Shown here: positions 1 to 64,000 of the stretch, in pieces | Layout: each line of letters opens with the position of its first letter | How positions within the stretch are numbered: the first letter of the stretch is position 1 | From: Desulfobacteraceae bacterium UBA2245 | Lineage (GTDB): Bacteria; Desulfobacterota; Desulfobacteria; Desulfobacterales; UBA2245 | DNA length: 64,000 nucleotides | Direction: 5' to 3' | Assembly (NCBI GenBank): GCA_002347265.1 | Contig: DDYB01000032.1 | Span: 193,389-257,388 of the forward strand | Position numbers and translations under genes: made by a program | The notes under the pieces: generated by a model | What the model saw: the letters and a program-made list of their open reading frames with translations, nothing else | Told to the model about the DNA's origin: nothing | Database searches by the model: none

Positions 1-2
1 TG

Positions 3-530
3 GTGCTGGAGCCGTTGGAGAGCGCTCGTGAGCGGGGAGCGCATATATACGCCGAGGTTCTGGGATTCGGTATGAGCGGCGACGGTTTTCACATGACGGC
101 GCCGCCGCCGGACGGAGACGGAGCGGTTCGGTGCATGCAGGCGGCGCTGGACGATGCGGGGATCGGCGCCGAATCGGTGGACTACATCAATGCGCACGGC
201 ACCTCGACGCCGATGAACGATCTGTACGAGACGCGGGCGGTCAAGGCGGTGTTCAAGGAGAGCGCGCGCAGAGTGGCGATCAGTTCGACCAAATCGATGA
301 CGGGACATCTGCTGGGAGGCGCCGGCGGGATCGAGTCGGTGTTTACGGCGCTGTCGATCGACCGGGGCTTGATACCGCCGACGATCAACCTGGAGAACCC
401 CGGAGAGGAATGCGACCTGGATTATGTTCCCGGCAAGGCCCGCAGGCAGGATGTCGGAATCGCCATGAGCAATTCCTTCGGCTTCGGCGGAACCAACGGA
501 ACCCTGATCTTTAAATCCTGCCGCGAATGA
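3..530 (+). CDS. fabF: 3-oxoacyl-ACP synthase II, C-terminal part (5' end outside window)
   Basis: The translation carries KAS II C-terminal motifs ([28 protein letters not shown]). The ORF is open at the window start. Confidence 0.9.
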
Positions 531-644
531 CAGCCGCATCCGCCAGGTTTTTTGTCGAACCCCCCGCTTTTTTTGGATTCTAAGGACGGCCTCCGGTTTT
601 CAATCAATTTTTTTCTTGCGGTTATGCCAGAATGATATATTAAA

Positions 645-676
645 AATGCGATTCCGTCGTTTGACGGAATCGCATT
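645..676. other. perfect 14-bp stem / GTTT loop hairpin 33 nt upstream of rpiB
   Basis: AATGCGATTCCGTC-gttt-GACGGAATCGCATT read directly from the sequence. No T-run follows it on the + strand. Confidence 0.4.
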
Positions 677-708
677 TGAACGATTCAAACCAGATCAGGT
701 GGTGGACG

Positions 709-1173
709 ATGAATCAGGACGCTTCAAAAATCATCATGGGCAGCGATCATGCCGCCTATTCGTTGAAGGAGACGGTCAAGCGCTATCTGACGGAGCGCAA
801 AATCGCGGTGGAGGATATCGGCACACACGGCACGGCATCGGTCAGTTACGTGGATTATGCCGCCAGGGTTGCCAGGGCCGTGTCGGCAGGGCAGTTTCAG
901 CGAGGCATACTGCTTTGCGGCACCGGTCTGGGCATGTCCATCGTTGCCAACCGGTTTCCTGGAATCCGGGCCGCTTTGTGCAATGACCTTTTTAACGCCA
1001 TGATGAGCCGGCGTCACAATAACGCCAATATTCTGGTGATGGGCGGGCGGATCGTCGGAGAGGCGCTTGCGCTGGAAATCGTTAAAGTCTGGCTTGAGAC
1101 GCCTTTTGAAGGGGGGCGCCACCAGGAGAGAATCGACGCTCTGGATCGTCTGGCGGTCCCAGAACAGGCCTGA
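709..1173 (+). CDS. rpiB: ribose-5-phosphate isomerase B
   Basis: RpiB/LacAB motifs are present (GSDHAAY, CGTGLGMSIVANR, GGRHQERI). The start is placed at ATG 709 behind a GGTGG RBS rather than at the ORF-track start 616. Confidence 0.85.
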   Translation: MNQDASKIIMGSDHAAYSLKETVKRYLTERKIAVEDIGTHGTASVSYVDYAARVARAVSAGQFQRGILLCGTGLGMSIVANRFPGIRAALCNDLFNAMMSRRHNNANILVMGGRIVGEALALEIVKVWLETPFEGGRHQERIDALDRLAVPEQA

Positions 1174-1235
1174 CGCTGTTGTGCCGTGACGCCCGATTTT
1201 TGTCATAAAAGTTTGAAAAGAGAGGGGAAGGACCG

Positions 1236-2480
1236 TTGGATTTAAGAAGCATTGAAGCCATAGATCCCGAGATTGCGGCGGCCATCGCCCAGGAAATAGA
1301 AAGACAGGCCTATACGCTGGAGCTGATCGCTTCGGAGAATATCGCAAGCCCTGCCGTTATGGCCGCTCAAGGAAGCGTGCTGACCAATAAATACGCCGAG
1401 GGATATCCGGATAAACGCTATTACGGCGGGTGCGAATATGTCGATATTGCTGAAAAATTAGCGATCGAACGCGCCAGGGAGTTGTTTGGATGCGATTACG
1501 TCAATGTCCAGCCTCACTCGGGTTCCCAGGCCAATATGGCGACTTATTTCGCCCTGCTGTCTCCGGGGGACACGGTGCTGGGGATGAATCTGGCTCATGG
1601 CGGGCATCTGACCCACGGAAGCCCGGTGAGTTTTTCCGGAAAGCTTTTTCATTTCGTGCATTACGGGGTGAACCGGGAGACGGGAACCATAGACTATGAA
1701 GAGTTGAGCCGCATCGCTCATGAGGCTCGGCCCAAAATGATCGTCGCCGGCGCCAGCGCATACCCCAGGATTCTGGACTTTAAGGCATTTTCCGATATTG
1801 CCGCATCCGTAGGCGCTTACCTGATGGTGGATATGGCCCATATTGCCGGCCTGGTGGCGGCCGGGGAACATCCGTCGCCGGTTCCCTACGCCGATGTCGT
1901 GACTTCGACGACCCACAAAACTCTCAGAGGCCCGCGGGGCGGCCTGATTCTGGCCAGGGAAGCCTATGGCCAGGCGCTGAACCGGGAAATATTCCCCGGC
2001 ATTCAGGGCGGTCCGCTGATGCATGTGATTGCCGCCAAGGCTGTGGCTTTTCAGGAAGCGCTGTCGGATTACTTCAAGCTGTACCAGCATTGTGTGGTCC
2101 AGAACGCCGGAGTTCTGGCGGACCGTCTCATGGCTCAGGGCATTTCCCTGGTTTCCGGTGGCACCGATAACCACCTGATGCTGGTGGATCTGACCAACCT
2201 GGGCATTACGGGAAAGGAGGCCGAGGCGGTTCTGGGAAAAGCCGGCATCACGGTCAACAAGAACTCCATCCCTTTTGAGACGCGAAGCCCCTTTGTCACC
2301 AGCGGCATTCGGATCGGAACTCCCGCAGTGACCACGCGTGGGATGGGGGAAGGCGAGATGGAAGTGATTGCCGATCTGATCGTTCAGGTGCTGAAGAATC
2401 CGCAAAAGGATTCCGTGGTTCAGTCCTGCAGGGAAAAGGTCTGGCAGATGTGTGAGAATTTCATGGTTTACCAGGGATGA
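1236..2480 (+). CDS. glyA: serine hydroxymethyltransferase
   Basis: Full-length SHMT with the [15 protein letters not shown]-lysine motif. It has a TTG start. Confidence 0.95.
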
Positions 2481-3004
2481 TCAGCTGCCCGGAATCAATA
2501 TTCGAGGAACCAATGCAGACGCCCCAATCGTTTAAGGAACGGGCATTCAGACGCCCCTCATGGGATGAATATTTCATGGACATCGCCGAACTGGTCTCCA
2601 GGCGTTCGACGTGTCGACGACGGGCGGTCGGGGCGGTGATCGTCAAGGACAAGCGGATATTGTCCACCGGATACAACGGCGCTCCGTCCGGCCTTCGGCA
2701 TTGCCTTGAAATCGGATGCCTGCGGGAGCAAATGGATGTTCCGTCCGGAGAGCGGCATGAACTGTGCCGGGGTATTCATGCCGAACAGAATGCCATCATT
2801 CAGGCGGCTTTTCATGGGGTATCCATTCGGGATTCCGTAATGTATTGCACCAATCTGCCCTGTTCCATCTGCTGCAAGATGATCATCAACGCGGGAATCA
2901 AAACGATCTATTATCTGTCCGCGTATTCGGATGTTCTGTCCGAGGAAATGCTGGTCGAAGCCGGTGTTTCCTCGATCAGGCTTTGCCGGAAGGAGGAAGC
3001 ATGA
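2477..3004 (+). CDS. dCMP (deoxycytidylate) deaminase, ComEB-like
   Basis: Cytidine/deoxycytidylate deaminase zinc motifs HAEQNA and PCSICCKMI. The start is ambiguous (2477 or ATG 2513). Confidence 0.8.
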
Positions 3005-3507
3005 AATGCCCTTTTTGCGGACAGGCCGCTGATAAGGTGATCGATTCTCGAACCAGCAAGGAAGGAGACGTGATCCGCCGTCGTCGGGAATGCACCGCAT
3101 GCCTGAGGCGCTTTACAACCTACGAGCATATTGAGGAAATCCCCATCATGATCATCAAGAAGGACGGGCGGCGGGAGGCTTTTAACCGCGAAAAGGTCCG
3201 CCAGGGGATCATGAAGGCCTGCGAGAAGCGCAAGATCAGCATGAACGATATCGAGGAGTTTCTGGACGATCTGCAGCGGGATCTTCGGGAGACCGGTGAA
3301 AAAGAGGTCTCCTCGTCGGTGGTCGGCGAAAAGATCATGGGAATGCTTCATGATCTGGACAAGATCGCCTATGTCCGGTTTGCCTCGGTTTACAGGGAAT
3401 TCAAAGATGTCAACGACTTTGTATCCGAGGTCAGAAAGCTTCCTTCCCAGTCAGGGGCAAGCGGTGATTTGATTCAGAAGAATGAACCCGACGACTCAGC
3501 CAGATGA
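3001..3507 (+). CDS. nrdR: transcriptional repressor NrdR
   Basis: MKCPFCG...CTAC zinc ribbon followed by an ATP-cone. ATG 3001 lies inside the longer ORF 2764..3507. Confidence 0.93.
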
Positions 3508-4603
3508 ACCCTTCATGGCCGTAGCTCTGGAGCTGGCGGCTCATGGCCGGGGCCGCACCTCTCCGAATCCCATGGTCGGTGCGGTGGTGGTCAGAAATGG
3601 AAGGATCGTAGGCCGGGGATTCCACGAGGCGGCCGGAAAACCCCATGCAGAGGTCAACGCCATAGAGGATGCCGGCGACCAGGCCCTGGGGGCAGACCTG
3701 TATGTTACCCTGGAACCCTGCAATCATACGGGGAGAACTCCGCCCTGTACCGAAACCATACTTCGGGCCGGCATTCGGCGCGTGGTAGCAGCCATGAGAG
3801 ATCCGAATCCCCGGGTTGCCGGCGGGGGGCTGGACTATCTGAGCCGATCGGGTTTACAGACGGTTGCGGGGATTCTGGAGGCCGAGGCCCGAAGACTCAA
3901 TGAAAGTTTTGTCAAGTTTATTCAGACCGGCAGACCCTTTGTCATTCTGAAATGCGCCGCTACTTTGGATGGACGCATTGCGACGCGAACCGGCGATTCC
4001 AAGTGGATTTCAAATGAACAGTCCCGGGCTTATGTCCATGAGTTGCGACATGCCGCGGACGCGGTTCTGGTTGGCATCAATACCATCCGGTGCGATGATC
4101 CGCTTCTGACCGCCCGGCTTGAAACCGGACGGGGAAAGGATCCGGCGCGCATTGTTCTGGATACCCGGCTTTCCATCGATCCGAGGGCCAGGGTGCTTTC
4201 AGTTGACTCCGAGGCGGAAACCCTTGTCGTGTGCGGATGTCCTGTGGATGCCGGGAAAAAAGCCGCGATCGAGAAGAAAGGGGTTCGCATTTTAGAGGCG
4301 CCGGTCAAGGATTCTCATATCGATATGCGGGCTTTGATGCCGCTTCTGGGGCAGATGGAAATCACATCCGTTCTCATCGAGGGCGGCGGACGCGTCAGCG
4401 CCGCTGCGGTGGCGGCAGGCATCGTGGATAAGGTCGTATTTTTTTACGCGCCTAAAATTCTGGGAGGTGACGACGGTGTTCCGATTTTTCGGGGCGTCGG
4501 GCCCCGCCTGATGAGTGAATGCATTCGGATCAGAGACATTCGAACGCAGAGATTCGGGGATGATGTGATGATAGAGGGTTATGTCGATTCAACCCCTTTT
4601 TGA
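3482..4603 (+). CDS. ribD: bifunctional diaminohydroxyphosphoribosylaminopyrimidine deaminase / 5-amino-6-(5-phosphoribosylamino)uracil reductase
   Basis: Deaminase motifs (HAEVNA, PCNHTGRTPPC) plus a C-terminal RibD reductase domain. Confidence 0.93.
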   Translation: MNPTTQPDEPFMAVALELAAHGRGRTSPNPMVGAVVVRNGRIVGRGFHEAAGKPHAEVNAIEDAGDQALGADLYVTLEPCNHTGRTPPCTETILRAGIRRVVAAMRDPNPRVAGGGLDYLSRSGLQTVAGILEAEARRLNESFVKFIQTGRPFVILKCAATLDGRIATRTGDSKWISNEQSRAYVHELRHAADAVLVGINTIRCDDPLLTARLETGRGKDPARIVLDTRLSIDPRARVLSVDSEAETLVVCGCPVDAGKKAAIEKKGVRILEAPVKDSHIDMRALMPLLGQMEITSVLIEGGGRVSAAAVAAGIVDKVVFFYAPKILGGDDGVPIFRGVGPRLMSECIRIRDIRTQRFGDDVMIEGYVDSTPF

Positions 4604-4613
4604 CGGAAAGCCT

Positions 4614-5255
4614 ATGTTTACCGGAATTATTGAGGGATTGGGAACCATTGTCGCCATGAGATCTGCAGCCCAGGGCAAGCGGATCGCCTTGGCGGCGGAT
4701 TTTGATCTTGAGGGCGCCAAAATCGGCGACAGCATCGCTGTCAACGGGGCGTGCCTGACGGTGGTTGTCCTTCAGGGAAGCCGGTTTGAAGCGGATGTGT
4801 CTCCGGAAACCCTTCAAAGAACCGCCTTCTCAAGATCCGTGATCGGGGACCGGGTGAATCTCGAACGGGCTTTGCGTTTTTCGGACCGGCTGGACGGCCA
4901 TCTGGTTTCCGGGCATATTGACGGCGTGGGATTTCTTCGCGACCGGCAGTCCCAGGGCAATTCGATCCTTGTGACGATCGAGGCGCCGCGCGCCCTGACC
5001 CGCTATATCATCGAAAAAGGATCCATATCTCTGGACGGAATCAGTTTGACCGTCAACCGCGTTGAATCCGATCGATTTCAGCTCAGCATCATTCCGCACA
5101 CGGCAAAATTAACAACGATCGGCTTTAAAAAAATCGGTGATCCTGTTAACATTGAAACCGACCTGATCGGTAAATATGTCGAGCGCTTTGTATCGACCCG
5201 ATCCGAAGGTCCATCCATTGACAGGGACTTTCTGGCAAGAAACGGATTTATCTGA
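4614..5255 (+). CDS. ribE: riboflavin synthase alpha chain
   Basis: MFTGIIEG start and a duplicated lumazine-binding repeat ([13 protein letters not shown] / [12 protein letters not shown]). Confidence 0.9.
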
Positions 5256-5294
5256 AATGCTTGCCGATAAAACTTTAGGAGATGAACGAAGATT

Positions 5295-6548
5295 ATGGCG
5301 TTGATTACAGTTGAACAGGCGCTTGAGGACATTCGGGCCGGCCGCATGGTCATTCTTGTGGATGACGAGGATCGCGAAAACGAGGGTGACCTGACGGTCG
5401 CCGCGGAAAAGGTGACGCCTGAGATTATCAATTTTATGGCGAAATACGGCCGCGGGCTGATCTGCCTTTCAATGACCCGGGAAAAGATCGAATCTCTGGA
5501 ACTGCCGATGATGGTGGAAAACAACACCTCACAGTTTCAGACGGGATTTACCGTTTCCATTGAAGCCAGAAAGGGCGTGTCGACCGGAATATCGGCCGCA
5601 GACAGGGCCACGACGATTCTGACGGCAATCGCGGATGACGCCGAACCGCACGATCTGGTTCGTCCCGGTCACGTATTCCCCCTTCGGGCTCAGGATGGGG
5701 GCGTGATGGTGCGCACCGGTCAGACCGAAGGCTCCGTGGATCTGGCCAGGCTGGCGGGGCTGAAGCCGGCGGGCGTGATTTGCGAGATCATGAACGAGGA
5801 CGGCACCATGGCCCGCATGCCGAGCCTTCAGCAGTTCAGCGAAGAACACGGCATTGGAATCTGCACGATTGCGGATTTGATCGAATACCGCATGCACAGG
5901 GAAAGCTTTGTGCACAGGGCGGCCGAGACGGTTATTCCGACGAGTTTTGCCGGTGAATTCAAGGCGGTGGTGTATGAAAACGATGTGGATGATCTGCTGC
6001 ATCTGGCCATGGTCAAGGGGGAGATTGATTCCGACAAGCCCGTCCTGGTTCGGGTTCACTCGGAATGCCTGACCGGCGATATTTTTGGTTCCCTGCGCTG
6101 CGATTGCGGAGATCAGCTTCACAAGGCCATGGAGATGATGGATCAGGAAGGGTCCGGAATCTTGCTTTACATCCGTCAGGAAGGCCGGGGCATCGGACTG
6201 GTCAACAAGCTCAGAGCGTATGCCCTGCAGGATCAGGGACGCGACACGGTCGAAGCCAACATAGAACTGGGATTCAAGGCGGATCTTCGAAATTACGGCC
6301 TGGGCGCTCAGATTCTCGTGGACCTGGGAGTCAGGAAAATGAGACTGTTGACCAACAACCCCAAGAAGATCATCGGCCTTCAGGGCTATGGACTGAGCAT
6401 TGTGGAACAGGTTCCCATCGAGATTGCGCCCAACGAGTTCAATCGTTATTATCTGGAGTGCAAGAAGAAGAAAATGGGGCATCTGCTGAAAATGAATGAA
6501 AATCAATCATGCTGTTCGCCGCATGACAAAAAGCCGCCGGAGGAATAA
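5295..6548 (+). CDS. ribBA: bifunctional 3,4-dihydroxy-2-butanone-4-phosphate synthase / GTP cyclohydrolase II
   Basis: DHBP synthase N-terminal half ([11 protein letters not shown]) and GCH-II half (HSECLTGD...RCDCG). Confidence 0.93.
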
Positions 6549-6551
6549 ATC

Positions 6552-7025
6552 ATGCCGAAAGTTTTTGAAGGAAAACTGCTTGCACAGAATAAGAAGTTTG
6601 GAATCGTGGTGAGTCGTTTCAATGATTTTATCACCGAGAAGCTGGTCGGCGGCGCTATCGACGCCCTGACGCGATGCGGGGCTGCGGATGCGGATATCGA
6701 GATCGTCAAGGTTCCCGGTGCGTTTGAGATTCCCATGATCGCAAGGAAGATGGCGGGGAAGAAGCGATATGATGCCATTATCTGCCTGGGCGCGGTGATT
6801 CGAGGATCCACGCCGCATTTTGACTATGTGAGCGCCGAGGTTTCCAAGGGAGTCGCCCAGGTGGGCATGGAGGCCGGAGTGCCGGTGATTTTTGGCATTC
6901 TGACCACGGACAATATTGAACAGGCGATTGAACGGGCAGGCTCCAAGGCAGGTAACAAGGGCTGGAGTGCAGCTGTTTCGGCCGTTGAGATGGTGAATCT
7001 GGTTTCGGAACTGGACAAAAAATAA
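6552..7025 (+). CDS. ribH: 6,7-dimethyl-8-ribityllumazine synthase
   Basis: Typical RibH sequence ([25 protein letters not shown]). Confidence 0.95.
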
Positions 7026-7026
7026 T

Positions 7027-7491
7027 ATGGGCGTGCGTCGTAAATCCCGAGAGCTTGCCATGCAAGCTCTTTTTTATATGGACATGCAGAAGGAGATCTC
7101 CTGCGAGATGCTGGCCGTGTTTTGCCGGAATTTCACTCCGGCTAAGAAGGTCTTCCCGTTTTTCAAAGAGTTGACCGAAGGAGTGATCGCCCATCGCGGG
7201 CAAATTGACCAGCTCATCGAGCACTTTTCCAGTAACTGGAAAATCAGCCGTATGTCCTGCGTGGATCGCAACATCATGCGCATGGCTGTTTACGAGCTTC
7301 TGTTCTGCACGGAAATTCCGCCGAAAGTTTCGATCAACGAGGCCATTGACGTCGGAAAGCGTTTCGGCACGGAAGAATCCGGGGCGTTTATCAACGGCAT
7401 TCTCGATACGATCCGGATAGCCATTGAAGAGGGAAAGATTGTTCGAATGACGGATCCGCTCGCCGACCATAATTCTGAAGACGGGGTTTGA
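7027..7491 (+). CDS. nusB: transcription antitermination factor NusB
   Basis: NusB fold sequence (RELAMQALF..., INEAIDVGKRFG) in the classic position after ribH. Confidence 0.9.
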   Translation: MGVRRKSRELAMQALFYMDMQKEISCEMLAVFCRNFTPAKKVFPFFKELTEGVIAHRGQIDQLIEHFSSNWKISRMSCVDRNIMRMAVYELLFCTEIPPKVSINEAIDVGKRFGTEESGAFINGILDTIRIAIEEGKIVRMTDPLADHNSEDGV

Positions 7492-7531
7492 TGGATATTC
7501 CTGAAGAAATTGCATTTAGAGGAGGTTTGCA

Positions 7532-8158
7532 TTGATCATCAAAGAACTGGCTGTCGGGCCGATCATGGCCAACTGTTTTATTCTGGGGTGCGAGACCAGC
7601 AAAGAGGCCATTGTGATTGATCCGGGCGATGACGTTGACAAGATTCTGCTTTCCCTGGCCGAGTCCAAGCTTACGGCAAAATATATCGTCAATACGCACG
7701 GGCATTTTGATCATACCGGCGGAAACCGGAAACTCAAGGCGTCCACGGGCGCGCAGCTTCTGATTCATGAGATGGATATTCCCATGCTCAGCCAGATTGC
7801 CGCCAGCGCGGCGGCGTGGGGCCTTTATGCGGAAGACTCGCCCCCGCCGGACCGCATTTTAGAAGACGGGGACTCCATCGCCTGCGGAACCATTCACCTT
7901 CAGGTGCTTCATACGCCCGGACACAGCCCCGGCGGGATCTCGCTTTATACCGACGACATGGTGTTTGTCGGAGACACTCTTTTTGCAGGGTCCATCGGTC
8001 GAACCGATTTGCCGGGCGGAAATTACGATACGCTGATCGGCATGATAAAGAAGAAGCTGTTCCCCCTGGGAGACAAGGTTGCGGTCTATGCCGGCCATGG
8101 ACCGGCCACAACCATCGGCAGGGAGAGGCGCTATAATCCTTTTGTGGGAGAACGTTGA
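7532..8158 (+). CDS. MBL-fold metallo-hydrolase (glyoxalase II-like)
   Basis: HTHGHFDHTGG metal motif, length about 208 aa, TTG start. Confidence 0.8.
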   Translation: MIIKELAVGPIMANCFILGCETSKEAIVIDPGDDVDKILLSLAESKLTAKYIVNTHGHFDHTGGNRKLKASTGAQLLIHEMDIPMLSQIAASAAAWGLYAEDSPPPDRILEDGDSIACGTIHLQVLHTPGHSPGGISLYTDDMVFVGDTLFAGSIGRTDLPGGNYDTLIGMIKKKLFPLGDKVAVYAGHGPATTIGRERRYNPFVGER

Positions 8159-8173
8159 AAGTTTCAATGCGCA

Positions 8174-9607
8174 TCAGAAGCCGGGAGAAGAATCGGAGAT
8201 CTGCGTGAAGTACTGGATATCCTTGTGCTTGAGGATGTCGTAGTAAATTGTGATCTGTTCGATATATTTGACCGCCTCGCTTCCCCGGCAATAACCGTGA
8301 CGAGCGTCCTTGAAGTAGACCCTCTGCTGCAGCAGGGGAAGGACTTCGACCATGGAAGTCCACTTGTCCGGGGGCAGCTTCAATTTCCGGGCGAGATTCC
8401 GTGCATCAAAAACATGCCCCAGGCCGAGGTTGTAGGCGGCAAGGGCCGTAAACAGGCGGTCCTGTTCCGGAATTCCCGAGAAATAGTCGTAAAGCCTTCT
8501 AAAATACCGCACGCCTGCGGCGATATTCTGCCCCGGATTCAGCACGTCCTCCACGTTCAGACTTTCGGCTGTGGAGGAAGTCAACTGCATCAGCCCGAAG
8601 GCTCCGGCCGGACTCTGGGCGTCAGGATCGAACTGGGATTCCTGGTACATCTGGGCTGTGATCAGCCGCCAGTCCAGGTCGTTTTTTTCGGCAGCCTGCT
8701 GGACGATATTTTTGAACGGGGGGAACCGGGTTTTCAGCCGGAAGTGAAACATGCTTAAGTCCATGTAGTCGATGGATTCCAGGTTCGCATAATACCGATC
8801 GTAAATTTCGTCGAATACGCCATTTTCTTGAATCGTCTCAAAAAAAGAATTGATCTGGTGCAAGAGTTTCCGGGAATTTTTTTTGACCGCCCAGCCAAGG
8901 AAGAAGCTTGAGCTGATGGGCTCTGAGATCACTATCTGGTGGTAGTGGCGGCGGGTACGGAGGGCGAGGTTGGTGGCGGCGATGGTTGCTTCCAGTTTTC
9001 CTGCGGCGACCTGCCGGATCAGTTCCTCGGCTGGAGCGTTGGCGTGCAGTTTGATTTTCAGATCATGGCCCTGGCGTTTCAGCGCCCTCAAATGGTCGTG
9101 ATAGATGGAGCCGATGGATACATGTATCTTCTTGCTGCCCAAATCGTCTAAACCGCCGGCCGATGCGTTCTTTCGATGGGCAACAAGATGCTGTTGAATC
9201 TCCAGATAGCCGTTTGAAAATGAAATTTCCTGAGAGTTCCGATTGGTTATGGGGATATTGGCCGCAATAAAGGCGGCTTTGTTGTTCTTCAAAGCCGTTA
9301 CCATGGATTCCCATGTTTCGGTTGAACATACCTTGAGCCGGACGCCGAGATATTCGGCAAAGGCCTTGGCCAGGTCATATTCAAAGCCCATGGGCTGACC
9401 GCGGTAAGAATAATAGCAATCCGCATCATTGCGGGTGATCATGGTGATCTCACCGGCTTCAAGAATTTCATCCAGAAGGCCGCGGGGAGTCATCTGTTCA
9501 CAACCGGAGAAAAACATGGATGGAAGCATCACCAGGCACAAGAGCATCTTGACCCAGCCGGGCAATGATTTGAAATCCGGGTATCCTTTTGCCGTCAATC
9601 GCAACAA
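8174..9607 (-). CDS. mltF: lytic murein transglycosylase with N-terminal solute-binding (SBP_bac_3-like) domain, MltF-like lipoprotein
   Basis: SLT catalytic motif (YQESQFDPDAQSPAGAFGLMQL) follows a PBP-type domain, and there is an FFSGC lipobox. The start may instead be Met at 9547. Confidence 0.75.
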   Translation of the reverse strand: MLRLTAKGYPDFKSLPGWVKMLLCLVMLPSMFFSGCEQMTPRGLLDEILEAGEITMITRNDADCYYSYRGQPMGFEYDLAKAFAEYLGVRLKVCSTETWESMVTALKNNKAAFIAANIPITNRNSQEISFSNGYLEIQQHLVAHRKNASAGGLDDLGSKKIHVSIGSIYHDHLRALKRQGHDLKIKLHANAPAEELIRQVAAGKLEATIAATNLALRTRRHYHQIVISEPISSSFFLGWAVKKNSRKLLHQINSFFETIQENGVFDEIYDRYYANLESIDYMDLSMFHFRLKTRFPPFKNIVQQAAEKNDLDWRLITAQMYQESQFDPDAQSPAGAFGLMQLTSSTAESLNVEDVLNPGQNIAAGVRYFRRLYDYFSGIPEQDRLFTALAAYNLGLGHVFDARNLARKLKLPPDKWTSMVEVLPLLQQRVYFKDARHGYCRGSEAVKYIEQITIYYDILKHKDIQYFTQISDSSPGF

Positions 9608-10033
9608 TTAAAAGGCTCCCAGCTGACAGGGCCTGATTTTGATGCCGATCGTTTCACACACTCCGCTGACGGTCATTTTGGCCACCTTGAATTTCCGGGC
9701 GATGTCCCATGCCGCGCGGCAGGGCAGGCGCTGTTCAATCAGCGCGGCCCGGATCGCATCTTCGAGGCCTTCAATCGGAGAATCTACCGGTTGAACGATC
9801 TTTTTACGGGGTCCGAATCCGAAAATTCCCAGCTGGCAGCGAGCCAACCGTACATTCATCAGATCCGCGGTCTTTCCCACCTGATCTGCAGATACATCAA
9901 GCGCTTTGGCGATTTTAAAGGCCGACGCGCACCAAAGCTCACCATTTTGAAGGTGATTTTCAATCTGATGACGAATCAAAGGGGACAGCACAGCTCCCGG
10001 TTCGTGTTTTTCTGAAAAAGATTTTGAACTCAT
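9608..10033 (-). CDS. hypothetical protein with two tandem HTH-like Cys-containing repeats
   Basis: Internal duplication: LWCASAFKIAKALDVSADQVGKTADLMNVRLARCQLGIFGF versus LPCRAAWDIARKFKVAKMTVSGVCETIGIKIRPCQLGAF. Its stop abuts the mltF-like start. Confidence 0.6.
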   Translation of the reverse strand: MSSKSFSEKHEPGAVLSPLIRHQIENHLQNGELWCASAFKIAKALDVSADQVGKTADLMNVRLARCQLGIFGFGPRKKIVQPVDSPIEGLEDAIRAALIEQRLPCRAAWDIARKFKVAKMTVSGVCETIGIKIRPCQLGAF

Positions 10034-10575
10034 TTTTCGAATCCTTTGAATATCTGAAAATTTTCTTCTTTAAGAAGCGCAACACAGGCATCCACTGCGG
10101 CTTCATGTGAATCCGCCACATTCCGGCGGCATTTTAAACACGTACGCATCAATCATTTTACTCAACCATGAATTCACGAGGCATGAAGACCTTCGGAATA
10201 CCGCTGTTTCAGCTTGCTCAAAGCCCGGCCGACTGCGGGGAGTCGCTATTTTTCTTGAACAAATCCAACGGGTCTGATAGTGAAATACCCGGTTGAACAT
10301 CGATCTTTATCGCTGAAACCTTTGTCGGCGAAGATCGGCGGTATGTTGCCATGTTCATGTGCTCCTTGCCGGGCGCGATGCCCAATGCGCTCTTCCGCTG
10401 CACATTCATTCAGCCGGGTTGCCAAATAACAGAGGTATTTTGTCGATGCTTAGTGCCTTAACTATTGACAGCCTCACAAATATGGGCTTCGGGCTGTATT
10501 TTGTCAACCAATTTCCGGCAAAGGACGGCGGCGGTGTCAGGCGGCTGCGTTTCGGGTTGAAGGAAAGCAAGGTCT

Positions 10576-11661
10576 ATGTATCCAGGCAGGATTCGAAGAA
10601 TTACCCGTGAGATCCGTGTCGGTGGGGTCGCAATCGGTGCGAAGGCGCCCATCAGTGTCCAGTCCATGACCAATACCTTTACCGAGGATATCCAGGCGAC
10701 GATTGAGCAGATCCGCCGTCTGGAAAACGCCGGATGCGAGATCGTTCGCCTGGCAATTCCCAGTGAGGCTGCTGCTGCGGCCCTTGCTGCCGTCAAGTCC
10801 GGCGTTTCGATTCCCATCATCGCGGATATTCATTTTGATTACCGTTTGGCGATTGCCGCCGCCCGTTTTGGCGCAGACGCCTTGAGAATTAATCCCGGCA
10901 ATATCGGCGGCCGCAGGCGAATTCAGGCAGTGGTCGACTGCGCCAGGGATCATGGAATTCCGATCCGCATCGGGGTCAATTCGGGATCTCTGGAAAAAGA
11001 CCTGATTGAAAAGCATCAGGGGGTGACCGTGGATGCGATGGTGGAAAGCGCTCTGCGTCATATCTCGGTGCTTGAATCCATGAATTTTGACGCCATCAAG
11101 GTTTCCATCAAAACCTCGGATGTGGGCCGGACCGTTGCAGCCTACCGGCGCCTTTCCCAGCTTACGGATTATCCGCTGCATCTGGGTGTTACCGAGGCTG
11201 GAACCCTGTATTCCGGCATCGTGAAATCCGCTCTCGGCATCGGGATGCTGCTGTCCGAAGGCATCGGCGATACGCTGCGCGTTTCTCTGACCCGTGATCC
11301 GGCCGAAGAGGTGCGCGTGGGCTACGAGATTCTGAAGGCCCTGAATATCCGGCGCCGAGGGCCGGAGATCATATCCTGCCCGACCTGCGGCCGTTGCCGG
11401 ATCGATCTGTTCGGCATCGTTGAGCAGGTGGAAAAGGCCCTGGAAAACTTCAGAGCGCCGATCAAGATCGCCATAATGGGATGTGTGGTCAACGGACCCG
11501 GCGAGGCCAGGGAGGCCGATGTCGGAATCGCCGGCGGGGACGGTATCGGCATCTTATTTAAAAAAGGCAGGGTGGTTGAACAGTTTCCTCAGGAAAAACT
11601 GGTCCATGTACTGATGGAACATCTTGCGGACTATGCGGATTATGATAAAAATACAAATTGA
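10576..11661 (+). CDS. ispG: 4-hydroxy-3-methylbut-2-en-1-yl diphosphate synthase
   Basis: GcpE family signature (SVQSMTNT, RINPGNIG, CPTCGRC). Confidence 0.95.
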   Translation: MYPGRIRRITREIRVGGVAIGAKAPISVQSMTNTFTEDIQATIEQIRRLENAGCEIVRLAIPSEAAAAALAAVKSGVSIPIIADIHFDYRLAIAAARFGADALRINPGNIGGRRRIQAVVDCARDHGIPIRIGVNSGSLEKDLIEKHQGVTVDAMVESALRHISVLESMNFDAIKVSIKTSDVGRTVAAYRRLSQLTDYPLHLGVTEAGTLYSGIVKSALGIGMLLSEGIGDTLRVSLTRDPAEEVRVGYEILKALNIRRRGPEIISCPTCGRCRIDLFGIVEQVEKALENFRAPIKIAIMGCVVNGPGEAREADVGIAGGDGIGILFKKGRVVEQFPQEKLVHVLMEHLADYADYDKNTN

Positions 11662-11724
11662 ATCAGCGGTTTTGAAAGACGGGATTTATGCCGTCGCGCA
11701 AAGCTTTCAGATGAGAGGGACCTT

Positions 11725-13245
11725 ATGACAAAACAGGCGAAAACGGCGATATCTCCGACGCGGCAGGAGGATTATCCGGAATGGTACCAGCAGGTGGTCA
11801 AAGCTTCGGATATGGCCGAACGCTCCCCGGTGCGGGGGTGTATGGTGATCAAGCCCTGGGGCTATGCGATCTGGGAGGGGATTGTCCGGGAACTCGACGA
11901 CATGTTCAAGACCACGGGGGTCAAAAATGCCTATTTCCCCCTTTTCATTCCCCTGAGTTTTCTTGAAAAGGAAGCCGAGCACGTGGAAGGTTTTGCCAAG
12001 GAGTGTGCCGTTGTGACGCACCACCGTCTGGAAAAGGGCCCTGAGGGCGGGCTGGTTCCCGCCGGTCCGTTGCAGGAGCCTCTCGTGATAAGGCCTACCA
12101 GCGAGACCATCATCGGCGATGCTTTTGCCCGGTGGGTGACCAGTTACAGGGATCTTCCCGTTCTGATCAATCAGTGGGCCAACGTGGTCCGCTGGGAAAT
12201 GCGCACCCGGATATTTCTTCGCACCAGTGAATTTCTATGGCAGGAGGGGCATACGGCTCACGCCAGCCAGGCAGAGGCTGTCGAGCGTACCCGAATGATG
12301 CTCGATGTTTATGCCCGGCTGGCCGAGGAGATCCTGGCCATACCGGTGATTCAGGGGAGAAAAACCCCGGCGGAACGTTTTCCCGGCGCTGTGGATACCC
12401 TGTGCATCGAAGCCATGATGCAGGATCGAAAGGCCCTTCAGGCAGGAACCTCTCATTTTCTGGGCCAGAATTTTTCAAAAGCTTCGGGCATTAAATTTCA
12501 AAATCCGGAGGAAAAAGAGGAGTATGCCTGGACCACCTCATGGGGAGTTTCCACCCGCCTGATCGGAGGGTTGATCATGACTCATGCCGATGACGACGGC
12601 CTGGTTCTGCCCCCAAGGGCCGCCGCCGCCCATGTGGCGTTGATGCCCATATACCGCAGTGAGCAGGAAAAAGCCCTGGTCATGGAATACACGCAAAGTC
12701 TGGCTTGCCGGCTTCGGGACGTTTTTTATCATAACCGCCGGCTGATTGTGGAGGTCGATGACCGGGAAATCGGCGGGGCCCGGGGCTGGGACTGGATCAG
12801 AAAGGGAATTCCGATCCGCGTGGAGATCGGTCCCCGGGACATGGCCGCCGAATCGGTGTTCATGGCCCGGCGGGATAAGCCGCACAAGGACAGGGTGTCG
12901 ATTTCCCGCAAAGAATTTGTCGCCCGTATTGCCGAAATATTGGATGATATGCAGCAGAATCTTTTTGAGCGGGCCCTGGCTTTTCAAAAGGAAAATACGG
13001 CAAAAATCGATGGCAGGGATGCGTTTTACGCGTATTTTACGCCCAAAAATTCCGAGCAGCCGGAAATTCATGGAGGATTTGCCCTCGCCCACTGGTGCGC
13101 CTCAAACGCATGTGAATCCAGAATCAAAGAAGATCTGAGCGTCACGATTCGCAGCATTCCCTTTGAAGCCGAGTTTGAGAACGGATTTTGCGTCTACTGC
13201 GGTAAACCGAGCGGCCGGCGCGTGATTTTTGCCAAGTCCTACTGA
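11725..13245 (+). CDS. proS: proline--tRNA ligase (archaeal/eukaryote-like short form)
   Basis: Class II aaRS motifs and a C-terminal zinc-type domain ending in SY. There is no bacterial INS editing insertion at this length (506 aa). Confidence 0.92.
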   Translation: MTKQAKTAISPTRQEDYPEWYQQVVKASDMAERSPVRGCMVIKPWGYAIWEGIVRELDDMFKTTGVKNAYFPLFIPLSFLEKEAEHVEGFAKECAVVTHHRLEKGPEGGLVPAGPLQEPLVIRPTSETIIGDAFARWVTSYRDLPVLINQWANVVRWEMRTRIFLRTSEFLWQEGHTAHASQAEAVERTRMMLDVYARLAEEILAIPVIQGRKTPAERFPGAVDTLCIEAMMQDRKALQAGTSHFLGQNFSKASGIKFQNPEEKEEYAWTTSWGVSTRLIGGLIMTHADDDGLVLPPRAAAAHVALMPIYRSEQEKALVMEYTQSLACRLRDVFYHNRRLIVEVDDREIGGARGWDWIRKGIPIRVEIGPRDMAAESVFMARRDKPHKDRVSISRKEFVARIAEILDDMQQNLFERALAFQKENTAKIDGRDAFYAYFTPKNSEQPEIHGGFALAHWCASNACESRIKEDLSVTIRSIPFEAEFENGFCVYCGKPSGRRVIFAKSY

Positions 13246-13315
13246 TCTTCATGCCCTGCGCGGTTGCAGTGGAACATGAGGCTGGGGCTGTTTTTAAATC
13301 AAATTTGAGCGTCCT

Positions 13316-15460
13316 ATGATCCGCATCAACGAGATCATCGACAAAATGCTTGCGTATACCTCCGAGGCCGATCTGGGGATCGTCGAGCGGGCCTATATCT
13401 ATTCCGCCCGCGTTCATGAGGGACAGGTGCGGTTGTCCGGCGAGCCGTATTTGTCGCATCCGCTGGAGGTGGCCGGTATTCTTGCCGATATGAAACTCGA
13501 TGCTGTCAGCGTTGCTTCGGCGCTGCTGCACGATGTGATCGAGGATACGCATACCACCGAGGAAAATATCCGGGAGATGTTTGGTCCCGAGGTGGCGCAC
13601 ATTGTATCCGGCGTCACCAAGCTCAGCGCGCTGCCTTACGACAGTGCGCAGGCACGGGAGGCTGAAAGCATTCGAAAGATGCTGCTGGCCATGGCGGATG
13701 ACATACGGGTGGTTCTGATCAAGCTTGCCGACCGTCTGCACAACATGCGAACCCTGCAGTTTCATAAAAGCGCCGGCAAACAGCGCAGGATCGCCCAGGA
13801 GACTCTGGACATCTACGCCTCGATCGCGGCGCGTCTCGGGATTTACTGGATCAAGAACGAGTTGGAGGACCTCTCTTTCAAATATATTCTTCCGGAAGAT
13901 TATGAAAGAATCAGAAGCCTGGTCAGCAAGGATCAGGTGGAACGCGAAGAGTTTATCGAGACGGTCAAGCGCTACATCAAGAAAAAGATGGATGAAAACC
14001 ATCTGAAATGCGAGGTTCTTGGGAGATACAAACGCTATTACAGCATTTTTCAGAAGATGCGGAAGCAAAACCTTGCCTTTGAGGATGTCTATGACATCAT
14101 CGCTTTTCGAATCATTCTGGAAACCATTTCCCAATGCTATGAAGCTCTCGGCCTGCTGCACTCCCTCTGGAAGCCGGTTCCTAATAAATTCAAGGATTAT
14201 ATCGGCATGCCCAAGCCCAACATGTATCAATCCCTGCATACCACTGTCATCGGACCGGTCGGCGAGCGAATCGAGATTCAGATTCGTACCCATGAAATGG
14301 ACCAGGTGGCCAAGTCGGGAATTGCGGCTCACTGGAGCTATAAAGAGGGAGGGAAGATCGATAAGAGTCTGACGAAGACCTTTGCCTGGCTTCAGACGCT
14401 GATCGAAAATCAGGAGAACATCAAGGATCCGAAAGAATTTCTCGAAAATGTTCGGATCGACCTGTTTCCCGATGAGGTTTATGTGTTTACCCCCCGGGGC
14501 GAGATCAAGTCGCTTCCCAGGGGCGCTACTCCGGTGGATTTTGCCTATATGATTCATTCGGAAGTGGGGCATCAGTGTGTGGGGGCCAAGGTCAACAACC
14601 GCATGGTGCCTTTGCAGTACAAGCTTGTAACCGGGGATGTTATTGAAATTACGACCGCCAAGGGTCATCGTCCCAGCAAGGACTGGCTGAAGTTCGTTCA
14701 AACCATCAAGGCGCGTTCCCGGATCCGCCAATGGATCAAGACCCAGGAAAAAGACCGCAGCGTCAGCCTTGGCAGGGAGATGTGCGAGAAGGCGTTTCGC
14801 AAACACAAGCTGAATTTCAATATCCTCTCGAAGTCCGAACAGATGGGCAGGGTGGTCGAGGAATTCGGTTTCAAGACGATGGACGACCTGATTGCCAGCG
14901 TGGGATACGGCAAGATTACGCCGCTTCAGATCGTCCGGAAGTTCGCCCAGAAACCCGATGCCGAACCGGAGCCTTCCCTTGTTTCACGAATCGTGGAACG
15001 CGAAGACAGGAAAAAACTCAGGACCGGCGTCATTGTCAAGGGCGTGGATGATATTCTGATTCGTTATGGGAAATGCTGCCAGCCGGTGCCCGGGGATTCG
15101 ATCACCGGGTACATCACGCGAGGACACGGGGTGACCGTGCACCGCACCTCCTGCATTAATGCGCTGAAGATGAATCCGGAAAGGCAGATCGAGGTGGAAT
15201 GGCCTGATGAGATTTCCGCGACTTATCCTGTGAAGATTCACATTCGAGCATTTGACCGGGTTGGGCTGCTGGCGGATGTTGCCGCCAGCATCAGCAAGAG
15301 CGGCGCAAACATCATCAGCGTGGATACCGAAACCCGGTCAAAGGAAATGGCTTATCTGAATTTCACCCTTTCGGTGAATGGCACCGAGCATCTGAGCAGC
15401 GTGATTTCGGCCGTCAAGGGCGTCAAATTCGTTCAGGAGGTCAGCCGCATTGAAACCTAG
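13316..15460 (+). CDS. rel: bifunctional (p)ppGpp synthetase/hydrolase
   Basis: HD hydrolase (HPLEVA...HDVIEDT), RelA/SpoT synthetase, TGS and ACT regions in order. Confidence 0.93.
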
Positions 15461-15651
15461 GCCGCTTTAATAACGCTTCCGGACTTGATGCAGTTGGTGC
15501 AGACGGTCATTTTTTTCACCTGCCCGTTCTTTTGAAGGACACGGATATGCTGCAGATTCGGATTAAAACGCCTTTTGGTTACATTGTGGGCATGGCTGAC
15601 GTTGCTGCCGACCATGGATTTTTTGCCGCAGATCTCGCATATTTTGGACAT
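15457..15651 (-). CDS. rpmB: 50S ribosomal protein L28
   Basis: [11 protein letters not shown]...[15 protein letters not shown]. The start was verified at CAT 15649..15651. Confidence 0.9.
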
Positions 15652-15756
15652 CGTTGATATATCTCCCGTTGGTTTCAATATTCAAACAGTGTGCGCTTGT
15701 ACATCAAATTTCCGAAGGTGTAAAGAAACTTTTTTAAATCAAGGGCTGCCCCGCCT

Positions 15757-16464
15757 TTATTGAATACCGTTCATGCCTTCCTTGTTCCCGCCTTGCATTG
15801 TCAGTGCCGGATCTGCCGGCGTGTCGGGCAGTTTCGCCTCGCACCGGGCGATGTATTCCATAGCCTCTTTGTGAATACCGACATCCGGGTACTCGGTCAG
15901 CACGGTTTTGAAACGGCTTAAAGCCGCTTTATAGTGCTTTGACTTGAAATAAAAAAGCCCCACATAGAATTCATGTCCTGCCATACTGCTGTTGCACTTG
16001 AAAATATTGGCCTCGGCCTTTTGCGTGTAAGGATCATTCGGATAGCTTTTTTTCAGGCGCTGAAAACTTTCCAGGGCCTTTCTGGCCGTGGTCTGGTCAC
16101 GGTCCACCGTATCGATGCGCTCAAAATTGCACAGACCGATCTGGTAGATGACATAGGGCATGGCATCATTCCTCGGGTGCAGGTTTTCGAATTCTTCATA
16201 GGCGAAAATGGCATCCTCGTATTCCTTAAGATAATAATGGGAATCGGCGATCTTGAGTTCAGCCAGAATGGCGAACTTGCTGAACGGATACCAGTCTTTG
16301 AGCTTCTGAAAATGTTCGATGGCTTCCCGGTAATCGCCCTCGGAAAAGGCTTCCATGCCGAGGCTCGTCAACTGGTCTGAGGATTTTTCGGTTTTGGATT
16401 CGAACCAGGCGCAACCCCATCCGGAAAGGGACAACAACAGACAAACGATAATGATTTTTTTCAT
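15757..16464 (-). CDS. bamD: outer membrane protein assembly factor BamD (TPR lipoprotein)
   Basis: Signal peptide with an LSGWGC lipobox, TPR repeats, about 235 aa. Confidence 0.8.
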   Translation of the reverse strand: MKKIIIVCLLLSLSGWGCAWFESKTEKSSDQLTSLGMEAFSEGDYREAIEHFQKLKDWYPFSKFAILAELKIADSHYYLKEYEDAIFAYEEFENLHPRNDAMPYVIYQIGLCNFERIDTVDRDQTTARKALESFQRLKKSYPNDPYTQKAEANIFKCNSSMAGHEFYVGLFYFKSKHYKAALSRFKTVLTEYPDVGIHKEAMEYIARCEAKLPDTPADPALTMQGGNKEGMNGIQ

Positions 16465-16467
16465 AAT

Positions 16468-17391
16468 TTATAAACTCTCAATGTAATGGGCTGCCGAAGT
16501 GGCGGCAATGGCGCCGTCGCCGACAGCCGTCGCCACTTGGCGCAAGGGAGTGCTTCGAACGTCTCCGGCGGCAAAAACACCGGGCGCCGAGGTCTCCATG
16601 CGGGCGTTGACCGCGATGAAACCGGCATCGTCAAGCTTCAAGGCGTTGCCGACAAGCCGGGTGTTTGGCTGAATGCCAACCCAGACGAAGCATCCTTCAA
16701 CGTCAAGCTGTTGCGTTTCGCCGGTCTTGACGTTTTGAACCGACACTTTTTCCAGGTTAAACAAGCCGTCAAATCCGGTCACCACCGAATTCCAGATAAA
16801 TTCTATCCTGTTATTGGAAAAGGCGCGTTCCTGAAGGATCCTGGCAGCGCGGAGCTGGTCCCGCCGGTGAATCAGATAAACCTTTTTGACGAATTTGGTC
16901 AGATACAAACTTTCCTGAACGGCCGTATCTCCGCCGCCGACCGCCGCTACCACGCCATCCTTGAAAAACGGAGCATCGCAGGTTGCACAGGTGGAAATTC
17001 CCCTGCCCAAAAAATTTTCTTCCTTATCGGCTCCGAGCTTTTTGGGAGAGGCTCCGGTTGCAATCACCACGGCGCGGGCGGTGATGGTTGTTTTTTCGAG
17101 CGCAATCTTTTTGACCGGTCCGGAAAGGTCCAGGGAAACCACCTCGCCGGTTTCAATCTTCAGACCAAAGCCCTTGGCCTGTTCAATGAATTTTTCGACC
17201 AGATCAGCGCCGGGCAGGCCTTTGGGGAATCCCGGGTAGTTTTCGATCCAGTCGGTCACGATGATCTGGCCGCCGGGAACGAGTTTTTCAAGCATCAGAA
17301 CGTTGAGGCGTGCGCGGGAGGCGTAAATTCCGGCGGTCAGTCCGGCCGGGCCGCCGCCGATGATTACCAGATCGTAGTCAACGGTGTTCAT
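16468..17391 (-). CDS. trxB: thioredoxin-disulfide reductase
   Basis: GGGPAG FAD motif, CATCDAPFF redox-active disulfide, GGGDTA NADPH motif. Confidence 0.93.
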   Translation of the reverse strand: MNTVDYDLVIIGGGPAGLTAGIYASRARLNVLMLEKLVPGGQIIVTDWIENYPGFPKGLPGADLVEKFIEQAKGFGLKIETGEVVSLDLSGPVKKIALEKTTITARAVVIATGASPKKLGADKEENFLGRGISTCATCDAPFFKDGVVAAVGGGDTAVQESLYLTKFVKKVYLIHRRDQLRAARILQERAFSNNRIEFIWNSVVTGFDGLFNLEKVSVQNVKTGETQQLDVEGCFVWVGIQPNTRLVGNALKLDDAGFIAVNARMETSAPGVFAAGDVRSTPLRQVATAVGDGAIAATSAAHYIESL

Positions 17392-17401
17392 TTTTCAATT
17401 C

Positions 17402-17725
17402 CTAAAGCAGCTTTTTCAGGGATTCGTCAATCTTGTTTTTTGCGACCAGGCCGCGGAGCTGGTCCACCAGGTCTCCTCCCTTGAAGAAAAGCAGGGTGGG
17501 AATAGCCTTGATGCCGTATTTGCCGGGAGTTGCTGAGTTTTCATCCACATTGCATTTGGTGATTTTAATCTGACCGCCGTATTCCGCCGCCAATTCATCG
17601 ATCGCGGGGGCAATGGCCTTGCAAGGCCCGCACCAGGGCGCCCAAAAGTCCACCAGAACCGGTTTGTCGGATTTCAGTACTTCTGCCTCGAAATTGCTGT
17701 CGTTGACTTCCTTTGCCTTTGACAT
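17402..17725 (-). CDS. trxA: thioredoxin
   Basis: WAPWCGPCK active site, 107 aa. Confidence 0.93.
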   Translation of the reverse strand: MSKAKEVNDSNFEAEVLKSDKPVLVDFWAPWCGPCKAIAPAIDELAAEYGGQIKITKCNVDENSATPGKYGIKAIPTLLFFKGGDLVDQLRGLVAKNKIDESLKKLL

Positions 17726-18270
17726 AACGATTCCTTTCTTTGGGCCGTTTGATTATGGTCTGATATCGGCTTCCTGTCAGGGCCGGCTGTTCGCTTTCAA
17801 CCGTCAACCAATAACCATTCACTGATAACTGATTTGCCGCAAAATAGGGCCGCGGATTGATTTTGTCAAAACGCATGCCCCCGAAGCAGGGCGACATAAA
17901 ATTCGGTTGAGTTCGATATAAGAGCATTTTGAAATACCGAAGGATAGCGTAATGGTTTATATTAAATGTTCGGGCGGCTGTCAATATGTTGTAAAAAATG
18001 CCGTGGAACGTTTGTCCTCCGGGTTGGGCGCGGTATCGGACGGGAAGCCGCTGCATGGGCATCGATCTTAAAACGTCTTGCACAATGCCCAGGGAGCGGC
18101 TATTGTGCATCTGACGCCGCAGACGCTCGGGGATTAGCCGACCGGCGTCCGAGCTGGTTCAGGAACGGATGAAAGGCGTTCAGATGAACGGCTTTCAACA
18201 GAAATCATACAGGCCCTGCCAGCTCTGATCCGTCGGTTCCGGCGACCGGCATCTAATTTTTCCTGACAGG

Positions 18271-20337
18271 GTGAATGATATGCCCAGAAATTTCCATTCG
18301 ATTTATTCTCACGGTTTCCTGCGCGTGACGGTAGCCATTCCGAATGTCCGTGTGGCGGACTGCGCCTACAATGTCGAGCGCGCTCTGCTTCTGGCCCGCC
18401 GCGCCTCCGAAAGCCACGCAGCGATCGCGCTTTTTCCGGAACTCTGCATCTCCGCCTATTCCAACGAGGACCTGTTTCATCAGGATGCCCTCCTGGATGC
18501 CGTGCGGTCCGCGCTGTCTTTTCTGATCAGGGAAAGCCGCACCCTTTCACCCGTGCTTCTCGTGGGCGCTCCGCTCAGATTCGAGGAAAAGCTCTTCAAC
18601 TGCGCCGTCGTGATTTACCGGGGCAGGGTGCTTGGAATCGTTCCCAAGACCTATATCCCCAATTATCGGGAATTTTACGAGAAGCGGCAGTTTACCTCGG
18701 GACGGGATGCTTTTGGAAAGGAGGTACAATTTCTGGGAGAAACCGTTCCCTTCGGGAGCGACCTGATTTTTGACGCCATCAACGTTCCTGGTTTTGCCCT
18801 TCACGTGGAAATCTGTGAGGACATCTGGACCCCGATTCCTCCGAGCACCTATGGTGCGCTGGCCGGCGCCACGATTCTTGCCAATCTGTCGGCCAGCAAT
18901 ATTACCGTGGGAAAGACGGACTACCGGAAATTGCTGTGCGCCTCGCAGTCGGCAAAGTGTGTTTCGGCCTATCTGTATTCCGCCGCCGGGCCGGGGGAAT
19001 CCACCACGGATCTGGCCTGGGACGGATACGCCGTCATTTATGAGAACAATGATCGCCTGGCGGAATCTCAGCGATTTGCGGGAGAGGAGCAGCTGATTGC
19101 GGCGGACATCGATCTGGATCGCTTGGTGCAGGAGCGCATGCGGCTGACCAGTTTCAACGACTCGGTCGGCGAGCACCGCCGGCGGCTTGCCCGTATGCGG
19201 CGCATTTCGTTTGAATTCGAGATTCCAGGGGCAACCGTGGGGCTGATGCGCCGCGTGCCGCGTTTTCCGTATGTGCCCAGCGACGCTGCAGTGCTCGACG
19301 AACGCTGCTTCGAGGTTTACAACATTCAGGTTCACAGCCTGATGAAACGGCTTTCCGCAATCGGTATGAAGCATCTGGTCATCGGTATTTCCGGCGGACT
19401 GGATTCCACCCAGTCGCTGATCGTCGCCGCTAAAACCATGGACCGACTGGGGCTGCCCCGGACGAATATTCTTGGATACACCATGCCGGGATTCGCTACC
19501 AGCGCGATCACGAACCAGAATGCCCACCGGCTGATGAACAGCCTTGGCATCACGGCGGGTGAAATCGACATCCGTCCATCCTGCATGCAGATGTTCCGGG
19601 ATATCGAGCACCCCTATGCCGGCGGGGAGCCGTCCTACGACATTACGTTTGAAAACGTTCAGGCCGGGGAAAGAACCTCCCATCTTTTCCGTCTGGCGAA
19701 CCTGCACAATGCCATCGTGCTGGGCACCGGCGATCTGAGCGAGCTGGCCCTGGGCTGGACAACCTACGGGGTCGGGGACCAGATGTCTCATTACAACGTC
19801 AACGCCTCTGTGCCCAAGACCCTGATTCAACACCTGATCCGATGGATCATCCGCACCGGCCAGTTTGACGAGGATACCGGCAGGGTGCTTCAGTCCATTG
19901 TGGACACCGAGATATCCCCCGAACTGATTCCGGATGAAAACGGCGCCTGCGACAAGCCGGCGCAGCGGACGGAGTCGGTGATCGGGCCTTACGAACTTCA
20001 GGATTTCAATCTGTACTATACGCTTCGATTCGGGTTCAGGCCGAGCAAGGTGGCGTTTCTGGCGCAACATGCCTGGGGCGAGAAATCGCAAGGAGCCTGG
20101 CCTGAATTTCTGCCGGCGGACAAATGCAACGAATATGACCTGACAACCATCAAAAAATGGCTTGAGGTGTTTCTCTATCGCTTTTTCAAGACCAGCCAGT
20201 TCAAAAGGACGGCCATGCCGAATGGCCCCAAGGTGGGATCGGGCGGCTCGCTTTCCCCTCGCAGCGACTGGCGTGCCCCGAGCGATTCCGAGGCCCTTGT
20301 GTGGCTGGAAGAATTGCGGAACAATGTACCCGGATAA
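18271..20337 (+). CDS. nadE: glutamine-dependent NAD+ synthetase (long form, nitrilase-like domain + synthetase domain)
   Basis: N-terminal CN-hydrolase domain ([14 protein letters not shown]) and a C-terminal SGGLDS PP-loop. Confidence 0.92.
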
Positions 20338-20515
20338 TCGGTGAGGATTTGATGAGTATCATTATATCGGATAGGGTTGGACCTCGGCTCTTGGGCATGG
20401 ACCGCTGTGTTCAAACGTTTTCCAGGGCCCGCCTTCGGCGCTTTTTGAGAACCAATGCAAACATGATGGTCTCTTAAAAATTGAAAAACAAAATTCCAGA
20501 CGTTTTAAATTATCG

Positions 20516-20560
20516 ATGCTCTCCACCACCGGGGTATTTATTCCGGGTGGTGGAGAGCAT
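20516..20560. terminator. 15-bp perfect hairpin between convergent nadE and small-protein gene (probable bidirectional terminator)
   Basis: ATGCTCTCCACCACC ... GGTGGTGGAGAGCAT arms at 20516..20530 and 20546..20560. Confidence 0.5.
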
Positions 20561-20610
20561 GCGGGAAAGATCAGTTACGGGGACTGAAATCATGGGAAAA
20601 AGCGAGGAGA

Positions 20611-20814
20611 TCACTCCGCCCTTTCTTCTTTGCTGGTTTCAAGGTACATTACCTCGGCGCCGACCGCTTTGGCGATCTGATCAAGCTCCTGCTTCCGGAT
20701 ATGCTCGACGTAGAGTTTCAGATCTATGCCGCAGACGCCGATCACGCGGAACCGGGGCTTTTTTTCTCCTTTTTCAACCTTGCGACGTTCACGAACAAAA
20801 ATTTTTGCACTCAT
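20611..20814 (-). CDS. small conserved basic protein, paralog A (67 aa), unknown family
   Basis: AAGGAG RBS 6 nt upstream of the ATG. It is 36/58 identical, gap-free, to the 71-aa product of 31801..32016 (hand alignment). Confidence 0.72.
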   Translation of the reverse strand: MSAKIFVRERRKVEKGEKKPRFRVIGVCGIDLKLYVEHIRKQELDQIAKAVGAEVMYLETSKEERAE

Positions 20815-20894
20815 GGCGCTCTCCTTTCAAAAAATCGGGTTTGGGGGGCCGGCCTTCAATCAATTGATCTTGATGAAACCGGAATTTATATTTT

Positions 20895-20921
20895 ACATAT
20901 ATATCCTTAAAGGATATATGT
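20895..20921. promoter_or_regulatory. palindromic candidate operator immediately upstream of padR
   Basis: ATATATCCTT-A-AAGGATATAT has perfect 10-bp arms (20899..20908 / 20910..20919), flanked by ACAT...ATGT. It ends 8 nt before the padR ATG. Confidence 0.45.
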
Positions 20922-20928
20922 CAACAAT

Positions 20929-21318
20929 ATGAATCAAAAAAATACAAAAGATCCCGGCTCAGGCAAAAGGCAACGTTATATTCAGCCGTCAATTCTGATG
21001 AGTCTGAAATTAAAGTCTTCCTATGGGTACGAATTAATTCAGGAAATTCAAAAACTGGGGTTTGTGGAAGGATCGGCGCCTCCGGGCATGATCTACCGGC
21101 ACCTTCGGCAGCTGGAGGAGGAAGGCATGGTCTGCTCCGAATGGCATACCGAAGGCGCAGGACCGGCCAGGCGGATCTATCGCCTGACCCCGGAAGGCGA
21201 TGACATGCTCTATTCCTGGATCCAGTACATGGAGGATCAGGCCCGAAAACTTAAAGATTTTACCGAAGGGTACTATCGGATAACGGGCTGCCAAGGCACA
21301 AGCCATTCAATCGAATAA
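20929..21318 (+). CDS. PadR-family transcriptional regulator
   Basis: Winged-helix PadR pattern (ILMSLKLKSSYGYELIQEI...GMIYRHLRQLEEEGMV...RRIYRLTPEG). Confidence 0.85.
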   Translation: MNQKNTKDPGSGKRQRYIQPSILMSLKLKSSYGYELIQEIQKLGFVEGSAPPGMIYRHLRQLEEEGMVCSEWHTEGAGPARRIYRLTPEGDDMLYSWIQYMEDQARKLKDFTEGYYRITGCQGTSHSIE

Positions 21319-21337
21319 GAGGTGATGAAGACTGCAA

Positions 21338-21365
21338 GCAGGCTGTTTTCGAGCCTGCATTTTTA
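21338..21365 (+). terminator. rho-independent terminator after padR
   Basis: GCAGGCT-gttttcg-AGCCTGC followed by ATTTTTA. Confidence 0.6.
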
Positions 21366-21880
21366 CACCACCGTTATTTTTTCCTTCGGAATCTGTTTTT
21401 TGAATCCCCTTGCGTACCTGTAGCGGGATGAAGCAGCCCGCCTGAATGCCATTGTTGTACGCATTGGTGGTCACTTTTCCATTCACAGGGTCGAAATATT
21501 TGCCTGCATCTGTCAGTACCGAAGCCTGATGTATGCTTTTCTGTCGGAAAGCATTCCAGACATATGATCCTTTCTTCCAAACGGTTCAGAAAAAATTTCT
21601 GAGTATCCCGACCCTATTGGCCCAACAATTAGCCTGATTTCACCAGAGCGTTCAACAGATGATGATTTTTAGTTATTATTGGTAATTTTGGGTAATTAGT
21701 TAACTTTGCATTGACATGAGCAAACATATAAGTTTAAAAAAACACGAATATCGGCATGTATTGATGGCGTGACCGTTGCTATGGCCTTTCAGCCGGATTG
21801 AAAAAAAGCGGCATGTCATCCGTGAATGGGTTTGAACCCGAGACATCCAAACCGAAGAATTTGGTTTGTGGGAGGGAAAA

Positions 21881-23884
21881 ATGAGATTTGCGTGCAAGAT
21901 AGGGATGACTCTGATTCTCGGATGGTGCCTGGCGTTCCCCGCGCCGGGTTTTTCGAAAACAACGGAGGAACAGACGGAAGCCTACACACTGGGAGAGGTG
22001 GTGGTCACTGGAGAGCGGGAAGGCGTGGAGGCTGTGGGAACGGTCCGCGAAATTACGGCTGCGGATATTCAGCGCAATGGGGCCAGAACGCTGGACGAGG
22101 CTCTTGACCTCCTGCCGGGCATTCAGGTCCGGACGGGCAATGACGGAGTTCCCCGCGTCGATATGAGGGGCTTCCGTTCCAGGCACGTACTCCTGCTGCT
22201 CGACGGCATTCCCTTCAACTCCACCTCCGACGGTCAGTTTGACCCGACGACGATTCCCACGGAAAATATCGCCAGAATCAAAGTCTCTTACGGAAATCAT
22301 TCGGTGCTTTACGGGGAGGGCGGACTCGGCGGAGTCATCAATATCATCACCAAAAAGGGAACTGAAGGTATTCAGGGAAAGGTGTCGGCCGAGGCTTCCG
22401 AACGCAACAAGTGGCTGGGCCGTTTCAACCTTTCCGGGGCAAAAGATTCGGTGGATTTTTTTCTCGGGGGCAGCCTGATGGATTCGGACGGGTACCCTCT
22501 GTCGGATGATTTTGAAGAAACTCCTCACGAGGACGGGGGCCTGAGAGAAAACAGCGACCGGGAATCCGGCAATCTGTTTGCCAATGTCGGTTATAAGGCC
22601 ACCGACAGCCTGTCGCTGGGTCTTGTGTATAATTACCTGAAAGGCGAATACGGCAAGCCGCCGTCGACCATCGACAAGTCTATGGATCCGGATTTTGCCA
22701 AAAATCTCAAGTATGAACGGATGGATGACATCGAAGGAAACAGCGGCCAGGTATCTTTCAACTGGGATAACGGATCGCCTTTGAATCTGAGGGGTTGGGC
22801 ATATGCCAACCAGCAGGACGAGGAAACCAATTGTTACGATGACAACCGGTACAACAGCCAGAAAGCCAAGGGCGCATTTCATGAGGAAGCCAGAACGACC
22901 ATTTCCGGGGCAAACCTTCAGGGCGGTTGGGACATGGGTTCTGCAGGCCAGCTGACGATGGGACTCTCCCTGGCCGGGCAGGAATTTGAATCCTCCGGAT
23001 ATGAAATTCTGGATAAAAAGGGGACCAAAGGGTCTTTGGCGCTGGATAAAGAGCTTGATACGTATTCCGCTGCCCTGGAATACGAGGTCAATCCGCTGGA
23101 TTCACTTGGAATCACAATCGGGTACGGGCATCACTGGCTCGACAAGGAGGAGGGCAGCGACGACGATGACGGATCATTTTTGATCGGTGCCTACTATGAT
23201 CTTTTGCAGGATACAAGGCTTCGGGCATCCGTTGCCAGAAAAATTCGTTTTCCGTCCATCAAACAACTTTACGATGCGCCCAATGGCGGCAACGTAGATC
23301 TGACAACGGAAAGGTCTATGAATTACGAACTGGGCGTCGAGCAGCATCTGCCGATGAACAGCCGGATGACGCTGACCGGATTCTGGATCGATGTGGATGA
23401 TTATATTGAAAAGAATATTTACGCATCAGAAAATTTTGAGAACTATGAAGAATACCGCTTCAAGGGTTTTGAGCTGACAGCGGAAACCCGATTCATCGAG
23501 AACCTCATGCTCAGGGCCGGATATACCTATATGGAGACGGAGGACCGGTCGGCAGGCACGTTGAAAGATGAACTTCAGCACCGCCCGGAGCACAAGATCA
23601 CGCTGGAAGCAGGCTATGATTTCGATTTCGGTCTGTCGGTTTATGCGGCCCTGCTGCATGTGACCGACCAGTATTTTTACTCCGATACACTGACTCCGCC
23701 GGATAACAAAAGAGCGCTTAACGACTATACCGTGGTGAACCTCAGGCTCAGTCAGAAGCTGCCGAGCAGCGGTGTGAGCCTGTACGCTGGCGCGGACAAC
23801 CTGTTTGATGAGGATTACGAGGAAAGCTACGGGTCACCTCGGGAAGGACGGACGATGTATGCCGGAATTGAGTTCGAGTTCTGA
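21881..23884 (+). CDS. TonB-dependent outer-membrane receptor
   Basis: GGGAGGG RBS, signal peptide, TonB-box/plug (TLGEVVVTGERE, IKVSYGNHSVLYG), beta-barrel ending in YAGIEFEF. Confidence 0.88.
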   Translation: MRFACKIGMTLILGWCLAFPAPGFSKTTEEQTEAYTLGEVVVTGEREGVEAVGTVREITAADIQRNGARTLDEALDLLPGIQVRTGNDGVPRVDMRGFRSRHVLLLLDGIPFNSTSDGQFDPTTIPTENIARIKVSYGNHSVLYGEGGLGGVINIITKKGTEGIQGKVSAEASERNKWLGRFNLSGAKDSVDFFLGGSLMDSDGYPLSDDFEETPHEDGGLRENSDRESGNLFANVGYKATDSLSLGLVYNYLKGEYGKPPSTIDKSMDPDFAKNLKYERMDDIEGNSGQVSFNWDNGSPLNLRGWAYANQQDEETNCYDDNRYNSQKAKGAFHEEARTTISGANLQGGWDMGSAGQLTMGLSLAGQEFESSGYEILDKKGTKGSLALDKELDTYSAALEYEVNPLDSLGITIGYGHHWLDKEEGSDDDDGSFLIGAYYDLLQDTRLRASVARKIRFPSIKQLYDAPNGGNVDLTTERSMNYELGVEQHLPMNSRMTLTGFWIDVDDYIEKNIYASENFENYEEYRFKGFELTAETRFIENLMLRAGYTYMETEDRSAGTLKDELQHRPEHKITLEAGYDFDFGLSVYAALLHVTDQYFYSDTLTPPDNKRALNDYTVVNLRLSQKLPSSGVSLYAGADNLFDEDYEESYGSPREGRTMYAGIEFEF

Positions 23885-23911
23885 CGATCAGTTTTCCGGA
23901 GGTTTGTATAC

Positions 23912-25318
23912 GTGAAACCGGTTCTGAATATGGACCGTGTCTCATTCACGTATCCCGGTTCATCCGTTCCCGCCCTCAGCGATCTGTCGTTATCCATGGA
24001 TGCGGGTGAGTGCGTCTGCATCTCGGGGTCTACCGGATGCGGAAAAACCACGTTGCTGATGGCGGTTCAGGGACTGTTGAAAGATGGCGACAGACAGGGT
24101 TCGATTTCCATCCACCCGGTGCTGCCGGGACTGAATTCCGGCATGGTGTTTCAAAATGCGGAAACACAGATCCTGTGCAGCACGGTGGAGGATGAAGCCG
24201 CATTCTGGCCGGAAAATTGCGGAATGTCTGCAGACGACATCCGTTTGGCGGTCGGAGATGCCCTTGATGCGGTGGGGCTGGCGGGACTGCGGAATCGAAA
24301 TGTTGAAGCGCTTTCCGCCGGGCAGAAACATCGTCTGACGATTGCCTCCGTCCTGTCGATGAAGCCGGGTTTGATTCTCATGGATGAACCCTGCGGACAA
24401 CTTGACGCTCCCGGAAAGCGGCAGCTCATCGAGATACTGAACTATCTCAAACAAAGGGGTCATTCCCTGCTGATCGCAGATCATGAACTGGAGCCCTATC
24501 GATCGATTGCCGATCGATTCGTGCTGATGGAAAAAGGGCGCATTCAAAGGATTTCAGGGAAATTTCCTTCAGAGTACGAAATGTCGCGGGTTTTCGAAGG
24601 AATCAGCTCGGATCCGAGCTCCCGGTCATTCGGGCCGCCGGCTGTGGAGATCAGGAATCTTCAGGTAGCCGGGCCGGAAGGGGATCTACTGATTGATCAG
24701 CTGGATCTCACCGTCAGGCGTGGAGAGTTTGTTCATATCTACGGGATAAACGGATCCGGAAAGTCCACCTTTCTCAAGTGCGTCTGCGGATTTGTCCCTC
24801 CTGAATCCGGAATGATCCGGATTGCCGGAATCAATCGCCCCAGGCCCTGGCAGCTTGCGGGCAAGGCGGCCTTGTTGATGCAGAATCCGCAGCGCCAGCT
24901 GTTTGAAGACACTGTGTTTGACGAGGTCGCTTTTGTTTTGAAAATATCGGGGATGAAGGCGGATCAGGTTCGAGAGCGGGTCATGGAGACCCTGGAGGGC
25001 TGCGCCTTGAGCCACCTTGCCGATCGTTCTCCCCTGACCCTGAGCTTCGGCGAACAGCATCGGGTGGCGCTGGCATCCGTGATTGTTTCCGAACCGGAGG
25101 TGCTGCTGCTGGACGAGCCTTTTGCCGGTCTGGACGTTAACCGGCGACGCCAGACCATCCGGCAGATTGAAACGATTTGCCGGGACCGGAAAACGGCCGT
25201 GATAATGGCATCTCACAATCCCTTATACGCCGGGCATGGCGCGGATCAATCTCTGGCTCTGGAACACGGCCGTTTCAGTCCGGCGATTTTCAATAATCAG
25301 GATATGTCTCTTTCATGA
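23912..25318 (+). CDS. ECF-type ABC transporter, fused duplicated ATPase (EcfA-EcfA', CbiO-like)
   Basis: Two full ABC cassettes: GSTGCGKTT/LSAGQKHR/LILMDEP and GINGSGKST/LSFGEQHR/LLLDEP. Confidence 0.88.
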   Translation: MKPVLNMDRVSFTYPGSSVPALSDLSLSMDAGECVCISGSTGCGKTTLLMAVQGLLKDGDRQGSISIHPVLPGLNSGMVFQNAETQILCSTVEDEAAFWPENCGMSADDIRLAVGDALDAVGLAGLRNRNVEALSAGQKHRLTIASVLSMKPGLILMDEPCGQLDAPGKRQLIEILNYLKQRGHSLLIADHELEPYRSIADRFVLMEKGRIQRISGKFPSEYEMSRVFEGISSDPSSRSFGPPAVEIRNLQVAGPEGDLLIDQLDLTVRRGEFVHIYGINGSGKSTFLKCVCGFVPPESGMIRIAGINRPRPWQLAGKAALLMQNPQRQLFEDTVFDEVAFVLKISGMKADQVRERVMETLEGCALSHLADRSPLTLSFGEQHRVALASVIVSEPEVLLLDEPFAGLDVNRRRQTIRQIETICRDRKTAVIMASHNPLYAGHGADQSLALEHGRFSPAIFNNQDMSLS

Positions 25319-26004
25319 GTCTGAGTGCGTTTCAAAGAATCGGCTGGCAGTTCAGCGCTGTTGATTCCAGGCTTCACCGAATCAGCGCGGGCTGGAAAAT
25401 GGCGGGCATGCTCGCGATGTGTTCGGCGGCTTTTGTCGGGAAAAGCTTTCCAGCCCTGCTGGCACTGCTGGTCCTCAATGTCATCGGTTACCGTCTGGGG
25501 CGCGTGAAAGCCGTTGAAATGTGGAGAGACATGCGGTTTTTCATGATCCAGACAATGATCGTGGTAGCGCTGTATGTTCTGCGGGACGGAATTTATGATG
25601 GGGTGCTGCCCGGCCTGCGAACATCTCTTCAGATCCTGCTGTTTTTCATGCCGGGCGCTCTTTTTCTTCGCGTGACCCCGTCTTCCCAGCTGATGAGAAG
25701 TCTGCGCCGCTGGCTGCCGGAGCGGGTCGCATTTTTCGTGTTCATCAGTTTTCGTTTCATTCCGTATTTTGCAAGGGAGATATCCGACATATCCATGGCA
25801 CAGCAGCTTCGGGGCGCTCGAATCGACAAGCATTCCCTGGCCAATCCCCGAAACTGGCCGGGGCTGTTTCACTGCCTGATGGTTCCCCTCATGATACGGG
25901 TCATGAAAACCGCCGAGGATGCGGCGTTGTCGGCAGAGGCCAGAGGCTTTGGAAAAACCGGCCGTTCGCATTCCAGTTTTACAGTTGCGAAGGAGTGTGA
26001 ATGA
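25315..26004 (+). CDS. ECF transporter transmembrane T component (CbiQ/EcfT family)
   Basis: Polytopic protein with the C-terminal coupling motif region ...AQQLRGAR...ALSAEARGFG. It overlaps the ATPase gene by 4 nt. Confidence 0.8.
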   Translation: MSLSAFQRIGWQFSAVDSRLHRISAGWKMAGMLAMCSAAFVGKSFPALLALLVLNVIGYRLGRVKAVEMWRDMRFFMIQTMIVVALYVLRDGIYDGVLPGLRTSLQILLFFMPGALFLRVTPSSQLMRSLRRWLPERVAFFVFISFRFIPYFAREISDISMAQQLRGARIDKHSLANPRNWPGLFHCLMVPLMIRVMKTAEDAALSAEARGFGKTGRSHSSFTVAKECE

Positions 26005-26570
26005 AATCATCCGATGATCATCTGCTGTGGGGAATGTTCAGCCTGCGGGAGGCCCTGTACCTGTCCTTCTGCGCGATTTTTATCGTGATCGCCAAGGCGG
26101 TACTGCGGCTTCACCTGCATGTGACGGGCCACAGCATGGTGTTTACCATGTTTTTTATGATTCTTGCGCGGGGTTGCGTACAGCGCAAAGGCGCAGCAAC
26201 ATTTGTCGGGTTGATCGCCGGCGTCATGTGTCTTGTGTTCGGCATGGGCGCAAAGTCCGGCCCGCTGGTGATTCTCAAGTTTCTTCTGCCGGGAATTGTG
26301 ATCGATGTCGCTGCAATCCTGTACCCTCTGCTTGCCCAGCGCTATGTTGCCTGCATTATCGTCGGGGCGGTCGCTGCGGGCAGCCGGGTGATCATACTCG
26401 GCCTGGTTGATTGGCTTGTCGGCATAGACCGGGAACTGATTTTGCAGCATATGGTTCTTTTGTCCTTTATGAATATGGGGTTCGGTGTGATCGGAGGCGC
26501 CATGGTTCCGCCGGTGGCAAGACGTCTGGCCGCCCACGGCCTGATTCCATCCGCCGGACCGAATCCATGA
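26001..26570 (+). CDS. small polytopic membrane protein, putative ECF substrate-capture (S) component
   Basis: 189 aa with about 5-6 hydrophobic helices, translationally coupled (ATGA overlap) to the T component. No family was recognised. Confidence 0.55.
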   Translation: MKSSDDHLLWGMFSLREALYLSFCAIFIVIAKAVLRLHLHVTGHSMVFTMFFMILARGCVQRKGAATFVGLIAGVMCLVFGMGAKSGPLVILKFLLPGIVIDVAAILYPLLAQRYVACIIVGAVAAGSRVIILGLVDWLVGIDRELILQHMVLLSFMNMGFGVIGGAMVPPVARRLAAHGLIPSAGPNP

Positions 26571-26659
26571 TTGAGAGTATAGAATATGAAAAGCGTATTT
26601 ATGATTGATCTGATGCCGCCGTCCGGCAATGTCGGAACGACTGATAAGGAGACAGTGGT

Positions 26660-27397
26660 ATGAGAGTATTTCTGGGTTTTGACGACACCGACACGATCGA
26701 TGCGGACCGGGGAACCGGCAAGCTGTCCAGGTGGTTCGGGTATGAACTGCCCGAAGAGGTCCGCCTGTGGGCCGTGGTGCGCCAGCAGCTTCTGGTTCAT
26801 GAGGATATACCCTACACCTCCCACAACAGTTCGGCCTGCGTGGTCATGGATGCTCCCGATGGCTATCCTTCGGACCGCATCATCGACCGGGCGGTCCGTC
26901 ATCTCCAAGCTCATTATCTGGAAGGAAGCGATCCGGGAATCTGCATGGCATGCGAGGGTGATCCGGGGCTATCGGAGCTGATGAATTTTGGAATTTCATG
27001 CACCCGGCGCGTGGTCTCTCAAAAAGATGCCCTTCAGGCGACTTCGTGCGGCCATATTCACCTGTCCGGACATGGCGGCACCAATGACGGGATTATTGGG
27101 GCTGCCGCCGCTGTGGGTTTGACGGCATCCGGCTGGGCAGGGCGCTTTATAGAGTTCGGCAGGCTCCGTGAATTTCCGGATCCGGTGACCGTATCGGAAC
27201 TGGAGCAAAAACAAATCCGGGTCATGTCTCTTGAAAAAAATGCAAACCAGCCGTCTCCCGAAGACCGGGTGATGACCCATGGCTGGCTTCGTCCCCGTCT
27301 GATCGGCGGATATCCGGTCGTGATGGTCAAACACATTCAAGAAGGCGTATGGGAAATCGTCAGCGGCAGATCGCACAAAAAGAAATCGGAGGAATGA
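26660..27397 (+). CDS. stand-alone protein resembling the N-terminal kinase (TCKD) domain of archaeal TiaS
   Basis: MRVFLGFDDTDT start, DIPYTSHNSSA and GIIGAAAAVG segments parallel the TiaS motifs recalled from memory (GIDDTDS, NPxIPYKTRGNGA, GLIGALAAVG). Confidence 0.55.
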   Translation: MRVFLGFDDTDTIDADRGTGKLSRWFGYELPEEVRLWAVVRQQLLVHEDIPYTSHNSSACVVMDAPDGYPSDRIIDRAVRHLQAHYLEGSDPGICMACEGDPGLSELMNFGISCTRRVVSQKDALQATSCGHIHLSGHGGTNDGIIGAAAAVGLTASGWAGRFIEFGRLREFPDPVTVSELEQKQIRVMSLEKNANQPSPEDRVMTHGWLRPRLIGGYPVVMVKHIQEGVWEIVSGRSHKKKSEE

Positions 27398-27592
27398 GAA
27401 AATAAAGGTTAATCGCTTCACGATGTCCATTGAACCGGCGGAGAGCCGCTCCTGGTTCTCCCCTGCTGCTATGTCTGTCATGACATGGCTGTCTGTATGT
27501 CTGACATCCGGAAAAGCAGGACCAATCGATCCTTCATACTCTTGTTATAAATTATCGTTATTTGTCATTATAAGCTATAATTAACAACTTTC

Positions 27593-27620
27593 TTGCAAAT
27601 TTTGAATGCCTGAGTATAAA
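27593..27620 (+). promoter_or_regulatory. sigma70-like promoter upstream of the HTH / tupA cluster
   Basis: TTGCAA (27593..27598), 16-nt spacer, TATAAA (27615..27620), in an AT-rich intergenic region. Confidence 0.4.
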
Positions 27621-27661
27621 ATGCTTTAACAATGCCCGAAAATAACAGGTGGCAGTGGATC

Positions 27662-28000
27662 ATGTCAAAAACACGGATGAATACGCGGGAAGTCGCGGAA
27701 TATTCGATGTCGCCGATAAACAAGGTCTATGCCATAGTCAAATCCAGGCTGTTTCCGGCCACGCGGATAACCGGAAAGCGGCTTTTCCCCAGAAATCTAA
27801 TTGACGAATATGCCCGGTCCGTTTTTTCGGAGTCGAGGCAGAGAAACCGGAATACGGTGCTGGGTCAGAACGCTTTTTTTGAAAAGTCGGTGCAGATTTT
27901 GATGGCGGTTTTCCATGACCCGGCTTTCCGTCCGCGGGTCGTGGGAATGAGCGGCTATGACTTTTCCGATTCCGGACAGATTATTGGTTCTTCCACCTGA
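27662..28000 (+). CDS. excisionase/MerR-like HTH_17 DNA-binding protein
   Basis: MNTREVAEYSMSPINKVYAIVKSRLFPATRITGKRLFPRNLIDEY fits the HTH_17 pattern. The start is ambiguous (27632 or 27662). Confidence 0.55.
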   Translation: MSKTRMNTREVAEYSMSPINKVYAIVKSRLFPATRITGKRLFPRNLIDEYARSVFSESRQRNRNTVLGQNAFFEKSVQILMAVFHDPAFRPRVVGMSGYDFSDSGQIIGSST

Positions 28001-28092
28001 AATCCTCGCTGAAACCAGCGCGTGCCGTTAGCAAAAAGATAACAGGGGACGCATCCAGTTAAAAATTAAACGGAAGAAAGGAGATGTATTCC

Positions 28093-28947
28093 ATGAAAAG
28101 GCTGTTTATTTATCTTTTTATGTTTCTCTGGATAGGGTTTCCAGGAGCGGCAAACGCCCTTGACGGCAGTCAGTTTATTCTTCTGTCCTCAACCATCGGC
28201 CCGATCGATTCCGGCATTGTCGATGTTCTGGAAAACCAGTTTGAAAACGAAACCGGCATCCGGGTGCGCCATGTCGGCGCCGGGACAGGGGCGGCGTTGA
28301 ATATTGCCCGCAAAGGCAGCATCGACCTCGTGATGGTCCATGCCAAATCCCTGGAGGAAAAGTTCATTCAGGAAGGTTTTGGGACCCGGCGAATTCCTCT
28401 GATGTATAACGATTTCGTTCTGGTCGGCCCTGCCTCGGATCCTGCCGGCATACGGGGAATGAAAACAGCCGCGGAAGCGCTTCGCCGGATTTCGGAGAAA
28501 GGCGTCTCCTTTATCAGCCGGGGGGACAAGTCGGGAACGAACGTGGCCGAGATGGAACTCTGGGAAAAGGCGGGGCTCAAGCCCTCCGCGCCCTGGTACG
28601 CCATTTATGAAAAGGGGTCCGAAGGCAATTCCGCCACATTGAAGTATACCAACCAGCAGGAGGGTTATACGGTTATTGACAGGGCCACTTATCTCGCCCT
28701 GAAGGATCAGATTCAACTGGTTATCCTCGTCGAAGGCGACGAAGCCATGCTGAACTACATCAGCCTTATCCCCGTGGATCAGAAAAAATTCAAAACGGTC
28801 AACGCGACCGACACGATGCGTTTTGTGAACTGGCTGACCGACCCGGAAAAGGGACAGGCCGTCATCAAGGGCTTCGGAAAAGATAAATACGGCGCCCCCC
28901 TGTTCTTTCCCAATTCGGAAGACTGGCAAAAAACTAAAGGAAAATAG
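28093..28947 (+). CDS. TupA-family periplasmic oxyanion-binding protein, divergent paralog
   Basis: Signal peptide and SRGDKSGTN and NDFVLVGP motifs shared with TupA, but SSTIGPIDSG replaces the TTTSTQDSG anion-binding loop. Confidence 0.8.
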   Translation: MKRLFIYLFMFLWIGFPGAANALDGSQFILLSSTIGPIDSGIVDVLENQFENETGIRVRHVGAGTGAALNIARKGSIDLVMVHAKSLEEKFIQEGFGTRRIPLMYNDFVLVGPASDPAGIRGMKTAAEALRRISEKGVSFISRGDKSGTNVAEMELWEKAGLKPSAPWYAIYEKGSEGNSATLKYTNQQEGYTVIDRATYLALKDQIQLVILVEGDEAMLNYISLIPVDQKKFKTVNATDTMRFVNWLTDPEKGQAVIKGFGKDKYGAPLFFPNSEDWQKTKGK

Positions 28948-29068
28948 CATATTGTCAATCTGTCATGCTCAATTCGACGCCAAAAAGGTGCGAACACTCT
29001 GCCCTTTAGAGGTATTTTTTGACCAATTTATTTGAATGGATCACAAAAATTTATTAAGGAGAATGAAA

Positions 29069-29956
29069 ATGAAGCTCAAAAAGTTAGCAACCTGTTTCCG
29101 CTGTCTGGGATTTTTTGCACTCCTTTGCCTGATCACCGGTCTGGCAACCGCGCCGGCTGCTTTTGCGGCTGAACCGGCGCAGAAAAACATTATTCTGGCC
29201 ACTACGACCAGCACTCAGGATTCCGGCCTTCTGGACGCCCTGATTCCGATTTTCGAAAAGGAAACCGGTTATTTTGTCAAAACGATCGCCGTCGGTTCCG
29301 GTCAGGCCATGGCCATGGGAGAGAAGGGCGAAGCAGATGTCCTGCTGGTCCACTCCCCTGCCGCGGAAAAAAAATTTATGGAAGCGCAAAACGGGATCAA
29401 CCGCCGCCTGGTCATGCACAATGACTTCGTGATCGTCGGTCCTCCCGCCGATCCTGCCGGCATCAAGGGCTCCAAGACTTCTCCGGAAGCTTTTATGAAG
29501 ATTGCCAATACCGGCAACCTGTTTCTTTCACGGGGCGACAACTCAGGAACGCATTCCAAGGAAAAGGGAATCTGGAAAGCCGCCGGGCTTAACCCGGAAG
29601 AGCAGCCTTCGAAGTGGTATCAGCAGACCGGACAGGGCATGGGCCAGACCCTCAATGTCGCGGCCGAGAAACTGGGCTATACCCTCACCGACAGGGGAAC
29701 CTGGCTTGCCCTGCAGAAAAACCTCGGGCTTCCCATTCTCATGGAGGGCGATCCGCTCCTGCTGAACATCTATCACGTGATCGATGTCAATCCGGCCAAG
29801 TGGCCGAAAGTCAATGCACCCGGCGCCCGTGCTTTTTCCGACTTCATGGTTTCGCCCGCGACCCAGAGCATCATCAAAACCTTTGGCGTGGACAAGTACG
29901 GTTCTCCTCTGTTTTTCCCGGATGCGGACAAGAAAGTGGAGGACCTTGGAAAATAA
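29069..29956 (+). CDS. tupA: tungstate ABC transporter substrate-binding protein
   Basis: Signal peptide, canonical ATTTSTQDSG, SRGDNSGTH, HNDFVIVGP. AAGGAG RBS 7 nt upstream. Confidence 0.88.
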   Translation: MKLKKLATCFRCLGFFALLCLITGLATAPAAFAAEPAQKNIILATTTSTQDSGLLDALIPIFEKETGYFVKTIAVGSGQAMAMGEKGEADVLLVHSPAAEKKFMEAQNGINRRLVMHNDFVIVGPPADPAGIKGSKTSPEAFMKIANTGNLFLSRGDNSGTHSKEKGIWKAAGLNPEEQPSKWYQQTGQGMGQTLNVAAEKLGYTLTDRGTWLALQKNLGLPILMEGDPLLLNIYHVIDVNPAKWPKVNAPGARAFSDFMVSPATQSIIKTFGVDKYGSPLFFPDADKKVEDLGK

Positions 29957-30655
29957 ATGGAACTGATTCTTGAAGGCATCCTGAAGGCCATAGCGCTGCT
30001 TGTTTCCCTGGATCCGGAAGTCCTGGGAATCACTGCGCTCTCCCTGAAAATTTCAGGAACAGCCACCCTGATCAGTCTTTTTCTCGGCGTTTCAACGGGA
30101 ACCGTGGTGGCCCTCACCCGGTTCCCGGGCCGGAAACTAGTGGTCAGCCTGATCAATACCGGCATGGGGCTGCCGCCGGTGGTGGTGGGTCTCTTTGTCA
30201 CGATCTTCCTGTGGCGAAACGGGCCGTTGGGCTTTCTGCAAATCCTCTACACGCCCACGGCGATTATTCTTGCCCAGGCGATCATTGCCACCCCCATCAT
30301 CAGCGGAATCAGCCTGGCCGCAATGCAGAACCTTCCCGCCAACCTGCGTCTTCAGATCCTGGCACTCGGGGCTACCCGAATTCAGATGTTCTGGCTTCTC
30401 ATTCGGGAAGCCCGTCTGCCCCTGCTGGCCGCCGTCATGGCCGGATTCGGCGGGATCATTTCCGAGGTGGGGGCCTCCATCATGGTGGGCGGCAATATCA
30501 AGGGCTATTCACGGGTTCTCACCACAGCCACGGTCATGGAAACGGGACGGGGAAACTTTGACGTGGCCATTGCGCTGAGCGCCATTCTCTTGCTGCTGGC
30601 CTTTCTGATCAACTTTCTGCTGACACGGATCCAGCAGCGGGAGCGTCCCCGATGA
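29957..30655 (+). CDS. tupB: tungstate ABC transporter permease
   Basis: Binding-protein-dependent permease fold, immediately after tupA. Confidence 0.88.
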   Translation: MELILEGILKAIALLVSLDPEVLGITALSLKISGTATLISLFLGVSTGTVVALTRFPGRKLVVSLINTGMGLPPVVVGLFVTIFLWRNGPLGFLQILYTPTAIILAQAIIATPIISGISLAAMQNLPANLRLQILALGATRIQMFWLLIREARLPLLAAVMAGFGGIISEVGASIMVGGNIKGYSRVLTTATVMETGRGNFDVAIALSAILLLLAFLINFLLTRIQQRERPR

Positions 30656-31752
30656 CGGCCGCCGGTCCCCTTCTTCAGGTCAAAAATATCGTGGTGAAGC
30701 GGGGCGGAATTCCCGTTCTGGATATCCCCGACTTCAGGATCGAGCGGGGGGAGGTTCTGTCCCTGCTCGGACCGAACGGCTCCGGGAAATCCACGCTGCT
30801 TCTGACCTTGTCCAGCCTGTTGAAGCTGCACCAGGGCAAACTGATCTTCAAGGGCCGGGAGATTGACGGCCGCCGGAGCGAGCTGGACTATCGACGGCAG
30901 ATTGCCGTTGTATTTCAGGACCCGCTTCTTTTGGATACGACGGTGCTGGACAACGTGGCCTCCGGCTTGAAAATCCGGGGAATGGAAAAGGCGGGCCGTT
31001 TGCGGATCGCGGCGGAATACCTGGAACGCCTGGGAATCGCCCATCTGGCCAAACGATCCGCATCCAAACTCTCCGGTGGAGAGGCCCAGAGAACCAGTAT
31101 CGCCCGGGCCTTTGCGACCCGCCCGGCCATTCTTTATCTCGACGAACCCTTTTCCGCTCTGGATCCGCCCACGCGCGAAGCTTTGATCTCGGATCTCACC
31201 CGCATCCTCCGTGAAACGGACACCACGGCGGCCATTGCCACGCACGATCAGATGGAGGCCATGCGCCTTTCCGACCGCATGGCCGTTATCCAGCAGGGAA
31301 AGATCGCCCAGGCGGGCTCCGCGGAAGAGGTGATGAATCATCCGGTCAATGAATTTGTCGCCTCCTTTGTCGGAATGGACACGGTCCTGACCGGCAGGGT
31401 CCTGGAAAACCATAACAAGCACAGAATGATGATTGCCGTCGGCGATCGGGAGATCGAGGCCGTGGGGAATTTCCCTCCGGGAGAGCAGGTCCTGTGTTGC
31501 ATTCGTCCCGAAAACGTAACTCTCTCCACGGATTCACCCGAAGAACATAGCAGCGCCCGAAACAATTTTTCGGGCCGGATTGTGCGCATCGCACCCCACG
31601 GGCTTTTCTACCGCGTTGATCTTGACTGCGGTTTTGAGCTCATCTCCTACATCACCCGCATATCGCTGGACAGCCTGGCGCTCCGGGAAGGCCGGAAAGT
31701 CAAGGCCTCCTTCAAGGCCACCGCCGTCCATGTGATACGGAAATCGACATGA
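30652..31752 (+). CDS. tupC: tungstate ABC transporter ATP-binding protein with C-terminal TOBE domain
   Basis: GPNGSGKST, LSGGEAQR, LYLDEP, then a SARNNFSGRIV... TOBE-type tail. Confidence 0.88.
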   Translation: MTAAGPLLQVKNIVVKRGGIPVLDIPDFRIERGEVLSLLGPNGSGKSTLLLTLSSLLKLHQGKLIFKGREIDGRRSELDYRRQIAVVFQDPLLLDTTVLDNVASGLKIRGMEKAGRLRIAAEYLERLGIAHLAKRSASKLSGGEAQRTSIARAFATRPAILYLDEPFSALDPPTREALISDLTRILRETDTTAAIATHDQMEAMRLSDRMAVIQQGKIAQAGSAEEVMNHPVNEFVASFVGMDTVLTGRVLENHNKHRMMIAVGDREIEAVGNFPPGEQVLCCIRPENVTLSTDSPEEHSSARNNFSGRIVRIAPHGLFYRVDLDCGFELISYITRISLDSLALREGRKVKASFKATAVHVIRKST

Positions 31753-31800
31753 AGCGCCTTTTGCTTATTGAGTTTACATTTAACATAAGGAGGCAGTGCC

Positions 31801-32016
31801 ATGGCAGGTAGAATTTTTTACCGGGAACGCCGGAAGGTCGCCGAAGGGGAAAAGAAGCCGCGGTTCACTCTGGTCGCCGTAACGGGTGTTGATCTCACCT
31901 TCTATCCGAAACACATGCGCAAACAGGAACTGGAACAGATTGCCGAAGCGGTTGGGGCGGAATTGATTCTGCTGAAAGACGGCGAAAAAGGCGAGGAAGT
32001 GGAAGTCACGGAATAG
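31801..32016 (+). CDS. small conserved basic protein, paralog B (71 aa), unknown family
   Basis: AAGGAGG RBS 7 nt upstream. Paralog of 20611..20814. Tightly packed between tupC and the MoSto-like gene. Confidence 0.78.
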   Translation: MAGRIFYRERRKVAEGEKKPRFTLVAVTGVDLTFYPKHMRKQELEQIAEAVGAELILLKDGEKGEEVEVTE

Positions 32017-32032
32017 ACGGAGGGAGATTTTC

Positions 32033-32863
32033 ATGGGACTTTGGCGCGAAAGGGACGGACGACGTCTGCATGTAAAGAGTAAACTGATGGGGGAAAGTCT
32101 GATCAGCAAATCGTTTATGGAAAGTTTCACTGTTGCTCCGCAACGGAGGCTTTTCCCGGATGTGAACATTATCAAGATCGGAGGTCAATCCATCTGTGAC
32201 CGGGGCGTCAAGGCCCTTCCCCCGATAATTGAAGAAATTGTGGCGAACAAGAAAGAGCACAAGATGCTCATCACAACAGGAGGCGGGACCCGCAGCCGGC
32301 ATATTTATTCCATTGGCCTGGAACTGGGCATGCCGACGGGCATCATTGCCAAATTCGGCAGCTCCATCTCGGAACAGAATGCGCTGCTGGTGTCCACACT
32401 GCTGTCTTCCTGGGGCGGAATCAAGATCGGACATGATGAGGTCATCAAACTGTCAACCTACTTCGCTCAGGGCTGCATCCCCGTCATGCACGGGATGCCT
32501 CCCTATGATTATTTCGCTTTGCCGGCAAAAGGATGGCGCATCCCCATTCACCGAACGGATGTAGGCACCCTGATTCTGGCGGACCTGATCGGAGCACGCA
32601 ACTGTATCTATGTAAAGGATGAAGAGGGGCTGTATACGGATGATCCCAAAAAGAATTCCGATGCCGAATTCGTCCCCGAAATCAGCGCGTCGGAACTTCT
32701 GGCACAGGACTTTGACGATTTGATCATTGAACGGCCCTGCCTTGAGATTCTGCAGAACAGCGAGGTTATCGACAGCATTCAGATTGTCAACGGCCAGCAT
32801 GCGGGCAACATCACCCGGGCATTGAAGGGCGAACATGTGGGAACCATAATTCATAAAGGATAG
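32033..32863 (+). CDS. molybdenum storage protein (MoSto, MosA/MosB)-like amino-acid-kinase-family protein
   Basis: The amino acid kinase fold (IIKIGGQS, LITTGGGTRSRH) and the C-terminal GEHVGTIIHKG closely parallel the Azotobacter MosB sequence as recalled (GEHVGTLIRTG). GGAGGGAG RBS. Confidence 0.78.
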   Translation: MGLWRERDGRRLHVKSKLMGESLISKSFMESFTVAPQRRLFPDVNIIKIGGQSICDRGVKALPPIIEEIVANKKEHKMLITTGGGTRSRHIYSIGLELGMPTGIIAKFGSSISEQNALLVSTLLSSWGGIKIGHDEVIKLSTYFAQGCIPVMHGMPPYDYFALPAKGWRIPIHRTDVGTLILADLIGARNCIYVKDEEGLYTDDPKKNSDAEFVPEISASELLAQDFDDLIIERPCLEILQNSEVIDSIQIVNGQHAGNITRALKGEHVGTIIHKG

Positions 32864-33096
32864 CGCATCTCTCTGCAAATAGCTCTGCGACATCTACAGC
32901 GATCAAACGGTCAGATGAAGTAAAAATACAACCTGATGGGAAAAAGCCCATCAGGTCATGCAAAGTCACTGACGAGCCCAACCCGGAGGTCGCTGTACCG
33001 CGTAATTGCTAATAACCCATTGCATTATAACGCAATTCATACCGCCTTAATTGCGCTCAACCCTTCAAATTCAGTTCAAAAACAGATTCGAAGCTC

Positions 33097-33117
33097 AACC
33101 GGCTCAGCCGGTTTTTT
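33097..33117 (+). terminator. rho-independent terminator
   Basis: AACCGGC-tca-GCCGGTT followed by a T-run (GTTTTTTG). It lies about 235 nt after the MoSto-like stop codon. Confidence 0.6.
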
Positions 33118-33189
33118 GACGGCTGTCGGCATGTGCATCAGCAATGACGGTGTGACCGCCGCAATCGAAATGCGATAATGATTCACGAA

Positions 33190-34335
33190 TTACAGCTCGG
33201 CGATGATTTTGCCCGTGACGGCGGCCTCGTAGCCGGGAATCGCATCGATCTCTCTGCGCAGGGCCGCGGACTGGAGGACGTCCAGAAGGATTTTGACCGT
33301 GGGGTGACCGATCAAGTCGCCAGGAATGACTAGGTCGCACCGGACAGCCGTGATGGGAACGAAATCCAGGCTGAAAGCTTCGGCAATGGCCCTTAATCCC
33401 AGGGCGGCATCGGCCACGCTGCAGGCAACGCGGTAGGCGCCTTCGCGGTGGGAGGTCACTTCGTTACGATATCCACTGATGGCAGTTGTATTCACACCGG
33501 CGCTTTGCAGACAGTCGTCCAGCAGAATCCGCAGGGCCGCGCCCGGCTCACGGTTGACAAAACGAACCATGGGTCTGGCGAGATCGATAACGGAATGAAT
33601 GCCCAGAGGATTGCCCCTGGCCACCATCAAGCCCTCCTCCAGAAGCGAAAATCCCAGAATGCTTCCGTGTACTCCCGCCAGTTTCTGGCTGGCCAGGACC
33701 ACATTGGACTCCGTTTTGCCCGTGTTGTGCAGATGGATTCCGGCCACATGGGTCAAGCCTTCGGCCAGAGCGTTGAGAGCGCGATGAGTTGAGGCGAACC
33801 GGCAGTGTACGCGCGCGTCGGGCGCCATACGGGAAACGTAATGGGCGAGGATCTCAAAGGCCGGATCACAGCCCATCAGAATGAGGGTCTTATCGAGACA
33901 GCGCGAATGTGAAAAGATCTGCGCGCTTTTTCCGTCCCGGGTCAACAAGCCGTCCGCCGGGCGCAGGCCGAATCCAACGGACTCAGGACCCTGCAGAGAA
34001 ATACCCACCAGTCGATCACGGACCATCCCCAAAGCCAGCCGGGATGATGGCGCCTTTTGACCGTTGATTACATGAACTGGCCGCGTGTTTGGGGGTTCCT
34101 GTTCGGTGAACAGATCTTCCACCCGGCATTCGAAAATGCGGGCCAGACGAAGCGCGATGGCGGTATTGGGCAGATATCGCCCGGATTCAATGTCGTAAAT
34201 CGCCTGGCGCCGAACGTCGATTTCCTCGGCCAGCTTTTCCTGAGACCATCCCCTGGCCAGGCGGAATTGCTTGACCTTGCACGTAATGGCGTTGCTTTGT
34301 CGGGTCATAGGCCTTTTCTGTTCAAGTTTTGTCAT
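33190..34335 (-). CDS. XRE-family HTH regulator fused to a PBP-like (molybdate/tungstate-binding-type, PF12727-like) sensor domain
   Basis: N-terminal RLARGWSQEKLAEEIDVRRQAIYDIESG HTH. The C-terminal 250 aa follow the PBP_like pattern (GCDPA..., VAGIHL, VNREPGAALRILLD, ADAALGLRAIAEAF). Confidence 0.75.
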   Translation of the reverse strand: MTKLEQKRPMTRQSNAITCKVKQFRLARGWSQEKLAEEIDVRRQAIYDIESGRYLPNTAIALRLARIFECRVEDLFTEQEPPNTRPVHVINGQKAPSSRLALGMVRDRLVGISLQGPESVGFGLRPADGLLTRDGKSAQIFSHSRCLDKTLILMGCDPAFEILAHYVSRMAPDARVHCRFASTHRALNALAEGLTHVAGIHLHNTGKTESNVVLASQKLAGVHGSILGFSLLEEGLMVARGNPLGIHSVIDLARPMVRFVNREPGAALRILLDDCLQSAGVNTTAISGYRNEVTSHREGAYRVACSVADAALGLRAIAEAFSLDFVPITAVRCDLVIPGDLIGHPTVKILLDVLQSAALRREIDAIPGYEAAVTGKIIAEL

Positions 34336-34562
34336 TCCCCTGAGAAAATTTTATTGACCAATTTCATATCGTATGCAATGAGTTTCTGTCAAATGACAAT
34401 TAAAAACGTCATAATTGCATAAATTATACTTCAAACATTATATGATGTTGTTTTGGTCCAAATTGCAACAGCAGTTTTCAAGCGGTCAGCCCGAATGGCA
34501 TCGATCATCGAAACAGACGCCGCATGCCATTCAGACTGCCTCAAGGGAGAAATTCACAGGAA

Positions 34563-35288
34563 ATGAACGATATTTACAATGAATTGAAGCGGAGAGCGGC
34601 AAATGTTCTGGCGGCCCATCATCTGCTCGGAGAGAAGGTAGCTGTCAAAGCCCGAGCATTAAGCCCGACAGAGGCTATCGGAAATCCGGAAGCGGATGAT
34701 TTTCCGATTCAGAAAGGCAAGGAACGATTGATGCAGGCGGACATTCGGGGCGCTTTGGGCCAGGCGTTCACCGATCAATTTGGTGATTTTGAGGGAACTC
34801 TGGAAGAAATTCTGTCCGCCGAGCTGAACAGCAATTACCGCCGGGCAATTTTTGTGGCTGCATTGAACGCAGCTTTGCGTCATCTCAAGTTGATCAACGG
34901 CACCGTTCACTGCCGTGACGAGGAACCCAGACAGTGTGCCGAAGCGCTGGCGGATCATATTCAGAACCGCCATGGGAATGTAAAAATTGTCCAGATCGGC
35001 TTTCAGCCGAGAATGATAGAGTCTCTGTCTTCCCGGTTCACGATGCGGGTTCTGGATATGGACCGGGACAATATCGGCTCCCGCAAGTGCGGCGCCCTGA
35101 TCGAATCTCCCGAGGCCGCGGAAAAGGCCTTGGCCTGGGCCGACCTGCTGCTGGTGACCGGAACGACGCTTGTTAACGGCACCCTGCCGGCCTTTGTGGG
35201 TTCAAAGCCGGTACTCTTTTACGGAACCACCATTGCCGGGGCGGCTCACCTGATGGGGTGGGAGCGTTTTTGTCCGCGCAGCGCCTGA
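34563..35288 (+). CDS. DUF364/DUF4213-type putative heavy-metal chelation protein
   Basis: N-terminal enolase-N-like and C-terminal Rossmann-like pattern (VKIVQIGFQP..., DLLLVTGTTLVNGTL), directly upstream of modA. Confidence 0.65.
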   Translation: MNDIYNELKRRAANVLAAHHLLGEKVAVKARALSPTEAIGNPEADDFPIQKGKERLMQADIRGALGQAFTDQFGDFEGTLEEILSAELNSNYRRAIFVAALNAALRHLKLINGTVHCRDEEPRQCAEALADHIQNRHGNVKIVQIGFQPRMIESLSSRFTMRVLDMDRDNIGSRKCGALIESPEAAEKALAWADLLLVTGTTLVNGTLPAFVGSKPVLFYGTTIAGAAHLMGWERFCPRSA

Positions 35289-35445
35289 GGGCAAAATTGC
35301 GGGACAAACATCGAGAATATTCGAAAGGGTCGCTCGGTGCATTACCCGAATTCTCCGGATATCAACCATGGGCAACCCGTTATCGGTAATCAAAGATTGA
35401 ACGCTGAGCATCGACAAACTGAATTGCAAAGGAGAGGTTCAAAAA

Positions 35446-36246
35446 ATGAAATTTAAGAAACGTTTGTTATCTTTGTTGGCAGGGATGTTGCTGGTGCTGA
35501 CCGGCTTGGGGATGGATGCTTTCATCGGGAGCGGGGCTGTTGCGGAAACCGAGCTGCTCGTATTTGCCGCAGCCTCAACTACCGATGTCATCACCGAAAT
35601 CGGAGATCTGTATATGACCCGGGATCTAGGGCGCGTCAAGCCCTCATTTGCCTCATCATCCACGCTGGCCAAGCAGATTGCCAGCGGAGCGCCGGCCGAT
35701 ATTTTTCTTTCGGCCAATCCAAAGTGGATGGACTTTCTTGAAGAAAAAAATTTGCTGTTCAAAGAGACTCGATTCGATCTTCTGGGCAACCGGATTGTGC
35801 TGATTGCTCCGGCGGACAGTGCGTTGGGGCAGATCGATGTGGCGCCCGGACTTTCTCTGGCTGATCTTCTGGGAAAGGACGGGCGGCTGTCCACGGGTGA
35901 TCCGGACCATGTGCCGGCCGGCATGTACGGGAAAGAAGCGCTGCAGAACCTCGGCGTCTGGGATCAGGTCAAGGATCGTCTGGCCCCGATGAAAGATGTT
36001 CGAGCGGCCCTGGTCCTGGTGGAGCGCGGGGAAGCGCCCCTGGGACTGGTTTATGCCACCGATGCCGTTGTTTCCAAGAAGGTTCGCGTGGTCGGCACTT
36101 TCCCGGCCGACAGCCATCCGCCGATCGTTTATCCCGTGGCTGCGGTGTCCGGCGGGAAGACCTCCGAGGCCAGGCAGTTTATGGAGTTTCTGAAATCTCC
36201 GGAAGCTCGCGCGATTTTTGAAAAATATGGTTTTGAAGTGCGTTGA
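35446..36246 (+). CDS. modA: molybdate ABC transporter substrate-binding protein
   Basis: Signal peptide, VFAAAST, typical ModA length and sequence. Confidence 0.9.
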   Translation: MKFKKRLLSLLAGMLLVLTGLGMDAFIGSGAVAETELLVFAAASTTDVITEIGDLYMTRDLGRVKPSFASSSTLAKQIASGAPADIFLSANPKWMDFLEEKNLLFKETRFDLLGNRIVLIAPADSALGQIDVAPGLSLADLLGKDGRLSTGDPDHVPAGMYGKEALQNLGVWDQVKDRLAPMKDVRAALVLVERGEAPLGLVYATDAVVSKKVRVVGTFPADSHPPIVYPVAAVSGGKTSEARQFMEFLKSPEARAIFEKYGFEVR

Positions 36247-36944
36247 TGGACTTTTTTCGCCTGACATCGATGGAACTGGAAGCCCTGAGGCTGAGCCTGT
36301 GGGTGTCCGTTTGGGCCGTGGCCGCCAGTCTGCCCTTTGGCATTCTGGCGGCCTGGGTTCTGGCGCGCCTGCGTTTTCCCGGCAAAAGTCTTCTGGACGG
36401 CCTGGTGCATCTGCCGCTGGTATTGCCGCCGGTAGTGATGGGCTATGTGCTGCTGGTGATGCTCGGCCGCAACGGAGTCATCGGCGCGTTGTTGTATAAG
36501 TATCTGGGCGTTGTTTTCGCGTTTAACTGGAAAGGGGCTGCACTGGCCGCTGCTGTCATGGCATTTCCTTTGCTGGTCCGAGCGGTTCGACTGTCTCTTG
36601 AAGGAGTGGACTCCGGACTGGAAGCTGCAGCGCGTACTTTAGGGGCCGGTCCGGTGCGTGTATTTTTTACGGTCACGCTTCCCCTGATGGCGCCGGGAAT
36701 CATTACCGGCGTCATTCTTGCCTTTGCGCGCAGCCTGGGTGAATTCGGCGCCACCATCACCTTTGTATCCAACATTCAGGGACAAACCCAGACCCTGCCG
36801 CTGGCTCTTTACACCCTGACCCAGGTTCCGGACGGCGAAATGGGCGCCATGCGGTTATGTATTATTTCGATGCTGATCGCCATGGCGGCGCTGGTATGTT
36901 CTGAAATTCTGGCCCGGCGTTTTGCCGCCCGCTTGAAAGGATGA
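36243..36944 (+). CDS. modB: molybdate ABC transporter permease
   Basis: ARSLGEFGATITFVSNIQGQTQTLPLALY ModB signature. Confidence 0.92.
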   Translation: MMDFFRLTSMELEALRLSLWVSVWAVAASLPFGILAAWVLARLRFPGKSLLDGLVHLPLVLPPVVMGYVLLVMLGRNGVIGALLYKYLGVVFAFNWKGAALAAAVMAFPLLVRAVRLSLEGVDSGLEAAARTLGAGPVRVFFTVTLPLMAPGIITGVILAFARSLGEFGATITFVSNIQGQTQTLPLALYTLTQVPDGEMGAMRLCIISMLIAMAALVCSEILARRFAARLKG

Positions 36945-36950
36945 TTCGTT

Positions 36951-38066
36951 TTGGAGATCAGCGTGAGGCGCAAACAGGGAAATTTCGGGATCGATGCCTC
37001 TTTTCATGGGGCTGAATCGGGAGTGACCGCACTTTATGGTCCGTCAGGCGCCGGAAAAACATCAATCGTCAATATGGTGGCCGGTTTGACGCGACCCGAT
37101 GCCGGTCGCATCGCCATCAACGGTCTTTGTCTGTTTGATTCGGCCCAGCGCATCGATCTGCCGCCGGAAAAGCGTCGCATCGGCTATATTTTTCAGGACG
37201 GCCGTCTGCTGCCCCACCTTTCGGTGCGTTCCAACCTGAACTTCGGAATGCACCGGACGCCGGCAGGCCGGCGTTTTGTACATTTTGACCAGGTTGTGGA
37301 TCTTCTCGGCATCGGCCATCTGCTCCATCGCCGGCCGGCCAAACTTTCCGGCGGCGAGAAACAGCGCGTGGCCATCGGACGGGCTCTGTTGACCAGCCCG
37401 GCCATGCTGCTCATGGACGAGCCTCTGGCCTCCCTGGACTCAGCCCGAAAGGCCGAGGTGCTGCCCTTTATCATGCGTTTGGGCCGTGAGTTTTCCATTC
37501 CCATTCTCTACGTCAGTCATGCCATGGATGAAATACTCAATCTGGCGACTCATATGGCAATAATGGAAGAAGGCCGCGTCCTGGCCTGCGGAAACATAGA
37601 GGATCTTTTGTCCCGCTCGGACCTGCAGACCTTTTTCGGAAGAACGGAAATCGGAACGGTGATTTCAACAGTGGCCGAGAATCCGAAAGATTCCTTCGGT
37701 CTGGCCCACCTGCGTTTTGGCGGCAGAATTCTGAAAGTGCAGGGCATTCAGGCAGCCCCGGGCGCCCTGGTGCGGGTGCGCATTCCGGCCAGTCATGTTG
37801 CGATTGCGCTGAAAGCGCCCGAACAGACCAGCCTGCAGAACATTTTCCCCGGAATAATTTGCGAGATACTGGATCAGGGTGCACATTTCGTGGAAGTGCG
37901 TCTGGACATCGGGTGCGCTCTTTGGGCCCGTATCACCCGCCAATCCTGCTTGAATCTGGATCTGAAGCCAGGTCTGCCCGTTTTTGCATTGATCAAGAGC
38001 GTTGCGGTTTCTCTGGGCGCATCCACCCGAATTGGAACACCGGACTTCATGACATCCTGTTTGTAG
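36951..38066 (+). CDS. modC: molybdate ABC transporter ATP-binding protein with TOBE domain
   Basis: GPSGAGKTS, LSGGEKQR, LLMDEP, C-terminal TOBE-like region. Confidence 0.9.
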   Translation: MEISVRRKQGNFGIDASFHGAESGVTALYGPSGAGKTSIVNMVAGLTRPDAGRIAINGLCLFDSAQRIDLPPEKRRIGYIFQDGRLLPHLSVRSNLNFGMHRTPAGRRFVHFDQVVDLLGIGHLLHRRPAKLSGGEKQRVAIGRALLTSPAMLLMDEPLASLDSARKAEVLPFIMRLGREFSIPILYVSHAMDEILNLATHMAIMEEGRVLACGNIEDLLSRSDLQTFFGRTEIGTVISTVAENPKDSFGLAHLRFGGRILKVQGIQAAPGALVRVRIPASHVAIALKAPEQTSLQNIFPGIICEILDQGAHFVEVRLDIGCALWARITRQSCLNLDLKPGLPVFALIKSVAVSLGASTRIGTPDFMTSCL

Positions 38067-38353
38067 CCGGGTGTTTGAGAAATAAGATTCAAACCTTTCT
38101 CGGACACAATTCGCATTGGATGCAATGCTTCCGAATGCATTGATTTTCCGCTATCCCCCATCAATCGATTCCTGATTTCCCATCCTGTTTTTTATTATGT
38201 TTTTTATTGACATCGAGGGATTGTATGGTATTTAACTGTGCCTTATATGACATATATCAGGATCGGCATATTGAGACTTTTTCAAGCCGTAAAATATATT
38301 TTGTACCGTGATGAAATGAATCGGTAATAAACATATTGCGAAAGGAGTTTCCA

Positions 38354-40027
38354 ATGTTTAACGGCAATACCCGCATGATTTCGGAAAATCATCAAATCGG
38401 TTCGTATTCCTTTGAAGATTATATGGATCTGGTCAAATCATTTCACGGGTATGCTGCGCCCGGCGTTATCATTGGAGGCTTCATGGTCGATCTGGCGCTG
38501 AAAAATCTTCCGGACGGAGAGTTTTTCGATGCCGTCTGTGAAACAACCGCATGCCTGCCGGACGCCATTCAACTGCTGACGCCCTGCACGCTTGGCAACG
38601 GCTGGCTCAAGGTTTACGACTTCAACCGGTATGCGCTGACCATGTACAACAAGGAGAATGGAAAGGGCGTGAGAGTTGCTCTGAGCACTTCGGCGGTTCG
38701 CGTCTGGCCCGATATCAACAATTGGTTTTTCAAGCTTAAAACCAAGAAGGAACAGGACCCGCAGCGACTGAACGAGGCGATCAAGAATGCAGGCCATAGC
38801 ATATGCAAGATGGAGCAGGTCGAGGTGAATTCCGAGGTACTGAAGCGCAAATCCAGAGGAGGCGTCGCCGTTTGCGCCATATGCGGGGAATCCTTTCGAA
38901 CGAACGGGGGAACCGTCTGCCGTGCCTGTCATGGAGAGATGTATTACCGGACTTCCGTCGGGGCCGCTCAGATTTTGAATGCGCCCAGTATGCCTGCGCT
39001 CAAATCCACACCGGTCGAACAGGCCGTGGGGCTTGCCGCACTTCATGACATGACGGAAATCATTCCCGGCAAGCTGAAGAAACCTGTTTTTAAGCGGGGA
39101 CAGGAGCTCTCCATCGGAGATGTCTGCCACCTGCAGCGGATGGGAAAAAATCATGTTTATCTGAGTCAGGAAAATCCGGTCGGAGATGAATGGGTCAACG
39201 AGGATCAGGCGGCAATAGCCTTTGCCGCGGCCATGACAGGGCCGGGCGTTGCCGTCGGCGGCAAGCCCAGCGAAGGTAAGGTGAATCTGGAAGCGACCCT
39301 GGACGGGCTTCTGGTGGTTGAAGTCGAGCAGTTGAAACGGTTTAATCTGGTTCCGGAAGTCATTTGCGGATGCCTGAAAAACTTCACGCAGGTTTCCAAG
39401 GGCCAGAAGTTTGCGGCGACCCGTGCCATTCCTTTGTTCATGCGGCGGGAAAATCATACCCGGGCCCTGGATGTTCTGACTGAAAAGCCGCTGTTTAAAG
39501 TCCTTCCCATGCGCAAGGCTTCCGTCGGCCTGCTGGTGACCGGCGAGGAGGTGGCCAAGGGGTTGGTGGAGGACAGATTCATTCCGATCCTGGAAAAGAA
39601 GCTCAAACGCTATGACTGCCGGATTGTCGGAAAGGAAATTGTTCCCGACGACCGCGGAAAAATTTCATCCGCCGTGACCCGCATGATTCAAGCCGGCGCC
39701 GATATGGTGATCGCAACGGCGGGAATGTCGGTGGATCCGGATGATTGTACGCGCCAGGGAATCATCGATGCAGGCGCCTCCCAGATTCTTTACGGCGCTC
39801 CGATTGTTCCCGGCGCCATGATTATGCTGGCCCAGATCGACTCGGTTCAGGTTTTTGGCGTTCCGGCATGCGCCCTGTATTTCGATGTCACCAGCTTCGA
39901 TCTCCTCCTGCCCCGGCTTCTGGCGGGCGTTCCTGTCACAAGGGAAGATCTGGCTCAGATGGGACACGGGTCTTTCTGTCAGGAATGCAAGGTCTGTGTT
40001 TTTCCCCGTTGTTCCGTCGGCAGATAA
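38354..40027 (+). CDS. fusion protein: FmdE-like domain + zinc ribbon + MoeA-like/MoCF-biosynthesis (molybdopterin-binding) domain
   Basis: N-terminus FHGYAAPGVIIGG...CLPDAIQLLTPCTLGNG (FmdE pattern) and CAICGE...CRAC. C-terminal half has an MoeA-like start (TPVEQAVGLAALHDM) and an MoCF domain (GLLVTGEEV...ADMVIATAGMSVDPDD). Confidence 0.7.
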   Translation: MFNGNTRMISENHQIGSYSFEDYMDLVKSFHGYAAPGVIIGGFMVDLALKNLPDGEFFDAVCETTACLPDAIQLLTPCTLGNGWLKVYDFNRYALTMYNKENGKGVRVALSTSAVRVWPDINNWFFKLKTKKEQDPQRLNEAIKNAGHSICKMEQVEVNSEVLKRKSRGGVAVCAICGESFRTNGGTVCRACHGEMYYRTSVGAAQILNAPSMPALKSTPVEQAVGLAALHDMTEIIPGKLKKPVFKRGQELSIGDVCHLQRMGKNHVYLSQENPVGDEWVNEDQAAIAFAAAMTGPGVAVGGKPSEGKVNLEATLDGLLVVEVEQLKRFNLVPEVICGCLKNFTQVSKGQKFAATRAIPLFMRRENHTRALDVLTEKPLFKVLPMRKASVGLLVTGEEVAKGLVEDRFIPILEKKLKRYDCRIVGKEIVPDDRGKISSAVTRMIQAGADMVIATAGMSVDPDDCTRQGIIDAGASQILYGAPIVPGAMIMLAQIDSVQVFGVPACALYFDVTSFDLLLPRLLAGVPVTREDLAQMGHGSFCQECKVCVFPRCSVGR

Positions 40028-40115
40028 CCGGCGGCCGGGTTGTGTTTGGTTCTTTTGACATGGAAGAAAATGTTCAGGCGGTTTCTGCCTGAGCGGGTTT
40101 TAAGGAGTGGATTCG

Positions 40116-40538
40116 ATGCAATCGATCAGACCCGTTTTACGGCTGCACATGTGGCTGGAAACCGATGAGGGACTGGTATTTGGTATTGGCCGCGCCAAGC
40201 TGTTGCATAATGTTGCGGAATACGGTTCCCTGAAAAAGGCTGCTGAGGCTCTGGGGATGTCCTACCGGGCGGCGTGGGGAAAGATTAAACAGTCCGAGGC
40301 GGTTCTGGGAAGCCCGTTGATTCAGAAGACCGGCAGCAATCGCAGCGGGTATGAACTGACGCCCTTTGGCAAGGGCATCACTCAAAAATTCATGTCCTGG
40401 TTTGACAGGGTTGAAAAAAACGCACTTGAGGAAGCTGCCGCCACTTTTCCCTGGATGTCCGAACCCTATCAGGAAGAGCGTGTTTTGGAAGAAAGCGACG
40501 CACCTTCTTCAGACGGTGATGAAAAGTTTTCTGAATGA
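40116..40538 (+). CDS. ModE N-terminal-domain-like wHTH regulator lacking Mop/TOBE domains
   Basis: GSLKKAAEALGMSYRAAWGKIKQSE... matches the ModE DNA-binding domain pattern. The C-terminus is a short acidic tail instead of di-Mop. Confidence 0.75.
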   Translation: MQSIRPVLRLHMWLETDEGLVFGIGRAKLLHNVAEYGSLKKAAEALGMSYRAAWGKIKQSEAVLGSPLIQKTGSNRSGYELTPFGKGITQKFMSWFDRVEKNALEEAAATFPWMSEPYQEERVLEESDAPSSDGDEKFSE

Positions 40539-40604
40539 TTATCTCGCTGCGGCGCAGAAGGCCGGCAAGGCGCCATTCCTTCTGCCCGCGCGCGGGTCTG
40601 TTTA

Positions 40605-41483
40605 TTAAAACCCAACCTCTATGCCGCTTTTAAATCCCGTTTCCGCCGCCTTGATGTCCAGATGCGGGGTTGAAATATATTCCAGGGGCGGGTAAATTTC
40701 CCGGCCTGCTTTTCGAGTATCCACCGTCTTGATGTATTTTCCGCACTTGTCGCAGACATCCAGCCGGTGTTCTTCTTCGCTTTCAATTTCGAAATAGTGA
40801 AGGGTGTTGTGGTCCGTGTTGTCGCAGAATGGGCAGAAGATTCTTTTCGTCGCCCATTTGTGCCAGCAGAAGCTGCATGAGAAGAACCGCTTTCCGTTTT
40901 CCTCGAATATCGAAATCGCCGGGGGTGATCCGCAGATCGGACAGTACCCTTTTTCCCAGGGCAGATTCTTGTCAAAATGGGTTGAAAGCTGCTCCGCGCA
41001 CCGGGCCAGCGACGGTTTCACGCTGCTGTAAACAATGAAACCCAGCGTCTTGTTGTCGATTTTAAGCTCGTCGGAGACTTTTTGAAAATACTCCTCGTCG
41101 GATTTCAGAAAAGCGGCAAAAAGCGTTTCTAAATCCAGTTTTCCGGCTTCCACGGCCTTACCGATCGCTCCGGCGGACTTAGACATTGCGCCGGATGTCT
41201 GCTGTACGATTTCGCACAGATTTTTGAACAGTGCCGCGGCTGCCTTGGAATCGATTGCAAACTGCGAGATGTCGATTAGCGGAAACTGTTCCTTTACCTT
41301 TAAAGCCAGGGTGTCTGCGGAGATCTTCAAAGGTTCGATACGGGTCTGATTTGCCGAATCCTCCTGAGCGATAAAAATCTTTTCATAGAAATCGAGCAGG
41401 TCGGAATAATTCGGCTTCAGCTTTCGGATTTCTTCCAGCGCGCTTAAGATCCGGCCGGAGGATGAATCTGTGTTTTCGGGCAT
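40605..41483 (-). CDS. fdhE: formate dehydrogenase accessory protein FdhE
   Basis: CPICGS...CSFC...CPFC...CDKCGKYIK rubredoxin-like Cys pairs typical of FdhE. Confidence 0.88.
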   Translation of the reverse strand: MPENTDSSSGRILSALEEIRKLKPNYSDLLDFYEKIFIAQEDSANQTRIEPLKISADTLALKVKEQFPLIDISQFAIDSKAAAALFKNLCEIVQQTSGAMSKSAGAIGKAVEAGKLDLETLFAAFLKSDEEYFQKVSDELKIDNKTLGFIVYSSVKPSLARCAEQLSTHFDKNLPWEKGYCPICGSPPAISIFEENGKRFFSCSFCWHKWATKRIFCPFCDNTDHNTLHYFEIESEEEHRLDVCDKCGKYIKTVDTRKAGREIYPPLEYISTPHLDIKAAETGFKSGIEVGF

Positions 41484-41567
41484 AAAACACTCCAATCTCG
41501 TTGATGCATGTGAAAAAGGGAGGGAGATTCACATCTCCCTCCCTTTCTGATGATGGATCCTATCGGG

Positions 41568-42311
41568 TTATCCCAGCAGGTTTCTGACAGACCGCTTCAG
41601 GGGCGCCGTCATCTTGGCGAGGGCGGCCATCCGCGAGATGCCCGCCGGACCCTGTGCTACCAGATTCTTGTGATAGAACTCCGGTTTGTCCGTGATCAGG
41701 TAAATGACCCGGACCTCTTCCGCGTCGATCAACTGGGCCTCGGGATAGTCTTTCTTGACAACGGCGAGACGTTTTTTCGCTTCTTCAAGCATTTTCTCCC
41801 GGTCTCCAAAGGTGATCGCCGAGGTGGGGCAGGCCTTTGCGCACATGGGAATGAGCCCTGCGGCCACACGCTCGTAGCACATATCGCATTTGTTGATAAT
41901 TCCGGTGGCGTCGTCGCGTCTCGGAATATCATAGGGGCATGCGCTTTTCATCTCGTCGAAGGCCTCTTTGGGCAGCTGTTTGGCTTTGTCGGTGTAAACC
42001 ACAGCGCCCGTGGCTTCGTCGAAGACGACGGCGCCCTGCATATAGCCGTCGGCCATGTCTTTGCAGGGCGGCTGCAGGCAGTGGCGGCACTGGTCGCTCA
42101 TGAAGTTCCACGTAACCGTGTCGCCGATTTTATGCTCCTGAAAACGAACGATCTTAAAGTTTTTGGGATTCAGGTCGGGTGGATTCTGATGGCTACCCCA
42201 ACCGATCTGCGTGGTCTTGTTTGCAGCGAATCCCTGCCATTCCTTGCAGGCGACCTGGCATCCCCGGCACGCCGTGCACCGTGTTACATCGATCAAAAAT
42301 GTCTTTGACAT
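41568..42311 (-). CDS. fdhB: formate dehydrogenase iron-sulfur (beta) subunit
   Basis: Multiple 4Fe-4S motifs (CTACRGCQVAC, CRHCLQPPC, CDMCYERV, CAKACP). Confidence 0.88.
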   Translation of the reverse strand: MSKTFLIDVTRCTACRGCQVACKEWQGFAANKTTQIGWGSHQNPPDLNPKNFKIVRFQEHKIGDTVTWNFMSDQCRHCLQPPCKDMADGYMQGAVVFDEATGAVVYTDKAKQLPKEAFDEMKSACPYDIPRRDDATGIINKCDMCYERVAAGLIPMCAKACPTSAITFGDREKMLEEAKKRLAVVKKDYPEAQLIDAEEVRVIYLITDKPEFYHKNLVAQGPAGISRMAALAKMTAPLKRSVRNLLG

Positions 42312-42370
42312 GTTGTTTCTCCCTTTTTAATAAACGGGCGGGCAAGGGCCGCCCGCCCGTTTTTTTGATC

Positions 42371-45300
42371 TTATGACAGTTCGGTCAACTTGTCCGCCTT
42401 CTTGAGGTTGACGCAGCAGGCCTTGTATTCAGGAATGGAGGTGTTTGGATCACCCGCCGATACGCACAGGCGGTTGGTTGCATCGCCCACTCCGGGAGTG
42501 GTCCAGCCAAAGGCAAAGGGCATTCCAATTTCGTGAACGGTCTTGCCCTGGATCTTGAACGGAGTCATGCGCATGGTGACCATGGCCACGGCTTCGACTC
42601 TTCCTCTGGCGCTCTCAACAATTACGCCGTCGCCGTTCTTGATTCCCTTTTCCTTGGCCAGTTCCTCGCTCATCTCAACGTAGAGCTGGGGTTCGGCTTC
42701 CAGCAGGGAGGGTACATTTCGCGTTTCCCCGCCGCCGCACCAGTGTTCCGTCAGGCTGTAGGTGGTCAGAACGATGGGATACTTCGAATCACCGGGCGTC
42801 GCCCGCTTGTCCATATCGCTCTCAATAATCTTGGCGCAGGGGTTGCTGAGCTGCTTGGAGAAGGGGTGCTTCTTGACCGGGGTTTCGATCGGTTCGTAAT
42901 GCTCGGAGAATGGTCCTTCCTCGCGTCCGGGGCCGTAGAGAGCGCCGTGTCCTTCCTTCTGCATGATGAAGGGATATTTGCCCTTGCCGGTCGCCATCGG
43001 CGGCCAGCCGCCGTCCGGAACATCGCCGATCCATTTGCTTCCATCCCACTCGATGACGACTCGGGTCGGATCCCAGGGCTTTCCGTTCAGGTCGACCGAA
43101 GCCCGGTTATACAGGACTCTCCGGTTGACCGGCCAGCACCAGGAATAGCCCGGGAAGAGGCCGATTTTTGCCTGAAGATCGGTCTGGGACAGGTCGCGAT
43201 TCTTCATCTTGTTGCCCGCTTCTTCCGTATAGCTTCCGGTGTAGAGCCAGTTCCGGGAGCTGGTCGATCCGTCGTCGGCCAGATTGGCGAAGCTGGGCAC
43301 CAGGGACCCCGCCTTGTACGTCTTGTCTTTAATGGTGGTGTCTTTGAGGAAGAAACCGTTGCATTCTTTTGCGATTTGATCTGCATCAAAATGGGAGGGC
43401 CAGTTCAGATTCACAATCGGTTCCGGAAATACGCCGCCTTCTTCCCTGTAAAGCTTTCTTACCGCGTTCATGATTTCCACCATGGTCTCGCCCATGGATT
43501 TGGATTCGCCCGCCGGTTCGGCGGCCTTATAATGCCACAATACCCAGCGTCCGCTGTTGCTGATGCTGCCTTCCTTTTCCACGCGGTGGCAGGCTGGGAA
43601 CAGGAACACTTCGGTTTTGATGTCCTTGGGATTGACCCCAGGGCGGTGCCAGAAATCGGTGGTCTCGTTTTGATGAATTTCGGAGATATACAGCCAGTCG
43701 AGGTTGTCCATCGCTTTCCGGACCTTGGTGGTGTTGGGTATGCTCTGGGCCGGGTTGTGCGCCCAGATCGAGCCGCCCTTGATTTTCCCCTTGTACATCC
43801 GGTCGAATATATGCAGGTGTGAGTAGTCGCCCTGCACCAGGCCTTTCGGGGTATCGCCTTTCGGAACCCAGCTATAACCGAAATCGTTTTCCGGAGTTGC
43901 TGCTTCGCCGAACCAGGATTTCAGCAGGCTGACCACGTATTTCGGGCGGTTTTGCCACCAGTTGGCGCTCAGAGGATCATTGCTGATCGGAGTGTTCGCC
44001 TTCTGATAGTCTGCCAGCGTGGGCCAGTGGGCGCGGGGCACCGAATGGTAGCCGGGCAGGATATGATAGAGGATGCAGTGGTCGGTGGAACCCTGAACGT
44101 TGGGTTCGCCGCGTAGCGCGTTGATGCCGCCGCCGGCAACGCCTATGTTGCCCAGCAGGAGCTGAACGATCGCGCTGGTCCGGATGTTCTGGACGCCGAC
44201 CGTATGCTGGGTCCATCCCAGGGCGTACATGACTGTGCCGGCCTTGTCCTTTTGTCCGGTCGCGGCATACGTCTCATACACCTTGAGCAGGTTTTTCTCT
44301 GAAACGCCGGTGATCGCCGAAACATTCTTTAAATCGTACCGGGAATAGTGTTTTTTCAGAAGCTGGAACACGCATTTCGGATTCTTCAGGGTTTTATCTC
44401 TTTTCGGAACCCCGTTGGCATCCACGGCAAACGCCCAGGCTTTTTTATCGTAAGTGCTCAATTTCTTGTCAAAGCCGGAAAACAGGCCGTCTTTGAAACC
44501 GAATTTGTCTCCGACGATGAAAGATGCGTTGGTGTATTCGGTAACGTATTCCTTGAAATATTTCTCTTTGTCGATGATGTATTTGATCATGCCGCCCAGA
44601 AACGCGATATCCGTTCCGGAGCGAAGGGGTACGTGAAAATCAGACCGTGCCGAGGTTCTGGAGAATTTGGGGTCCACATGGATGATGGTGGCTCCTCTTT
44701 CTTCCCTGGCCTTCATAACCCATTTGAAGCAAATGGGGTGATGCTCGGCAGCATTGCTGCCCATAATCAAAGCACAGTCCGTGTTTTTAATATCAATCCA
44801 GTGATTGGTCATCGCGCCGCGTCCGAACGACTCTCCCAGAGCCGCAACAGTTGCGCTGTGTCAGATACGGGCCTGATGATCCATGTGAACGACGCCCATC
44901 GCACGCAGTGCCTGATGAACGACGGAGCATTCCTCGTTGCTCATCTGGGAGGAGCCCAGGTGAAAAATTTCCTCCACCCGGTTGACGACCTGTCCGCTTT
45001 CGTTGGTGGCTTTAAAATTCTTGTCGCGGGTGTCTTTGATATTCCGCGCCAATTTTTCCAGCATCCACTCCCAACTCTTTTCTTCCCACTTGTCGCTGTA
45101 CGGAGCGCGGTACTTGGGCTTCAGGACCCGGTGGTGGCTGTTGATCATGGAATTCATGGTCGCGCCTTTTGCGCAGAGGGCGCCTTCGCTGACCGGATAG
45201 CCCGGATCGCCTTCGGTGCTCACAACCTTGCCGTCCCTTACATGCGCAATGTAATGGCAGCATACTGAACAGAACGGGCAGATCGAGATGACTTCCTTCG

Positions 45301-45427
45301 CGCCCTTGATCTTCAGCTCCTTTGCATACGCATTTGCTGGGGCCAGAGCGAAACCCAGCTGGCTCAGGGCGATTGTCGCCGCCCCGGCGCCGGTTACCTT
45401 CATAAAAACTCGCCGTGTTACATCCAT
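42371..45427 (-). CDS. fdhA: periplasmic formate dehydrogenase catalytic subunit, selenocysteine-containing (in-frame TGA at 44861..44863)
   Basis: ORFs 44861..45571 and 42371..44812 are in the same frame. Reading through the TGA gives ...HMDHQARI-U-HSATVAALGESFGRGAMTNHW, the canonical Sec context. Tat signal MDVTRRVFMK with a GGGGAGG RBS. Confidence 0.92.
44827..44845 (-). promoter_or_regulatory. candidate SECIS hairpin downstream of the UGA(Sec) codon
   Basis: The mRNA reads GCGGCUCU-GGG-AGAGUCGU (8 bp including one G-U), starting 19 nt from the U of UGA. Confidence 0.45.
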
Positions 45428-45884
45428 TAGTTGCCTCCCCTCTTTCAATTGTCTTGCTGATGATTTGTAACCTGCAACCTTTTCAGCGCTTTTACCAGGA
45501 TCACGCCGCTTCCGTTTGCTGCCGGAGAAAATTTTCACCGAATAGACGCGCCGCGAGTTCTGATATGACAAAGCGTCGAGTTATCATTTACGGAACCACT
45601 CAGTTCAAATTGAATACTTGATACAGGAGAATCGAATTGTCAAGGCTTTTTGGAATAAAAATTCAATAATTTTAATATGTTACGAATAGCATATATCGGG
45701 GGCGGCTGGCAGAACAGTACGTGCTTTCGGAAAATAATTTGACATCGGATAAGTAATATGTCATTTTTGACATAAATGAAAAACAGCTTCCACGCATTCA
45801 AATTCATGGATTTCAGGCTTCCGGAGCATGAAATGCGGAATATTGAAAAATGATGGACCTGTAAGAATCAGAAAGGAGAAGACA

Positions 45885-46208
45885 ATGCATATGATCCGGA
45901 AGGACAAAATAAGAGCAACAGACATCGGGACCGCGGCGCCTGTCATTAGGCGTCTGGGTTTTGATATGAAGCCGGTCGCGGCCTACGCATCAAGTCTGAA
46001 AGTCCAGGGCGTTCGGGAGATGAGTTGCATCTGCCCGCTTTGCTCCGCCGGCTGTCACTGTATTGCCCACGTGCAAGGCCGTGAGGTCGTCAGAACCGAA
46101 GGCGAGGCCGGCGATCCGGTCGGAAACAGCGAATGCGCCCTGCGCTCAAAAGGCGCCGCCATGCTGCCTGTGATCGCGGCGGAACTGAACATCCTCAGCG
46201 GAAAATAA
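45885..46208 (+). pseudogene. relic of the N-terminus of a second FdhA-type catalytic subunit (107 codons, then stop)
   Basis: SSLKVQGVREMSCICPLCSAGCHCIAHVQGREVVRTEGEAGDPV aligns with fdhA KELKIKGAKEVISICPFCSVCCHYIAHVRDGKVVSTEGDPGYPV. The twin-arginine motif is lost and nothing follows after about residue 107. Confidence 0.55.
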
Positions 46209-46582
46209 GCTCCGGTCTGAGGATGATCATGAGAACAGGGCGGTCTTGAAAATGAAAGAATCCGCACAGTGGATCCTGCCCGTATAGGATAAAAAATTCC
46301 GGAACGCCCGCAGGAATGACTCCTCGCCAGCTGCATGAACCCGCCCTTCCAATCTGTCAAGATTTCAGAACGTCCCTCTCTTGCGACCTTATTGAGTTTG
46401 AAAATCGTTTTTGTTTATGCTAATTTGAACATAATTTAATTCGCTGCCTTTTTGAACGCAGGTTGAGTGCGGCATTCAAAAAACCAGTCTGGCTCCGGCC
46501 GGGCGCTCGACAGCGGGCATGCCCGGGTCGCCGTATTTAAATGATCGATTAAACGAATGATTCCGTTAACAGAGGGCCGGGA

Positions 46583-46963
46583 ATGAAAAATATCGATACA
46601 ACGATGCGTATCCGTTTGTGGTTTGAGACCGACAGCCAGATGTTGTTCGGCCTGGGCCGGGTCCTGCTGTTGAAAAAAGTCGATGAGTGCGGATCACTTT
46701 ACAAGGCGGCAAAGGAAATAGGGATGTCCTACCGCGCCGCCTGGGGGAAAATCAAAGCCACCGAAAGCGAACTCGGCGTCAAACTGCTCACGAAAGCTCC
46801 GGGTGAAAAGCGGTACCGTCTGTCCGAAAACGGCCGGCTTCTGCTGGATAATTTTGATGCATGGTGCCGCGACATCGAGGAGATGGCGCTTCAAAAGGCC
46901 CGGAATATCTTCCCCTGGCAAATCCGCAAATTCGATACAAAAGAAATAAATAACATTCCGTGA
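46583..46963 (+). CDS. ModE N-terminal-domain-like wHTH regulator lacking Mop/TOBE domains (second copy)
   Basis: GSLYKAAKEIGMSYRAAWGKIKATE... is a paralog of 40116..40538. Confidence 0.75.
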   Translation: MKNIDTTMRIRLWFETDSQMLFGLGRVLLLKKVDECGSLYKAAKEIGMSYRAAWGKIKATESELGVKLLTKAPGEKRYRLSENGRLLLDNFDAWCRDIEEMALQKARNIFPWQIRKFDTKEINNIP

Positions 46964-47530
46964 GAAGCTGTCTGCCGGCATCCGCCTGTTATTTTTCGGT
47001 TTTAGCCGGGGTCGGACCAGGCAGATGATATTGATCATCTGTATTCTAAAAAAATATATTGTTTCAGTCCTGGCGTTGGATTTCCATGGTCAAAAACAAC
47101 GCTGTAAAAAGATCGATTTTCGCGGAGTTCAACCATTTCCCGCATACGATTTGAGTACCCGATGCTTCCCGCCGCAATGCTTTCGCTCCATTTTTTCTGC
47201 TGAATTTTTTTAAAGAATTTTGTTTGGATATCGAAACGGCACGCTAACCTTTATTTAAAGGGTCGTTTTTAATTGGAATGAATTGATTTCAATACGTTAT
47301 GGTGGCTCGACTTCGGCCGCCGGCCGCCGCTTTTTCTGATGAAGACAGTATTTTGAATGGAAAGACCTGAAGTTTGAGGTTATTAATATGGACGGGCGAC
47401 GGATGGGCAAGGTTTTGGCGTATCGAACAGGATGACGTATTCCTGTATGCAGTTTGGTTCAAATAAACCTTTTCCGGCGAGGGCTTTTTACCCGCTGTCC
47501 AAAGCAGACAACCCAATAAAGATGATGGCT

Positions 47531-47600
47531 TCGTAAAAAGTCCAATTTCTGCGTTGCCTTGAACTTTTTACTTTACCATCACAATTTTGACTTTTTACGA
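47531..47600. repeat. 12-bp perfect inverted repeat pair with 46-nt spacer in a long intergenic region
   Basis: TCGTAAAAAGTC (47531..47542) and GACTTTTTACGA (47589..47600). Confidence 0.5.
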
Positions 47601-47653
47601 GTTCGTCAAAGATGGTCTGATGCTGTCTTCCAAACTCCAACGCGGGTTAAAAA

Positions 47654-50329
47654 ATGTGGTTTTCAAAATCAAAAGAAGATGTCCTTAAAGAACTGAACGT
47701 CGATCCCCTGATCGGTCTCTCTGAAGAAGAAATCAGGATCAGGCAGGGAAAATACGGCCCGAACATATTAAAAAAACGAAAAAAGAAGACTGTCCTTCAG
47801 ATGTTCATTGCGCAACTTCAGGACTGGCTGATCTATATTCTGTTTGCAGCCGTCATCATTACCCTGTTCATGGGCGAGTATATCGATGCAATCATCATCC
47901 TGCTGGTGATTGTCCTTAATGCAGTCCTCGGCGTTGTCCAGGAAGTCAAAGCGGGCAATGCCATTGAGGCGCTTCAGAAAATGTCCTCGCCCAGAGCGCT
48001 TGTCCGCAGAAATGGAACAATCAGAGAGGTTGATTCCGAAGACGTGGTGCCCGGCGATATCCTCATTCTTGATGCCGGTCGATTTATAGCTGCCGATATT
48101 CGATTGGTCGAGTCGGCGAATCTGCAGATAGAAGAATCGGCGCTGACCGGTGAATCCGTTCCTTCATCCAAGGACGCGGCAGCTATTCACCATGATTCTA
48201 AAACGCCTCTGGGCGACCGCGCAAACTCCGCATTCATGTCAACCCTGGTCACTTATGGGAGAGGCGTTGGCGTTGTTGTTGCAACAGGAATGAATACCGA
48301 GGTGGGGAAAATTGCCGGAATCATTGAGACCGATGAAGCCAAAACCCCTCTGGAAATCAGGCTGGATGAATTAGGCAAAACACTCGGCAAGCTGGCAATA
48401 GGCATCTGCGTCTTTATTTTCATTATCGCCTTATTCCAGGGAAGAGACCTGGCGGAAATGTTCTTAATTTCCGTTTCTTTGGCTGTGGCATCCATACCGG
48501 AGGGGCTTGCAGCCATCGTGGCGGTAGTTCTTTCCATCGGCGTAACCAATATGTCCAAAAAAAACGCCATCGTCAAAAGGCTGGTGGCCGTTGAAACCCT
48601 TGGATCGGTAAACATTGTCTGCTCCGATAAAACCGGCACGCTCACTCAGAACAAAATGACCGTTACAAGATATTTCAACATGGAAGGTGAAGCATCGGTA
48701 GAACCGGGAGAGGACAACCCCGCCTCGACGGATGCAAAACTGCTTGCGAAGGCCATGATCCTGTGCTCCGATGCTACCTATGACAACGGCGAGGGAACGG
48801 GCGACCCCACTGAGATCGCCCTGCTGGTTTTTGGGGATGCGCTGGGTATTGATCGAAAATCACTTTATGCCGCAAGCAAACGCGTCGACGAATTTTCCTT
48901 TGATTCGGAGCGTAAACTGATGTCCACGCTGAACAGGGAAAACGGCGGCTACATGGTCTACTCAAAGGGGGCGATTGATAACCTTTTAAAAATCTGTACC
49001 CATGTTCTGGTCAAAGGAGAGGCGGTCCCTATTACCGACGCACACATCAGGAAATACGCCGATGCCGCTGAAAGCATGGCCGGTAAATCGCTTCGCACAC
49101 TGGGCGCGGCCTATAAGCCGGTAGATGACCTTGTCGACCCTTCTGAAATGGAAAAAGATCTTATTCTTGCAGGACTTGTAGGAATGATTGACCTGCCGAG
49201 AATTGAAGTGAAGCCTGCAATTGAAAAGGCAAAAAAAGCCGGCATTACGACGATTATGATTACAGGCGACCACAGGAAAACCGCCTATGCAATCGGGCAT
49301 GAGCTGGGCATTGCGGACAGTCTTGAGCAGGCGGTCACAGGTCAGGAAATCGATGGTTTTACAGATGAAGAATTTGCAGACAGAGTCGTCAACTACCGTA
49401 TATTTGCCCGCGTTTCCCCTGAACACAAGGTAAGGATCGTAAACGCCCTGCAGGCCAGCGGAAATATTGTGTCCATGACAGGCGACGGCGTCAATGACGC
49501 GCCTTCTTTAAGTACGGCTGATATCGGCGTTGCCATGGGAATTACAGGCACCGATGTCGCCAAAAGCGCCTCGGATATGATTCTTACAGACGACAACTTT
49601 ACGACCATTATTTCTGCGATCGAACAGGGCAGAAACATTTACAGCAACATCAAAAAGTCGGTGATCTTTCTTCTCACCTGCAACCTGGGGGAAGTGGTCG
49701 CCATGTTTTTTACGCTTCTTGCCGGGTGGGCGGCGCCATTGATTGCGACCCAGATCCTGTGGATCAACCTTCTCACGGACTCCCTGCCGGCAATAGCGCT
49801 GGGCATGGATCCCGGAGATCCGGATATAATGAAAGAAAAACCGCGCGATCCGCAAGAAAGCTTTTTTGCAGGCGGCGCAGGTCTGCGCGCTCTGTCAGGC
49901 GGCATCCTGATCGGCGCATTAACCATCTTTGCCTTCTGGTTCGGTCATTACGAGCGTGGATACAGCCCCTTTGCCGAATCGGTGCCGGCAGATGTCACGG
50001 AGTATGCGAGAACCATGGCCTTCATGGTGCTGGTGGCATGTCAGTTATACTATTCCCTGGCCTTTAGAAACAGCGTTAAATCCATTTTCCGAATCGGTAT
50101 TTTCTCCAATAAATATCTGATGGGCGCTATCGTGCTGGGACTGCTTCTTCAATTGATCGTGATATGCGTCCCGGCAATGCAAAGCGCCTTTAAACTGCAA
50201 ATGCTTGATCTTCAGGGATGGGTAATGGCTGTTGTCCTGGGACTCATTCCGCTCGTGGCAAGCGAACTGCATAAATTCTTTATTCGTGTGAGCAGGAAAA
50301 GAAAAATGCCTGAGCGTGAAGAGATATAG
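47654..50329 (+). CDS. P-type cation-transporting ATPase, P2 (Ca2+-ATPase-like)
   Basis: CSDKTGTLT phosphorylation site, IPEGL in TM4, MITGDH, TGDGVNDAPSL, about 10 TM helices. Confidence 0.88.
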   Translation: MWFSKSKEDVLKELNVDPLIGLSEEEIRIRQGKYGPNILKKRKKKTVLQMFIAQLQDWLIYILFAAVIITLFMGEYIDAIIILLVIVLNAVLGVVQEVKAGNAIEALQKMSSPRALVRRNGTIREVDSEDVVPGDILILDAGRFIAADIRLVESANLQIEESALTGESVPSSKDAAAIHHDSKTPLGDRANSAFMSTLVTYGRGVGVVVATGMNTEVGKIAGIIETDEAKTPLEIRLDELGKTLGKLAIGICVFIFIIALFQGRDLAEMFLISVSLAVASIPEGLAAIVAVVLSIGVTNMSKKNAIVKRLVAVETLGSVNIVCSDKTGTLTQNKMTVTRYFNMEGEASVEPGEDNPASTDAKLLAKAMILCSDATYDNGEGTGDPTEIALLVFGDALGIDRKSLYAASKRVDEFSFDSERKLMSTLNRENGGYMVYSKGAIDNLLKICTHVLVKGEAVPITDAHIRKYADAAESMAGKSLRTLGAAYKPVDDLVDPSEMEKDLILAGLVGMIDLPRIEVKPAIEKAKKAGITTIMITGDHRKTAYAIGHELGIADSLEQAVTGQEIDGFTDEEFADRVVNYRIFARVSPEHKVRIVNALQASGNIVSMTGDGVNDAPSLSTADIGVAMGITGTDVAKSASDMILTDDNFTTIISAIEQGRNIYSNIKKSVIFLLTCNLGEVVAMFFTLLAGWAAPLIATQILWINLLTDSLPAIALGMDPGDPDIMKEKPRDPQESFFAGGAGLRALSGGILIGALTIFAFWFGHYERGYSPFAESVPADVTEYARTMAFMVLVACQLYYSLAFRNSVKSIFRIGIFSNKYLMGAIVLGLLLQLIVICVPAMQSAFKLQMLDLQGWVMAVVLGLIPLVASELHKFFIRVSRKRKMPEREEI

Positions 50330-50552
50330 TCGACCACAACCAGCGATCATGATTTATCATCTTTGAAAAACCTGCCAGAAATCCAGAAGCCCTTACCGGT
50401 CAAGCTCCTGTGTGGCAACGCGCAAAAAAATTCTGGCCTTCTGAAGACGGCAACGTTATTCTGAAAGCATCGAACCATATCCTGATTTTCACTCCGTCCA
50501 TTCCAGGCGCTTTTGATTGATTGACGCTCTTTTGTCGCAAAGGAGCCGGTTG

Positions 50553-51287
50553 ATGAAAAAAACTCCGTTTTTTGTCTGCATGCTTCTTTTGATAGGGTTT
50601 TCGGCGCTTTACGCGTCGGACGATGAAGCCGGATATCTGAAGGCCAGAGAGAACATGGTCCGGGTTCAGATCGAGGCCCGGGGGATTTCCGATGCAAAGG
50701 TTCTCAAAGCCATGCGGGAGGTCCCCCGTCATCTGTTTGTCCCGGTTCAACTCAGAGGCAGGGCCTATTCCGACTCTCCGCTTCCCATCGGAGGCGGACA
50801 GACGATCTCCCAGCCCTATATCGTGGCCCTGATGACGGAAAGCCTCGGTCTGAAAGGCGATGAACGCGTTCTTGAAATCGGAACCGGTTCGGGCTATCAG
50901 GCCGCGGTTCTCGCTGGAATCGTAAAAGAAGTTTATTCCATCGAGATTCGAAAAGACCTTTACGAAAACGCTTCGCAAACCCTTGGGTCCCTGAATTTCA
51001 CAGACATCCAGACCCGCCATGGGGACGGCTACTTCGGCTGGAAGGAGGTGGCCCCGTTTGACGCCATCATGATCACGGCGGCCGTGGATCACATTCCGCC
51101 GCCGCTTTTAGGCCAGCTCAAGGACAGCGGAAAGCTCATTCTGCCGCTTGGCAATCCCTTCAGCTATCAGAACCTTGCTCTGGTAACCCGTCAGGGCGAA
51201 GACTATTCGATCCGGCAGATCACCGGAGTGCTGTTTGTGCCCATGACCGGGCACGCATCGGATCCGGACGCGGGCAAGGGGCGATGA
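50553..51287 (+). CDS. pcm: protein-L-isoaspartate O-methyltransferase with N-terminal signal/anchor sequence
   Basis: [23 protein letters not shown] motifs preceded by [30 protein letters not shown]. Confidence 0.88.
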
Positions 51288-53701
51288 TTCCGGCAGCCGT
51301 TTTTCTTCTGTCCGCATCCTCCCTTGCGTTCGAGGTTCTGCTGACCCGGATATTTTCCATTTCCCAGTGGAATCACCTTTCCTTCATGGTCATCAGCATC
51401 GCGCTGTTCGGATTTGCCTCAAGCGGAACCTTCCTCGGCATTCTGGATGCGCGGAAACAAGGATGGGAAAAACATCTTTCCACGGACCATTCGTACAAGA
51501 TCCTGTCGCTGCTTTACAGCCTGACGGCGATCCTTTCCTACATCGTCCTGAACCGGATGCCCCTGGATTATTTCCGCCTTGCGCTTGAACCCGTTCAGGC
51601 GCTGTATCTTCTGACCGCCTATCTGATTCTGTGCCTTCCTTTTTTTCTGGCCGGCCTGATCGTGTCTCTGGCTTATGTTCTGATGCCGGATAAAACCGGC
51701 CGTACATATCTTGCCACCATGACCGGTTCGGCCGTCGGCGCATTTGCGCCATTTGTCCTGGTTCCTTTTTGCGGAGAAGGGCCTCTCATCATTCTGGTTT
51801 CCCTGATTCCCCTGGTGATCCTGCCGTTTCCCGTCCGGGGTTTGAAACCTTTGATGCCGGATGACCGCCGCTCCGGAAAATCGTATTTTATCATGCTTCT
51901 GGCCGGAATCGGATGGACGCTGACAGCGGTTTTCTTCATATTTCACGACAACGGCGCGATGATTCACGTCAGGCCTTCGGCATACAAATTCCTGAGTCAG
52001 ATGCTGAAGTATCCCAATACGCGTATTGCCGGAACAGTCTTCAGTCTGAAGGGGAGAATCGACAGAGTCGAGAGCCCGTATGTGCGTTTTGCGCCCGGGT
52101 TGAGCCTCAAATACACCGAAAAGCTGCCCGATCAGTGGGTCGCTTTCAAGGATGCCGATGATCCGTTCGTCTTTTTCGATTCAGATCAGATCCGGAAAAC
52201 CCGTTTCGGCGCCGGCACGCTCTCCTTTGCCGGCTATCATCTGATACCGGATGCCGAAAAGACGCTGATCATTCAAAGCGGTGGCGGATCGGCGATTGCC
52301 TGCGCCATCGCATCCGGCGTGCGGAACATCCAGGTGGTTGAAAACAATCCCCATATTGCGGAGCTGATCCGCCGTCATTACGGACTTTCGGTGTTCGACG
52401 GAAATTCGAAAACCTTTCTCAAGCATACGGACGAGAGATTCGACCTGATTCAGATTGAAAACTGGGGCCCGTCCATTCCCGGAGCCGCGGCCCTGACGCA
52501 GAATCATCTCTTTACCGTCGCGTCTTTGAAATCCTGTCTGGAACATCTTTCTTCCCGCGGGGTTCTGATCATATCCCGAAAGCTGCTGCTGCCTCCGGCG
52601 GACAGCCTGCGTCTGTGGAGCAGCGCATATGAAAGCCTGAAGATGATGAATGCCGCAAACCCCGGTGAGCACATCACCGTGCTGAGAAACTGGGATACCT
52701 TTACCCTGATCGTCTCTCTGCCCCCTCTGGGTCCGCGTGCTGAAAAATTAAAGGATTTTGCGCGGCAGTGGAATTTTGACCTGGTTTATCTGCCCGCTCT
52801 TTCCGAAGCATCGGCAAACCGGTACAGCATGTTTGACCGGCCGTTTCATTTCCTTGAAATCAGCCGGCTTGCCAGGGCCTATGAAACCGGAGAACAAAAG
52901 CGGTATTTCAACGAATACTTTCTGGACGTGAGACCTCAGACTGACGACCGGCCCTTTCCCAGCCGATTTTTGAAATGGTCCGGATTCCAGGAAAGCTACC
53001 AGGCTTCCGGAAGCAGGTTCTACCCGTTGTTCATGTCCGGTGAGATCGTGGTCTGGGTTGTTTTTATCGAGGCCCTTGTCGTCTCGGTTGTGCTGCTGAT
53101 GCTGCCGCTTCTGGCGATCCGCACAAGAGGCAGAAGATTTCCCGTCCGCAGTTTGATCTTTTTTCTGTCCGTGGGCGCGGGCTTCATGTTTGTCGAAATG
53201 TTTTTCATCAAGGTCTATACCTTGCTTTTCGCCGATCCCGTGATCAGCTTCACGATGGTCATCACAGGCGTTCTGGTCTTTTCCGGCGTGGGCGGCTATT
53301 TTTCAGAACGCATCGATATGCCTCGTCTTCGGTATGGGCTGGCAGGGCTGATTGCCTGCCTGGTTATCGGGTATTTTTCGGTTTATGCCGTTGTGGGCAG
53401 GCTTTTGGGGCTTTCTCTGACGGCGCAGTATGTCTGGGCTTTTGCTCTGCTTCTGCCCGTTGGCCTGTTGATGGGTCTGCCCTTTCCCGTCGCCATGCAG
53501 CGCGGTCTGGAGAGCCCCTTTCAGCGGGCCCATGCGTGGGCGGCAAACGGATGCGCATCCGTGCTGGCCTCGATTCTCTCGGTTCAGATCGCGCTGAATT
53601 TCGGAATATCGACCATCATGCTTGCCGCGGTGTGTTCATATGCGATTTCCCTGTTCAGCGCAGAAGGGCCTGTCAAAACCATTGTTCAAAAAGATCAATG
53701 A
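51284..53701 (+). CDS. polytopic membrane protein with central spermidine-synthase-like (class I MTase fold) domain
   Basis: N- and C-terminal clusters of TM helices flank a soluble region ([29 protein letters not shown]...FDLIQIE). It overlaps pcm by ATGA. Confidence 0.7.
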
Positions 53702-53908
53702 CCTGTAAAGGGCTGATTTGATCCGATGCTGCATATGATATTGGCAACGCCTTATCGTTTATGATATGGGGCGGCGAGCGGCTGCGTTATTCCGACTGTC
53801 TTCCGCAAATGGCGGCATTGCCGAATGCGCCGGTTAACACCTCCGGAAGAACCTTTGCCGCAGCATGCCTGAATTGAACGGATGCTTGAATCGAAAGGCG
53901 GTTTCACC

Positions 53909-56407
53909 ATGTTTTTAAGGCGTCATCAGAAGACGGCCATCATCTGGAAGGATCAAGAGATCAGCTATGAAGCGCTCCTGGGGCATATTGATTTTTTTGC
54001 CGAAGCGTTTTCCTCGAAAAATTACCGGAAGGCGGCGATTTTTTCCGAAAACAGGCCGGAGTGGGCCTATGCGTTTTATGCGGCTTGGCGCAACGGCTGC
54101 ATCGCGGTTCCCGTTGATTTCATGAGCACGGCGGGGGATCTTGCCTATATTCTCGAAGACTGCCGGCCGGAACTGATCTTCTGCTCGCGCGGAACGCGCC
54201 CTGTTCTGGAAGAGGCTCGCGGGAAAATTTCATATGATATCGATATCCGGGTTTTTGAGGACATGAAGCAACCCGCTGAAATACAGACGGGAACCTCGTT
54301 TCCGGAATGCGACCCGATGAAAACCGCCGCGATCATCTATACCTCCGGCACCACGGGAAGCCCCAAGGGCGTGATGCTTTCTTATGACAACCTGCTTGCC
54401 AATATCGAATCCGTATCCGAGGAGGTCAAAATATTCACCCCCGACGACAGGGTCATGGTCCTGCTGCCGCTGAACCATATTTTCCCCCTGCTCGGATCCC
54501 TGATTCTGCCCCTGTATGTGGGGGGAACGGCCGTATTCTGCCCTTCCATGGCTTCCGAAGACCTGATGGATACCCTGCAGCGGCACGGCATCACGATCAT
54601 CATCGGCGTGCCCAGGCTCTACAGCCTCATTCGAAAATCCGTCAAGGACAAGATTCAGGCAAGCCTTTTGGCAAGAGGCCTGTTCGCACTCGCCGGAGCG
54701 ATCGGATCTATTCGTTTTTCAAGAATGCTGTTTAAAAAGGTTCACGAGAAACTGGGCGGAAACATTCGGTTTCTGGTCAGCGGCGGCGCGAAACTCGACG
54801 AGGAGGTGGGCCGGGATCTGAAAACGCTGGGTTTAGAGGTGCTCGAAGGATTCGGCATGACCGAGGCGGCGCCCATGATCTCATTTACCCGCCCTGGAGA
54901 GGTTCTGGTCGGTTCCGCGGGAAGGCCCATGACCTGCAACGAGGTCAGAATCGAGGACGGGGAGATCCTGGCAAAGGGCCGCAACATCATGCAGGGCTAT
55001 TACAACCGGCCTGAAGAGACCCTTGCGGTTGTAAAGGACGGCTGGCTTCACACCGGAGACCTGGGGTATCTGGATCACATGGGACTGATTCATATCACCG
55101 GAAGAAAAAAAGAGATCATTGTGCTTCCGAACGGGAAAAACGTCAATCCCGTGGAGATCGAACGCAGAATAGCGGCCATGTCCGAGTGCATTGCGGAGGT
55201 CGGCGTGTATTTCAGCGATAATGTGCTTCAGGCCGTGGTGCTGCCGGATTTCAGAAAGGTCAGGGAACTGGGGATTTCGAACCTGAATGAAACCCTGAGA
55301 CAGGAGGTGTTTGATCCCTACAACCGGTCCGAGCCGCCCTACCGGCGGATCATGCGGCATCATGTTCTGACCGGGGATCTTCCGAAAACCCGGCTGGGCA
55401 AGATCAAGCGATTCATGCTTTCGTCTCTGGCCGGTGATGCTTCCCGCGACAGGGATAAAGGAAAGGAACCGGATTTCGAGGAATACGCGGCAATCCGGGA
55501 TTTTCTTCGGGAACAGACGGAAAAGGACATATTTCCCGAAGACCATTTCGAAATTGATCTGGGGCTGGACTCTCTGGACCGGGTCGGCCTTCAGGCCTTT
55601 CTTCAGGCCAGTTTCGGCATCGAGGTGGGGGAAGAGGACCTTCTGGATCACCCGACCGTAAAGAAACTGTCGCTCTACATCCGGGAAAAGAAGAAAAAGA
55701 TCAGCGTTTCGGTGGTTCAATGGGCCGAGATATTCCGGGAAAAGGCGGATGTCGTTCTCCCCCGAAGCTGGCCGGCGCACAACTTCGTCAAAAACCTTGC
55801 ACGATACGTACTCGGATCTTACTTCAGACTCAGGGTCAAAGGCCTTGAAAATCTGCCCAAAGAACCCTTTGTCGTTGTGCCGAATCACCAGAGTTTTCTG
55901 GATGGACTGTTTGTGATTTCGTTTCTCAAGAACAGCCTGAACAAAAACACCTATTTCTACGCCAAAAAAAAGCACGTCCAGAAAAGCTGGCTTAAATTTC
56001 TGGCGAGCCGCAACAACGTGATTGTAATGGATATCAACAAGGACCTGAAGGCATCGCTGCAGAAGCTTGCCGAGGTGCTCAGGCAGGGCAAGAACATCAT
56101 CATCTTCCCCGAGGGAACCCGGACAAAAGACGGCCGGATCGGCGGTTTCAAAAAAACATTTGCCATCCTGAGCCGGGAGCTCAACGTTCCGGTGGTTCCT
56201 GTGGCGATTCAGGGCGCCTTTGAGGCGCTTCCAGCCGGCACCGTCATTCCGAAACCGTATCAGAAGATTCAGGTCAGTTTCCTGGACCCGATCTATCCGG
56301 ACGGTCACACCTATGATTCGCTCAATGATCTGGTGTTTCAGAGGATTGCGTCGGAACTGGCGTCACTGGCCGGTCAATCCGAAGCCGCGGCGCCGCAACA
56401 TCATTGA
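53909..56407 (+). CDS. tri-domain protein: acyl-AMP/CoA ligase + phosphopantetheine carrier domain + lysophospholipid acyltransferase (PlsC-like)
   Basis: YTSGTTGSPKGV, GFGMTEA, TGDLGY and GRKKEIIV (adenylation); LGLDSLDRV (carrier Ser); NHQSFLDG and FPEGTRT (LPLAT). Confidence 0.8.
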   Translation: MFLRRHQKTAIIWKDQEISYEALLGHIDFFAEAFSSKNYRKAAIFSENRPEWAYAFYAAWRNGCIAVPVDFMSTAGDLAYILEDCRPELIFCSRGTRPVLEEARGKISYDIDIRVFEDMKQPAEIQTGTSFPECDPMKTAAIIYTSGTTGSPKGVMLSYDNLLANIESVSEEVKIFTPDDRVMVLLPLNHIFPLLGSLILPLYVGGTAVFCPSMASEDLMDTLQRHGITIIIGVPRLYSLIRKSVKDKIQASLLARGLFALAGAIGSIRFSRMLFKKVHEKLGGNIRFLVSGGAKLDEEVGRDLKTLGLEVLEGFGMTEAAPMISFTRPGEVLVGSAGRPMTCNEVRIEDGEILAKGRNIMQGYYNRPEETLAVVKDGWLHTGDLGYLDHMGLIHITGRKKEIIVLPNGKNVNPVEIERRIAAMSECIAEVGVYFSDNVLQAVVLPDFRKVRELGISNLNETLRQEVFDPYNRSEPPYRRIMRHHVLTGDLPKTRLGKIKRFMLSSLAGDASRDRDKGKEPDFEEYAAIRDFLREQTEKDIFPEDHFEIDLGLDSLDRVGLQAFLQASFGIEVGEEDLLDHPTVKKLSLYIREKKKKISVSVVQWAEIFREKADVVLPRSWPAHNFVKNLARYVLGSYFRLRVKGLENLPKEPFVVVPNHQSFLDGLFVISFLKNSLNKNTYFYAKKKHVQKSWLKFLASRNNVIVMDINKDLKASLQKLAEVLRQGKNIIIFPEGTRTKDGRIGGFKKTFAILSRELNVPVVPVAIQGAFEALPAGTVIPKPYQKIQVSFLDPIYPDGHTYDSLNDLVFQRIASELASLAGQSEAAAPQHH

Positions 56408-56549
56408 CAATTCGGGGCGCCTGCCTTAAGAGACGATTGTCGGGTTCCGGCAGACCGCTTCGGACGGCGTTTAAATATTTTTCGCCGGAGAAAAGACTTG
56501 TAAAAGGCGTTCATCCGGATTCGGATTCGGATCAGAAAGGAGACAGATT

Positions 56550-57050
56550 TTGGTAAGATTAGAAACCAGCATGGGTGAAATTTTTCTGGAACTTTACGAG
56601 GACAAGGCCCCCAAAACCGTGGCCAACTTTCTGGACTATGTGAATCAGGGCCATTACGATGGTACGATTTTTCACCGGGTCATCGACGGATTCATGATTC
56701 AGGGCGGCGGGCATACCGCCGACATGAAGGAGAAGCCCACCGGAACCCCCGTTGAGAACGAGGCGGACAACGGGCTTAAAAACGAGGCCTATACCGTGGC
56801 CATGGCCCGCACCATGGCCCCTCACAGCGCAACGGCCCAGTTTTTCATCAATGTGAAGAACAACACCTTTCTCAATCACACCGCAAAGACCGACAAGGGC
56901 TGGGGATATGCGGTTTTCGGCAAGGTGGTCAAGGGACACGGCGTGGTGAACAAGATCAAGGGCGTGCCCACCGGAAAGGCGGGTATGATGGCCGACGTAC
57001 CCAAGGAGCCTGTCGTGATTATCAAGGCCGAGGTGGTGGCCGAATCCTAG
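56550..57050 (+). CDS. ppiB: peptidyl-prolyl cis-trans isomerase, cyclophilin type (cytoplasmic)
   Basis: FHRVIDGFMIQGGG and the cyclophilin core, with no signal peptide. Confidence 0.92.
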   Translation: MVRLETSMGEIFLELYEDKAPKTVANFLDYVNQGHYDGTIFHRVIDGFMIQGGGHTADMKEKPTGTPVENEADNGLKNEAYTVAMARTMAPHSATAQFFINVKNNTFLNHTAKTDKGWGYAVFGKVVKGHGVVNKIKGVPTGKAGMMADVPKEPVVIIKAEVVAES

Positions 57051-57060
57051 CGTTTTTTAT

Positions 57061-57096
57061 TTTGCCGCCCGCATTTCAGGGAATGCGGGCGGCAAA
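57061..57096. terminator. 15-bp perfect hairpin between convergent ppiB and ferredoxin-like gene
   Basis: TTTGCCGCCCGCATT-tcaggg-AATGCGGGCGGCAAA. The flanking T-tract is on the 5' side only, so directionality is unclear. Confidence 0.5.
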
Positions 57097-57130
57097 TCTT
57101 CCTTCCTTGAGGCAACGCTGCGTGGCGGCT

Positions 57131-57901
57131 TTACGCGCCGTTTTTCAACAGGCTCGTTTCTTCGTCCGACAGAACCCTTCCCCTTGCGCTGACCTTTATT
57201 TCCCGCATGGGAATCCGGGTTTCGGCCAGGGCCATCGCCTTTTTCAGAATGACCGGAAGACCTGCACAGCAGGGGACCTCCATGAAAACCGCGGTAATGC
57301 TTCGAATGCCGGCGGTCTTGAAGATTTCGGCGAATTTTTGAATGTAATCCTGGGCCGAATCAAACTTGGGGCATCCCATCAGCACGGCCCTGCCTCTGAG
57401 CAGATCCCGGTGAAGGTCGGCATAGGCCACCGCGCTGCAGTCCGCCAGAACCAGAAGATCCGCTCCCTTTAAAAACGGAGCGCCGGCAGGCGCCAGCCGG
57501 ATTTGAATCGGCCAGTGGGAAAGCGCGGATTCCCCTTGAGCATTTGAAAGGTTCCGGGCCACGTTGGCCGACCGGCAGGCGTCTGATTCCGCAAAATTTT
57601 GAATGTGCGTCGAAGGACATCCGCAGGCCATGGTTTTTTCACCGGGTGTTTCCGCTTTCGGGGCAAGGCGGCGTTTTACGGCCGCTTCGTCAAATGCTTC
57701 GACTTCACGATCCACGACCCGGAGCGCGCCGGTGGGGCAGTGGCCGATGCATGCGCCCAGTCCGTCGCAGTATTGTTCGGAAACCAGACGGGCCTTCCCG
57801 TCGATGACCTTCAGGGCGCCTTCTTCGCATCCGGGAACGCACTGGCCGCATCCATCACACAAATTCTCATCGATTTCGATGATTTTTCGTAAAACTTTCA
57901 T
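57131..57901 (-). CDS. 4Fe-4S dicluster ferredoxin-like protein (FrdX-like)
   Basis: CDGCGQCVPGC and CDGLGACIGHCP motifs plus a Cys-rich C-terminal domain (GCPKF..., VPCCAG). It is divergent from the Crp/Fnr gene. Confidence 0.72.
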   Translation of the reverse strand: MKVLRKIIEIDENLCDGCGQCVPGCEEGALKVIDGKARLVSEQYCDGLGACIGHCPTGALRVVDREVEAFDEAAVKRRLAPKAETPGEKTMACGCPSTHIQNFAESDACRSANVARNLSNAQGESALSHWPIQIRLAPAGAPFLKGADLLVLADCSAVAYADLHRDLLRGRAVLMGCPKFDSAQDYIQKFAEIFKTAGIRSITAVFMEVPCCAGLPVILKKAMALAETRIPMREIKVSARGRVLSDEETSLLKNGA

Positions 57902-57980
57902 GATGCCTCCTTTATATAAATACGGGCCGATGATATTTTGAGTCTTGATTCATATCTACCGCATTCAAATCGTTGTTGCC

Positions 57981-57994
57981 TTGACTTATGTCAA
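57981..57994. promoter_or_regulatory. CRP/FNR-type palindrome TTGAC-N4-GTCAA in divergent promoter region
   Basis: TTGACTTATGTCAA read directly. It is 53 nt upstream of the crp/fnr ATG and 80 nt upstream of the ferredoxin-like gene start. Confidence 0.5.
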
Positions 57995-58046
57995 GTGCGG
58001 ATGATAATTTTTGGCGGTTTTGCATATTTGAAACCGGAGAAGGGTT

Positions 58047-58736
58047 ATGCATGAAATCCTCAAAATTCTGAATCAGAGTCAGTTGTTCGGCGGTCTGGAC
58101 GCATCCAGCCTTCGCTGCATTCGGGAGATAGCGGCAGATCAGGTTTTCAGCAAGGGCGGGATGATTTTTTCGGACGGCGAACCGGGCCGGGGGTTCTATC
58201 TGGTCGCGGGCGGCCGGGTGAAGGTTTACAAGATCTCGGCCGATGGGAAAGAGCAGATTCTTCACGTTGTCGGGCCCGGTGAGTCGATCGGCGCGGTGGC
58301 GGTTTTTTCAGGGAAATCCTATCCGGCCAATGCCCAGGCGATTTTAAAAAGCCGTCTGCTGTTTTTCCCCAGGTCGCGCTTCGTGGCGCTTCTGGCCGCA
58401 AACCCCGAGCTGACCATGAATCTTCTGGCGGTCTTTGCCAGACGCCTTCGGGAATTTACCCTTCAGATCGAAAGCCTTTCCTTGAAGGAAATTCCAGGAC
58501 GCCTTGCATCCTACCTGCTGGATCAGGCCGAAAAACAGAAAACGCCGGACGCAGTTTGCCTGGAGGTTTCCAGGTCCCAGCTGGCCGATATTCTCGGCGC
58601 GGCGCCCGAGTCCCTGTCCAGGGCCTTTGCCGGCATGAGCCGATTGAGGCTCATCGAGGCTCGGGGCGCGCAGATCCGGTTCCTGGACCCTTGCGGGCTT
58701 CAGGAACTCGCGGCATACGGAAAGGGGCCAAGGTGA
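58047..58736 (+). CDS. Crp/Fnr-family transcriptional regulator (HcpR-like by context)
   Basis: cNMP-binding beta-barrel plus a C-terminal HTH (SRSQLADILGAAPESLSRAF). Confidence 0.85.
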   Translation: MHEILKILNQSQLFGGLDASSLRCIREIAADQVFSKGGMIFSDGEPGRGFYLVAGGRVKVYKISADGKEQILHVVGPGESIGAVAVFSGKSYPANAQAILKSRLLFFPRSRFVALLAANPELTMNLLAVFARRLREFTLQIESLSLKEIPGRLASYLLDQAEKQKTPDAVCLEVSRSQLADILGAAPESLSRAFAGMSRLRLIEARGAQIRFLDPCGLQELAAYGKGPR

Positions 58737-58863
58737 CGCTCCGACCCGATCATAAAATTCACACCCAAAGAAGTCTATTCCAATTACGGCACAATTGCGG
58801 TATTAAAATTTTTATTTGTGCCGGCTGTCGCCGGGCTCAAGGAATTTTCAAGGAGAGTGAATC

Positions 58864-59247
58864 ATGCTGGAACCTTTAACCAAAGCCGGTCCGGATACGG
58901 TGCGCGTCGGGGTGCTTGAGGTCATTGATTATCAATACGCCGGACGTCGGGATATCGATATCTCAATCTCGCAGCCCGAATTCACCTCGGTGTGTCCGAA
59001 GACCGGGCTGCCGGATTTCGGAACCATCATCATCCAGTATCGACCCAAGGATAAAATCATCGAGCTCAAATCCCTGAAGTATTACCTGCTGCAGTACCGG
59101 AACGTCGGAATCTTTTATGAGCATGTGGTCAACCGGATTCTCGATGATCTTGTCGCCGCCGTTCAGCCCAGATGGATGAAGCTCACCGGTGAATTTACCG
59201 CGCGGGGAGGCATTGCAACCCGGGTCGTGGCTGCATACGAGGAATAA
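58864..59247 (+). CDS. queF: NADPH-dependent 7-cyano-7-deazaguanine (preQ0) reductase, type I
   Basis: [21 protein letters not shown] and [12 protein letters not shown] motifs. Confidence 0.9.
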
Positions 59248-59248
59248 T

Positions 59249-60175
59249 ATGAAAACCAACCGTCTGCGAGTTTTTTTTCAATTCGTCGTTCTTTTTTTCA
59301 TGGTCAGCGCCGTCATCGGGTGCGGTATGTTTTCCGGAATCAAGAAAACGACCGGCAGGATCGCCCGTGATATCACCGGGTCCGGCTCCGGATTAAAAAA
59401 GAAGGTGGCCATCGGGTGGGTTCAGGATGCCACAAGCTTTTCCGGAACGGATCTGGGGACTTATTTCGGTGTGCGTCTGGCCGAGGATATTGGCAGGGCC
59501 TGTTCAGACATGCTGCTGGCCGGCGCCGGAGAGTCGGAGGGTCTGAAGGCATTTTTTGCCAAGAATTCCGGTCGTCCGGAACCGGTCTTGCTGGCCGATG
59601 CCGGAAGAGCCATGGGCCTTAATGCTGTTTTGTCCGCCCGTATTCTCGAGACCGGTACATTTTTAAAGCCTGCGGGAATGCTCTGGTTCAAAGGGAATGA
59701 AACCTGGCTGCGGATGATTTTTAATATTGAGGTTTATGATACGGAAACCGGCGCCAAGCTGCTGGCCGAAAATCTGATCCATGAAATGGAGCTTGAGGGC
59801 GAAGAGCCTCAGCATATCGATGAAAAGAAGGCGCAGGGCCTGTCTTTTCTCAAATCGGCCATGGATGAACCCTTGTCCGATCTGGCTGAAAAAATCTGCG
59901 ACGCGCTTCACGCCGAACCCTGGAAATCCTATGTGACCTCGGTTTCCGGCGATGCTGTCGTGCTGTCCGCAGATAAGAATTCGGGTTTGATTCCGGGCGA
60001 CACTCTGGTCGTTTATCAAAGCCGTCGGGTGATCGCCGGGGTGGAAGGCCGGTATTATCTGCCCGGCGTCAAGATCGGCGAAATTCAAATTACCGGCGTT
60101 CATGCAAATCGGTCCGAAGCCGTCAGGGTATCCGGCGAGGCTGTGGCTGTCGGAGATATGGTCAAAAAACGCTGA
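59249..60175 (+). CDS. hypothetical lipoprotein
   Basis: Signal peptide with a VIGCG lipobox. The ATG is 1 nt after the queF stop. No family was recognised. Confidence 0.6.
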   Translation: MKTNRLRVFFQFVVLFFMVSAVIGCGMFSGIKKTTGRIARDITGSGSGLKKKVAIGWVQDATSFSGTDLGTYFGVRLAEDIGRACSDMLLAGAGESEGLKAFFAKNSGRPEPVLLADAGRAMGLNAVLSARILETGTFLKPAGMLWFKGNETWLRMIFNIEVYDTETGAKLLAENLIHEMELEGEEPQHIDEKKAQGLSFLKSAMDEPLSDLAEKICDALHAEPWKSYVTSVSGDAVVLSADKNSGLIPGDTLVVYQSRRVIAGVEGRYYLPGVKIGEIQITGVHANRSEAVRVSGEAVAVGDMVKKR

Positions 60176-60210
60176 ATTTTTTCCTCAAGTCCGCGTGATA
60201 TGATTTGCGT

Positions 60211-60253
60211 TTCCGGCAGGGACTCTAAAAATTAGACCCTGCCGGAATTTTTT
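60211..60253 (+). terminator. rho-independent terminator after lipoprotein gene
   Basis: TTCCGGCAGGG ... CCCTGCCGGAA (11 bp) followed by TTTTTT. Confidence 0.7.
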
Positions 60254-60254
60254 A

Positions 60255-61253
60255 TCAATTCTGCCGGCCGTTTTCCATTGATTCAAGCATTTTCCGGTAG
60301 CAATCGATGAATTCCATGGCCTGATCCCTGGAGGAAATCCTGCTGATGGCCTGGCGGAACCGGCTGCTGCCGGGCAATCCCTTGACAAACCAGCTCAGAC
60401 GGCTGCGCATCATCCGGCATGCCCGGCTTTCTCCGAAATATTTCACCGACATGCCGAGATAATCGAGCATGGTTTGAAATCTCAATTCCATATCCGCTTC
60501 GAATCGCGGTTCAGCGTTGAGTCGCCGGCGGATCTGCTCGAAAATCCAGGGATTACCGATGGTGCCTCGGCCGATCATGACCCCGTCGCAGCCGGTCTGC
60601 TCCATCATGTAGACGGCGTCCCGGGCATTCTGAATATCACCGTTTCCAATGACTGGTATTCGCAGGCGTTCTTTCAGGGCGCCGATCAGCGAATGAAAGG
60701 CTTTCCCGGAAAACCCCTGAGTTGCGGTGCGCGGATGGATGGCGACTGCGTCCACGCCGCAGTCCTGAGCGATCTGGGCGATGCAGATCGCCTGATCCCC
60801 GGAAGGGTTCCATCCGGTCCGGATTTTGATGGTCAGGGGAATGGAGACGGACTTGCGGACGGATCTGAGTATGGCTTCCGCCTTTTCAGGCGTTTTCATC
60901 AGGGCTGAACCGGCGCCGGACTTAAGCACCTTTTTGACGGAACAGCCGAAATTGATGTCCAGAATGTCTGCGCCCGAGTCCTGAACCATGGCGGCGGCCT
61001 CGGCCATGATGGCCGGATCGGCGCCGAAAATCTGGACGGACAGGGGCTTTTCTCCGGGGCAGCTGATCAACAGCTGGCGGGTTTTTTCCGAGCCGTAGAC
61101 CAAGCCGTTTGCACTGATCATTTCCGAACAGACCAGTCCGCAGTCGTAAGCCTTGGCCAGGAGCCGGAAAGGAAGATCGGTGATTCCGGCCATCGGCGCC
61201 ATGACTGTCGGTGGATCTATGACCAGGGGGCCGATTTTAAGCAAGGGTTTCAT
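60255..61253 (-). CDS. dus: tRNA-dihydrouridine synthase
   Basis: MAPMAGITD, FGCSVKKV, IHPRT, NGDI motifs. The start is set at Met 61253. Confidence 0.88.
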   Translation of the reverse strand: MKPLLKIGPLVIDPPTVMAPMAGITDLPFRLLAKAYDCGLVCSEMISANGLVYGSEKTRQLLISCPGEKPLSVQIFGADPAIMAEAAAMVQDSGADILDINFGCSVKKVLKSGAGSALMKTPEKAEAILRSVRKSVSIPLTIKIRTGWNPSGDQAICIAQIAQDCGVDAVAIHPRTATQGFSGKAFHSLIGALKERLRIPVIGNGDIQNARDAVYMMEQTGCDGVMIGRGTIGNPWIFEQIRRRLNAEPRFEADMELRFQTMLDYLGMSVKYFGESRACRMMRSRLSWFVKGLPGSSRFRQAISRISSRDQAMEFIDCYRKMLESMENGRQN

Positions 61254-62157
61254 CACTTTGAAAATATTTCTGATTTGCGCCGGCATTCTTGGCCGGACTG
61301 GCGTAACAGTACAGACAGCCATGGCGGCACGGGTGATGACGATAGGATCCGATATCTCTGGATCGGGTGCATCGGCAGCCGGCTTTAACTCGCTGTCCGG
61401 CGTCTTTTTTCAGGCACGGCGAACCCCCGAAAAGCTCGGCCAGCAATGGCCCGGAAATACAGGAACTCGGCCCGGCATTGGCATTTTTTCCCAATTGCGC
61501 CAGTACCTGCGGTTCGCAGCATACTTCCAGCGCCATTCCACAGTTTTCAAGAATCGTTCCGAGCTTCGTCAGAACCTGTACTCTGGTTTCAAGGGGCGGG
61601 CCAATCCATTGCACCTCTGAATTCAGGCGGTTTCTTTGCCGAATTTTGGGGTAATGGTCCATGAAACTGGTGATGCAGCGCCGGATTCCCATGCGTGCGG
61701 CTGTCCGGGCAACCCATGTAAAATCATGCAGATTGTCCATCAGTTCGTTGTTCCGGTTCCGGTAAAAACAGATCGGATCGAATCTCCAGGTAACGGTTGC
61801 CGGGTTGAAATGTCTGCAAAGATATTCAAGCTGCTCAAGCCGCTGCTGCAGGGACGGAATTCCGGGCTCCAGAAGCGGAGCCCGCGAATTGACGGTAAAC
61901 TGAAAGTACAGGCGATAGCCCTGGCGGGTCAGTTTTTCTCCGGCTTCGGATCGGATGAACGGACCGAAATTCTTGGACCAGAACACGATGGAATGGACCC
62001 TGTCGGCGGCGGCCTGAATTCTGTAAATCCTGCCGTTATATGGATTGGGCGTTTCAAAGAACCCGAGACGGATCCGTTCCATGAACCAGTTCATGTAGAA
62101 GGCTGGAATATCGGTCCGCCTGGAGGCTGAGATCACGATTTTTTCAGTGCAGTTCAT
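61237..62157 (-). CDS. DUF1848-type protein with C-terminal Cys cluster
   Basis: SASRRTDIPAFY N-terminal signature as recalled for DUF1848, plus a CRCTRSRDIGSYRHHPCRHGCLYCYA tail. It overlaps the dus start by 17 nt. Confidence 0.65.
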   Translation of the reverse strand: MNCTEKIVISASRRTDIPAFYMNWFMERIRLGFFETPNPYNGRIYRIQAAADRVHSIVFWSKNFGPFIRSEAGEKLTRQGYRLYFQFTVNSRAPLLEPGIPSLQQRLEQLEYLCRHFNPATVTWRFDPICFYRNRNNELMDNLHDFTWVARTAARMGIRRCITSFMDHYPKIRQRNRLNSEVQWIGPPLETRVQVLTKLGTILENCGMALEVCCEPQVLAQLGKNANAGPSSCISGPLLAELFGGSPCLKKDAGQRVKAGCRCTRSRDIGSYRHHPCRHGCLYCYASPAKNAGANQKYFQSDETLA

Positions 62158-62166
62158 GATGCGTTG

Positions 62167-62499
62167 TTACTGCTTTTTGAGATTCGCCAGTGAGATGATT
62201 TTTGCCCGCGGCTTTTTTTCGGAAGTTTCGGCGGCATCGTTGCAGGGAGTATCCGGCTGAGGCGTTTTGGAACATTCGACTTTTTCCAGGCGCACCTTTC
62301 GCCCGCCCATGGTGAATTCCGCGCCGTTGATGTAGGTGTCTTTCAATATCCATGAGACGGTTTGCAGCGGAACCTGAAGCAGCAGCAGTTTGACATGATA
62401 CCAACTGGCTTTGTTGTCCGCGGCAATATCCTCGATTCTAGCGAAGATCAAGGGCTTGTCTTCAAAGTGAATCAGTACGAGATCGTTGATCGTGGCCAT
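62167..62499 (-). CDS. hypothetical protein (110 aa)
   Basis: An ORF heading the DUF1848-dus transcription unit, 9 nt from the next gene. No recognisable motif. Confidence 0.45.
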   Translation of the reverse strand: MATINDLVLIHFEDKPLIFARIEDIAADNKASWYHVKLLLLQVPLQTVSWILKDTYINGAEFTMGGRKVRLEKVECSKTPQPDTPCNDAAETSEKKPRAKIISLANLKKQ

Positions 62500-62921
62500 A
62501 CGGCGGGTTCGCTATGCCTTTCTTTTTGTTATGAATTCAGAAAACCACTATGACACAGGAGAAAGTTTCTGTAAAGCGCTTCGAAGGAGTTCGAAGACGG
62601 CGCACAATCTTTGTCTTGGCGGAATAAACTTCTTGACAAAAAATTAAGCGCCGATTTAACTGTTAAGTAGTATTAAATATTGGACGATTAAACAGATACA
62701 TGCCTGAACGGAGCCGGTTGAGTTGTCTTGATTTCAGGACTCCCGGGCGCCTTCCGAAAAGTTCCGCGTTTAGACCTGACAAAATAATGCTCATCTGTGC
62801 TTCGATCTGAGTTTGTTGAGGCAATAGTTGTTCTATCCTGTCTGAAAGTGAATGTTCGGCGGACATCCCGGCTTAAAGGGGAAGCGCAACAACCTGACGA
62901 TGAAAAAATAAAGGAGGGATT

Positions 62922-63455
62922 ATGATCAACAAGGAAATGCTGTCGAAAATGAAAATTTTTTCAGGTGTTCAAGGTGAAAAACTTTCAGAAATCGCTTCAA
63001 AATGCAGCCTGATGGAGATGAAGGCCAATGAAGTCATTTTCAAGCAGGGGGATGAGGCCAGGGATTTTTATGGTCTGCTTGAAGGGGAGGTGGAACTGAG
63101 CCTTGTTTTCAAGGATGAATTTCTCAGGCTGGACATCCGATACGAATATTCGATTGTCGCCAAACGTGAAATCATCGAAAAACCGATTGTGGTGGAAACC
63201 ATCCATCCGGGGGAGGTATTCGGATGGTCTTCGGTCGTCACCGACGGAAGATGGACTGCCGGCGCCCGCTGTTCCAAGCCAAGCCGGATTTTTTCGATTC
63301 CGGCCAAAATTTTTAAATCGATTCTGGATAAAGATCCCTCGCTCGGGTATGCGGTGATGCAAAATCTGAACGAGGTTGTTTCCAGCCGCTTGCAGCACCG
63401 AACGGATAAGCTGATAGAAGCCTGGGGAGAAGCCTTCGATTTGAACAAAATATAA
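62922..63455 (+). CDS. cyclic-nucleotide-binding domain protein (no output domain)
   Basis: cNMP-binding beta-barrel pattern (IFKQGDEARDFYGLLEGEVEL...GEVFGW). AAGGAGG RBS. Confidence 0.75.
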   Translation: MINKEMLSKMKIFSGVQGEKLSEIASKCSLMEMKANEVIFKQGDEARDFYGLLEGEVELSLVFKDEFLRLDIRYEYSIVAKREIIEKPIVVETIHPGEVFGWSSVVTDGRWTAGARCSKPSRIFSIPAKIFKSILDKDPSLGYAVMQNLNEVVSSRLQHRTDKLIEAWGEAFDLNKI

Positions 63456-63578
63456 TTGCAGGGCTTATGCCTGTGCTTTACAGAATGCCTTTATCCGTCA
63501 GCTTCCGGTATGATGCATTGATGGCAGAGCCTCATTTCCCGCCTTAAAAAATGAGGCTCCGCGTTTTAAGGAGATTTT

Positions 63579-64000
63579 ATGTATGCAAATTCCACAGACC
63601 CCTTAGGAGATGCCCTGACAAGTTACATCCAAGGAGACCTTTTGTCCAAGGTCGTGGTTTACCGGGATGACGGCCTTTCCGAGGACCTGATGATGAGCCG
63701 TTTTTTCCAGGAGCCCTCAAAGTTTACGCTGGTGGAAAAAACAGCCCTGGAAAACTGCCGGGGGCGGGTGCTGGATATCGGCGGAGGCGCAGGGCGTTAC
63801 AGCCTTGCGTTGCAGAGCAGAGGCCTTCGCGTGTGCGCCATCGACATCAGTCCGGCTGCCGTTGAAATCATGAAGCGCCGGGGTGTACGGGATGCGCGGG
63901 TTGCCGATATTTTTAAATTTGAACCCGCCCAGGTTTTCGACACCCTGCTGATGATGATGCACGGAATCGGTATTGTGGAAAATCTGGCCGGGCTGGAGAA
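63579..64000 (+). CDS. class I SAM-dependent methyltransferase, 5' part (runs off window)
   Basis: VLDIGGGAGRYSL motif I. The frame is open to the window end, and the ORF is absent from the ORF track because no stop is reached. Confidence 0.7.
   Translation, partial: MYANSTDPLGDALTSYIQGDLLSKVVVYRDDGLSEDLMMSRFFQEPSKFTLVEKTALENCRGRVLDIGGGAGRYSLALQSRGLRVCAIDISPAAVEIMKRRGVRDARVADIFKFEPAQVFDTLLMMMHGIGIVENLAGLE

Follow-up and report, generated by a model that had tools for sequence, protein, structure and literature searches.

Nearly all genes of a syntrophic deltaproteobacterium for the uptake, storage, sensing and use of W/Mo are packed in one 26-kb block of the window, by which we mean the whole stretch of 64,000 nucleotides analysed in the present study. 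Searches for Pfam and NCBIfam domains recovered an unbroken run of about 26 Mo/W-related genes at 20.6-47.0 kb (Table 1), which bears out the contiguous block of about 26 kb with one functional theme proposed in the first-pass annotation. All genes named there were found at or near the positions given, with the correction that DUF364 is located upstream of modA and not after modC. The limits of the block also proved right, because the genes flanking it on either side are housekeeping genes. An 80-aa open reading frame at 32936-33178 found no support as a gene and was treated as spurious. The GC content of the window is unremarkable, and signs of an island (tRNA, integration) were sought in the window and none were found. 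Two genes of the block, a TaoR-family remnant and an fdhA relic, are decayed. These relics point to rearrangements and the sequence is metagenome-derived, as might be expected if unrelated operons had been juxtaposed by chance or in an artefact of assembly. However, the gene order is identical in three independent assemblies (ENA, JGI, Logan), so the block is not a chimera, and the same order is present in a 95% relative. Since the modules also co-occur repeatedly elsewhere and have operators in common, the probability of chance or artefact is practically negligible.

Table 1. Genes and predicted sites of the Mo/W block (window positions)
Feature	Position	Strand	Basis
small1, 67-aa basic protein, paralogue of small2, divergent from PadR	20611..20814	-	58% identity to small2
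Putative PadR operator TATATCC-N5-GGATATA	20900..20918	.	conserved in 25/25 PadR-small1 intergenic regions
PadR-family regulator	20929..21318	+	PF03551, E 2.3e-17
TonB-dependent outer-membrane receptor (TBDT)	21881..23884	+	Plug + barrel domains
ECF-type importer, three genes	23912..26570	+	Pfam
ECF fused double ATPase, 468 aa	23912-25318	+	2x PF00005
ECF T component CbiQ	25315-26004	+	PF02361, E 1.1e-19
S-like membrane component, 189 aa	26001-26570	+	weak PF09819 family matches
TiaS-like protein, TCKD kinase-like domain only, 245 aa	26660..27397	+	AF2 model, Foldseek, profile
TaoR-family (HTH_17 + PBP_like) remnant, sensor deleted in frame	27632..28000	+	alignment to S. buswellii regulator
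TupA1, TupA paralogue with divergent anion-site motif [AS]STIGPIDSGIV	28093..28947	+	E 1.8e-56 to 3LR1
tupA2-tupB-tupC	29069..31752	+	Pfam, NCBIfam, PDB matches
tupA2, canonical TTTSTQDSGLL	29069-29956	+	PDB matches + motif
tupB	29957-30655	+	domain searches
tupC with TOBE	30652-31752	+	domain searches
small2, 71-aa basic protein directly upstream of MoSto-like gene	31801..32016	+	family conservation
MoSto homologue (Mo/W storage protein), single beta-type	32033..32863	+	E 1e-69 to MosB, 6e-49 to MosA
XRE-HTH + PBP_like regulator, predicted oxyanion sensor	33190..34335	-	PF01381 + PF12727, E 7.6e-49
DUF364-modABC run	34563..38066	+	Pfam
DUF364	34563-35288	+	Pfam
modA (SBP_bac_11)	35446-36246	+	Pfam
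modB permease	36246-36944	+	Pfam
modC ATPase, C-terminal TOBE	36963-38066	+	Pfam
Two tandem operator A matches, 16 bp apart, upstream of FmdE fusion	38234..38273	.	PWM 20.8, 14.5
FmdE + treble-clef Zn finger + MoeA-domain-III/MogA-like (MoCF_biosynth) fusion	38354..40027	+	Pfam; E 2e-62 to PDB 3D00
ModE-N1, HTH_1-only ModE-like regulator, 140 aa	40116..40538	+	PF00126, E 9e-13
fdhE-fdhB-fdhA run	40605..45427	-	Pfam + homology
fdhE	40605-41483	-	Pfam
fdhB	41568-42311	-	Pfam
fdhA, Sec TGA at 44861-44863, Tat motif TRRVFMK	42371-45427	-	Pfam, homology either side of TGA
Operator A sites between fdhA and relic	45673..45777	.	PWM scores
Relic of second fdhA, Tat/Fe4S4 N-terminus only, 126 aa	45828..46208	+	43% identity to FdhA residues 1-105
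Operator A match before ModE-N2	46413-46436	.	PWM
ModE-N2, second HTH_1-only ModE-like regulator, 126 aa	46583..46963	+	PF00126, E 3e-10

Among the genes of the block, a TiaS-like gene, a small basic protein gene and a MoSto homologue form a trio. The MoSto homologue was aligned over its full length with A. vinelandii MosB (residues 15-273, about 50% identity). The storage protein of the earlier reading is therefore present, but as a lone beta-type subunit; the window has one MoSto gene only, and an alpha-like gene was not found in 67 loci. More than 545 MoSto-like relatives were obtained from GTDB species genomes, in two subtypes which are both beta-like. In a MoSto-anchored scan of these genomes, the gene upstream of MoSto encodes the small protein in all 67 assessable loci and the TiaS-like gene is found in 65 of the 67, with tup (33 loci), mod (19) and fdh (18) genes around. 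In S. fumaroxidans the MOT1 molybdate transporter, the TiaS-like gene, PadR, small1 and MoSto stand all together, and in Syntrophus buswellii the tungstoenzyme AOR is encoded downstream of the trio. A second scan, anchored on the TiaS-like gene and carried out in metagenomes, gave small/MoSto genes, ECF genes or both in every informative locus. The two paralogous small protein genes and the 245-aa gene are core members of the block rather than filler at its flanks.

The small protein family contains 326 proteins (176 representatives), none of which, small1 included, has a Pfam match and none of which is fused, and no informative Rosetta-stone fusion was seen among the representatives. Its invariant residues include R8, R10, K12, K18, R21, H38, R40 and K41, and structure prediction gives a beta-beta-alpha-beta fold plus an acidic tail, for which a structural search returned no match (best E 0.25). 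The AF2 model of the TiaS-like protein (pLDDT 89.8) resembles TiaS in Foldseek (E 8.5e-9), and its sequence profile matches TiaS residues 1-163 (E 5.6e-6) with a conserved DDTD motif, in which D8, D9, T10 and D11 are invariant in the family. These matches span only TiaS residues 1-163 to about 190, and the OB-fold and zinc-ribbon that bind tRNA-Ile2 are absent. The TCKD of TiaS is a kinase and its fold is shared by the TiaS-like model, the MoSto homologue belongs to the amino-acid/UMP kinase family (PF00696), and the beta-type subunit stands alone, the alpha partner of the Azotobacter cage being missing. One could then suppose that the three proteins constitute not a metal store but a phosphotransfer pathway whose substrate is a cofactor or nucleotide. 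This is very unlikely in our judgement, since the full-length identity to MosB is far above the similarity to UMP kinases (E 1e-69 against 6e-08), and the linkage is persistent both to tup/mod transporters and to operator A, described below, which fdhA and modA have as well. The trio is an undescribed, widely conserved module, and it may be a new metal store. According to PMC6448029, MoSto stores W as well as Mo as polyoxometalates and needs ATP.

At the left end of the block, the PadR protein is 64% identical to its S. fumaroxidans orthologue, which itself lies between a TiaS-like gene and small1. The divergent PadR-small1 pair recurs in 25 loci with promoter and operator conserved; the putative operator abuts the TTGACA -35 box of the small1 promoter and overlaps this promoter. 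The palindrome has its sole good match in the window at this site, and no further copy was found in the window, the region before the TBDT gene included. The TBDT scores below every NCBIfam subfamily cut-off; among its sub-threshold matches, siderophore and B12 receptors rank best. In the S family of the ECF importer, 9 of 10 members match PF09819 below the cut-off (best E 3.9e-4) and Arg/His/Lys residues are conserved; a PDB sequence match for the S component was not found. Pfam names of the ECF parts (CbiQ, ABC_cobalt) point to cobalt, and the fused ATPase resembles that of YkoD-type vitamin ECF systems. Together with weak fold matches of the TiaS-like model to the pterin pyrophosphokinase HPPK, these likenesses favour an operon of TBDT, ECF and TiaS-like genes which imports a cargo other than W/Mo (cobalt, corrinoid, thiamine/pterin precursors or siderophore) and is a neighbour of tup by chance.

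We consider such a cargo quite unlikely. The TiaS-like gene of the operon belongs to the same orthologue group as that directly upstream of small-MoSto in 65/67 loci, and the importer is tied to the trio because the TiaS-like gene is alternatively located in TBDT+ECF operons. TBDT orthologues precede TiaS-like/ECF genes in L010, L095-L097, L102, L123, L159, L170 and L172, the layout of L096 being nearly that of the window, and TBDT-ECF genes co-occur with the TiaS-like gene, PadR and small1. In three of these loci (L102, L170, L172) the hybrid layout TBDT-TiaSL-PadR-small1-ECF is seen, in which small1, the presumed target of PadR, fronts the ECF genes, while in L113 the ECF genes adjoin modBC and in L006 small-MoSto is flanked by an S-like protein, ExbB, a TiaS-like gene and a PBP_like regulator. 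Furthermore, Moco, TPP and cobalamin riboswitches were sought, of which none reached the gathering score or appeared at a cut-off of E<=5; the single match was a weak SECIS. Conservation in the region before the TBDT gene is limited to a sigma-70-like promoter and does not extend to a leader RNA structure (-1.5 kcal/mol).

The tup genes follow the TaoR-family remnant. In alignment with the regulator of S. buswellii (310 aa), this remnant covers residues 5-72 and 262-310; its HTH (E 8e-5) and C-terminal tail are retained, and residues ~73-261 of the orthologue are missing. The 95% relative (L011) has the same sensor deletion plus a frameshift, and intact TaoR-like genes precede tupA1 in Syntrophus as well as at many further loci. 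Thus, of the four regulator types listed previously, all genes are present, but HTH_17 is represented by a pseudogene remnant of the TaoR family whose PBP_like sensor is deleted. A PBP_like domain, the TaoR sensor type according to PMC11980592, is carried by the XRE-HTH regulator upstream of DUF364. TupA2 is close to solved TupA structures (E 1.6e-73 to 3MUQ, 2.2e-71 to 5MY5, 4.6e-63 to 3LR1) and has an anion-site motif of the TTTS type, ATTTSTQDSGLL; its NCBIfam TupA score of 242.6 falls short of the equivalog cut-off (400). TupA1 is without the canonical TTTS motif and still has a TupA-like fold; its motif in the window is SSTIGPIDSGIV, a type conserved in 27 loci. A second TupA specificity class is thus a testable hypothesis. 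In the mod run, DUF364 adjoins mod in just 2 other loci, and no PDB sequence match was found for it.

At the right end, the FmdE fusion has 1089 homologues, whose neighbours are Sec-FDH, tupABC, ModE-N, FdhD/E and TOBE genes, and it co-occurs with tupABC, ModE-N and fdh in other loci; a role in W/Mo-cofactor handling is predicted from its domains. No match to TOBE, the C-terminal di-TOBE molybdate-binding domain, was obtained in ModE-N1 or ModE-N2. FdhA has Fe4S4, molybdopterin and dinucleotide-binding domains, a Tat signal and a UGA at the active-site position. Over its full length it scores about 1250 bits against Sec-FdhA of D. vulgaris (6SDR) and 1206 bits against 1H0H of D. gigas, and the W/Sec FdhAB of Desulfovibrio is its closest counterpart. 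The SECIS_3 match after the UGA is weak (28 bits against a gathering score of 63); a hairpin does occur there, with z = -0.22. The relic of a second fdhA was confirmed as an N-terminal fragment on the strand opposite fdhA, with a weak PF04879 match and no further homology downstream of the part matching residues 1-105.

Two operators were predicted in silico, that of PadR and operator A, TATGTCA-N4-TGACATA. Operator A was found 57 times against 2.5 sites expected, never within labelled genes; its sites lie upstream of fdhA (17), TiaSL (17), modA (12) and fdhE (8), and elsewhere it stands before fdhA, modA and the trio. In the window it precedes the FmdE fusion, fdhA and one ModE-N gene, and the five best sites are all in promoters of the right-hand modules. 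Between fdhA and the relic, a perfect site, TATGTCATTTTTGACATA, lies at 45757-45774 (PWM 31.5) and a second match at 45673-45696 (PWM 18.7). The 16-bp tandem layout before the FmdE fusion recurs in other loci, and the tup-small2-MoSto operon of the window has a weak match only (11 bits). From its co-location, operator A would be the site of the ModE-N proteins; among loci with a ModE-N gene within reach, only about 7/11 carry it. A conserved TGTCA palindrome was also considered as the TaoR operator and rejected, since upstream of intact TaoR-like genes it is absent; the three TGTCA palindromes of the window (spacings 0, 2 and 4) are therefore not one operator. The operators in common argue for co-regulation of the members of the block.

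The first-pass annotation had seen in this arrangement a coordinated W-versus-Mo decision module. On such a reading, several sensors would tell the two oxyanions apart and select the Tup/W or the Mod/Mo branch as well as one of the alternative FDHs. Tup and mod systems, two regulators of PBP_like lineage and two ModE-N proteins are indeed present, the conserved altered anion-site motif of TupA1 could give a second specificity, and metal-dependent switching of FDH isoenzymes is known in Desulfovibrio. Nevertheless, no decision logic is visible: the block has only one functional FDH, its second fdhA being dead, the TaoR-like sensor gene is decaying without its sensor domain, the ModE-N proteins are without any metal-binding domain, and none of the sequence features tested reports selectivity. 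Such a switch is unlikely, and the evidence leans to tungsten (FdhA like W/Sec FdhAB, the canonical TupA2 motif, AOR after the S. buswellii trio), so that a tungsten-centred supply chain for a W/Sec formate dehydrogenase fits better.

Overall, we believe it probable that the block is a consolidated W/Mo supply chain of a Syntrophus-related bacterium, assembled from modules which occur separately or in smaller combinations elsewhere. In this supply chain, PadR and its divergent target small1, which it would repress, adjoin the TBDT and ECF importer operon ending in the TiaS-like protein, which would use ATP. The importer would take up W/Mo, probably as a chelate or another bulky species, which would be passed to the TiaS-like/small/MoSto machinery. 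The tupA1-tupA2-tupB-tupC-small2-MoSto operon would couple high-affinity tungstate uptake to cytoplasmic storage, mainly of W, with the small basic and TiaS-like proteins as obligatory partners of the store. The XRE-PBP_like protein, divergent from DUF364-modABC, would serve as sensor regulator, and the FmdE/MoeA-like fusion, which would handle the cofactor, adjoins with a ModE-N gene the W/Sec-type fdhA-fdhB-fdhE, the second ModE-N and the dead fdhA lying alongside. By binding TATGTCA-N4-TGACATA, the HTH_1-only proteins would place fdh and mod, together with storage and cofactor handling, under the influence of metal status. It counts against this explanation that the native TaoR regulator of the tup-small2-MoSto operon is dead. 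More tentatively, the trio could be an ATP-driven system for both storing and handing over W (or Mo) and the TBDT with ECF a new W/Mo uptake route, the two being linked by a ModE-N operator to formate dehydrogenase and modABC; we hold this to be possible but somewhat less likely than not. Within 10 kb on either side of the MoSto gene, the window lineage has 12 module categories, while other loci have at most 7 (median 5; n=50 loci, each at least 15 kb), and it is the most consolidated among the lineages sampled. The members whose place had been doubtful show conserved synteny, so that the lack of it, named in the first-pass annotation as a refuting outcome, is not what was seen; TBDT/ECF, PadR, both small proteins and the FmdE fusion recur beside tup, mod, fdh or MoSto-like genes in more than 100 other loci.

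In syntrophic degraders of fatty acids, aromatics and alkanes, interspecies electron transfer depends on W/Sec formate dehydrogenases, and therefore the supply and buffering of scarce W bears on methanogenic carbon turnover. So far, MoSto has been viewed as a peculiarity of Azotobacter. Hundreds of anaerobe genomes encode beta-type homologues inside tungstate-transport operons, with two constant partners that are uncharacterised, and these homologues have the predicted operator in common with fdhA and modA. If our reading is true, the trio would be a previously undescribed W/Mo store, widespread in syntrophic and other anaerobic Desulfobacterota, and the TBDT plus ECF system, whose S component is rich in Arg/His, would represent the first W/Mo importer of the ECF type. 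A role for the sensor-less ModE-N proteins and the FmdE-MoeA-like fusion as a candidate cofactor-insertion helper are further hypotheses. In the window organism all parts lie in one 26-kb fragment, which could be cloned.

The cluster has components that are undescribed; what is new is the near-universal trio, the TiaS-like link to TBDT+ECF and the two in-silico operators. A 2019 paper describes MoSto as having "no known homologs". The homologue here agrees with A. vinelandii MosB in length and fold family as well as in identity, but A. vinelandii MoSto has alpha and beta subunits, (alpha-beta)3, whereas a single beta-type gene occurs here, always paired with the ~70-aa basic and TiaS-like proteins and embedded in tup/mod/fdh loci of strict anaerobes with no obvious nitrogenase link. 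The TiaS-like protein shares the N-terminal TCKD kinase-like fold and MRVxxGxDDTD motif of archaeal TiaS (tRNA-Ile2 agmatidine synthetase); unlike TiaS, it is a bacterial protein of 245 aa only, without the OB-fold and Zn-ribbon tRNA-binding parts, in a metal-homeostasis context. As ~70-aa cytoplasmic proteins in W/Mo loci, small1 and small2 fall in the size class of the small TOBE molbindins (Mop; Tub), from which they differ by having no TOBE, Pfam or structural match. Tub is the W-storage protein of Eubacterium limosum, a small TOBE molbindin (PMC11980592). The importer has the dedicated operon, fused A-A ATPase, CbiQ-type T and small S-like membrane protein of Group-I ECF systems (CbiMNQO, YkoEDC), and a TBDT gene in front as in BtuB-type uptake, but its S component is only remotely PF09819-like, it has no riboswitch, and it is linked to MoSto, tup and mod. 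Like the Desulfovibrio TaoR/tupABC/aor regulon (Rajeev et al. 2019, cited through PMC11980592 and PMC10102598), the window has a gene of the HTH_17 + PBP_like regulator family beside tupABC and W enzymes; here, however, this gene is sensor-less and decaying and an XRE-HTH + PBP_like protein is there instead, duplication of tupA has given two conserved types, and storage genes lie inside the operon. The formate dehydrogenase resembles the periplasmic W/Sec FdhAB of D. vulgaris/D. gigas in full-length score, Sec codon at the active-site position, Tat signal, an FdhB with 4Fe-4S clusters and a nearby FdhE, while here fdhD is absent from the block, and the enzyme has a dead copy of fdhA and two ModE-N genes at its flanks. 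The ModE box is TATAT-rich, from which the predicted operator A differs. Finally, the classical E. coli-type modE-modABC arrangement is recognised in ModA/B/C, the TOBE-bearing ModC and a nearby HTH_1 regulator of ModE N-terminal type, but the regulators here are without the di-TOBE molybdate-binding half, and about 20 further genes are attached, which supports the earlier view that the cluster is far more elaborate.

The Mo/W-related genes run without a break from 20.6 to 47.0 kb, as the first-pass annotation had stated and as six-frame ORFs with Pfam and NCBIfam scans of the window bear out (table below). The boundaries that it set were also correct, because housekeeping genes lie on both flanks. 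The left flank has SHMT, NrdR, rib genes, GcpE, ProRS, RelA/SpoT, BamD and NAD synthase; the right flank has a P-type ATPase, PCMT, an acyl ligase, Crp and Dus. Three independent assemblies, made from methanogenic enrichments that degrade hydrocarbons, have the identical gene order, and the nearest named relatives by the MoSto-like protein are a MAG with the label Desulfobacterales (95%) and species of Syntrophus (88-90%). Twelve module categories lie within 10 kb on either side of the MoSto gene in the window lineage, compared with a maximum of 7 and a median of 5 in 50 other loci, each of at least 15 kb. The modules are common; their consolidation into one block is peculiar to the window lineage and its 95% relative, and rearrangements are recorded by two gene relics, the TaoR-like one and fdhA'. 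The left boundary, where the NAD synthase gene adjoins the cluster, is marked by a GC-rich hairpin (CCACCACCGGGG...CCGGGTGGTGG). Outside the cluster, three long ORFs had no Pfam match at E<=1e-5.

Features of the cluster in gene order, followed by predicted sites and features outside it (window coordinates)
Feature	Position	Strand	Remark
small1		-	67 aa
PadR
TonB-dependent receptor (TBDT)
ECF-type importer			fused double ATPase, CbiQ T component, 189-aa S-like protein
TiaS-like gene	26660-27397	+	245 aa, no Pfam match
HTH_17 ORF			122 aa
tupA1	28093-28947
tupA2, tupB, tupC			TOBE in tupC
small2			71 aa
MoSto homologue
XRE-HTH + PBP_like regulator		-
DUF364, modA, modB, modC			TOBE in modC
FmdE fusion			FmdE + Zn-finger + MoCF_biosynth
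ModE-N1			HTH_1-only, ModE-like
fdhE, fdhB, fdhA		-
In-frame TGA of fdhA	44861-44863
fdhA N-terminal fragment	45828-46208	+	opposite strand to fdhA
ModE-N2			second HTH_1-only protein
Operator A, tandem	38234/38250		before FmdE fusion
Operator A	45673		window PWM match
Operator A	45754		perfect site, between fdhA and relic
Operator A	46413		before ModE-N2
TGTCA-TGACA	27476-27485		spacing 0
TGTCA-N2-TGACA	34387-34398		spacing 2
TGTCA-N4-TGACA	45759-45772		spacing 4
GC-rich hairpin	20338-20610		3' of small1
Hairpin, 13-bp stem	32928-32959		just 3' of MoSto gene
80-aa ORF	32936-33178		overlaps the preceding hairpin
171-aa ORF	17595-18110	-	outside cluster
805-aa ORF	51284-53701	+	outside cluster
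328-aa ORF	59189-60175	+	outside cluster

The block contains a conserved trio consisting of the TiaS-like gene, a small protein and the MoSto homologue. A MoSto-anchored scan, in which a single genome stood for each GTDB species, yielded 80 loci out of >545 relatives, and in the 67 with enough upstream sequence, tblastn with all window proteins placed the small protein (67/67, about -240 bp) and the TiaS-like gene (65/67, about -980 bp) upstream of the MoSto gene on the same strand. The trio is accompanied by tup in 33 loci, a PBP_like regulator in 24, mod in 19, fdh in 18 and ModE-N in 9, and its most frequent extended layout is TaoR-like, tupA1, tupA2, tupB, tupC, TiaS-like, small, MoSto. 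In S. buswellii (L015:11401-13918), the MoSto gene is followed by genes for a tungsten-type aldehyde:ferredoxin oxidoreductase (AOR) and a ferredoxin. DDE_5 transposase genes stand directly beside the module in two unrelated loci (L015:2402-3739, L007:7342-8526), which hints at mobility.

A second scan, of metagenomes and anchored on the TiaS-like protein, revealed two more arrangements: TiaSL-PadR(-)-small1(+)-MoSto(-), the one found in S. fumaroxidans, and TBDT-TiaSL-ECF(AA,T,S). In the S. fumaroxidans locus (CP000478, L009:6940-9718), the unit is directly preceded by genes for a MOT1-family molybdate transporter, an ECF sigma factor, a zf-HC2 anti-sigma factor and a Metal_resist protein. 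Hybrid layouts were TBDT-TiaSL-PadR-small1-ECF (L102, L170, L172) and ECF-modBC (L113). The layout nearest to the window outside its own lineage, on a metagenome contig (L096:3139-14000), has TBDT-ECF-TiaSL-PadR and a MoSto gene of each subtype; one is convergent with small1, and the other follows tupBC-small2. In a distant lineage (L006:1966-9785), small-MoSto lies beside an HTH_20-PBP_like regulator, an S-component-like membrane protein, ExbB, DUF2149 and the TiaS-like gene, which may represent an alternative import apparatus serving the same system; a large fn3-like protein and two unknown proteins are encoded there too, and the neighbours in this lineage include PASTA and Asp23 genes. Hence the lack of synteny that would have counted against the first-pass annotation is not observed: the flanking genes are syntenic with tup, mod and fdh, apart from DUF364, whose link is weak (two other loci only).

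The MoSto homologue matches A. vinelandii MosB (E 1e-69) better than MosA (E 6e-49), and the second subtype, from Syntrophobacter fumaroxidans, is likewise beta-like; these organisms therefore have one beta-type subunit and no alpha. According to one paper on MoSto, no homologues of the protein are known. The hairpin 3' of this gene is probably its terminator, and the 80-aa ORF overlapping it has no homologues and looks spurious. The AlphaFold2 model of the 245-aa protein is confident (pLDDT 89.8), and its sole significant PDB matches are TiaS structures (E 8.5e-9, ~160-190 residues); a sequence profile also picks up TiaS residues 1-163 (E 5.6e-6), and the MRVxxGxDDTD motif at the N-terminus is conserved. 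The kinase-like TCKD domain of TiaS is present, but the tRNA-binding OB fold and the zinc ribbon are not. The small proteins (small1 and small2, 58% identical) have no Pfam or PDB match; the family has 326 close homologues, and its 176 representatives among 1.84 billion are all short and unfused. Among the invariant residues are R8, R10, K12, K18, R21, H38, R40 and K41; the proteins end in an acidic C-terminal tail.

TupA1 and TupA2 each match solved TupA structures. TupA2 has the canonical TTTSTQDSGLL motif, and tupA1, always immediately upstream, encodes [AS]STIGPIDSGIV; this difference is kept in 27 loci (e.g. L013, L015, L025), which makes TupA1 a maintained paralogue with a different anion site. 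TupA1 is a conserved second TupA type, and its ligand specificity may differ. The HTH_17 ORF, which the first-pass annotation had counted as a separate regulator type, corresponds to residues 5-72 and 262-310 in the alignment with a 310-aa HTH_17 + PBP_like regulator of S. buswellii, an architecture that defines the tungsten-responsive TaoR family according to two papers (PMC11980592, PMC10102598). Its sensor domain is deleted in frame, and the two halves of the gene are frameshifted as well in the 95% relative, so it is better described as a decaying TaoR-family gene.

The window FdhA aligns full length (about 1250 bits) with the Desulfovibrio vulgaris selenocysteine W-FdhA (6SDR) and with D. 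gigas 1H0H; its in-frame TGA has the context ...HQARI-U-HSATV..., and the evidence for a SECIS is weak. The fragment on the opposite strand is 43% identical to FdhA residues 1-105, with no further FdhA homology beyond them; as first proposed, there was a second fdhA, by now diverged, and this is its relic. The FmdE fusion belongs to a large family (1089 matches); PDB 3D00 is the match of its N-terminal half (E 2e-62) and MoeA domain III that of the C-terminal part. Around it, three unrelated contigs have genes for Sec-FDH or other molybdopterin oxidoreductases, tupABC-like genes, and genes for HTH_1-only proteins, FdhD/FdhE and a TOBE protein; L092 reads Fur-tupABC-FmdE fusion-ModE-N-fdhD-fdhA(Sec)-fdhB-fdhE.

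With up to 2 mismatches allowed, operator A (TATGTCA-N4-TGACATA) occurs 57 times in 1.2 Mb of related loci; sixty palindromes with permuted half-sites averaged 2.5 occurrences and never exceeded 12. None of the 57 sites is inside a labelled gene; they are often tandem, 16 bp apart, and are found no more than 450 bp upstream of fdhA (17), the TiaS-like gene (17), modA (12) and fdhE (8). A PWM built from these sites gave five window sites at >=12 bits (0.25 in shuffles), and the five best matches are all in right-hand-module promoters. The likeliest binders, we infer, are the co-located HTH_1-only proteins. The sole TGTCA-N(0-8)-TGACA palindromes of the window are all in cluster promoter regions, and the N4 one alone fits the conserved operator. 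Between PadR and small1, 25/25 loci examined have TTGACA and, after it, TATATCC-N5-GGATATA (the palindrome occurs once in the window), and PadR probably represses small1 and itself and, in hybrids, the small1-ECF operon. A sigma-70-like promoter (TTGACAAAAT...TATTAT) is strongly conserved upstream of the TBDT gene in L095, L097, L123, L159 and L010, and the ~100-nt leader after it showed no conserved secondary structure in these loci.

A dedicated W-versus-Mo decision mechanism, as first proposed, is a possible but less well supported reading of the block. In the best-supported reading, the block is a supply chain that leans towards tungsten, comprising uptake, storage, cofactor handling and W/Sec-FDH; molybdate uptake is attached to it, and control lies with regulators that have a sensor (XRE-PBP_like) or lack one (ModE-N, PadR). 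What the TiaS-like and small proteins do, and what ECF/TBDT transports, we infer from linkage alone. Under the mechanism we prefer, which as a whole is tentative and falls somewhat short of an even chance, tungstate via TupBC, or bulkier or chelated W/Mo species via TBDT+ECF, would be delivered to a homo-oligomeric cage of beta-type MoSto. The basic small protein would act as an oxyanion carrier or gate, and the ATP-using domain of the TiaS-like protein would supply or regulate energy-dependent loading, a task that falls to the alpha subunit in Azotobacter.

In the searchable literature, we found no description of the conserved trio or its alternative TBDT/ECF-importer coupling, nor of the TupA1 subtype, operator A or the PadR-small1 unit. 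The cluster contains candidate new components, set among parts that are already known, namely Mo/W gene clusters, the TaoR and ModE regulons, TupABC, MoSto and W/Sec-FDH.

Follow-up and report, generated by a model that had tools for sequence, protein, structure and literature searches.

A conserved, unnamed small protein encoded beside MoSto-like storage genes in a predicted tungsten/molybdenum homeostasis cassette

The 64-kb stretch of DNA analysed here (the window) carries two copies of a gene for a small protein of an unnamed family. One copy (A) is arranged divergently to a padR regulator gene, and the other (B) is located between tupC and a gene for a MoSto-like storage protein. This raised the question of which cellular system the small protein belongs to, and what its role in that system might be. 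In the original prediction for this DNA, the family was taken as a mark of the start of metal-import loci.

Paralog A is encoded on the minus strand at 20611..20814 by an open reading frame of 67 amino acids (pI 9.4) and is a canonical member of the family. An AAGGAG ribosome-binding site was read from the sequence on the same strand at 20821..20826, 6 nt 5' of the ATG. The 3' end of A is convergent with that of nadE (18271..20337), and between the two ends a hairpin is present at 20516..20560, with arms of 18 nt that are 94% complementary. RNA folding gave a minimum free energy of -42.9 kcal/mol for this hairpin, with z = -6.0 relative to shuffled sequences; on inspection of the sequence, no clean U-tract was found after it. 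The hairpin is likely to serve as a bidirectional terminator for the transcripts of nadE and A. On its 5' side, A is separated by an intergenic region of 114 bp (20815..20928) from padR, which is encoded on the plus strand at 20929..21318. A looks monocistronic, and the intergenic region looks like a regulatory region common to A and padR. The original description of A, with its open reading frame, AAGGAG site, downstream hairpin, palindromes in the 114-bp region, monocistronic organization and regulatory region in common with padR, was confirmed in these points.

Paralog B is encoded on the plus strand at 31801..32016 by an open reading frame of 71 amino acids. It starts 48 nt past the tupC stop codon, has its own GGAGG site, and ends 16 nt ahead of the ATG of the MoSto-like gene. 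B is a divergent member of the family, with a median identity to it of 57%; by tblastn, it is 62% identical to A over 58 residues (E = 4e-22). In a charge computation, the N-terminal half came out as basic (about +7) and the C-terminal half as acidic for A and B alike. The earlier label of a small basic protein fits A as a whole and does not fit B, which has a pI of 5.9.

Given their small size, and since no source has an annotation or a name for them, A and B might be taken for a non-coding repeat or for chance open reading frames; nothing beyond these two points speaks for such a view. In a nucleotide comparison over 58 aligned codons, A and B differ at 14, 11 and 37 first, second and third codon positions, with pN = 0.23 and pS = 0.78, the latter being saturated. 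Because of this third-position excess and of the low pN relative to pS, A and B are protein-coding and under purifying selection, and the codon-position test rules out a non-coding repeat. The bias towards synonymous changes that had been anticipated for a true gene pair was found. The same conclusion follows from the homologs: a word-indexed search identified 687 clusters at 90% identity, nearly all of 66-72 amino acids and with the ribosome-binding site kept, and 167 clusters at 50% identity came from a profile search that covered 1.84 billion representatives exhaustively. Together with a confident fold prediction (see below), this leaves practically no probability that A and B are not genes, and the earlier claim of a real paralogous protein family without known function was upheld.

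All of the 687 clusters are labelled as hypothetical, and a Pfam domain is present in none of them. The members from the profile search are single-domain proteins of 34-215 amino acids whose charged tails vary and are of low complexity; that search revealed no informative domain fusion. A scan of one genome per species identified relatives in 290 genomes, mostly from Desulfobacterales, Syntrophobacteraceae and Desulfatiglandales, with some from Syntrophomonas and Gelria; a divergent branch is present in Anaerolineales-type (Chloroflexi-type) genomes. An alignment of 30 members from several orders contains 18 invariant positions, and the family-wide signature reads KIFVRER..V..G...PRF.vVav.G.dl..y..H.RK.El..iA...gAE.v.L. 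Across loci, the median identity to A is 70%, compared to 62% for PadR and 50% for the MoSto-like protein at the same loci.

An AlphaFold model of the small protein with a pLDDT of 81 shows the order strand-strand-strand-helix-strand. A and B are accordingly described as two copies of a strongly conserved, unnamed small protein, predicted to be cytoplasmic and to have a structured part of about 60 residues and, after it, a variable charged tail. Neither A nor B matched a Pfam family at E <= 10, no NCBIfam match was obtained, and the family profile gave only noise against PDB sequences (thermosome at E = 0.07). A Foldseek search of the PDB with the model returned nothing better than E = 0.2. 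No conserved cysteine is present in the family alignments, and the small protein has no similarity to MosA or MosB.

The genomic neighbourhood was more informative. Neighbours were typed by tblastn with the window proteins as queries for the 80 best-scoring of the 290 loci, a sample which leans to A-like Desulfobacterota and in which only families present in the window can be seen. Among these best 80 of 290, a divergent padR was found within 400 bp upstream of the small gene in 68 of 75 loci, and a MoSto-like gene within 600 bp downstream in 68 of 71 loci, 63 of them convergent and 5 co-directional. Of the same best 80 of 290, 35 loci extend for 9 kb or more to either side; beyond padR, 28 of the 35 contain a homolog of the TiaS-like open reading frame of the window, and 22 of the 35 contain Tup/Mod tungstate/molybdate binding-protein or permease genes within 10 kb. 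Precomputed Pfam assignments for independent contigs likewise group the small gene with PadR and AA_kinase. These counts indicate that the small gene belongs to a predicted tungsten/molybdenum homeostasis cassette. The proposal that the family is distributed non-randomly with respect to metal-handling genes was in this sense correct (68/71 for MoSto-like and 22/35 for Tup/Mod genes).

The window contains a single MoSto-like gene (32033..32863, plus strand), which is co-directional with B and codes for a protein of the amino-acid-kinase fold. In phmmer searches against the PDB, its product matched Azotobacter vinelandii MosB over the full length at 1e-69 and MosA at 6e-49, compared to about 1e-7 for UMP kinases, and the copy from Syntrophobacter fumaroxidans gave 8e-62 to MosB and about 2e-45 to MosA. 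Judged by these similarities, the neighbour of the small gene is genuinely homologous to MoSto. In a paper from 2019, MoSto was stated to have no known homologs (PMC6448029). The MoSto-like genes form two clades, one co-directional with the small gene (61-72% identical to the window gene) and one convergent (about 50%), and one genome (L014) has both. An assignment of the two clades to a MosA-like and a MosB-like type was rejected, as both are nearer to MosB.

Upstream of B, a tungstate ABC operon on the plus strand (28084..31752), consisting of tupA-like, tupA, tupB and tupC, runs into the small gene. The tupA-like and tupA products matched NCBIfam TupA at 3.4e-50 and 4.4e-72, both under the equivalog cutoff, and the operon codes for the Pfam domains PBP_like_2, BPD_transp_1, ABC_tran and TOBE. 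The TiaS-like open reading frame, orf245 (26660..27397, plus strand), codes for a protein similar to the TiaS kinase domain and is a frequent fourth member of the cassette; its AF2 model (pLDDT 86) matched TiaS 5xob in Foldseek with E = 3e-8 and probability 1.0.

In the typical cassette, a regulator with HTH_17 and PBP_like domains, tupABC or modABC, and the TiaS-like gene run towards padR, which is followed by the divergent small gene and by the MoSto-like gene convergent with it. At the convergent loci, the small gene and the MoSto-like gene end at a median distance of 43 bp from each other, overlap in some cases, and mostly lack a strong hairpin. Two further designs were identified. In Syntrophomonas and Gelria (Firmicutes), the small gene is followed after about 20 nt by the MoSto-like gene in a bare operon that has no regulator. 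In the Anaerolineales-type branch, the small gene is followed by a DUF134 gene in an overlapping frame and then by a convergent MoSto-like gene; the surroundings of this branch contain either tupA/tupB or MOT1 together with an ECF module. Pairing with MoSto is the universal part of the cassette, being kept in all three designs (convergent, bare operon, DUF134). Further links to the metals come from the cultured Syntrophobacter fumaroxidans MPOB, where the cassette is also present and adjoins a MOT1 molybdate transporter gene, from L094, a locus of a distant lineage, where MOT1 is likewise found nearby, and from L007, where molybdo/tungsto-enzyme genes adjoin the cassette. In S. fumaroxidans, the small protein is WP_041439553.1, and its neighbour of 286 amino acids is encoded on CP000478.1 at about 330.7-331.5 kb.

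A in the window, together with its counterpart in L010, a locus from a 94%-identical relative, represents the one arrangement without an adjacent MoSto-like gene; no storage gene is located alongside A, which faces nadE in its place, and the second copy is found beside the MoSto-like gene 11 kb away. By its gene order, the cassette is split in this genome: A keeps padR and the predicted operator, and B, which is without them, appears to be co-transcribed with tupABC and the MoSto-like gene.

The divergent padR codes for a regulator of 129 amino acids (Pfam PadR, 2.3e-17). Within the intergenic region, a perfect palindrome of 21 bp, ATATATCC-TTAAA-GGATATAT (20899..20919), is predicted to be the PadR operator. 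The pattern ATATATCC-N5-GGATATAT occurs at a single site in the 64-kb window at up to 3 mismatches, and among 74 matches with at most 3 substitutions in 1.09 Mb of sequence from the 80 loci, 69 are located upstream of the small gene. padR and the operator were found together in 67 loci and both absent in 5; padR alone was present in 3, with degenerate sites, and the operator alone in none. The intergenic region also holds ATCAATTGAT at 20859..20868 and GGCCGGCC. ATCAATTGAT was rejected as a family-wide element, since in the aligned upstream regions it is kept only in the closest relative, L010.

The palindrome lies within a predicted sigma-70 promoter of A on the minus strand (20896..20924), which is composed of TTGACA (20924..20919), a 17-nt spacer filled by the palindrome, and TATATG (20901..20896). 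An alignment of 71 upstream regions shows TTGACA abutting the palindrome at practically every locus, and only on the strand of the small gene; 17 nt past TTGACA follows a TATAyT-like hexamer, into which the palindrome extends with its right arm. Because TTGACA is present on one side only, it was read as a -35 box outside the symmetric site. The combination of TTGACA, palindrome and -10-like hexamer was identified in 67 of the 70 loci with padR and is absent where padR is absent. An AAAGGAG or AGGAGG sequence precedes the start codon of the small gene in nearly all of the 71 regions, and such a conserved, strong ribosome-binding site would fit an abundant, stoichiometric protein. On the other strand, the padR start codon follows a few to 40 nt beyond TTGACA. 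For padR, a promoter-like site, TTGATC-17-TATATT, was found at 20864..20892; it would put the operator over the start of the padR transcript, so that one bound dimer could shut off both genes. PadR is expected from this arrangement to bind the palindrome and to act as a repressor. The canonical PadR box of Bacillus and Lactococcus is ATGT-N8-ACAT. The site in the window was rejected as such a box, because the flanking ACAT...ATGT is reversed and its right-hand ATGT varies from locus to locus. Between 18 and 40 kb of the window, no riboswitch or other Rfam family was identified at E <= 1.

With these data, the proposed link to metal import can be evaluated, according to which the family would label the start of the TonB-receptor/ECF and tup loci, or control it. 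A and padR do stand at the head of a TonB-receptor/ECF cluster in the window and in L010, Tup/Mod genes are near the family in the 22 of 35 loci given above, and in L094 a homologous ECF module adjoins the cassette. Among the best 80 of 290 loci, however, a TonB receptor was found nearby in only 3 of 35, and an ECF T or S component in only 1 of 35, which is L010. The TonB-receptor gene follows padR after a gap of about 550 bp, and a terminator-like hairpin lies between them. No second PadR-type operator was found near the TonB-receptor/ECF or tup genes in the 64-kb window; since there is one operator only, and none ahead of transporter genes, there is no sign of a control of these genes by PadR. 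Contrary to the original prediction, B does not open the tup/MoSto locus; it forms the end of the tupABC operon, directly 5' of the MoSto-like gene. In Syntrophomonas, a 20-kb locus gave no Tup, Mod, ECF or TonB-receptor match and contains the pair of small gene and MoSto-like gene alone. The conserved neighbours are PadR, MoSto-like, TiaS-like and Tup/Mod genes, and the view that the family marks the start of metal-import loci is largely refuted by the synteny counts; its remaining probability is very low.

The Anaerolineales-type branch is informative for the direction of control. Here, the promoter reads TTGACA-17-TATAAT and is followed by another conserved palindrome, TGGGCATATGCCCA. The gene order of this branch indicates that the regulator is replaced and the target is unchanged. 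Because the regulator has been swapped from padR to DUF134 while the target stays the same, the small gene is regarded as the controlled output. The same data have to be weighed for the opposite assignment, namely that the small protein is itself a regulatory partner (a co-repressor, an anti-repressor or a sensor delivering metal to PadR or DUF134) or a nucleic-acid binder. CopZ, which feeds copper to the CopY repressor, provides an analogy. A transcription-factor gene directly adjoins the small gene in two independent designs, the stop codon of the small gene overlaps the start of the DUF134 gene, as would be expected for coupled translation and perhaps for a complex, and the N-terminal half of the protein is very basic. 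In Firmicutes, however, the small gene and MoSto occur without an adjacent regulator, as does copy B in the window, which no regulator gene adjoins, and it is more parsimonious to see in the small gene a common target of both regulator families, which are unrelated, than to postulate a partnership with each. Two structural resemblances that would suit a nucleic-acid binder were rejected. Chains of ribosomal protein S16 are the top, weak Foldseek matches of the model, but with E = 0.2-0.9, TM about 0.3 and an rmsd of 7-9 Å they are not significant. A likeness to CsrA/RsmA noted by eye (IFVRERR compared to ILTRR, and HIRKQE compared to VHREEI) failed, with an hhalign probability of 2.7% against an alignment of three CsrA sequences, and no Pfam match to a CsrA domain was obtained for the small protein. 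A regulatory role of the small protein is, on balance, quite improbable.

The reading preferred here, with a probability of roughly 40%, assigns the small protein to a MoSto-type tungsten/molybdenum store of a single subunit, as an accessory partner that is under tight regulation, is probably abundant and has PadR as its repressor. It is favoured because a MoSto-like gene is found within 600 bp in 68 of 71 loci and across the three designs. The small protein would be a stoichiometric partner of the single-subunit MoSto-like cage and would help to load, retain or release stored tungstate or molybdate; we infer both its contact with the MoSto-like protein and a direction of its effect among these three. 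PadR, bound at the palindrome in the spacer of the near-consensus promoter, would shut off the small gene and padR, until a signal frees PadR from the operator. In this way, a dedicated repressor would set the amount of the small protein.

Two known systems provide a precedent for this logic. Bfd is a small protein that is encoded beside the bacterioferritin cage, is separately regulated and is needed to mobilise the store. Like Bfd, the small protein has a length of about 65-70 amino acids, a gene directly beside that of a metal-storage cage, and its own tight regulation. In contrast, Bfd contains a [2Fe-2S] cluster on four cysteines, while a conserved cysteine is missing from the small-protein family, so that the analogy is one of logic and not of homology. 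PhaQ from Bacillus megaterium is a PadR-family repressor that senses a storage polymer and controls the small storage-granule protein PhaP. Here, too, a PadR-family repressor is combined with a small, abundant-looking protein linked to storage, and PhaQ is the best NCBIfam match of the window PadR (6.7e-21). The score of 75 bits is far under the cutoff of 139 bits, however, so that the window PadR is not a PhaQ ortholog, and the storage material differs.

Several observations count against a partner role. To our knowledge, A. vinelandii MoSto works without such a small protein. The comparison to the Azotobacter system, in which the MosA/MosB cage holds polyoxomolybdate or polyoxotungstate clusters, shows a clear homolog in the adjoining gene and the same tungsten/molybdenum context; the differences are that a single MosB-like gene per locus is present here instead of a mosA-mosB pair, and that the small protein and the dedicated repressor are not described for Azotobacter. 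Regulators of two unrelated families adjoin the small gene, and the frame overlap with DUF134 also fits a co-regulator. The predicted fold offers no functional clue. Most loci are convergent, and therefore the small gene and the MoSto-like gene are not co-transcribed there; adjacency alone is no proof of partnership. As the convergent 3' ends are close, transcription of an induced small gene could run on into the storage gene in the antisense direction. Such antisense read-through would fit a reciprocal switch, which is not universal, since operon-type loci co-express the small gene and MoSto.

An alternative without a cage contact is that the small protein serves as a stand-alone cytoplasmic binder, buffer or chaperone for tungstate or molybdate, as a functional analogue of Mop/Tub with an unrelated fold. 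Invariant residues (Arg, Lys, His) would then serve as oxyanion ligands, perhaps where subunits meet, and the oxyanions would be handed on to the store or to cofactor synthesis, a detail that is as unlikely as the buffer itself. With 67-72 amino acids, the small protein has the size of Mop/Tub-type proteins (PMC11980592), and the Tub protein of Eubacterium limosum, a TOBE protein, was described as a tungsten store only in 2025 (PMC11980592). Like the Mop/Tub molbindins, which consist of a single TOBE domain of about 7 kDa, it is predicted to be cytoplasmic and is linked to tungstate/molybdate transport genes by genomic position. The tungsten/molybdenum context is strong, the invariant R7, R9, R10, K11, K18, R20, H37, R39 and K40 are plausible oxyanion ligands, and the strong promoter and ribosome-binding site would suit an abundant buffer. 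In addition, we infer that sulfate reducers must hold free molybdate low, since ATP sulfurylase wastes ATP on molybdate. On the other hand, no TOBE domain (PF03459/PF08402) was found in the small protein even at E <= 10, whereas the same Pfam scan finds TOBE in TupC and ModC, and the predicted fold is not a TOBE barrel. The two lysines of the basic loop are not conserved in the divergent branch. The small gene adjoins MoSto behind a PadR operator, and this adjacency is specific to MoSto (about 95%) and not to transporters (about 60%), which a free-standing buffer does not predict. The small protein would be a functional analogue of the molbindins at most, and a role as a free buffer is considered unlikely.

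If the accessory-partner reading is extended to the whole cassette, it is conceivable, albeit doubtful, that anaerobes fill and empty a single-subunit MoSto-type cage for tungsten (or molybdenum) under a switch: a dedicated small protein would act on the cage, its production being controlled by PadR or DUF134 as a repressor responsive to the state of the metal or the cofactor, and the TiaS-like, ATP-using enzyme would carry out a further step between uptake and storage.

The small gene represents a real, widely conserved, unnamed family inside a variant of a known storage system. In full-text literature searches, MoSto and PadR were not connected by any paper, the small-protein family was not described, and nothing relevant came up for S. 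fumaroxidans with molybdenum storage or for DUF134 with molybdenum. Tungsten and molybdenum enzymes, like formate dehydrogenases, aldehyde oxidoreductases and benzoyl-CoA reductases, have a central place in sulfate reducers and syntrophs, in which the storage and rationing of both metals are barely known; MoSto is the only well-studied cage-type store and has been examined in one aerobe. The cassette described here is compact and widespread, and it couples a MoSto homolog, a small protein, a dedicated repressor with a clear predicted operator and a TiaS-like enzyme. Its presence in the cultured S. fumaroxidans MPOB makes it directly testable. The outcome is a protein family worthy of a name and a defined, predicted PadR operator. 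Taken as a whole, the gene content and order point to the family as an undescribed component of tungsten/molybdenum handling, and not as a marker of metal-import loci. If the proposed partnership is true, the small protein would represent a new class of storage-cage accessory factor, similar to Bfd in its logic.

Two tandem genes for TupA-like binding proteins (28084-28947 and 29036-29956, plus strand) are located upstream of tupB in the window. Their products score 171 and 243 bits, below the 400 bits of the NCBIfam TupA equivalog cutoff, and the same tandem doubling was identified in L001 and L071, two loci with the small gene in other genomes. The tup genes are preceded by a stand-alone HTH_17 ORF of 122 amino acids (27632-28000, plus strand), whereas its counterpart in related loci is a fused HTH_17 and PBP_like (TunR/ModE-like) regulator. 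A separate gene for an HTH_3 and PBP_like regulator follows the gene of the storage-protein homologue (MoSto-like) on the opposite strand (33190-34335, minus strand). The upstream HTH_17 regulator of the window may be truncated or split. Between the HTH_3 and PBP_like regulator gene and the modABC operon (35446-38066), a DUF364 gene ("putative heavy-metal chelation") was identified at 34524-35288 on the plus strand. Tup and Mod systems are thus both present in the window within 10 kb.

Between padR and the TiaS-like gene, the plus strand codes for a TonB-dependent receptor and an ECF-type importer (21866-26570), an unusual combination. The importer consists of a fused double ATPase, a CbiQ-like T component and a 189-aa S-like component. 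No riboswitch, for cobalamin or otherwise, was found upstream of these genes. In the distant lineage L094, a homologous ECF module (8800-12270; S component 28% identity, E 2e-9; A component 29% identity, E 6e-46) adjoins the MoSto/DUF134/small cassette, as do a faint TiaS match and a MOT1 molybdate transporter. Because of this neighbourhood, the substrate of the ECF importer in the window might be related to tungsten or molybdenum.

L094 belongs, with L092 and L093, to a divergent branch of the small protein (genes around 5900-6700), which is about 88 aa long with YLPRG after the last strand. In these loci, TTGACA-17-TATAAT and the conserved palindrome TGGGCATATGCCCA lie upstream of the small gene, which overlaps the DUF134 gene downstream of it. 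This arrangement is probably the first clue to the operator and target of DUF134.

Across loci L011-L089, the convergent 3' ends of the small and MoSto-like genes are separated by a median of 43 bp (range -17 to 381), mostly with no strong hairpin in the gap, which makes antisense read-through transcription between the two genes plausible. A single small gene in one genome, L014 (Desulfobacterales AnMBR.bin174, about 9200-11100), is surrounded by both MoSto-like clades, arranged as tupC -> MoSto type I -> <- padR | small -> <- MoSto type II. The two types might form a two-subunit cage like that of Azotobacter, although both are nearer to MosB.

The 245-aa ORF at 26660-27397 (plus strand) has no Pfam match. 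Its AlphaFold model (pLDDT 86) matched the kinase domain of TiaS, an archaeal tRNA-modifying enzyme (5xob; E 3e-8, probability 1.0), with weaker matches to HPPK (E about 6e-3), a pterin pyrophosphokinase. There are 2851 clusters in the family, and its members are usually encoded 3'-terminally in tungstate/molybdate ABC operons, in convergent orientation to padR (28 of 35 loci). The TiaS-like protein may be involved in an unknown ATP-dependent step leading from uptake to storage or cofactor synthesis.

Follow-up and report, generated by a model that had tools for sequence, protein, structure and literature searches.

A single-gene, beta-like branch of the molybdenum storage protein superfamily in strict anaerobes, encoded beside a conserved 71-residue protein

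The gene analyzed here encodes a 276-aa relative of the molybdenum storage protein (MoSto) and lies within a stretch of DNA of 64,000 nucleotides, the whole of which we call the window. Judged by its sequence, this protein represents a single-gene MoSto branch that is widespread in strict anaerobes and is neither MosA nor MosB. The conserved unit of the branch is a 71-aa open reading frame (ORF) together with the MoSto gene, not tupABC together with the MoSto gene. The encoded pair is most likely an ATP-driven device for the storage or delivery of tungsten and molybdenum (W/Mo) oxyanions, predicted to consist of one beta-type subunit and the small protein. The two genes are:

31801-32016, plus strand: basic partner protein of 71 aa, directly upstream of the MoSto-like gene
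32033-32863, plus strand: MoSto-superfamily protein of 276 aa, single-gene beta-like clade, with invariant GMPPY (Met155) and clade-specific Cys55 and Cys236

In the literature, to our knowledge, MoSto figures as an oddity of a handful of nitrogen-fixing aerobes. A 2019 paper described it as having no known homologs (PMC6448029). For tungsten, no store was defined physiologically until 2025, when the TOBE protein Tub was described (PMC11980592). The present work adds a MoSto branch that is common in strict anaerobes and has one shell gene and a conserved small protein. Many of the host organisms depend metabolically on W/Mo formate dehydrogenases and aldehyde oxidoreductases.

Family membership of the MoSto-like protein

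The ORF extends exactly from 32033 to 32863 on the plus strand. Its ATG start codon, the position of which is common to close homologs, is preceded by the Shine-Dalgarno-like sequence GGAGGGAG 6 nt further 5'. The product matched the Pfam AA_kinase domain with E=1.8e-23. In phmmer searches against PDB, MosB of A. vinelandii was recovered at E=1e-69 (238 bits; residues 15-273 against 9-267) and MosA at E=6e-49, and the best UMP kinase reached 6e-8; the MoSto matches lie far outside what chance would give. Sequence identity was 45% to MosB, 36% to MosA and 19% to E. coli PyrH. The C-terminal segment ALKGEHVGTII aligned with ALAGEHVGTII of MosB and ALRGEHVGTLI of MosA; a GEHVGT-type motif alone is not diagnostic, because PyrH carries the weaker GEKEGTLI.

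The presence of an AA_kinase domain, and the name 'uridine kinase' that many homologs bear in NCBI source records, might point to an ordinary UMP kinase or another mis-assigned enzyme of the amino-acid-kinase fold, but we consider this barely credible. The MoSto-like protein stayed below the cutoff of every NCBIfam model for PyrH, IPK or Asp kinase: TIGR02076 (pyrH_arch) scored 58.9 bits against a cutoff of 158.05, and TIGR02075 (pyrH_bact) scored 33.3 bits against 243.9. Two MoSto-specific features that PyrH lacks, a deletion after KIGGQ and the GMPPY.. insertion, are present in the protein, and its identity to PyrH is far below that to MosB. The gene context, described below, is one of Mo/W homeostasis, not of nucleotide metabolism.

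In a neighbour-joining tree with E. coli PyrH as the outgroup, the MoSto superfamily was monophyletic with respect to PyrH (100% bootstrap). The single-gene MoSto proteins formed a clade of their own (100%), apart from and distinct from both the MosA clade (100%) and the MosB clade (94-100%); the deep branching order of these clades had bootstrap values of only 10-40%. A sequence-only reading of this DNA had assigned the gene to the MoSto family rather than to the ordinary UMP kinases, and the search scores and the tree agree with that assignment. Its further statement that the product matches MosA/MosB holds for the C-terminal motif and for homology in general; as to clade, the protein belongs to neither of the two but to a third.

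A scan of species-representative genomes was conducted with an 8-sequence family alignment as the query, a 20-sequence alignment being too diverse, and yielded at least 593 matching stretches. All locus counts given here refer to the best 80 of these, which derive from 80 different genome records and are without exception members of the single-gene MoSto clade. Conservation within the clade was 68-95% across Syntrophales, Desulfobacterales, Desulfobulbales, Coriobacteriia and Synergistaceae, and at 125 of the 276 positions of the MoSto-like protein it was at least 95% across phyla. Taken at the level of sequence, these comparisons confirm that the product of 32033-32863 is a real, full-length relative of the MoSto family on a distinct branch.

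The 71-aa protein and the single-copy state

The stop codon of the 71-aa ORF lies 16 nt before the MoSto-like start codon. A small ORF on the same strand, directly 5' of the MoSto gene, was found in 79 of the best 80 loci and is the most conserved neighbour of the clade; the intervening gap has a median of about 23 nt. Both genes are likewise present in Syntrophobacter fumaroxidans and in the archaeal Methanocorpusculum, whose MoSto-like protein is only 38% identical and is nevertheless accompanied by the small protein. In S. fumaroxidans and at one further locus (L092) the pair is kept despite rearrangement, the two genes being convergent. The earlier suggestion that the small protein matters is supported, with the archaeal case included.

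The same reading had noted only one MoSto gene, which also proved correct: tblastn detected no second MoSto copy within the 64-kb window, and none of the best 80 loci had a second MoSto paralog within +-8 kb. Alternatively, this could be a conventional heteromeric MoSto with the gene for its second subunit at a distant place in the genome, in which case the small ORF would be an unrelated accessory or regulatory gene. The searches spanned +-8 kb per homolog and 64 kb at the present locus, and other MoSto clades do use two to three tandem paralogs. However, wherever such paralogs are seen they are adjacent, and the absence of an adjacent paralog from all of the best 80 loci holds over 80 different genome records. 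In both Bacteria and Archaea, moreover, the small protein goes together with the single-gene state. It is absent from three loci with two to three MoSto paralogs, namely L096, L097 and the mosBA locus of Azospirillum, whose type is an adjacent two-gene pair. Overall, we regard a heteromer with a distant second subunit as improbable. The MoSto-like gene therefore differs from mosB in having no adjacent alpha partner, in its separate clade, in its occurrence in strict anaerobes and in its association with the 71-aa protein.

The small protein has a mass of about 7 kDa and the consensus MxGKIFYRERxKV...KKPRF...HLRK...GAELVxL, with the invariant basic residues R8, R10, K12, R21, H38 and R40. It had no match in Pfam, NCBIfam or PDB; DUF5609 (Pfam) gave sub-threshold matches in 16 of 33 small-protein members, the best at E=0.003. 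Its structure model was of moderate confidence (pLDDT 68). A Foldseek search of this model against PDB returned nothing better than E=0.11, with TM<0.45, and a profile search against PDB sequences returned nothing below E=0.14. The beta-loop-alpha-beta topology of the model resembles the N-terminal part of a kinase fold.

Two candidate identities for the small protein were rejected. As a relic of a second MoSto subunit, it obtained a probability of 2.8% in hhalign against the MoSto family. As a Mop/Tub molbindin, it would be expected among the TOBE proteins, and TOBE (PF03459) was matched by none of the 33 members even at E<=10. Mop/Tub molbindins are TOBE-domain hexamers of about 70 aa that store 8 molybdate or tungstate ions, as in E. 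limosum Tub (PMC11980592). The analogy extends to cytoplasmic W/Mo storage in anaerobes, to the link with TupABC and to the similar size of the 71-aa partner. The 71-aa protein differs in lacking a TOBE domain, and no similarity to Mop or Tub could be detected; molbindins, for their part, are ATP-independent and of low capacity.

Gene neighbourhood and Mo/W context

The other features of the locus are:

21866-26570, plus strand: TonB-dependent receptor and ECF-type importer (double ABC ATPase, CbiQ/EcfT, putative S component)
26660-27397, plus strand: stand-alone TiaS-TCKD-like protein of 245 aa, putative ATP-using kinase fold
28084-28947, plus strand: divergent TupA-like periplasmic oxyanion-binding protein with signal peptide; SSTIG replaces TTTS; NF041772 at 170.9 bits (cutoff 400)
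29036-29956, plus strand: TupA-like tungstate-binding protein with TTTS (ATTTSTQDSG); NF041772 at 242.6 bits (cutoff 400)
29957-30655, plus strand: TupB-like ABC permease; NCBIfam TupB score 154 against a cutoff of 320
30652-31752, plus strand: TupC/WtpC-like ABC ATPase with C-terminal TOBE domain
32928-32959, no strand assigned: 13-bp palindromic hairpin just 3' of the MoSto-like stop codon
33190-34335, minus strand: convergent XRE-HTH and PBP_like (PF12727) regulator, putatively Mo/W-responsive and of TunR type
34524-35288, plus strand: DUF364 'putative heavy-metal chelation' protein
35446-38066, plus strand: modA-modB-modC molybdate ABC transporter
38336-40027, plus strand: fusion of FmdE, zinc finger and MoCF_biosynth
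40605-45427, minus strand: fdhE-like gene, fdhB and selenocysteine fdhA with Tat signal; TGA at 44861-44863

Two tupA-like genes, tupB and tupC (28084-31752) are followed by the 71-aa ORF and then by the MoSto-like gene. The TTTS motif, which has a role in TupA, is present in the second of the two TupA-like proteins. The hairpin at 32928-32959, together with a hairpin and then a T-run at about 33096-33120, likely marks the end of the operon. No Moco/Tuco riboswitch or other RNA reached the gathering score of an Rfam family in the window, and no nif genes were found in it.

Across the best 80 loci, the recurrent neighbours were tupABC, modABC, MOT1, HTH and PBP_like regulators (9-11 loci), DUF364/DUF4213, FmdE-MoCF fusions (10 loci), FdhA and AOR. 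One locus (L093) carries the complete operon tunR-tupAABC-TCKD-small-MoSto. Recognisable Mo/W genes lay within 6-8 kb in only about a quarter to a third of the best 80 loci. The anaerobe-type context proposed in the sequence-only reading was supported, and its placement of the gene behind the tup-like genes describes the layout here correctly; the link is nevertheless not a defining one, since TupA/TupB were linked in only about 16-24 of the best 80 loci (about 20-30%). The remaining loci had modABC, MOT1 or no recognised transporter. Tungsten specificity is therefore not a family-wide property.

The formate dehydrogenase named in that reading is a real selenocysteine enzyme: the periplasmic FdhA, at 45427-42371 on the minus strand, has a twin-arginine signal and an in-frame TGA in DHQARI*HSATV, in a sequence that does not tell W from Mo. 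Its proposed tie to the MoSto-like gene is not general, FdhA being linked in only 11-12 of the best 80 loci.

The TCKD-like gene is separated here from the small-protein/MoSto pair by the tup genes and occurs in 45 of the best 80 loci. The TonB receptor/ECF importer region lies immediately upstream of it, and the same set stands beside the TCKD-like gene at another locus (L091). The AF2 model of the 245-aa protein (pLDDT 88) matched TiaS in Foldseek (5xob/3amt, E=1e-8) over about 160 residues with 22-24% identity; the Pfam TCKD match, at E=0.028, was below threshold. The likeness to the TCKD domain of TiaS (3AMT, 5XOB) lies in the fold and in a GxDDTD N-terminal motif, and covers about 160 of the 402-420 TiaS residues. 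Unlike TiaS, the protein is bacterial and stand-alone, has its own C-terminal beta domain and is always encoded beside Mo/W transport genes; none of the other TiaS domains (tRNA-binding FLD, OB, zinc ribbon) was found in it. A Mo/W-related context is thereby assigned to two families that lack a functional annotation, that of the 71-aa protein and that of the stand-alone TCKD-like protein.

Residue conservation and the proposed device

The phosphoryl-transfer scaffold of the amino-acid-kinase fold is intact in the MoSto-like protein (KIGGQS, TGGGTRSRH, HRTDVG, VKDEEGLY..DP and NG). The residues K48, G50-G51, T82-G85, R87/R89/H90, R174/D176/G178 and D196/G199 are invariant in the family alignment A2, and the scaffold residues, namely K48 as the catalytic Lys, the Gly loops and the Asp, align with their PyrH equivalents, so that fold and scaffold are common to both proteins. 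With MosB (2OGX_B, 4F6T_B, 6GU5_B) the protein shares full-length homology, the fold motifs, GMPPY with its Met, and an N-terminal extension that is absent from UMP kinase. GMPPY is invariant in 81 of 81 clade members; the alpha subunit has AFPPY, and PyrH lacks the segment. Met-beta149 is said to have been proposed, by Bruenle et al. in PNAS in 2019, as the gate for ATP-driven molybdate entry, in connection with the beta-ATP site. The clade-specific invariant residues are Cys55, which adjoins the phosphoryl-transfer loop, Cys236, Tyr143, Asp159 and His134, the last of these, present in 75 of 81 members, being a likeness to MosA in that it occupies the alpha-130 His position.

In other respects the protein departs from MosA (2OGX_A), having no Glu129, His140 or His156-158. 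We take alpha His140 to be the threefold-axis His of A. vinelandii MoSto. In the clade, the alpha ligands Glu129, His156 and His140 are all replaced, by Gly or Ser, by Asp (79 of 81) and by Tyr (81 of 81), respectively. In A. vinelandii MoSto, Mo8 is ligated covalently by alpha Glu129 and His156, and W3/Mo3 by the threefold-axis His (PMC4504029). Since all three are replaced, the cluster chemistry, if any, must differ. Storage would still be feasible without the covalent ligands, because the greater part of the Mo stored in A. vinelandii is found in clusters that are bound non-covalently, through hydrogen bonds and van der Waals contacts (PMC4504029).

These replacements bear on a second alternative, in which the protein is not a store but an enzyme that activates or delivers oxyanions. 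It would have kept a 'molybdate kinase' half-reaction, in which molybdate or tungstate attacks the gamma-phosphate of ATP, without building large clusters; it would pass W/Mo to MoeA or FmdE-MoCF, or discriminate W from Mo, with the small protein and the TCKD-like protein as carrier and accessory. The loss of every alpha-type covalent cluster ligand, the recurrent FmdE-MoCF_biosynth fusions, the co-inheritance of the TCKD-like protein as a second putative ATP user, and the invariant, clade-specific Cys55 beside the phosphoryl-transfer loop are all consistent with delivery. However, the N-terminal arm (RLHVKSxLMGESL) and the cage-wall GMPPY are conserved, as expected if the cage architecture is kept, and the non-covalent clusters of A. 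vinelandii make ligand loss compatible with storage. We judge delivery without storage to be unlikely, though a rival of some weight.

On balance, we lean towards reading the protein as the nucleotide-binding shell subunit of a MoSto-type tungstate/molybdate device on a separate branch of the superfamily. Six identical beta-type subunits would form a UMP-kinase-like hexameric cage, for which the PyrH homohexamer, a trimer of dimers, is the likely model. ATP in each subunit would drive tungstate or molybdate into the cage, as has been suggested for MosB, and the metal may be held there as a polyoxometalate or as smaller oligomers. The small basic protein could be a stoichiometric partner that replaces the role of the missing alpha subunit, either by providing cluster-binding or nucleating residues or by acting as a lid over the ATP site. 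The separate branch, the one cage gene and the 7-kDa partner together argue for what is probably a new way of W/Mo handling or storage.

Here the location of the gene in the operon, after tupAABC, points to tungstate as a main substrate, and tungsten enzymes such as the neighbouring Sec-FDH would be likely consumers. ATP-using storage by A. vinelandii MoSto extends to W as well as Mo (PMC6448029, PMC4504029). If the device does store metal, it would explain how scarce tungsten is buffered in syntrophs and sulfate reducers, it would represent a polyoxometalate cage working without an alpha subunit, and the engineering of metal storage could draw on a simpler module of two genes.

More tentatively, and with some doubt, anaerobes may share a hitherto unrecognized high-capacity W/Mo store composed of a homo-oligomeric, ATP-driven beta-type cage, a dedicated 7-kDa basic protein of new fold that would supply its lid or interior chemistry, and often a repurposed TiaS-type kinase domain. 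Such a store would be an ancestral-style single-subunit MoSto and the first ATP-dependent tungsten store. The strict anaerobes meant are syntrophs, sulfate reducers, Coriobacteriia and some methanogens. The module is carried by the cultured Syntrophus buswellii, Syntrophobacter fumaroxidans, Desulfonema magnum, Desulfosarcina alkanivorans and Methanocorpusculum, and is therefore directly testable.

Relationship of the MoSto-like protein to MosA, MosB and PyrH

The sequence-only reading had placed a single-gene homolog of the molybdenum storage protein (MoSto; alpha and beta subunits MosA and MosB in Azotobacter vinelandii) at the first feature below. The reading frame proved genuine, with a ribosome-binding sequence (GGAGGGAG) 6 nt 5' of its ATG.

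32033-32863 (+), MoSto-like ORF, 276 aa, ATG start
32928-32959, 13-bp hairpin downstream of the MoSto-like gene
near 33096-33120, hairpin and T-run downstream of the MoSto-like gene

The product carries a Pfam AA_kinase domain (E=1.8e-23). Against all PDB sequences its top match was A. vinelandii MosB (E=1e-69, 238 bits, residues 15-273, end to end), with MosA at 6e-49 and UMP kinases, the next class, at only 6e-8; no NCBIfam kinase model came near its curated cutoff (pyrH_arch 58.9 vs 158; pyrH_bact 33.3 vs 243.9). The comparison with MosA, MosB and PyrH that the earlier reading had proposed as a check therefore favors MoSto, and the C-terminal motif it had singled out aligns with MosA and MosB alike.

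Among the 1.84 billion cluster representatives searched, 69 relatives scored below E=1e-30 and 474 below E=1e-10. A neighbour-joining tree (200 bootstraps, E. coli PyrH as outgroup) of full-length representatives, A. vinelandii and Azospirillum MosA/MosB and eleven members from related loci separated the MoSto superfamily from PyrH with 100% support. It contained a MosA clade (100%), a MosB clade (94-100%) and a third clade with the window protein (100%), with deep nodes at only 10-40% support. The window protein is 44.8% identical to MosB, 36.0% to MosA and 19% to PyrH; MosA and MosB are 42.7% identical to each other. Judged by its separate clade and these identities, the protein belongs to the MoSto superfamily without being an orthologue of either known subunit: the proposed MosA/MosB kinship held for the superfamily, but not for membership in either subunit clade.

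In A. vinelandii MoSto, His156 and Glu129 covalently bind a Mo8 cluster, and three symmetry-related histidines bind a W3 cluster on the threefold axis (PMC4504029). By sequence, the cluster ligands belong to alpha: MosA has E129, H140 and H156-158, which MosB lacks. Across 81 clade members, the positions aligned to E129, H140 and H156 hold G/S/D/A, Tyr (81/81) and Asp (79/81), respectively. The beta segment G148-M149-P-P-Y is invariant as GMPPY in all 81; it is common to MosB and this clade, whereas MosA has AFPPY and PyrH lacks the whole segment. The phosphoryl-transfer scaffold (Lys48 in KIGGQS, the TGGGTRSRH loop, HRTDVG and VKDEEGLY..DP) is also retained and lines up with the catalytic residues of PyrH; across phyla, conservation reaches 95% or more at 125 of the 276 positions. 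Work by Bruenle et al. in PNAS in 2019 reportedly found that the beta subunit holds the hydrolysed ATP and that the Met-beta149 side chain is pushed aside as molybdate enters the cage.

Given the invariant GMPPY, the kept scaffold and the replaced alpha ligands, the protein resembles a functional subunit of the beta type that lacks the cluster anchors of alpha. Loss of the covalent cluster ligands also fits the main rival to storage, namely activation or delivery of the oxyanion for cofactor synthesis, which we regard as possible though distinctly less probable. An ordinary kinase, against which the PDB matches and the tree both speak, is far less likely than that and highly improbable.

Cys55, directly after the KIGGQS phosphate loop, and Cys236 are invariant and specific to the clade of at least 68% identity, being absent from MosA, MosB, Syntrophobacter-type relatives and those of the type of relative P0123. 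Another relative, P0130 (732 aa), is MoSto-like in its C-terminal 270 residues (43% identity), behind an N-terminal fusion region of ~460 aa whose start looks hydrophobic.

Distribution and the conserved gene pair

One genome per GTDB species was scanned with the pattern KIGG[QR]S[IV]xDR, which gave at least 593 confirmed matching stretches. The best 80 of these share 68-95% identity with the window protein and lie in 80 different genome records, all from anaerobes. Among them are Syntrophales (with Syntrophus buswellii DM-2, a complete genome), Smithella, Syntrophorhabdus, Desulfonema magnum, Desulfosarcina alkanivorans, Desulfocapsaceae/Desulfofustis/Desulfopila, four Coriobacteriia bins, one Synergistaceae bin and one Vecturithrix bin. 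Contigs from methanogenic alkane-degrading enrichment metagenomes carry the exact window protein. Source databases name these homologs 'uridine kinase' or 'molybdenum storage protein (subunit beta)'; the homology had therefore already been picked up automatically. Within the literature searched, we found no paper linking MoSto to syntrophs or other anaerobes; it was stated in 2019 to have no known homologs (PMC6448029) and described in 2025 as a feature of 'some N2-fixing organisms' (PMC11980592). The window holds no nif genes, and housekeeping genes flank its Mo/W island. Cultured organisms offer a way to test the single-gene MoSto clade, which is of genuine interest for Mo/W research.

The window proteins were compared with these best 80 loci by tblastn, and the following genes were considered.

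28084-31752, two TupA-like binding proteins, TupB and a TupC-like ATPase with TOBE domain, upstream of the small ORF
31801-32016 (+), small ORF encoding a 71-aa basic protein

The single-gene state claimed earlier was borne out: tblastn with the window protein found no second copy in the 64-kb window, nor any second MoSto-like gene within 8 kb at the 80 loci (0/80). A second subunit hidden elsewhere in the genome is improbable, and less likely than oxyanion activation or delivery. A small-ORF homolog (51-94% identity) lies directly upstream on the same strand in 79 of the 80, with a median gap of ~23 nt; in the window, the small ORF begins 48 nt after the tup genes and the MoSto-like gene 16 nt past its stop. 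In the sole exception (L053), a TOBE-type ABC ATPase is followed by a gap of 180 nt. Linkage to other genes in the same 80 is looser (TupA 16-19, TupB 17-24, ModA 11-12, FdhA 11-12). Hence it is the small ORF, and not tupABC, that makes up the invariant unit together with the MoSto-like gene. The tup layout was as first described, but its attachment is facultative; the importance given to the small protein was well placed.

The pair also occurs outside the clade. In Syntrophobacter fumaroxidans (CP000478.1) and at locus L092, the small-protein homolog is convergent with a 49%-identical MoSto-like gene, adjoined by a MOT1 molybdate transporter. In Methanocorpusculum, a 75-aa homolog (HMM E=7e-22) lies 18 nt 5' of a single MoSto-like gene whose product is only 38% identical. 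A six-frame HMM search found no small-protein homolog at the multi-paralog loci, namely Azospirillum mosB-mosA (L087), a tandem pair (L096) and a tandem triplet beside tupABC (L097). A single MoSto gene with the small protein, several without it, is thus a clean rule within a small sample of three multi-paralog lineages. The triplet (L097:5001-7562; 283, 268 and 296 aa) has GMPPY only in its middle member and is followed by a CbiQ-like protein and tupABC, possibly a three-subunit MoSto variant in another lineage.

The small-protein core is strongly conserved (MxGKIFYRERxKV..(E)KKPRFxLVAV...HLRKxELExIA...GAELVxL), and its C-terminal tail is variable, acidic in Syntrophales and basic in Desulfobulbales. 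An alignment of 33 members shows Arg8, Arg10, Lys12, Pro20, Arg21, His38 and Arg40 to be invariant, and these residues recur in the Syntrophobacter and Methanocorpusculum homologs. Its AlphaFold model (pLDDT 68, moderate) has beta-beta-alpha-beta topology, with nothing better than E=0.11 in the PDB by Foldseek. No Pfam or NCBIfam family matched it. A TOBE/Mop identity was rejected, and so was a relic of a MoSto subunit, the latter at an hhalign probability of 2.8%.

Under the storage reading, MoSto-like subunits would form a UMP-kinase-type homohexameric cage in which ATP at every subunit would drive tungstate or molybdate inward, and the cage would retain the metal. The small protein would be a stoichiometric partner replacing functions of the missing alpha subunit, either by cluster binding or nucleation through Arg/Lys/His or by closing the ATP groove.

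Molybdenum and tungsten gene context

The MoSto-like gene is embedded among genes for Mo/W uptake, regulation and use.

27632-28000 (+), 122-aa ORF with a sub-threshold HTH_17 match (23.2 vs 27 bits)
38336-40027 (+), FmdE + zinc-finger + MoCF_biosynth (MoaB/MogA/MoeA-type) fusion
45427-42371 (-), FdhA, periplasmic formate dehydrogenase alpha subunit, twin-arginine signal MDVTRRVFMK...

Of the tandem TupA-like proteins, 28084-28947 has SSTIG where 29036-29956 has a TTTS motif, which suggests binding proteins of different specificity; the duplication recurs in several related loci, e.g. L093. Relatives have a full ~300-aa TunR-type HTH_17+PBP_like regulator upstream of tupA, at the place of ORF 27632-28000, which may be a truncated regulator. 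The window island continues with an XRE-HTH+PBP_like regulator, DUF364, modABC, FmdE-MoCF, fdhE, fdhB and a Tat-exported selenocysteine FdhA. The in-frame TGA of FdhA (44861-44863, codon 189, motif DHQARI-U-HSATV) indicates a selenocysteine codon; ORF callers split this gene in two. No Rfam element was found in the window, the 805-aa ORF 51284-53701 (+) has no Pfam or NCBIfam match, and the 328-aa ORF 59189-60175 (+) has no Pfam match.

Among the best 80 of the at least 593 loci, neighbours include MOT1 molybdate transporters (8/80), HTH_17+PBP_like TunR-type regulators (9/80), DUF364/DUF4213 (8/80), tungsten-type aldehyde:ferredoxin oxidoreductase (4/80) and FmdE-MoCF_biosynth fusions (10/80, plus L092); because it recurs near the cassette, the fusion is suggested to be a dedicated W/Mo insertion factor. 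In this genome, the location of the MoSto-like gene behind tupAABC in the operon points to tungstate as a main substrate, with Sec-FDH a plausible consumer; neither is a family-wide rule. Tungsten storage for formate dehydrogenase, as proposed earlier, is put forward as a hypothesis.

A TCKD-like third partner

Unbiased clustering of ORFs neighbouring the 80 loci yielded a third partner, a ~247-aa family found in 45 of these best 80 of at least 593, typically immediately 5' of the small ORF. The MoSto-like gene is thus co-inherited with the small protein and often with this one.

26660-27397 (+), TCKD-like protein, window copy, 245 aa, separated from the small ORF by the tup genes
L067:6999-7742, L089:5001-5798 and L091-L094, further TCKD-like copies
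21866-26570 (+), TonB-dependent receptor and ECF-type importer, directly 5' of the TCKD-like gene

The family numbers 2851 homologs, some of them annotated 'TiaS' or 'DUF1743', and belongs to no Pfam family. Its confident AlphaFold model (pLDDT 88) matches the ATP-using TCKD domain of archaeal TiaS over ~160 residues (Foldseek E=1.4e-8, probability 1.0); TCKD is a kinase domain within archaeal TiaS, whereas this homolog is bacterial and stand-alone. The same family also lies ahead of a MoSto-like gene of 56% identity. When its own neighbourhoods were sampled, the TCKD-like gene always occurred with Mo/W transport genes, whether or not a MoSto-like gene is present: tunR-tupABC-TCKD (L094), tunR-tupAABC-TCKD-small-MoSto (L093), MOT1-TCKD-PadR-small-MoSto (L089, L092) and TonB receptor-TCKD-ECF importer (L091 and the window). 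The presence of FmdE-MoCF and TCKD genes nearby likewise fits oxyanion activation or delivery.

The importer comprises a fused double ABC ATPase, CbiQ/EcfT and a putative S component. The receptor and importer also stand beside the TCKD-like gene on the unrelated contig L091, and could be an uptake route for chelated metal.

Follow-up and report, generated by a model that had tools for sequence, protein, structure and literature searches.

A widespread fusion of an FmdE core, a zinc finger and a MoeA-like module as a putative accessory factor in molybdenum and tungsten cofactor maturation

A structurally described member of the FmdE family (PF02663) is SYN_00638 of Syntrophus aciditrophicus (PDB 3D00); it stands alone, stops at 190 aa shortly after its zinc finger, and its crystal contains a domain-swapped dimer with an anion site. 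As to the role of FmdE, the 2010 structure paper could put forward only chaperone, regulatory or metal-transport ideas (PMC2954224), and the role of fwdE, the sole gene outside the Wood-Ljungdahl pathway that is conserved in 14 acetogens, is unclear (PMC5039349). The architecture that joins FmdE to a MoeA-like part was already catalogued in 2010 (PMC2954224); apart from this structural-genomics note, our literature searches found no functional study of the fusion. The subject also has a practical side. A further report presents W/Mo formate dehydrogenases as wanted catalysts for CO2 reduction and their heterologous maturation as a bottleneck (PMC13396061), so that a maturation factor missed until now could be of practical use.

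Here we describe such a fusion within a 64-kb stretch of DNA (hereafter called the window). The gene lies at 38354..40027 on the plus strand and encodes a protein of 557 aa, composed of an FmdE core, a zinc finger, a MoeA-like module and a Cys4 tail, in one intact ORF (38336-40027), with the ATG start codon at 38354, the TAA stop codon at 40025-40027 and an AAGGAG box 7 nt 5′ of the ATG. The full-length protein is encoded in at least 581 species-level genomes, mostly of Desulfobacterota. More than 1000 full-length homologues were found, the full-length orthologues share 49-95% identity with the protein, and the hosts are anaerobes from sulfidic habitats. The fusion gene is a real gene that is present in hundreds of species. 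The first-pass annotation had proposed this survey across genomes, and had considered that a frameshift or assembly error might have joined two genes; the continuous ORF and the full-length orthologues in so many genomes rule out such a chimera.

The N-terminal part contains the α+β core of FmdE (aa 30-157, 38441..38824, plus strand; PF02663, 128.3 bits vs. a cut-off of 22.9, 2.6e-37), followed by an FmdE-type treble-clef zinc finger (aa 165-198, 38846..38947, plus strand; zf-Tbcl_FmdE, PF23475, 38.8 bits vs. 23.2). The core belongs to the 3D00 subfamily: aa 14-196 match the 3D00 protein at 2e-62 (phmmer), with 47-49% identity in the Foldseek/MAFFT alignment, and Foldseek retrieves 3d00 at 4.4e-19 with a TMt of 0.76. 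The core motifs F30-H31-G-Y-A-A-P36-G37 and C67-LPDAIQ-LLTP-C78-T-x-G81-N-G83 are invariant in 28 homologues, as are the four cysteines of the zinc finger (C174xxC177...C189xxC192), which in the alignment with 3D00 fall on its Zn(Cys4) site. The FmdE pattern and the CxxC...CxxC ribbon, which the first-pass annotation had read from the first ~220 aa, are both borne out, with all of the quoted motifs found. The zinc-binding FHGHxC motif of the FmdE core is not present in this protein, and FHGYAAPG stands in its place. This is the variant of the zinc-free 3D00 subfamily; the fusion protein thus shares with SYN_00638 both the FHGY(P/A)APG form, in which two zinc ligands are missing, and the Zn(Cys4) treble clef. 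Unlike 3D00, its chain runs on into the MoeA-like module.

Source annotations name family members “formylmethanofuran dehydrogenase subunit E”, and taken literally, this name would make the fusion a subunit of that enzyme. However, inspection of the window ORFs and of the recurrent gene clusters of 80 related loci, rather than a dedicated profile search of every ORF, revealed no fwd/fmd genes, including the catalytic ones, and the hosts are Desulfobacterota. We rule out this reading; like a chimeric origin of the gene, it has a negligible chance of being correct.

How does the remainder of the protein relate to MoeA? In structure and profile comparisons, aa 216-535 come closest to the MoeA, Cnx1E and gephyrin E domain proteins. 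The equivalent of MoeA domain III, a MoCF_biosynth domain (aa 393-522, 39530..39919, plus strand; PF00994, 64.6 bits vs. 26.6), aligns with residues 168-316 of E. coli MoeA and, like MoeA, carries the motifs TGxE, PDD and GG(M/V)SV..D; its score, as that of PF02663, exceeds the curated Pfam cut-off. The preceding region (aa 216-388, 38999..39517, plus strand) remotely resembles MoeA domains I/II in hhalign, at 95% probability and in a colinear manner (module 12-316 to MoeA 39-335), and in Foldseek; in addition, P. horikoshii MoeA is matched weakly at 28-73 and 150-179. Neither MoeA_N nor MoeA_C matches in Pfam, even at E<=10 (searched with aa 216-557 and aa 216-388), and therefore, of the MoeA domains, the middle one alone can be recognised directly. 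Foldseek aligns the module with MoeA and gephyrin E at E values of 1e-8 to 1e-10 over ~340 columns, but the domain arrangement fails rigid-body superposition (TM ~0.3). Since the AlphaFold model of the full-length protein has a pTM of 0.54 and uncertain domain packing, the inter-domain geometry was left unused.

MoeA domain IV is absent. The chain continues for only ~35 residues past domain III, and these make up, in the place of domain IV, a Cys4 tail, C542-x2-C545-x2-C548-x4-C553 (39977..40012, plus strand), which is invariant in 28 fusions and was modelled poorly or with low confidence in both structural models. This Cys-rich tail may resemble the Mo-Fe-S motif of NifQ. The MoeA equivalog model NF007960 yields 30.3 bits vs. 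its cut-off of 440. The first-pass annotation, which had likened the last ~340 aa to MoeA ending in a cysteine cluster, was thus correct about the MoCF_biosynth fold and the cluster, but this is not a full MoeA, and an equivalent of MoeA_N is suggested by the remote hhalign and Foldseek similarity, with no Pfam match. The MogA/MoaB models also stay below their family cut-offs (TIGR00177, 49.5 vs. 85.35; NF006932, 18.6 vs. 158), and the protein is multi-domain rather than a single MoCF_biosynth domain.

The C-terminal part represents a distinct, widespread family of MoeA paralogues of ~340 aa that coexists with canonical MoeA. The stand-alone module comprises 1380 cluster representatives at E<1e-10, which match the module of the fusion end to end (residues 13-353, E down to 3.7e-121), with up to 55% identity over its whole length, including the Cys4 tail. 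Examples annotated as “molybdopterin-binding protein” are found in Desulfotalea (WP_011188962), Clostridium tyrobutyricum and Sporomusa. The stand-alone tail follows the pattern GG(L/F)CxxCxxCx4CxFG and is present in 39 of 55 homologues (~30% lack it). Unlike the fusion, these proteins have neither FmdE nor the zinc finger, and they are encoded in moa/moe/mob operons or beside XDH-family enzymes. The gene order is moaA-moaC-moaB-MOSC-[module]-moeA...mobA-mobB in Sporomusa and mobA-[module]-moeA-mobB-moaA in Syntrophomonadaceae, and some stand-alone modules adjoin XDH-family aldehyde oxidoreductases. Elsewhere, the module is fused to MobB, and to MoaC. Several genomes encode canonical MoeA right beside the module, and the module therefore supplements MoeA rather than replacing it. 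Moreover, the fusions with FmdE occur with two FmdE subtypes, the zinc-type IHGHLCPG and FHGYAAPG, which points to a recurrent functional coupling.

Residues within the aligned stretch bear on the question of whether the module could insert metal. E399, D432 and D464 align with E188, D228 and D259 of E. coli MoeA and are kept, whereas K275, K279 and K282 are replaced by G481, V485 and A488, and R350 and S371, being part of domain IV, have no counterpart. Among these, E188, D228, D259 and K279 were targeted in E. coli MoeA mutant structures. With both the lysines and domain IV lost, the evidence tells rather against a canonical oxyanion insertase. In an alternative reading, close to the metal-selecting step that the first-pass annotation had raised, the module would insert W or thiolated Mo/W into MPT via the Cys4 tail, in place of the oxyanion site that the lysines and domain IV provide in MoeA, thereby setting the choice of W vs. 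Mo for the formate dehydrogenase. The homology to MoeA with its acidic residues retained would fit this activity, as would the tupABC-like and modABC transporters that both lie beside the gene in the window and the anaerobic, sulfidic habitats of the hosts, and W-specific MoeA paralogues are known, such as M. extorquens MoeA1 (PMC13197769). However, the same lysine and domain IV losses, the presence of canonical MoeA next to the module in several genomes and the lack of the tail in ~30% of the stand-alone homologues argue against it, and we consider a metal-selecting insertase distinctly unlikely.

The neighbourhood in the window is rich in Mo/W genes. The molybdate ABC transporter genes modA, modB and modC (35446..38066, plus strand) are directly upstream of the fusion gene, with modA and modC above the NCBIfam cut-offs (modC, 36951-38066, TIGR02142, 433.6 bits vs. 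285). Farther upstream, 33190-34335 presumably encodes a TunR-like tungstate regulator. Downstream, a winged-HTH gene (40107..40538, plus strand; likely start ATG 40116) encodes a protein like the ModE N-domain, which passes the HTH_1 model, scores 46.8 bits with ModE_repress (TIGR00637), below the cut-off of 98.5, and lacks a Mop/TOBE domain; it is probably co-transcribed with the fusion gene. Beyond it, on the minus strand, are an fdhE-like gene, fdhB and the selenocysteine-containing fdhA of a periplasmic formate dehydrogenase (40605..45427; TIGR01553, 1088 bits vs. 814), with the Sec TGA at 44861-44863, in frame in 'DHQARI*HS'. The placement between modC and a ModE-like regulator, with the fdh genes beyond, is therefore as the first-pass annotation had it. 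Within the 64-kb window, tblastn found no matches to FdhD, MoeA or MoaA, so that, apart from the fusion, no cofactor-related gene accompanies the fdh operon.

The association extends to other genomes. Among the 80 related loci, a gene for a Mo/W-bisPGD catalytic protein lies within 7 kb of the fusion in 55, within 3 ORFs in 45 and adjacent to it in 27. Within 2 ORFs, fdhD occurs in 10 loci, modABC in 11 and moeA in 3, in 2 of which moeA is adjacent. The nearby enzymes also include Psr/Phs-like proteins, ~700-aa cytoplasmic bisPGD proteins and a MOP-type aldehyde oxidoreductase. Stand-alone FmdE of the 3D00 subfamily is likewise found beside fdhA, fdhD and fdhE: in S. aciditrophicus, moaA/moaE are divergent from FmdE-fdhE-fdhGHI, and another locus (L090) has the order fdhA(Sec)-FmdE-fdhD. 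The first-pass annotation had suspected a step dedicated to the formate dehydrogenase. This link holds to the extent that the fusion or stand-alone FmdE lies near fdhA, fdhD and fdhE in many genomes, but the association is wider and concerns Mo/W enzymes generally. These neighbours suggest that the protein helps to build or deliver the Mo/W cofactor of formate dehydrogenase and related enzymes.

Considering that the module resides in Moco operons next to moeA, that its acidic residues are kept and that the FmdE unit is found near fdhA, fdhD and fdhE, we propose that the fusion is an accessory or hand-off factor in Mo/W-pterin cofactor maturation, and neither an fmd subunit nor a canonical MoeA. 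We assign this reading a probability of roughly 0.5. Three observations count against it. About a third of the loci have no Mo/W gene nearby, as in Bilophila (L063), where the fusion gene is beside ftsK and lolA; the MoeA-like domains fail the superposition described above; and an HTH domain fused into the protein in one lineage, together with the HTH gene downstream, fits a regulatory role at least as well.

What regulatory elements accompany the gene? We searched by k-mer enrichment across orthologous upstream regions, and this led to a palindromic ModE-type operator with the strict pattern TATGnYA-N3-7-TRnCATA, of which 919 kb of sequence from related loci contain 25 copies vs. 0.95 in shuffles. 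Most of the sites precede the fusion gene, modA or fdhA, and at least 15 orthologous genes have a strict site 5′ of them. In the window, two strict sites, TATGTTACGAATAGCATA (45676..45693) and TATGTCATTTTTGACATA (45757..45774), are located in the intergenic region upstream of fdhA. The AT-rich palindrome TATATGACATATAT (38244..38257), ~100 nt 5′ of the start codon of the fusion gene, reads as a degenerate version of this operator and does not match the strict pattern; its 9-mer ATATGTCAT has exact copies in the 64-kb window only here and at 45756-45764. A candidate sigma-70-like promoter, TTGAGA-18-TATATT (38271..38300, plus strand), matches the consensus only, and the scanned region contains 9 such sites vs. 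5.2 expected. A generic repeat tool found no useful inverted repeats in the promoter regions, and neither the S. aciditrophicus locus nor the Nitrospirota loci described below contain the operator pattern. A search of the whole window with Rfam at gathering thresholds revealed no Moco riboswitch or other RNA family. The operators, and the fusion of an HTH into the protein in one lineage, add a regulatory link that went beyond the first-pass annotation.

This lineage is Nitrospirota, in which a tri-fusion (P0133/P0293) has the same ModE-like HTH inserted between the FmdE/zinc-finger part, which in P0133 keeps the zinc-type IHGHLCPG, and the module. The fusion could be the partner that senses a ligand on behalf of the Mop-less HTH protein, separate in the window and one polypeptide in Nitrospirota. 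It would report the status of Mo/W or of the finished cofactor to this HTH, which would bind operators of the CGTTATGTCA-N4-TGACATAACG type before modA, fdhA and the fusion gene itself. In 17 of 72 loci, the HTH gene directly follows the fusion gene in the same orientation, although it is missing from the neighbourhood in most of them. The tri-fusion gene stands alone, before a two-component system; however, it is rare (one cluster among the 150 representatives listed), and its module keeps the acidic MoeA residues. The enrichment and location of the operators would also fit, as would the lack of a Moco riboswitch in the window, but ModE control of biosynthetic genes is normal, and the operators therefore do not discriminate between maturation and sensing. 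In addition, the stand-alone modules in biosynthetic operons and the fusions to MobB and MoaC speak for enzymes rather than regulators. Taken together, a sensor seems to us unlikely. If it were true, the fusion and the HTH would jointly regulate modABC, fdh and the fusion gene via ModE-type operators, as a new kind of cofactor-sensing transcription switch, and this would explain metal sensing by single-domain ModE proteins, whose Mo-sensing mechanism “is not clear” (Rodionov 2004, PMC545781).

Returning to cofactor maturation, the following mechanism may be envisaged. The fusion protein would be a dimer, in which a pterin intermediate (MPT-AMP, metal-MPT or bis-MGD) is bound by the MoeA-like module, while the thiolate-rich tail carries either sulfur or a metal, the latter in a thio-Mo/W species or an Fe-S cluster. 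Docking of this complex on FdhD or on the apo catalytic subunit would fall to the FmdE/zinc-finger unit, and the finished W/Mo cofactor would thereby be passed on to formate dehydrogenase and further bisPGD enzymes, with expression tied to the Mo/W supply via the ModE-type operator and the co-transcribed HTH protein. That the module binds pterin, that the tail carries metal or sulfur and that the protein contacts FdhD or FdhA are all predictions. The fusion joins three loose ends: the function of FmdE, the maturation of W/Mo formate dehydrogenases in anaerobes and metal sensing by Mop-less ModE. It ties FmdE physically to a module predicted to bind pterin in the manner of MoeA, and genomically to fdhD, fdhA, moeA and mobAB, and these context data turn a vague suspicion about FmdE into specific experiments.

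Finally, the proposed roles can be compared with those of known systems. FdhD, a sulfurtransferase and bis-MGD chaperone of formate dehydrogenase, passes sulfur and cofactor on to FdhA by means of a Cys pair. It shares the genomic niche of the fusion, within two ORFs in ten loci and next to FmdE in L090, but has no sequence relationship to it. Full-length ModE consists of an HTH and a di-Mop molybdate sensor; the window HTH protein matches the N-domain, and the operators share the CGnTAT...ATAnCG frame with the E. coli consensus quoted in PMC545781. Unlike full-length ModE, the window HTH protein has no Mop/TOBE domain, and any sensing by the fusion would use an unrelated fold. As compared to MoeA itself, the module lacks the MoeA_N and MoeA_C matches, domain IV and the three lysines, and has the extra Cys4 tail. 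The known MoeA fusions, MobB-MoeA (NF011060) and the archaeal MoeA-PBP_like protein (NF011068), are precedents for a MoeA-type module covalently joined to a next-step or oxyanion-handling partner. In those proteins MoeA is complete, whereas here the partner is FmdE and the module falls short of a full MoeA.

The gene for the FmdE/MoeA-like fusion is a single unbroken ORF (window 38336–40027, forward strand), in which an ATG at 38354, with an AAGGAG box 7 nt 5′ of it, starts a 557-residue protein. Pfam recognizes three domains above the curated cut-offs: FmdE (residues 30–157, 128 bits), the FmdE treble-clef zinc finger (165–198) and MoCF_biosynth (393–522). The FmdE-type N-terminal part with a zinc ribbon, as proposed in the first-pass annotation, is thus confirmed, and every motif quoted there is found and is invariant across 28 aligned homologues. 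More than 1000 full-length homologues (540–560 residues) in public data share the same three domains, and at least 581 confirmed relatives, the majority of them from Desulfobacterota, turned up when each species was sampled by one genome. With the ORF unbroken, these numbers exclude a sequencing or assembly chimera, and the frameshift artefact considered earlier gives way to a genuine gene. Cultured carriers include Bilophila wadsworthia, Desulfacinum infernum, Desulforhabdus and strain NaphS2. Among the matches listed, a Desulfobacterales MAG is the nearest relative, with 95% identity and identical gene order. At NCBI the protein is called “FmdE family protein”; some other database names within the family are plainly wrong or uninformative, the fusion appearing as “trehalose-binding protein” and stand-alone FmdE as “tRNA CCA-pyrophosphorylase”. 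A formylmethanofuran dehydrogenase (Fmd) subunit is excluded, as fwd/fmd catalytic genes were found neither in the window ORFs nor in the gene clusters recurring across the 80 fusion loci.

Foldseek and MAFFT align the N-terminal part to PDB 3D00 (SYN_00638 from Syntrophus aciditrophicus) at 47–49% identity, with a phmmer E-value of 2e-62, and it shares the FHGYAAPG variant with the 3D00 subfamily. The published structure of this subfamily is a domain-swapped dimer bearing a Zn(Cys4) treble clef; of the four zinc ligands in canonical FmdE, two are missing from its core, which binds an anion instead in the crystal (PMC2954224). In S. aciditrophicus a stand-alone member with the zinc finger is flanked by moaA/moaE and fdhE-fdhGHI; in another genome one lies between a selenocysteine fdhA and fdhD.

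What is the C-terminal half? The first-pass annotation described it as MoeA-like, which holds for MoCF_biosynth, the sole Pfam match; MoeA_N and MoeA_C give no match even at E≤10, and with the NCBIfam MoeA equivalog the protein reaches 30 bits, where 440 are required. Searched exhaustively with HMMER, residues 205–557 retrieved 1380 cluster representatives at E<1e-10, mostly stand-alone proteins of ~340 residues, homologous end to end and named “molybdopterin-binding protein” at the source. The family profile aligns colinearly with a canonical MoeA (hhalign 95%, module 12–316 to MoeA 39–335). The module alone was predicted confidently (pLDDT 87.6, pTM 0.82), and the best PDB neighbours of the model are gephyrin E, Cnx1E and MoeA (E ~1e-10 over ~340 columns, with a TM-score of only ~0.3). 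In the predicted structure, therefore, the domains are akin to those of MoeA/gephyrin E, whereas their arrangement is not.

In the residue alignment, Glu188, Asp228 and Asp259 of E. coli MoeA correspond to the invariant Glu399, Asp432 and Asp464 of the fusion, while Lys275, Lys279 and Lys282 are replaced by Gly481, Val485 and Ala488. MoeA domain IV, which carries Arg350 and Ser371, is missing. In its place stands the C-terminal cysteine cluster noted earlier, C542-x2-C545-x2-C548-x4-C553; it does not vary among the fusions, and 39 of 55 stand-alone members have it. From the profile, model and residue alignments, we therefore class the module as a MoeA paralogue in which the acidic residues of domain III are retained, whereas the aligned lysines and domain IV of the canonical enzyme are missing. 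These losses, together with the coexistence of the module with canonical MoeA, argue against the metal-selecting insertase suggested in the first-pass annotation, which we regard as quite unlikely.

Stand-alone modules occur in cofactor-biosynthetic operons, as in Sporomusa (moaA-moaC-moaB-MOSC-[module]-moeA...mobA-mobB) and a Syntrophomonadaceae genome (mobA-[module]-moeA-mobB-moaA-MOSC), and others adjoin XDH-family aldehyde oxidoreductases. Elsewhere the module is fused to MobB or to MoaC, and two independent FmdE subtypes occur fused to it. We compared 80 fusion loci with flanks of up to 7 kb. Of these, 55 contain a Mo/W-bisPGD catalytic gene, which adjoins the fusion gene in 27 and lies at most three ORFs away in 45. 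Within two ORFs of the fusion gene lie fdhD in 10 of the 80 loci, modABC in 11 and canonical moeA in three, adjoining it in two. The partner enzymes are selenocysteine FDHs, both periplasmic and cytoplasmic, Psr/Phs-like enzymes, ~700-residue cytoplasmic bisPGD proteins and a MOP-type aldehyde oxidoreductase. The ~700-residue protein (N-terminus like MSKKRVYSICGMCTVRCPIQV) is conserved and often the immediate neighbour; its gene directly follows the fusion gene in loci L006, L029, L030, L045, L067 and L077.

Based on the biosynthetic operons, the MobB and MoaC fusions, the adjacency of fdhD, fdhA and moeA, and the two FmdE subtypes, we propose, at a probability of about one half, that the fusion acts in the maturation or hand-off of the Mo/W cofactor. 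The module would hold a cofactor intermediate, the Cys4 tail may bind a ligand, and the FmdE unit would dock onto a partner.

In the window, profile searches place the neighbours as first described: modABC (35446–38066), a ModE-N-domain-like HTH gene (40107–40538), and fdhE-like, fdhB and selenocysteine fdhA genes on the reverse strand (TIGR01553, 1088 bits), the selenocysteine codon being the TGA in DHQARI*HS. No fdhD, moeA or moaA lies in the 64 kb, and no RNA family, tRNAs and riboswitches included, reaches its Rfam gathering score in positions 1–64000. Farther upstream, a second oxyanion ABC transporter (28084–31752) comprises a pair of TupA-like binding proteins (171 and 243 bits with NF041772, under the cut-off of 400), a permease and a TOBE-containing ATPase; both tungstate-type and molybdate-type uptake are therefore encoded at the locus. 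A 276-residue amino-acid-kinase-family protein (32033–32863), with only sub-threshold UMP-kinase matches, recurs beside the fusion gene in other genomes (L021, L037 and L066; 74–76% identity); the Azotobacter Mo-storage protein belongs to this fold. The XRE-type HTH regulator on the reverse strand (33190–34335) has a PBP_like part matching the C-terminal half of the archaeal MoeA-PBP fusion model NF011068 (143 bits), and we take it to resemble the tungstate-responsive TunR type. A DUF364 (“putative heavy-metal chelation”) gene (34524–35288) directly precedes modA and is kept in the 95%-identical relative L001, which has two tandem fdh operons. A 126-residue ORF (45828–46208, forward strand) aligns with no more of formate dehydrogenase alpha than its first ~100 positions, covering the Tat signal and 4Fe-4S cysteine motif, and is probably the leftover of a second FDH. 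The 805-residue ORF at 51284–53701 (forward strand) has no Pfam family at E≤1e-5.

The main rival reading is that the fusion does the sensing for the Mop-less ModE-like HTH. In two Nitrospirota proteins of ~690 residues, P0293 and P0133 (positions 8001–10085 of L093 and L094), this HTH sits inside the polypeptide, between a zinc-type FmdE/zinc finger and a module that retains all its motifs; the gene stands alone ahead of a two-component system, with a nap operon near in L094. In 17 of 72 loci the HTH gene is a separate neighbour, next 3′ to the fusion gene and with the same orientation. A second ModE-N-domain-only gene (46583–46963, forward strand; TIGR00637, 49.8 bits) lies across the fdh operon, and the locus thus encodes two Mop-less ModE-like proteins. 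Upstream of orthologous fusion genes, k-mer enrichment brought out a CGTTATGTCA-N4-TGACATAACG-type palindrome. Its core pattern was counted 25 times in the 919 kb of loci, as compared to 0.95 in shuffles, nearly always intergenic and 5′ of the fusion gene, modA or fdhA. In the window, two strict ModE-type palindromes (45676–45693 and 45757–45774) lie upstream of fdhA, in the intergenic stretch that separates it from the genes for the fdhA fragment and second HTH, and a degenerate one (38244–38257) precedes the fusion gene. The HTH fusion and adjacency speak for the sensing reading but are too infrequent, and operator control fits sensing and maturation alike; we consider the sensing role unlikely, and favor maturation or hand-off.

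The FmdE/MoeA-like architecture has been on record since 2010, and we found no functional study of it in the literature. Three points are new: the C-terminal module is delimited as a MoeA-paralogue family of its own, marked by a Cys4 tail; both halves consistently occur in an FDH and Moco-operon setting; and there is a connection to a ModE-type operator and HTH. The roles of FmdE and the HTH-only ModE thereby become directly testable. How single-domain ModE proteins sense Mo was described as unclear by Rodionov et al. in 2004 (PMC545781), and the palindrome shares its frame, CGnTAT...ATAnCG, with two sequences quoted in that study, the ModE consensus of E. coli and the site from Geobacter.
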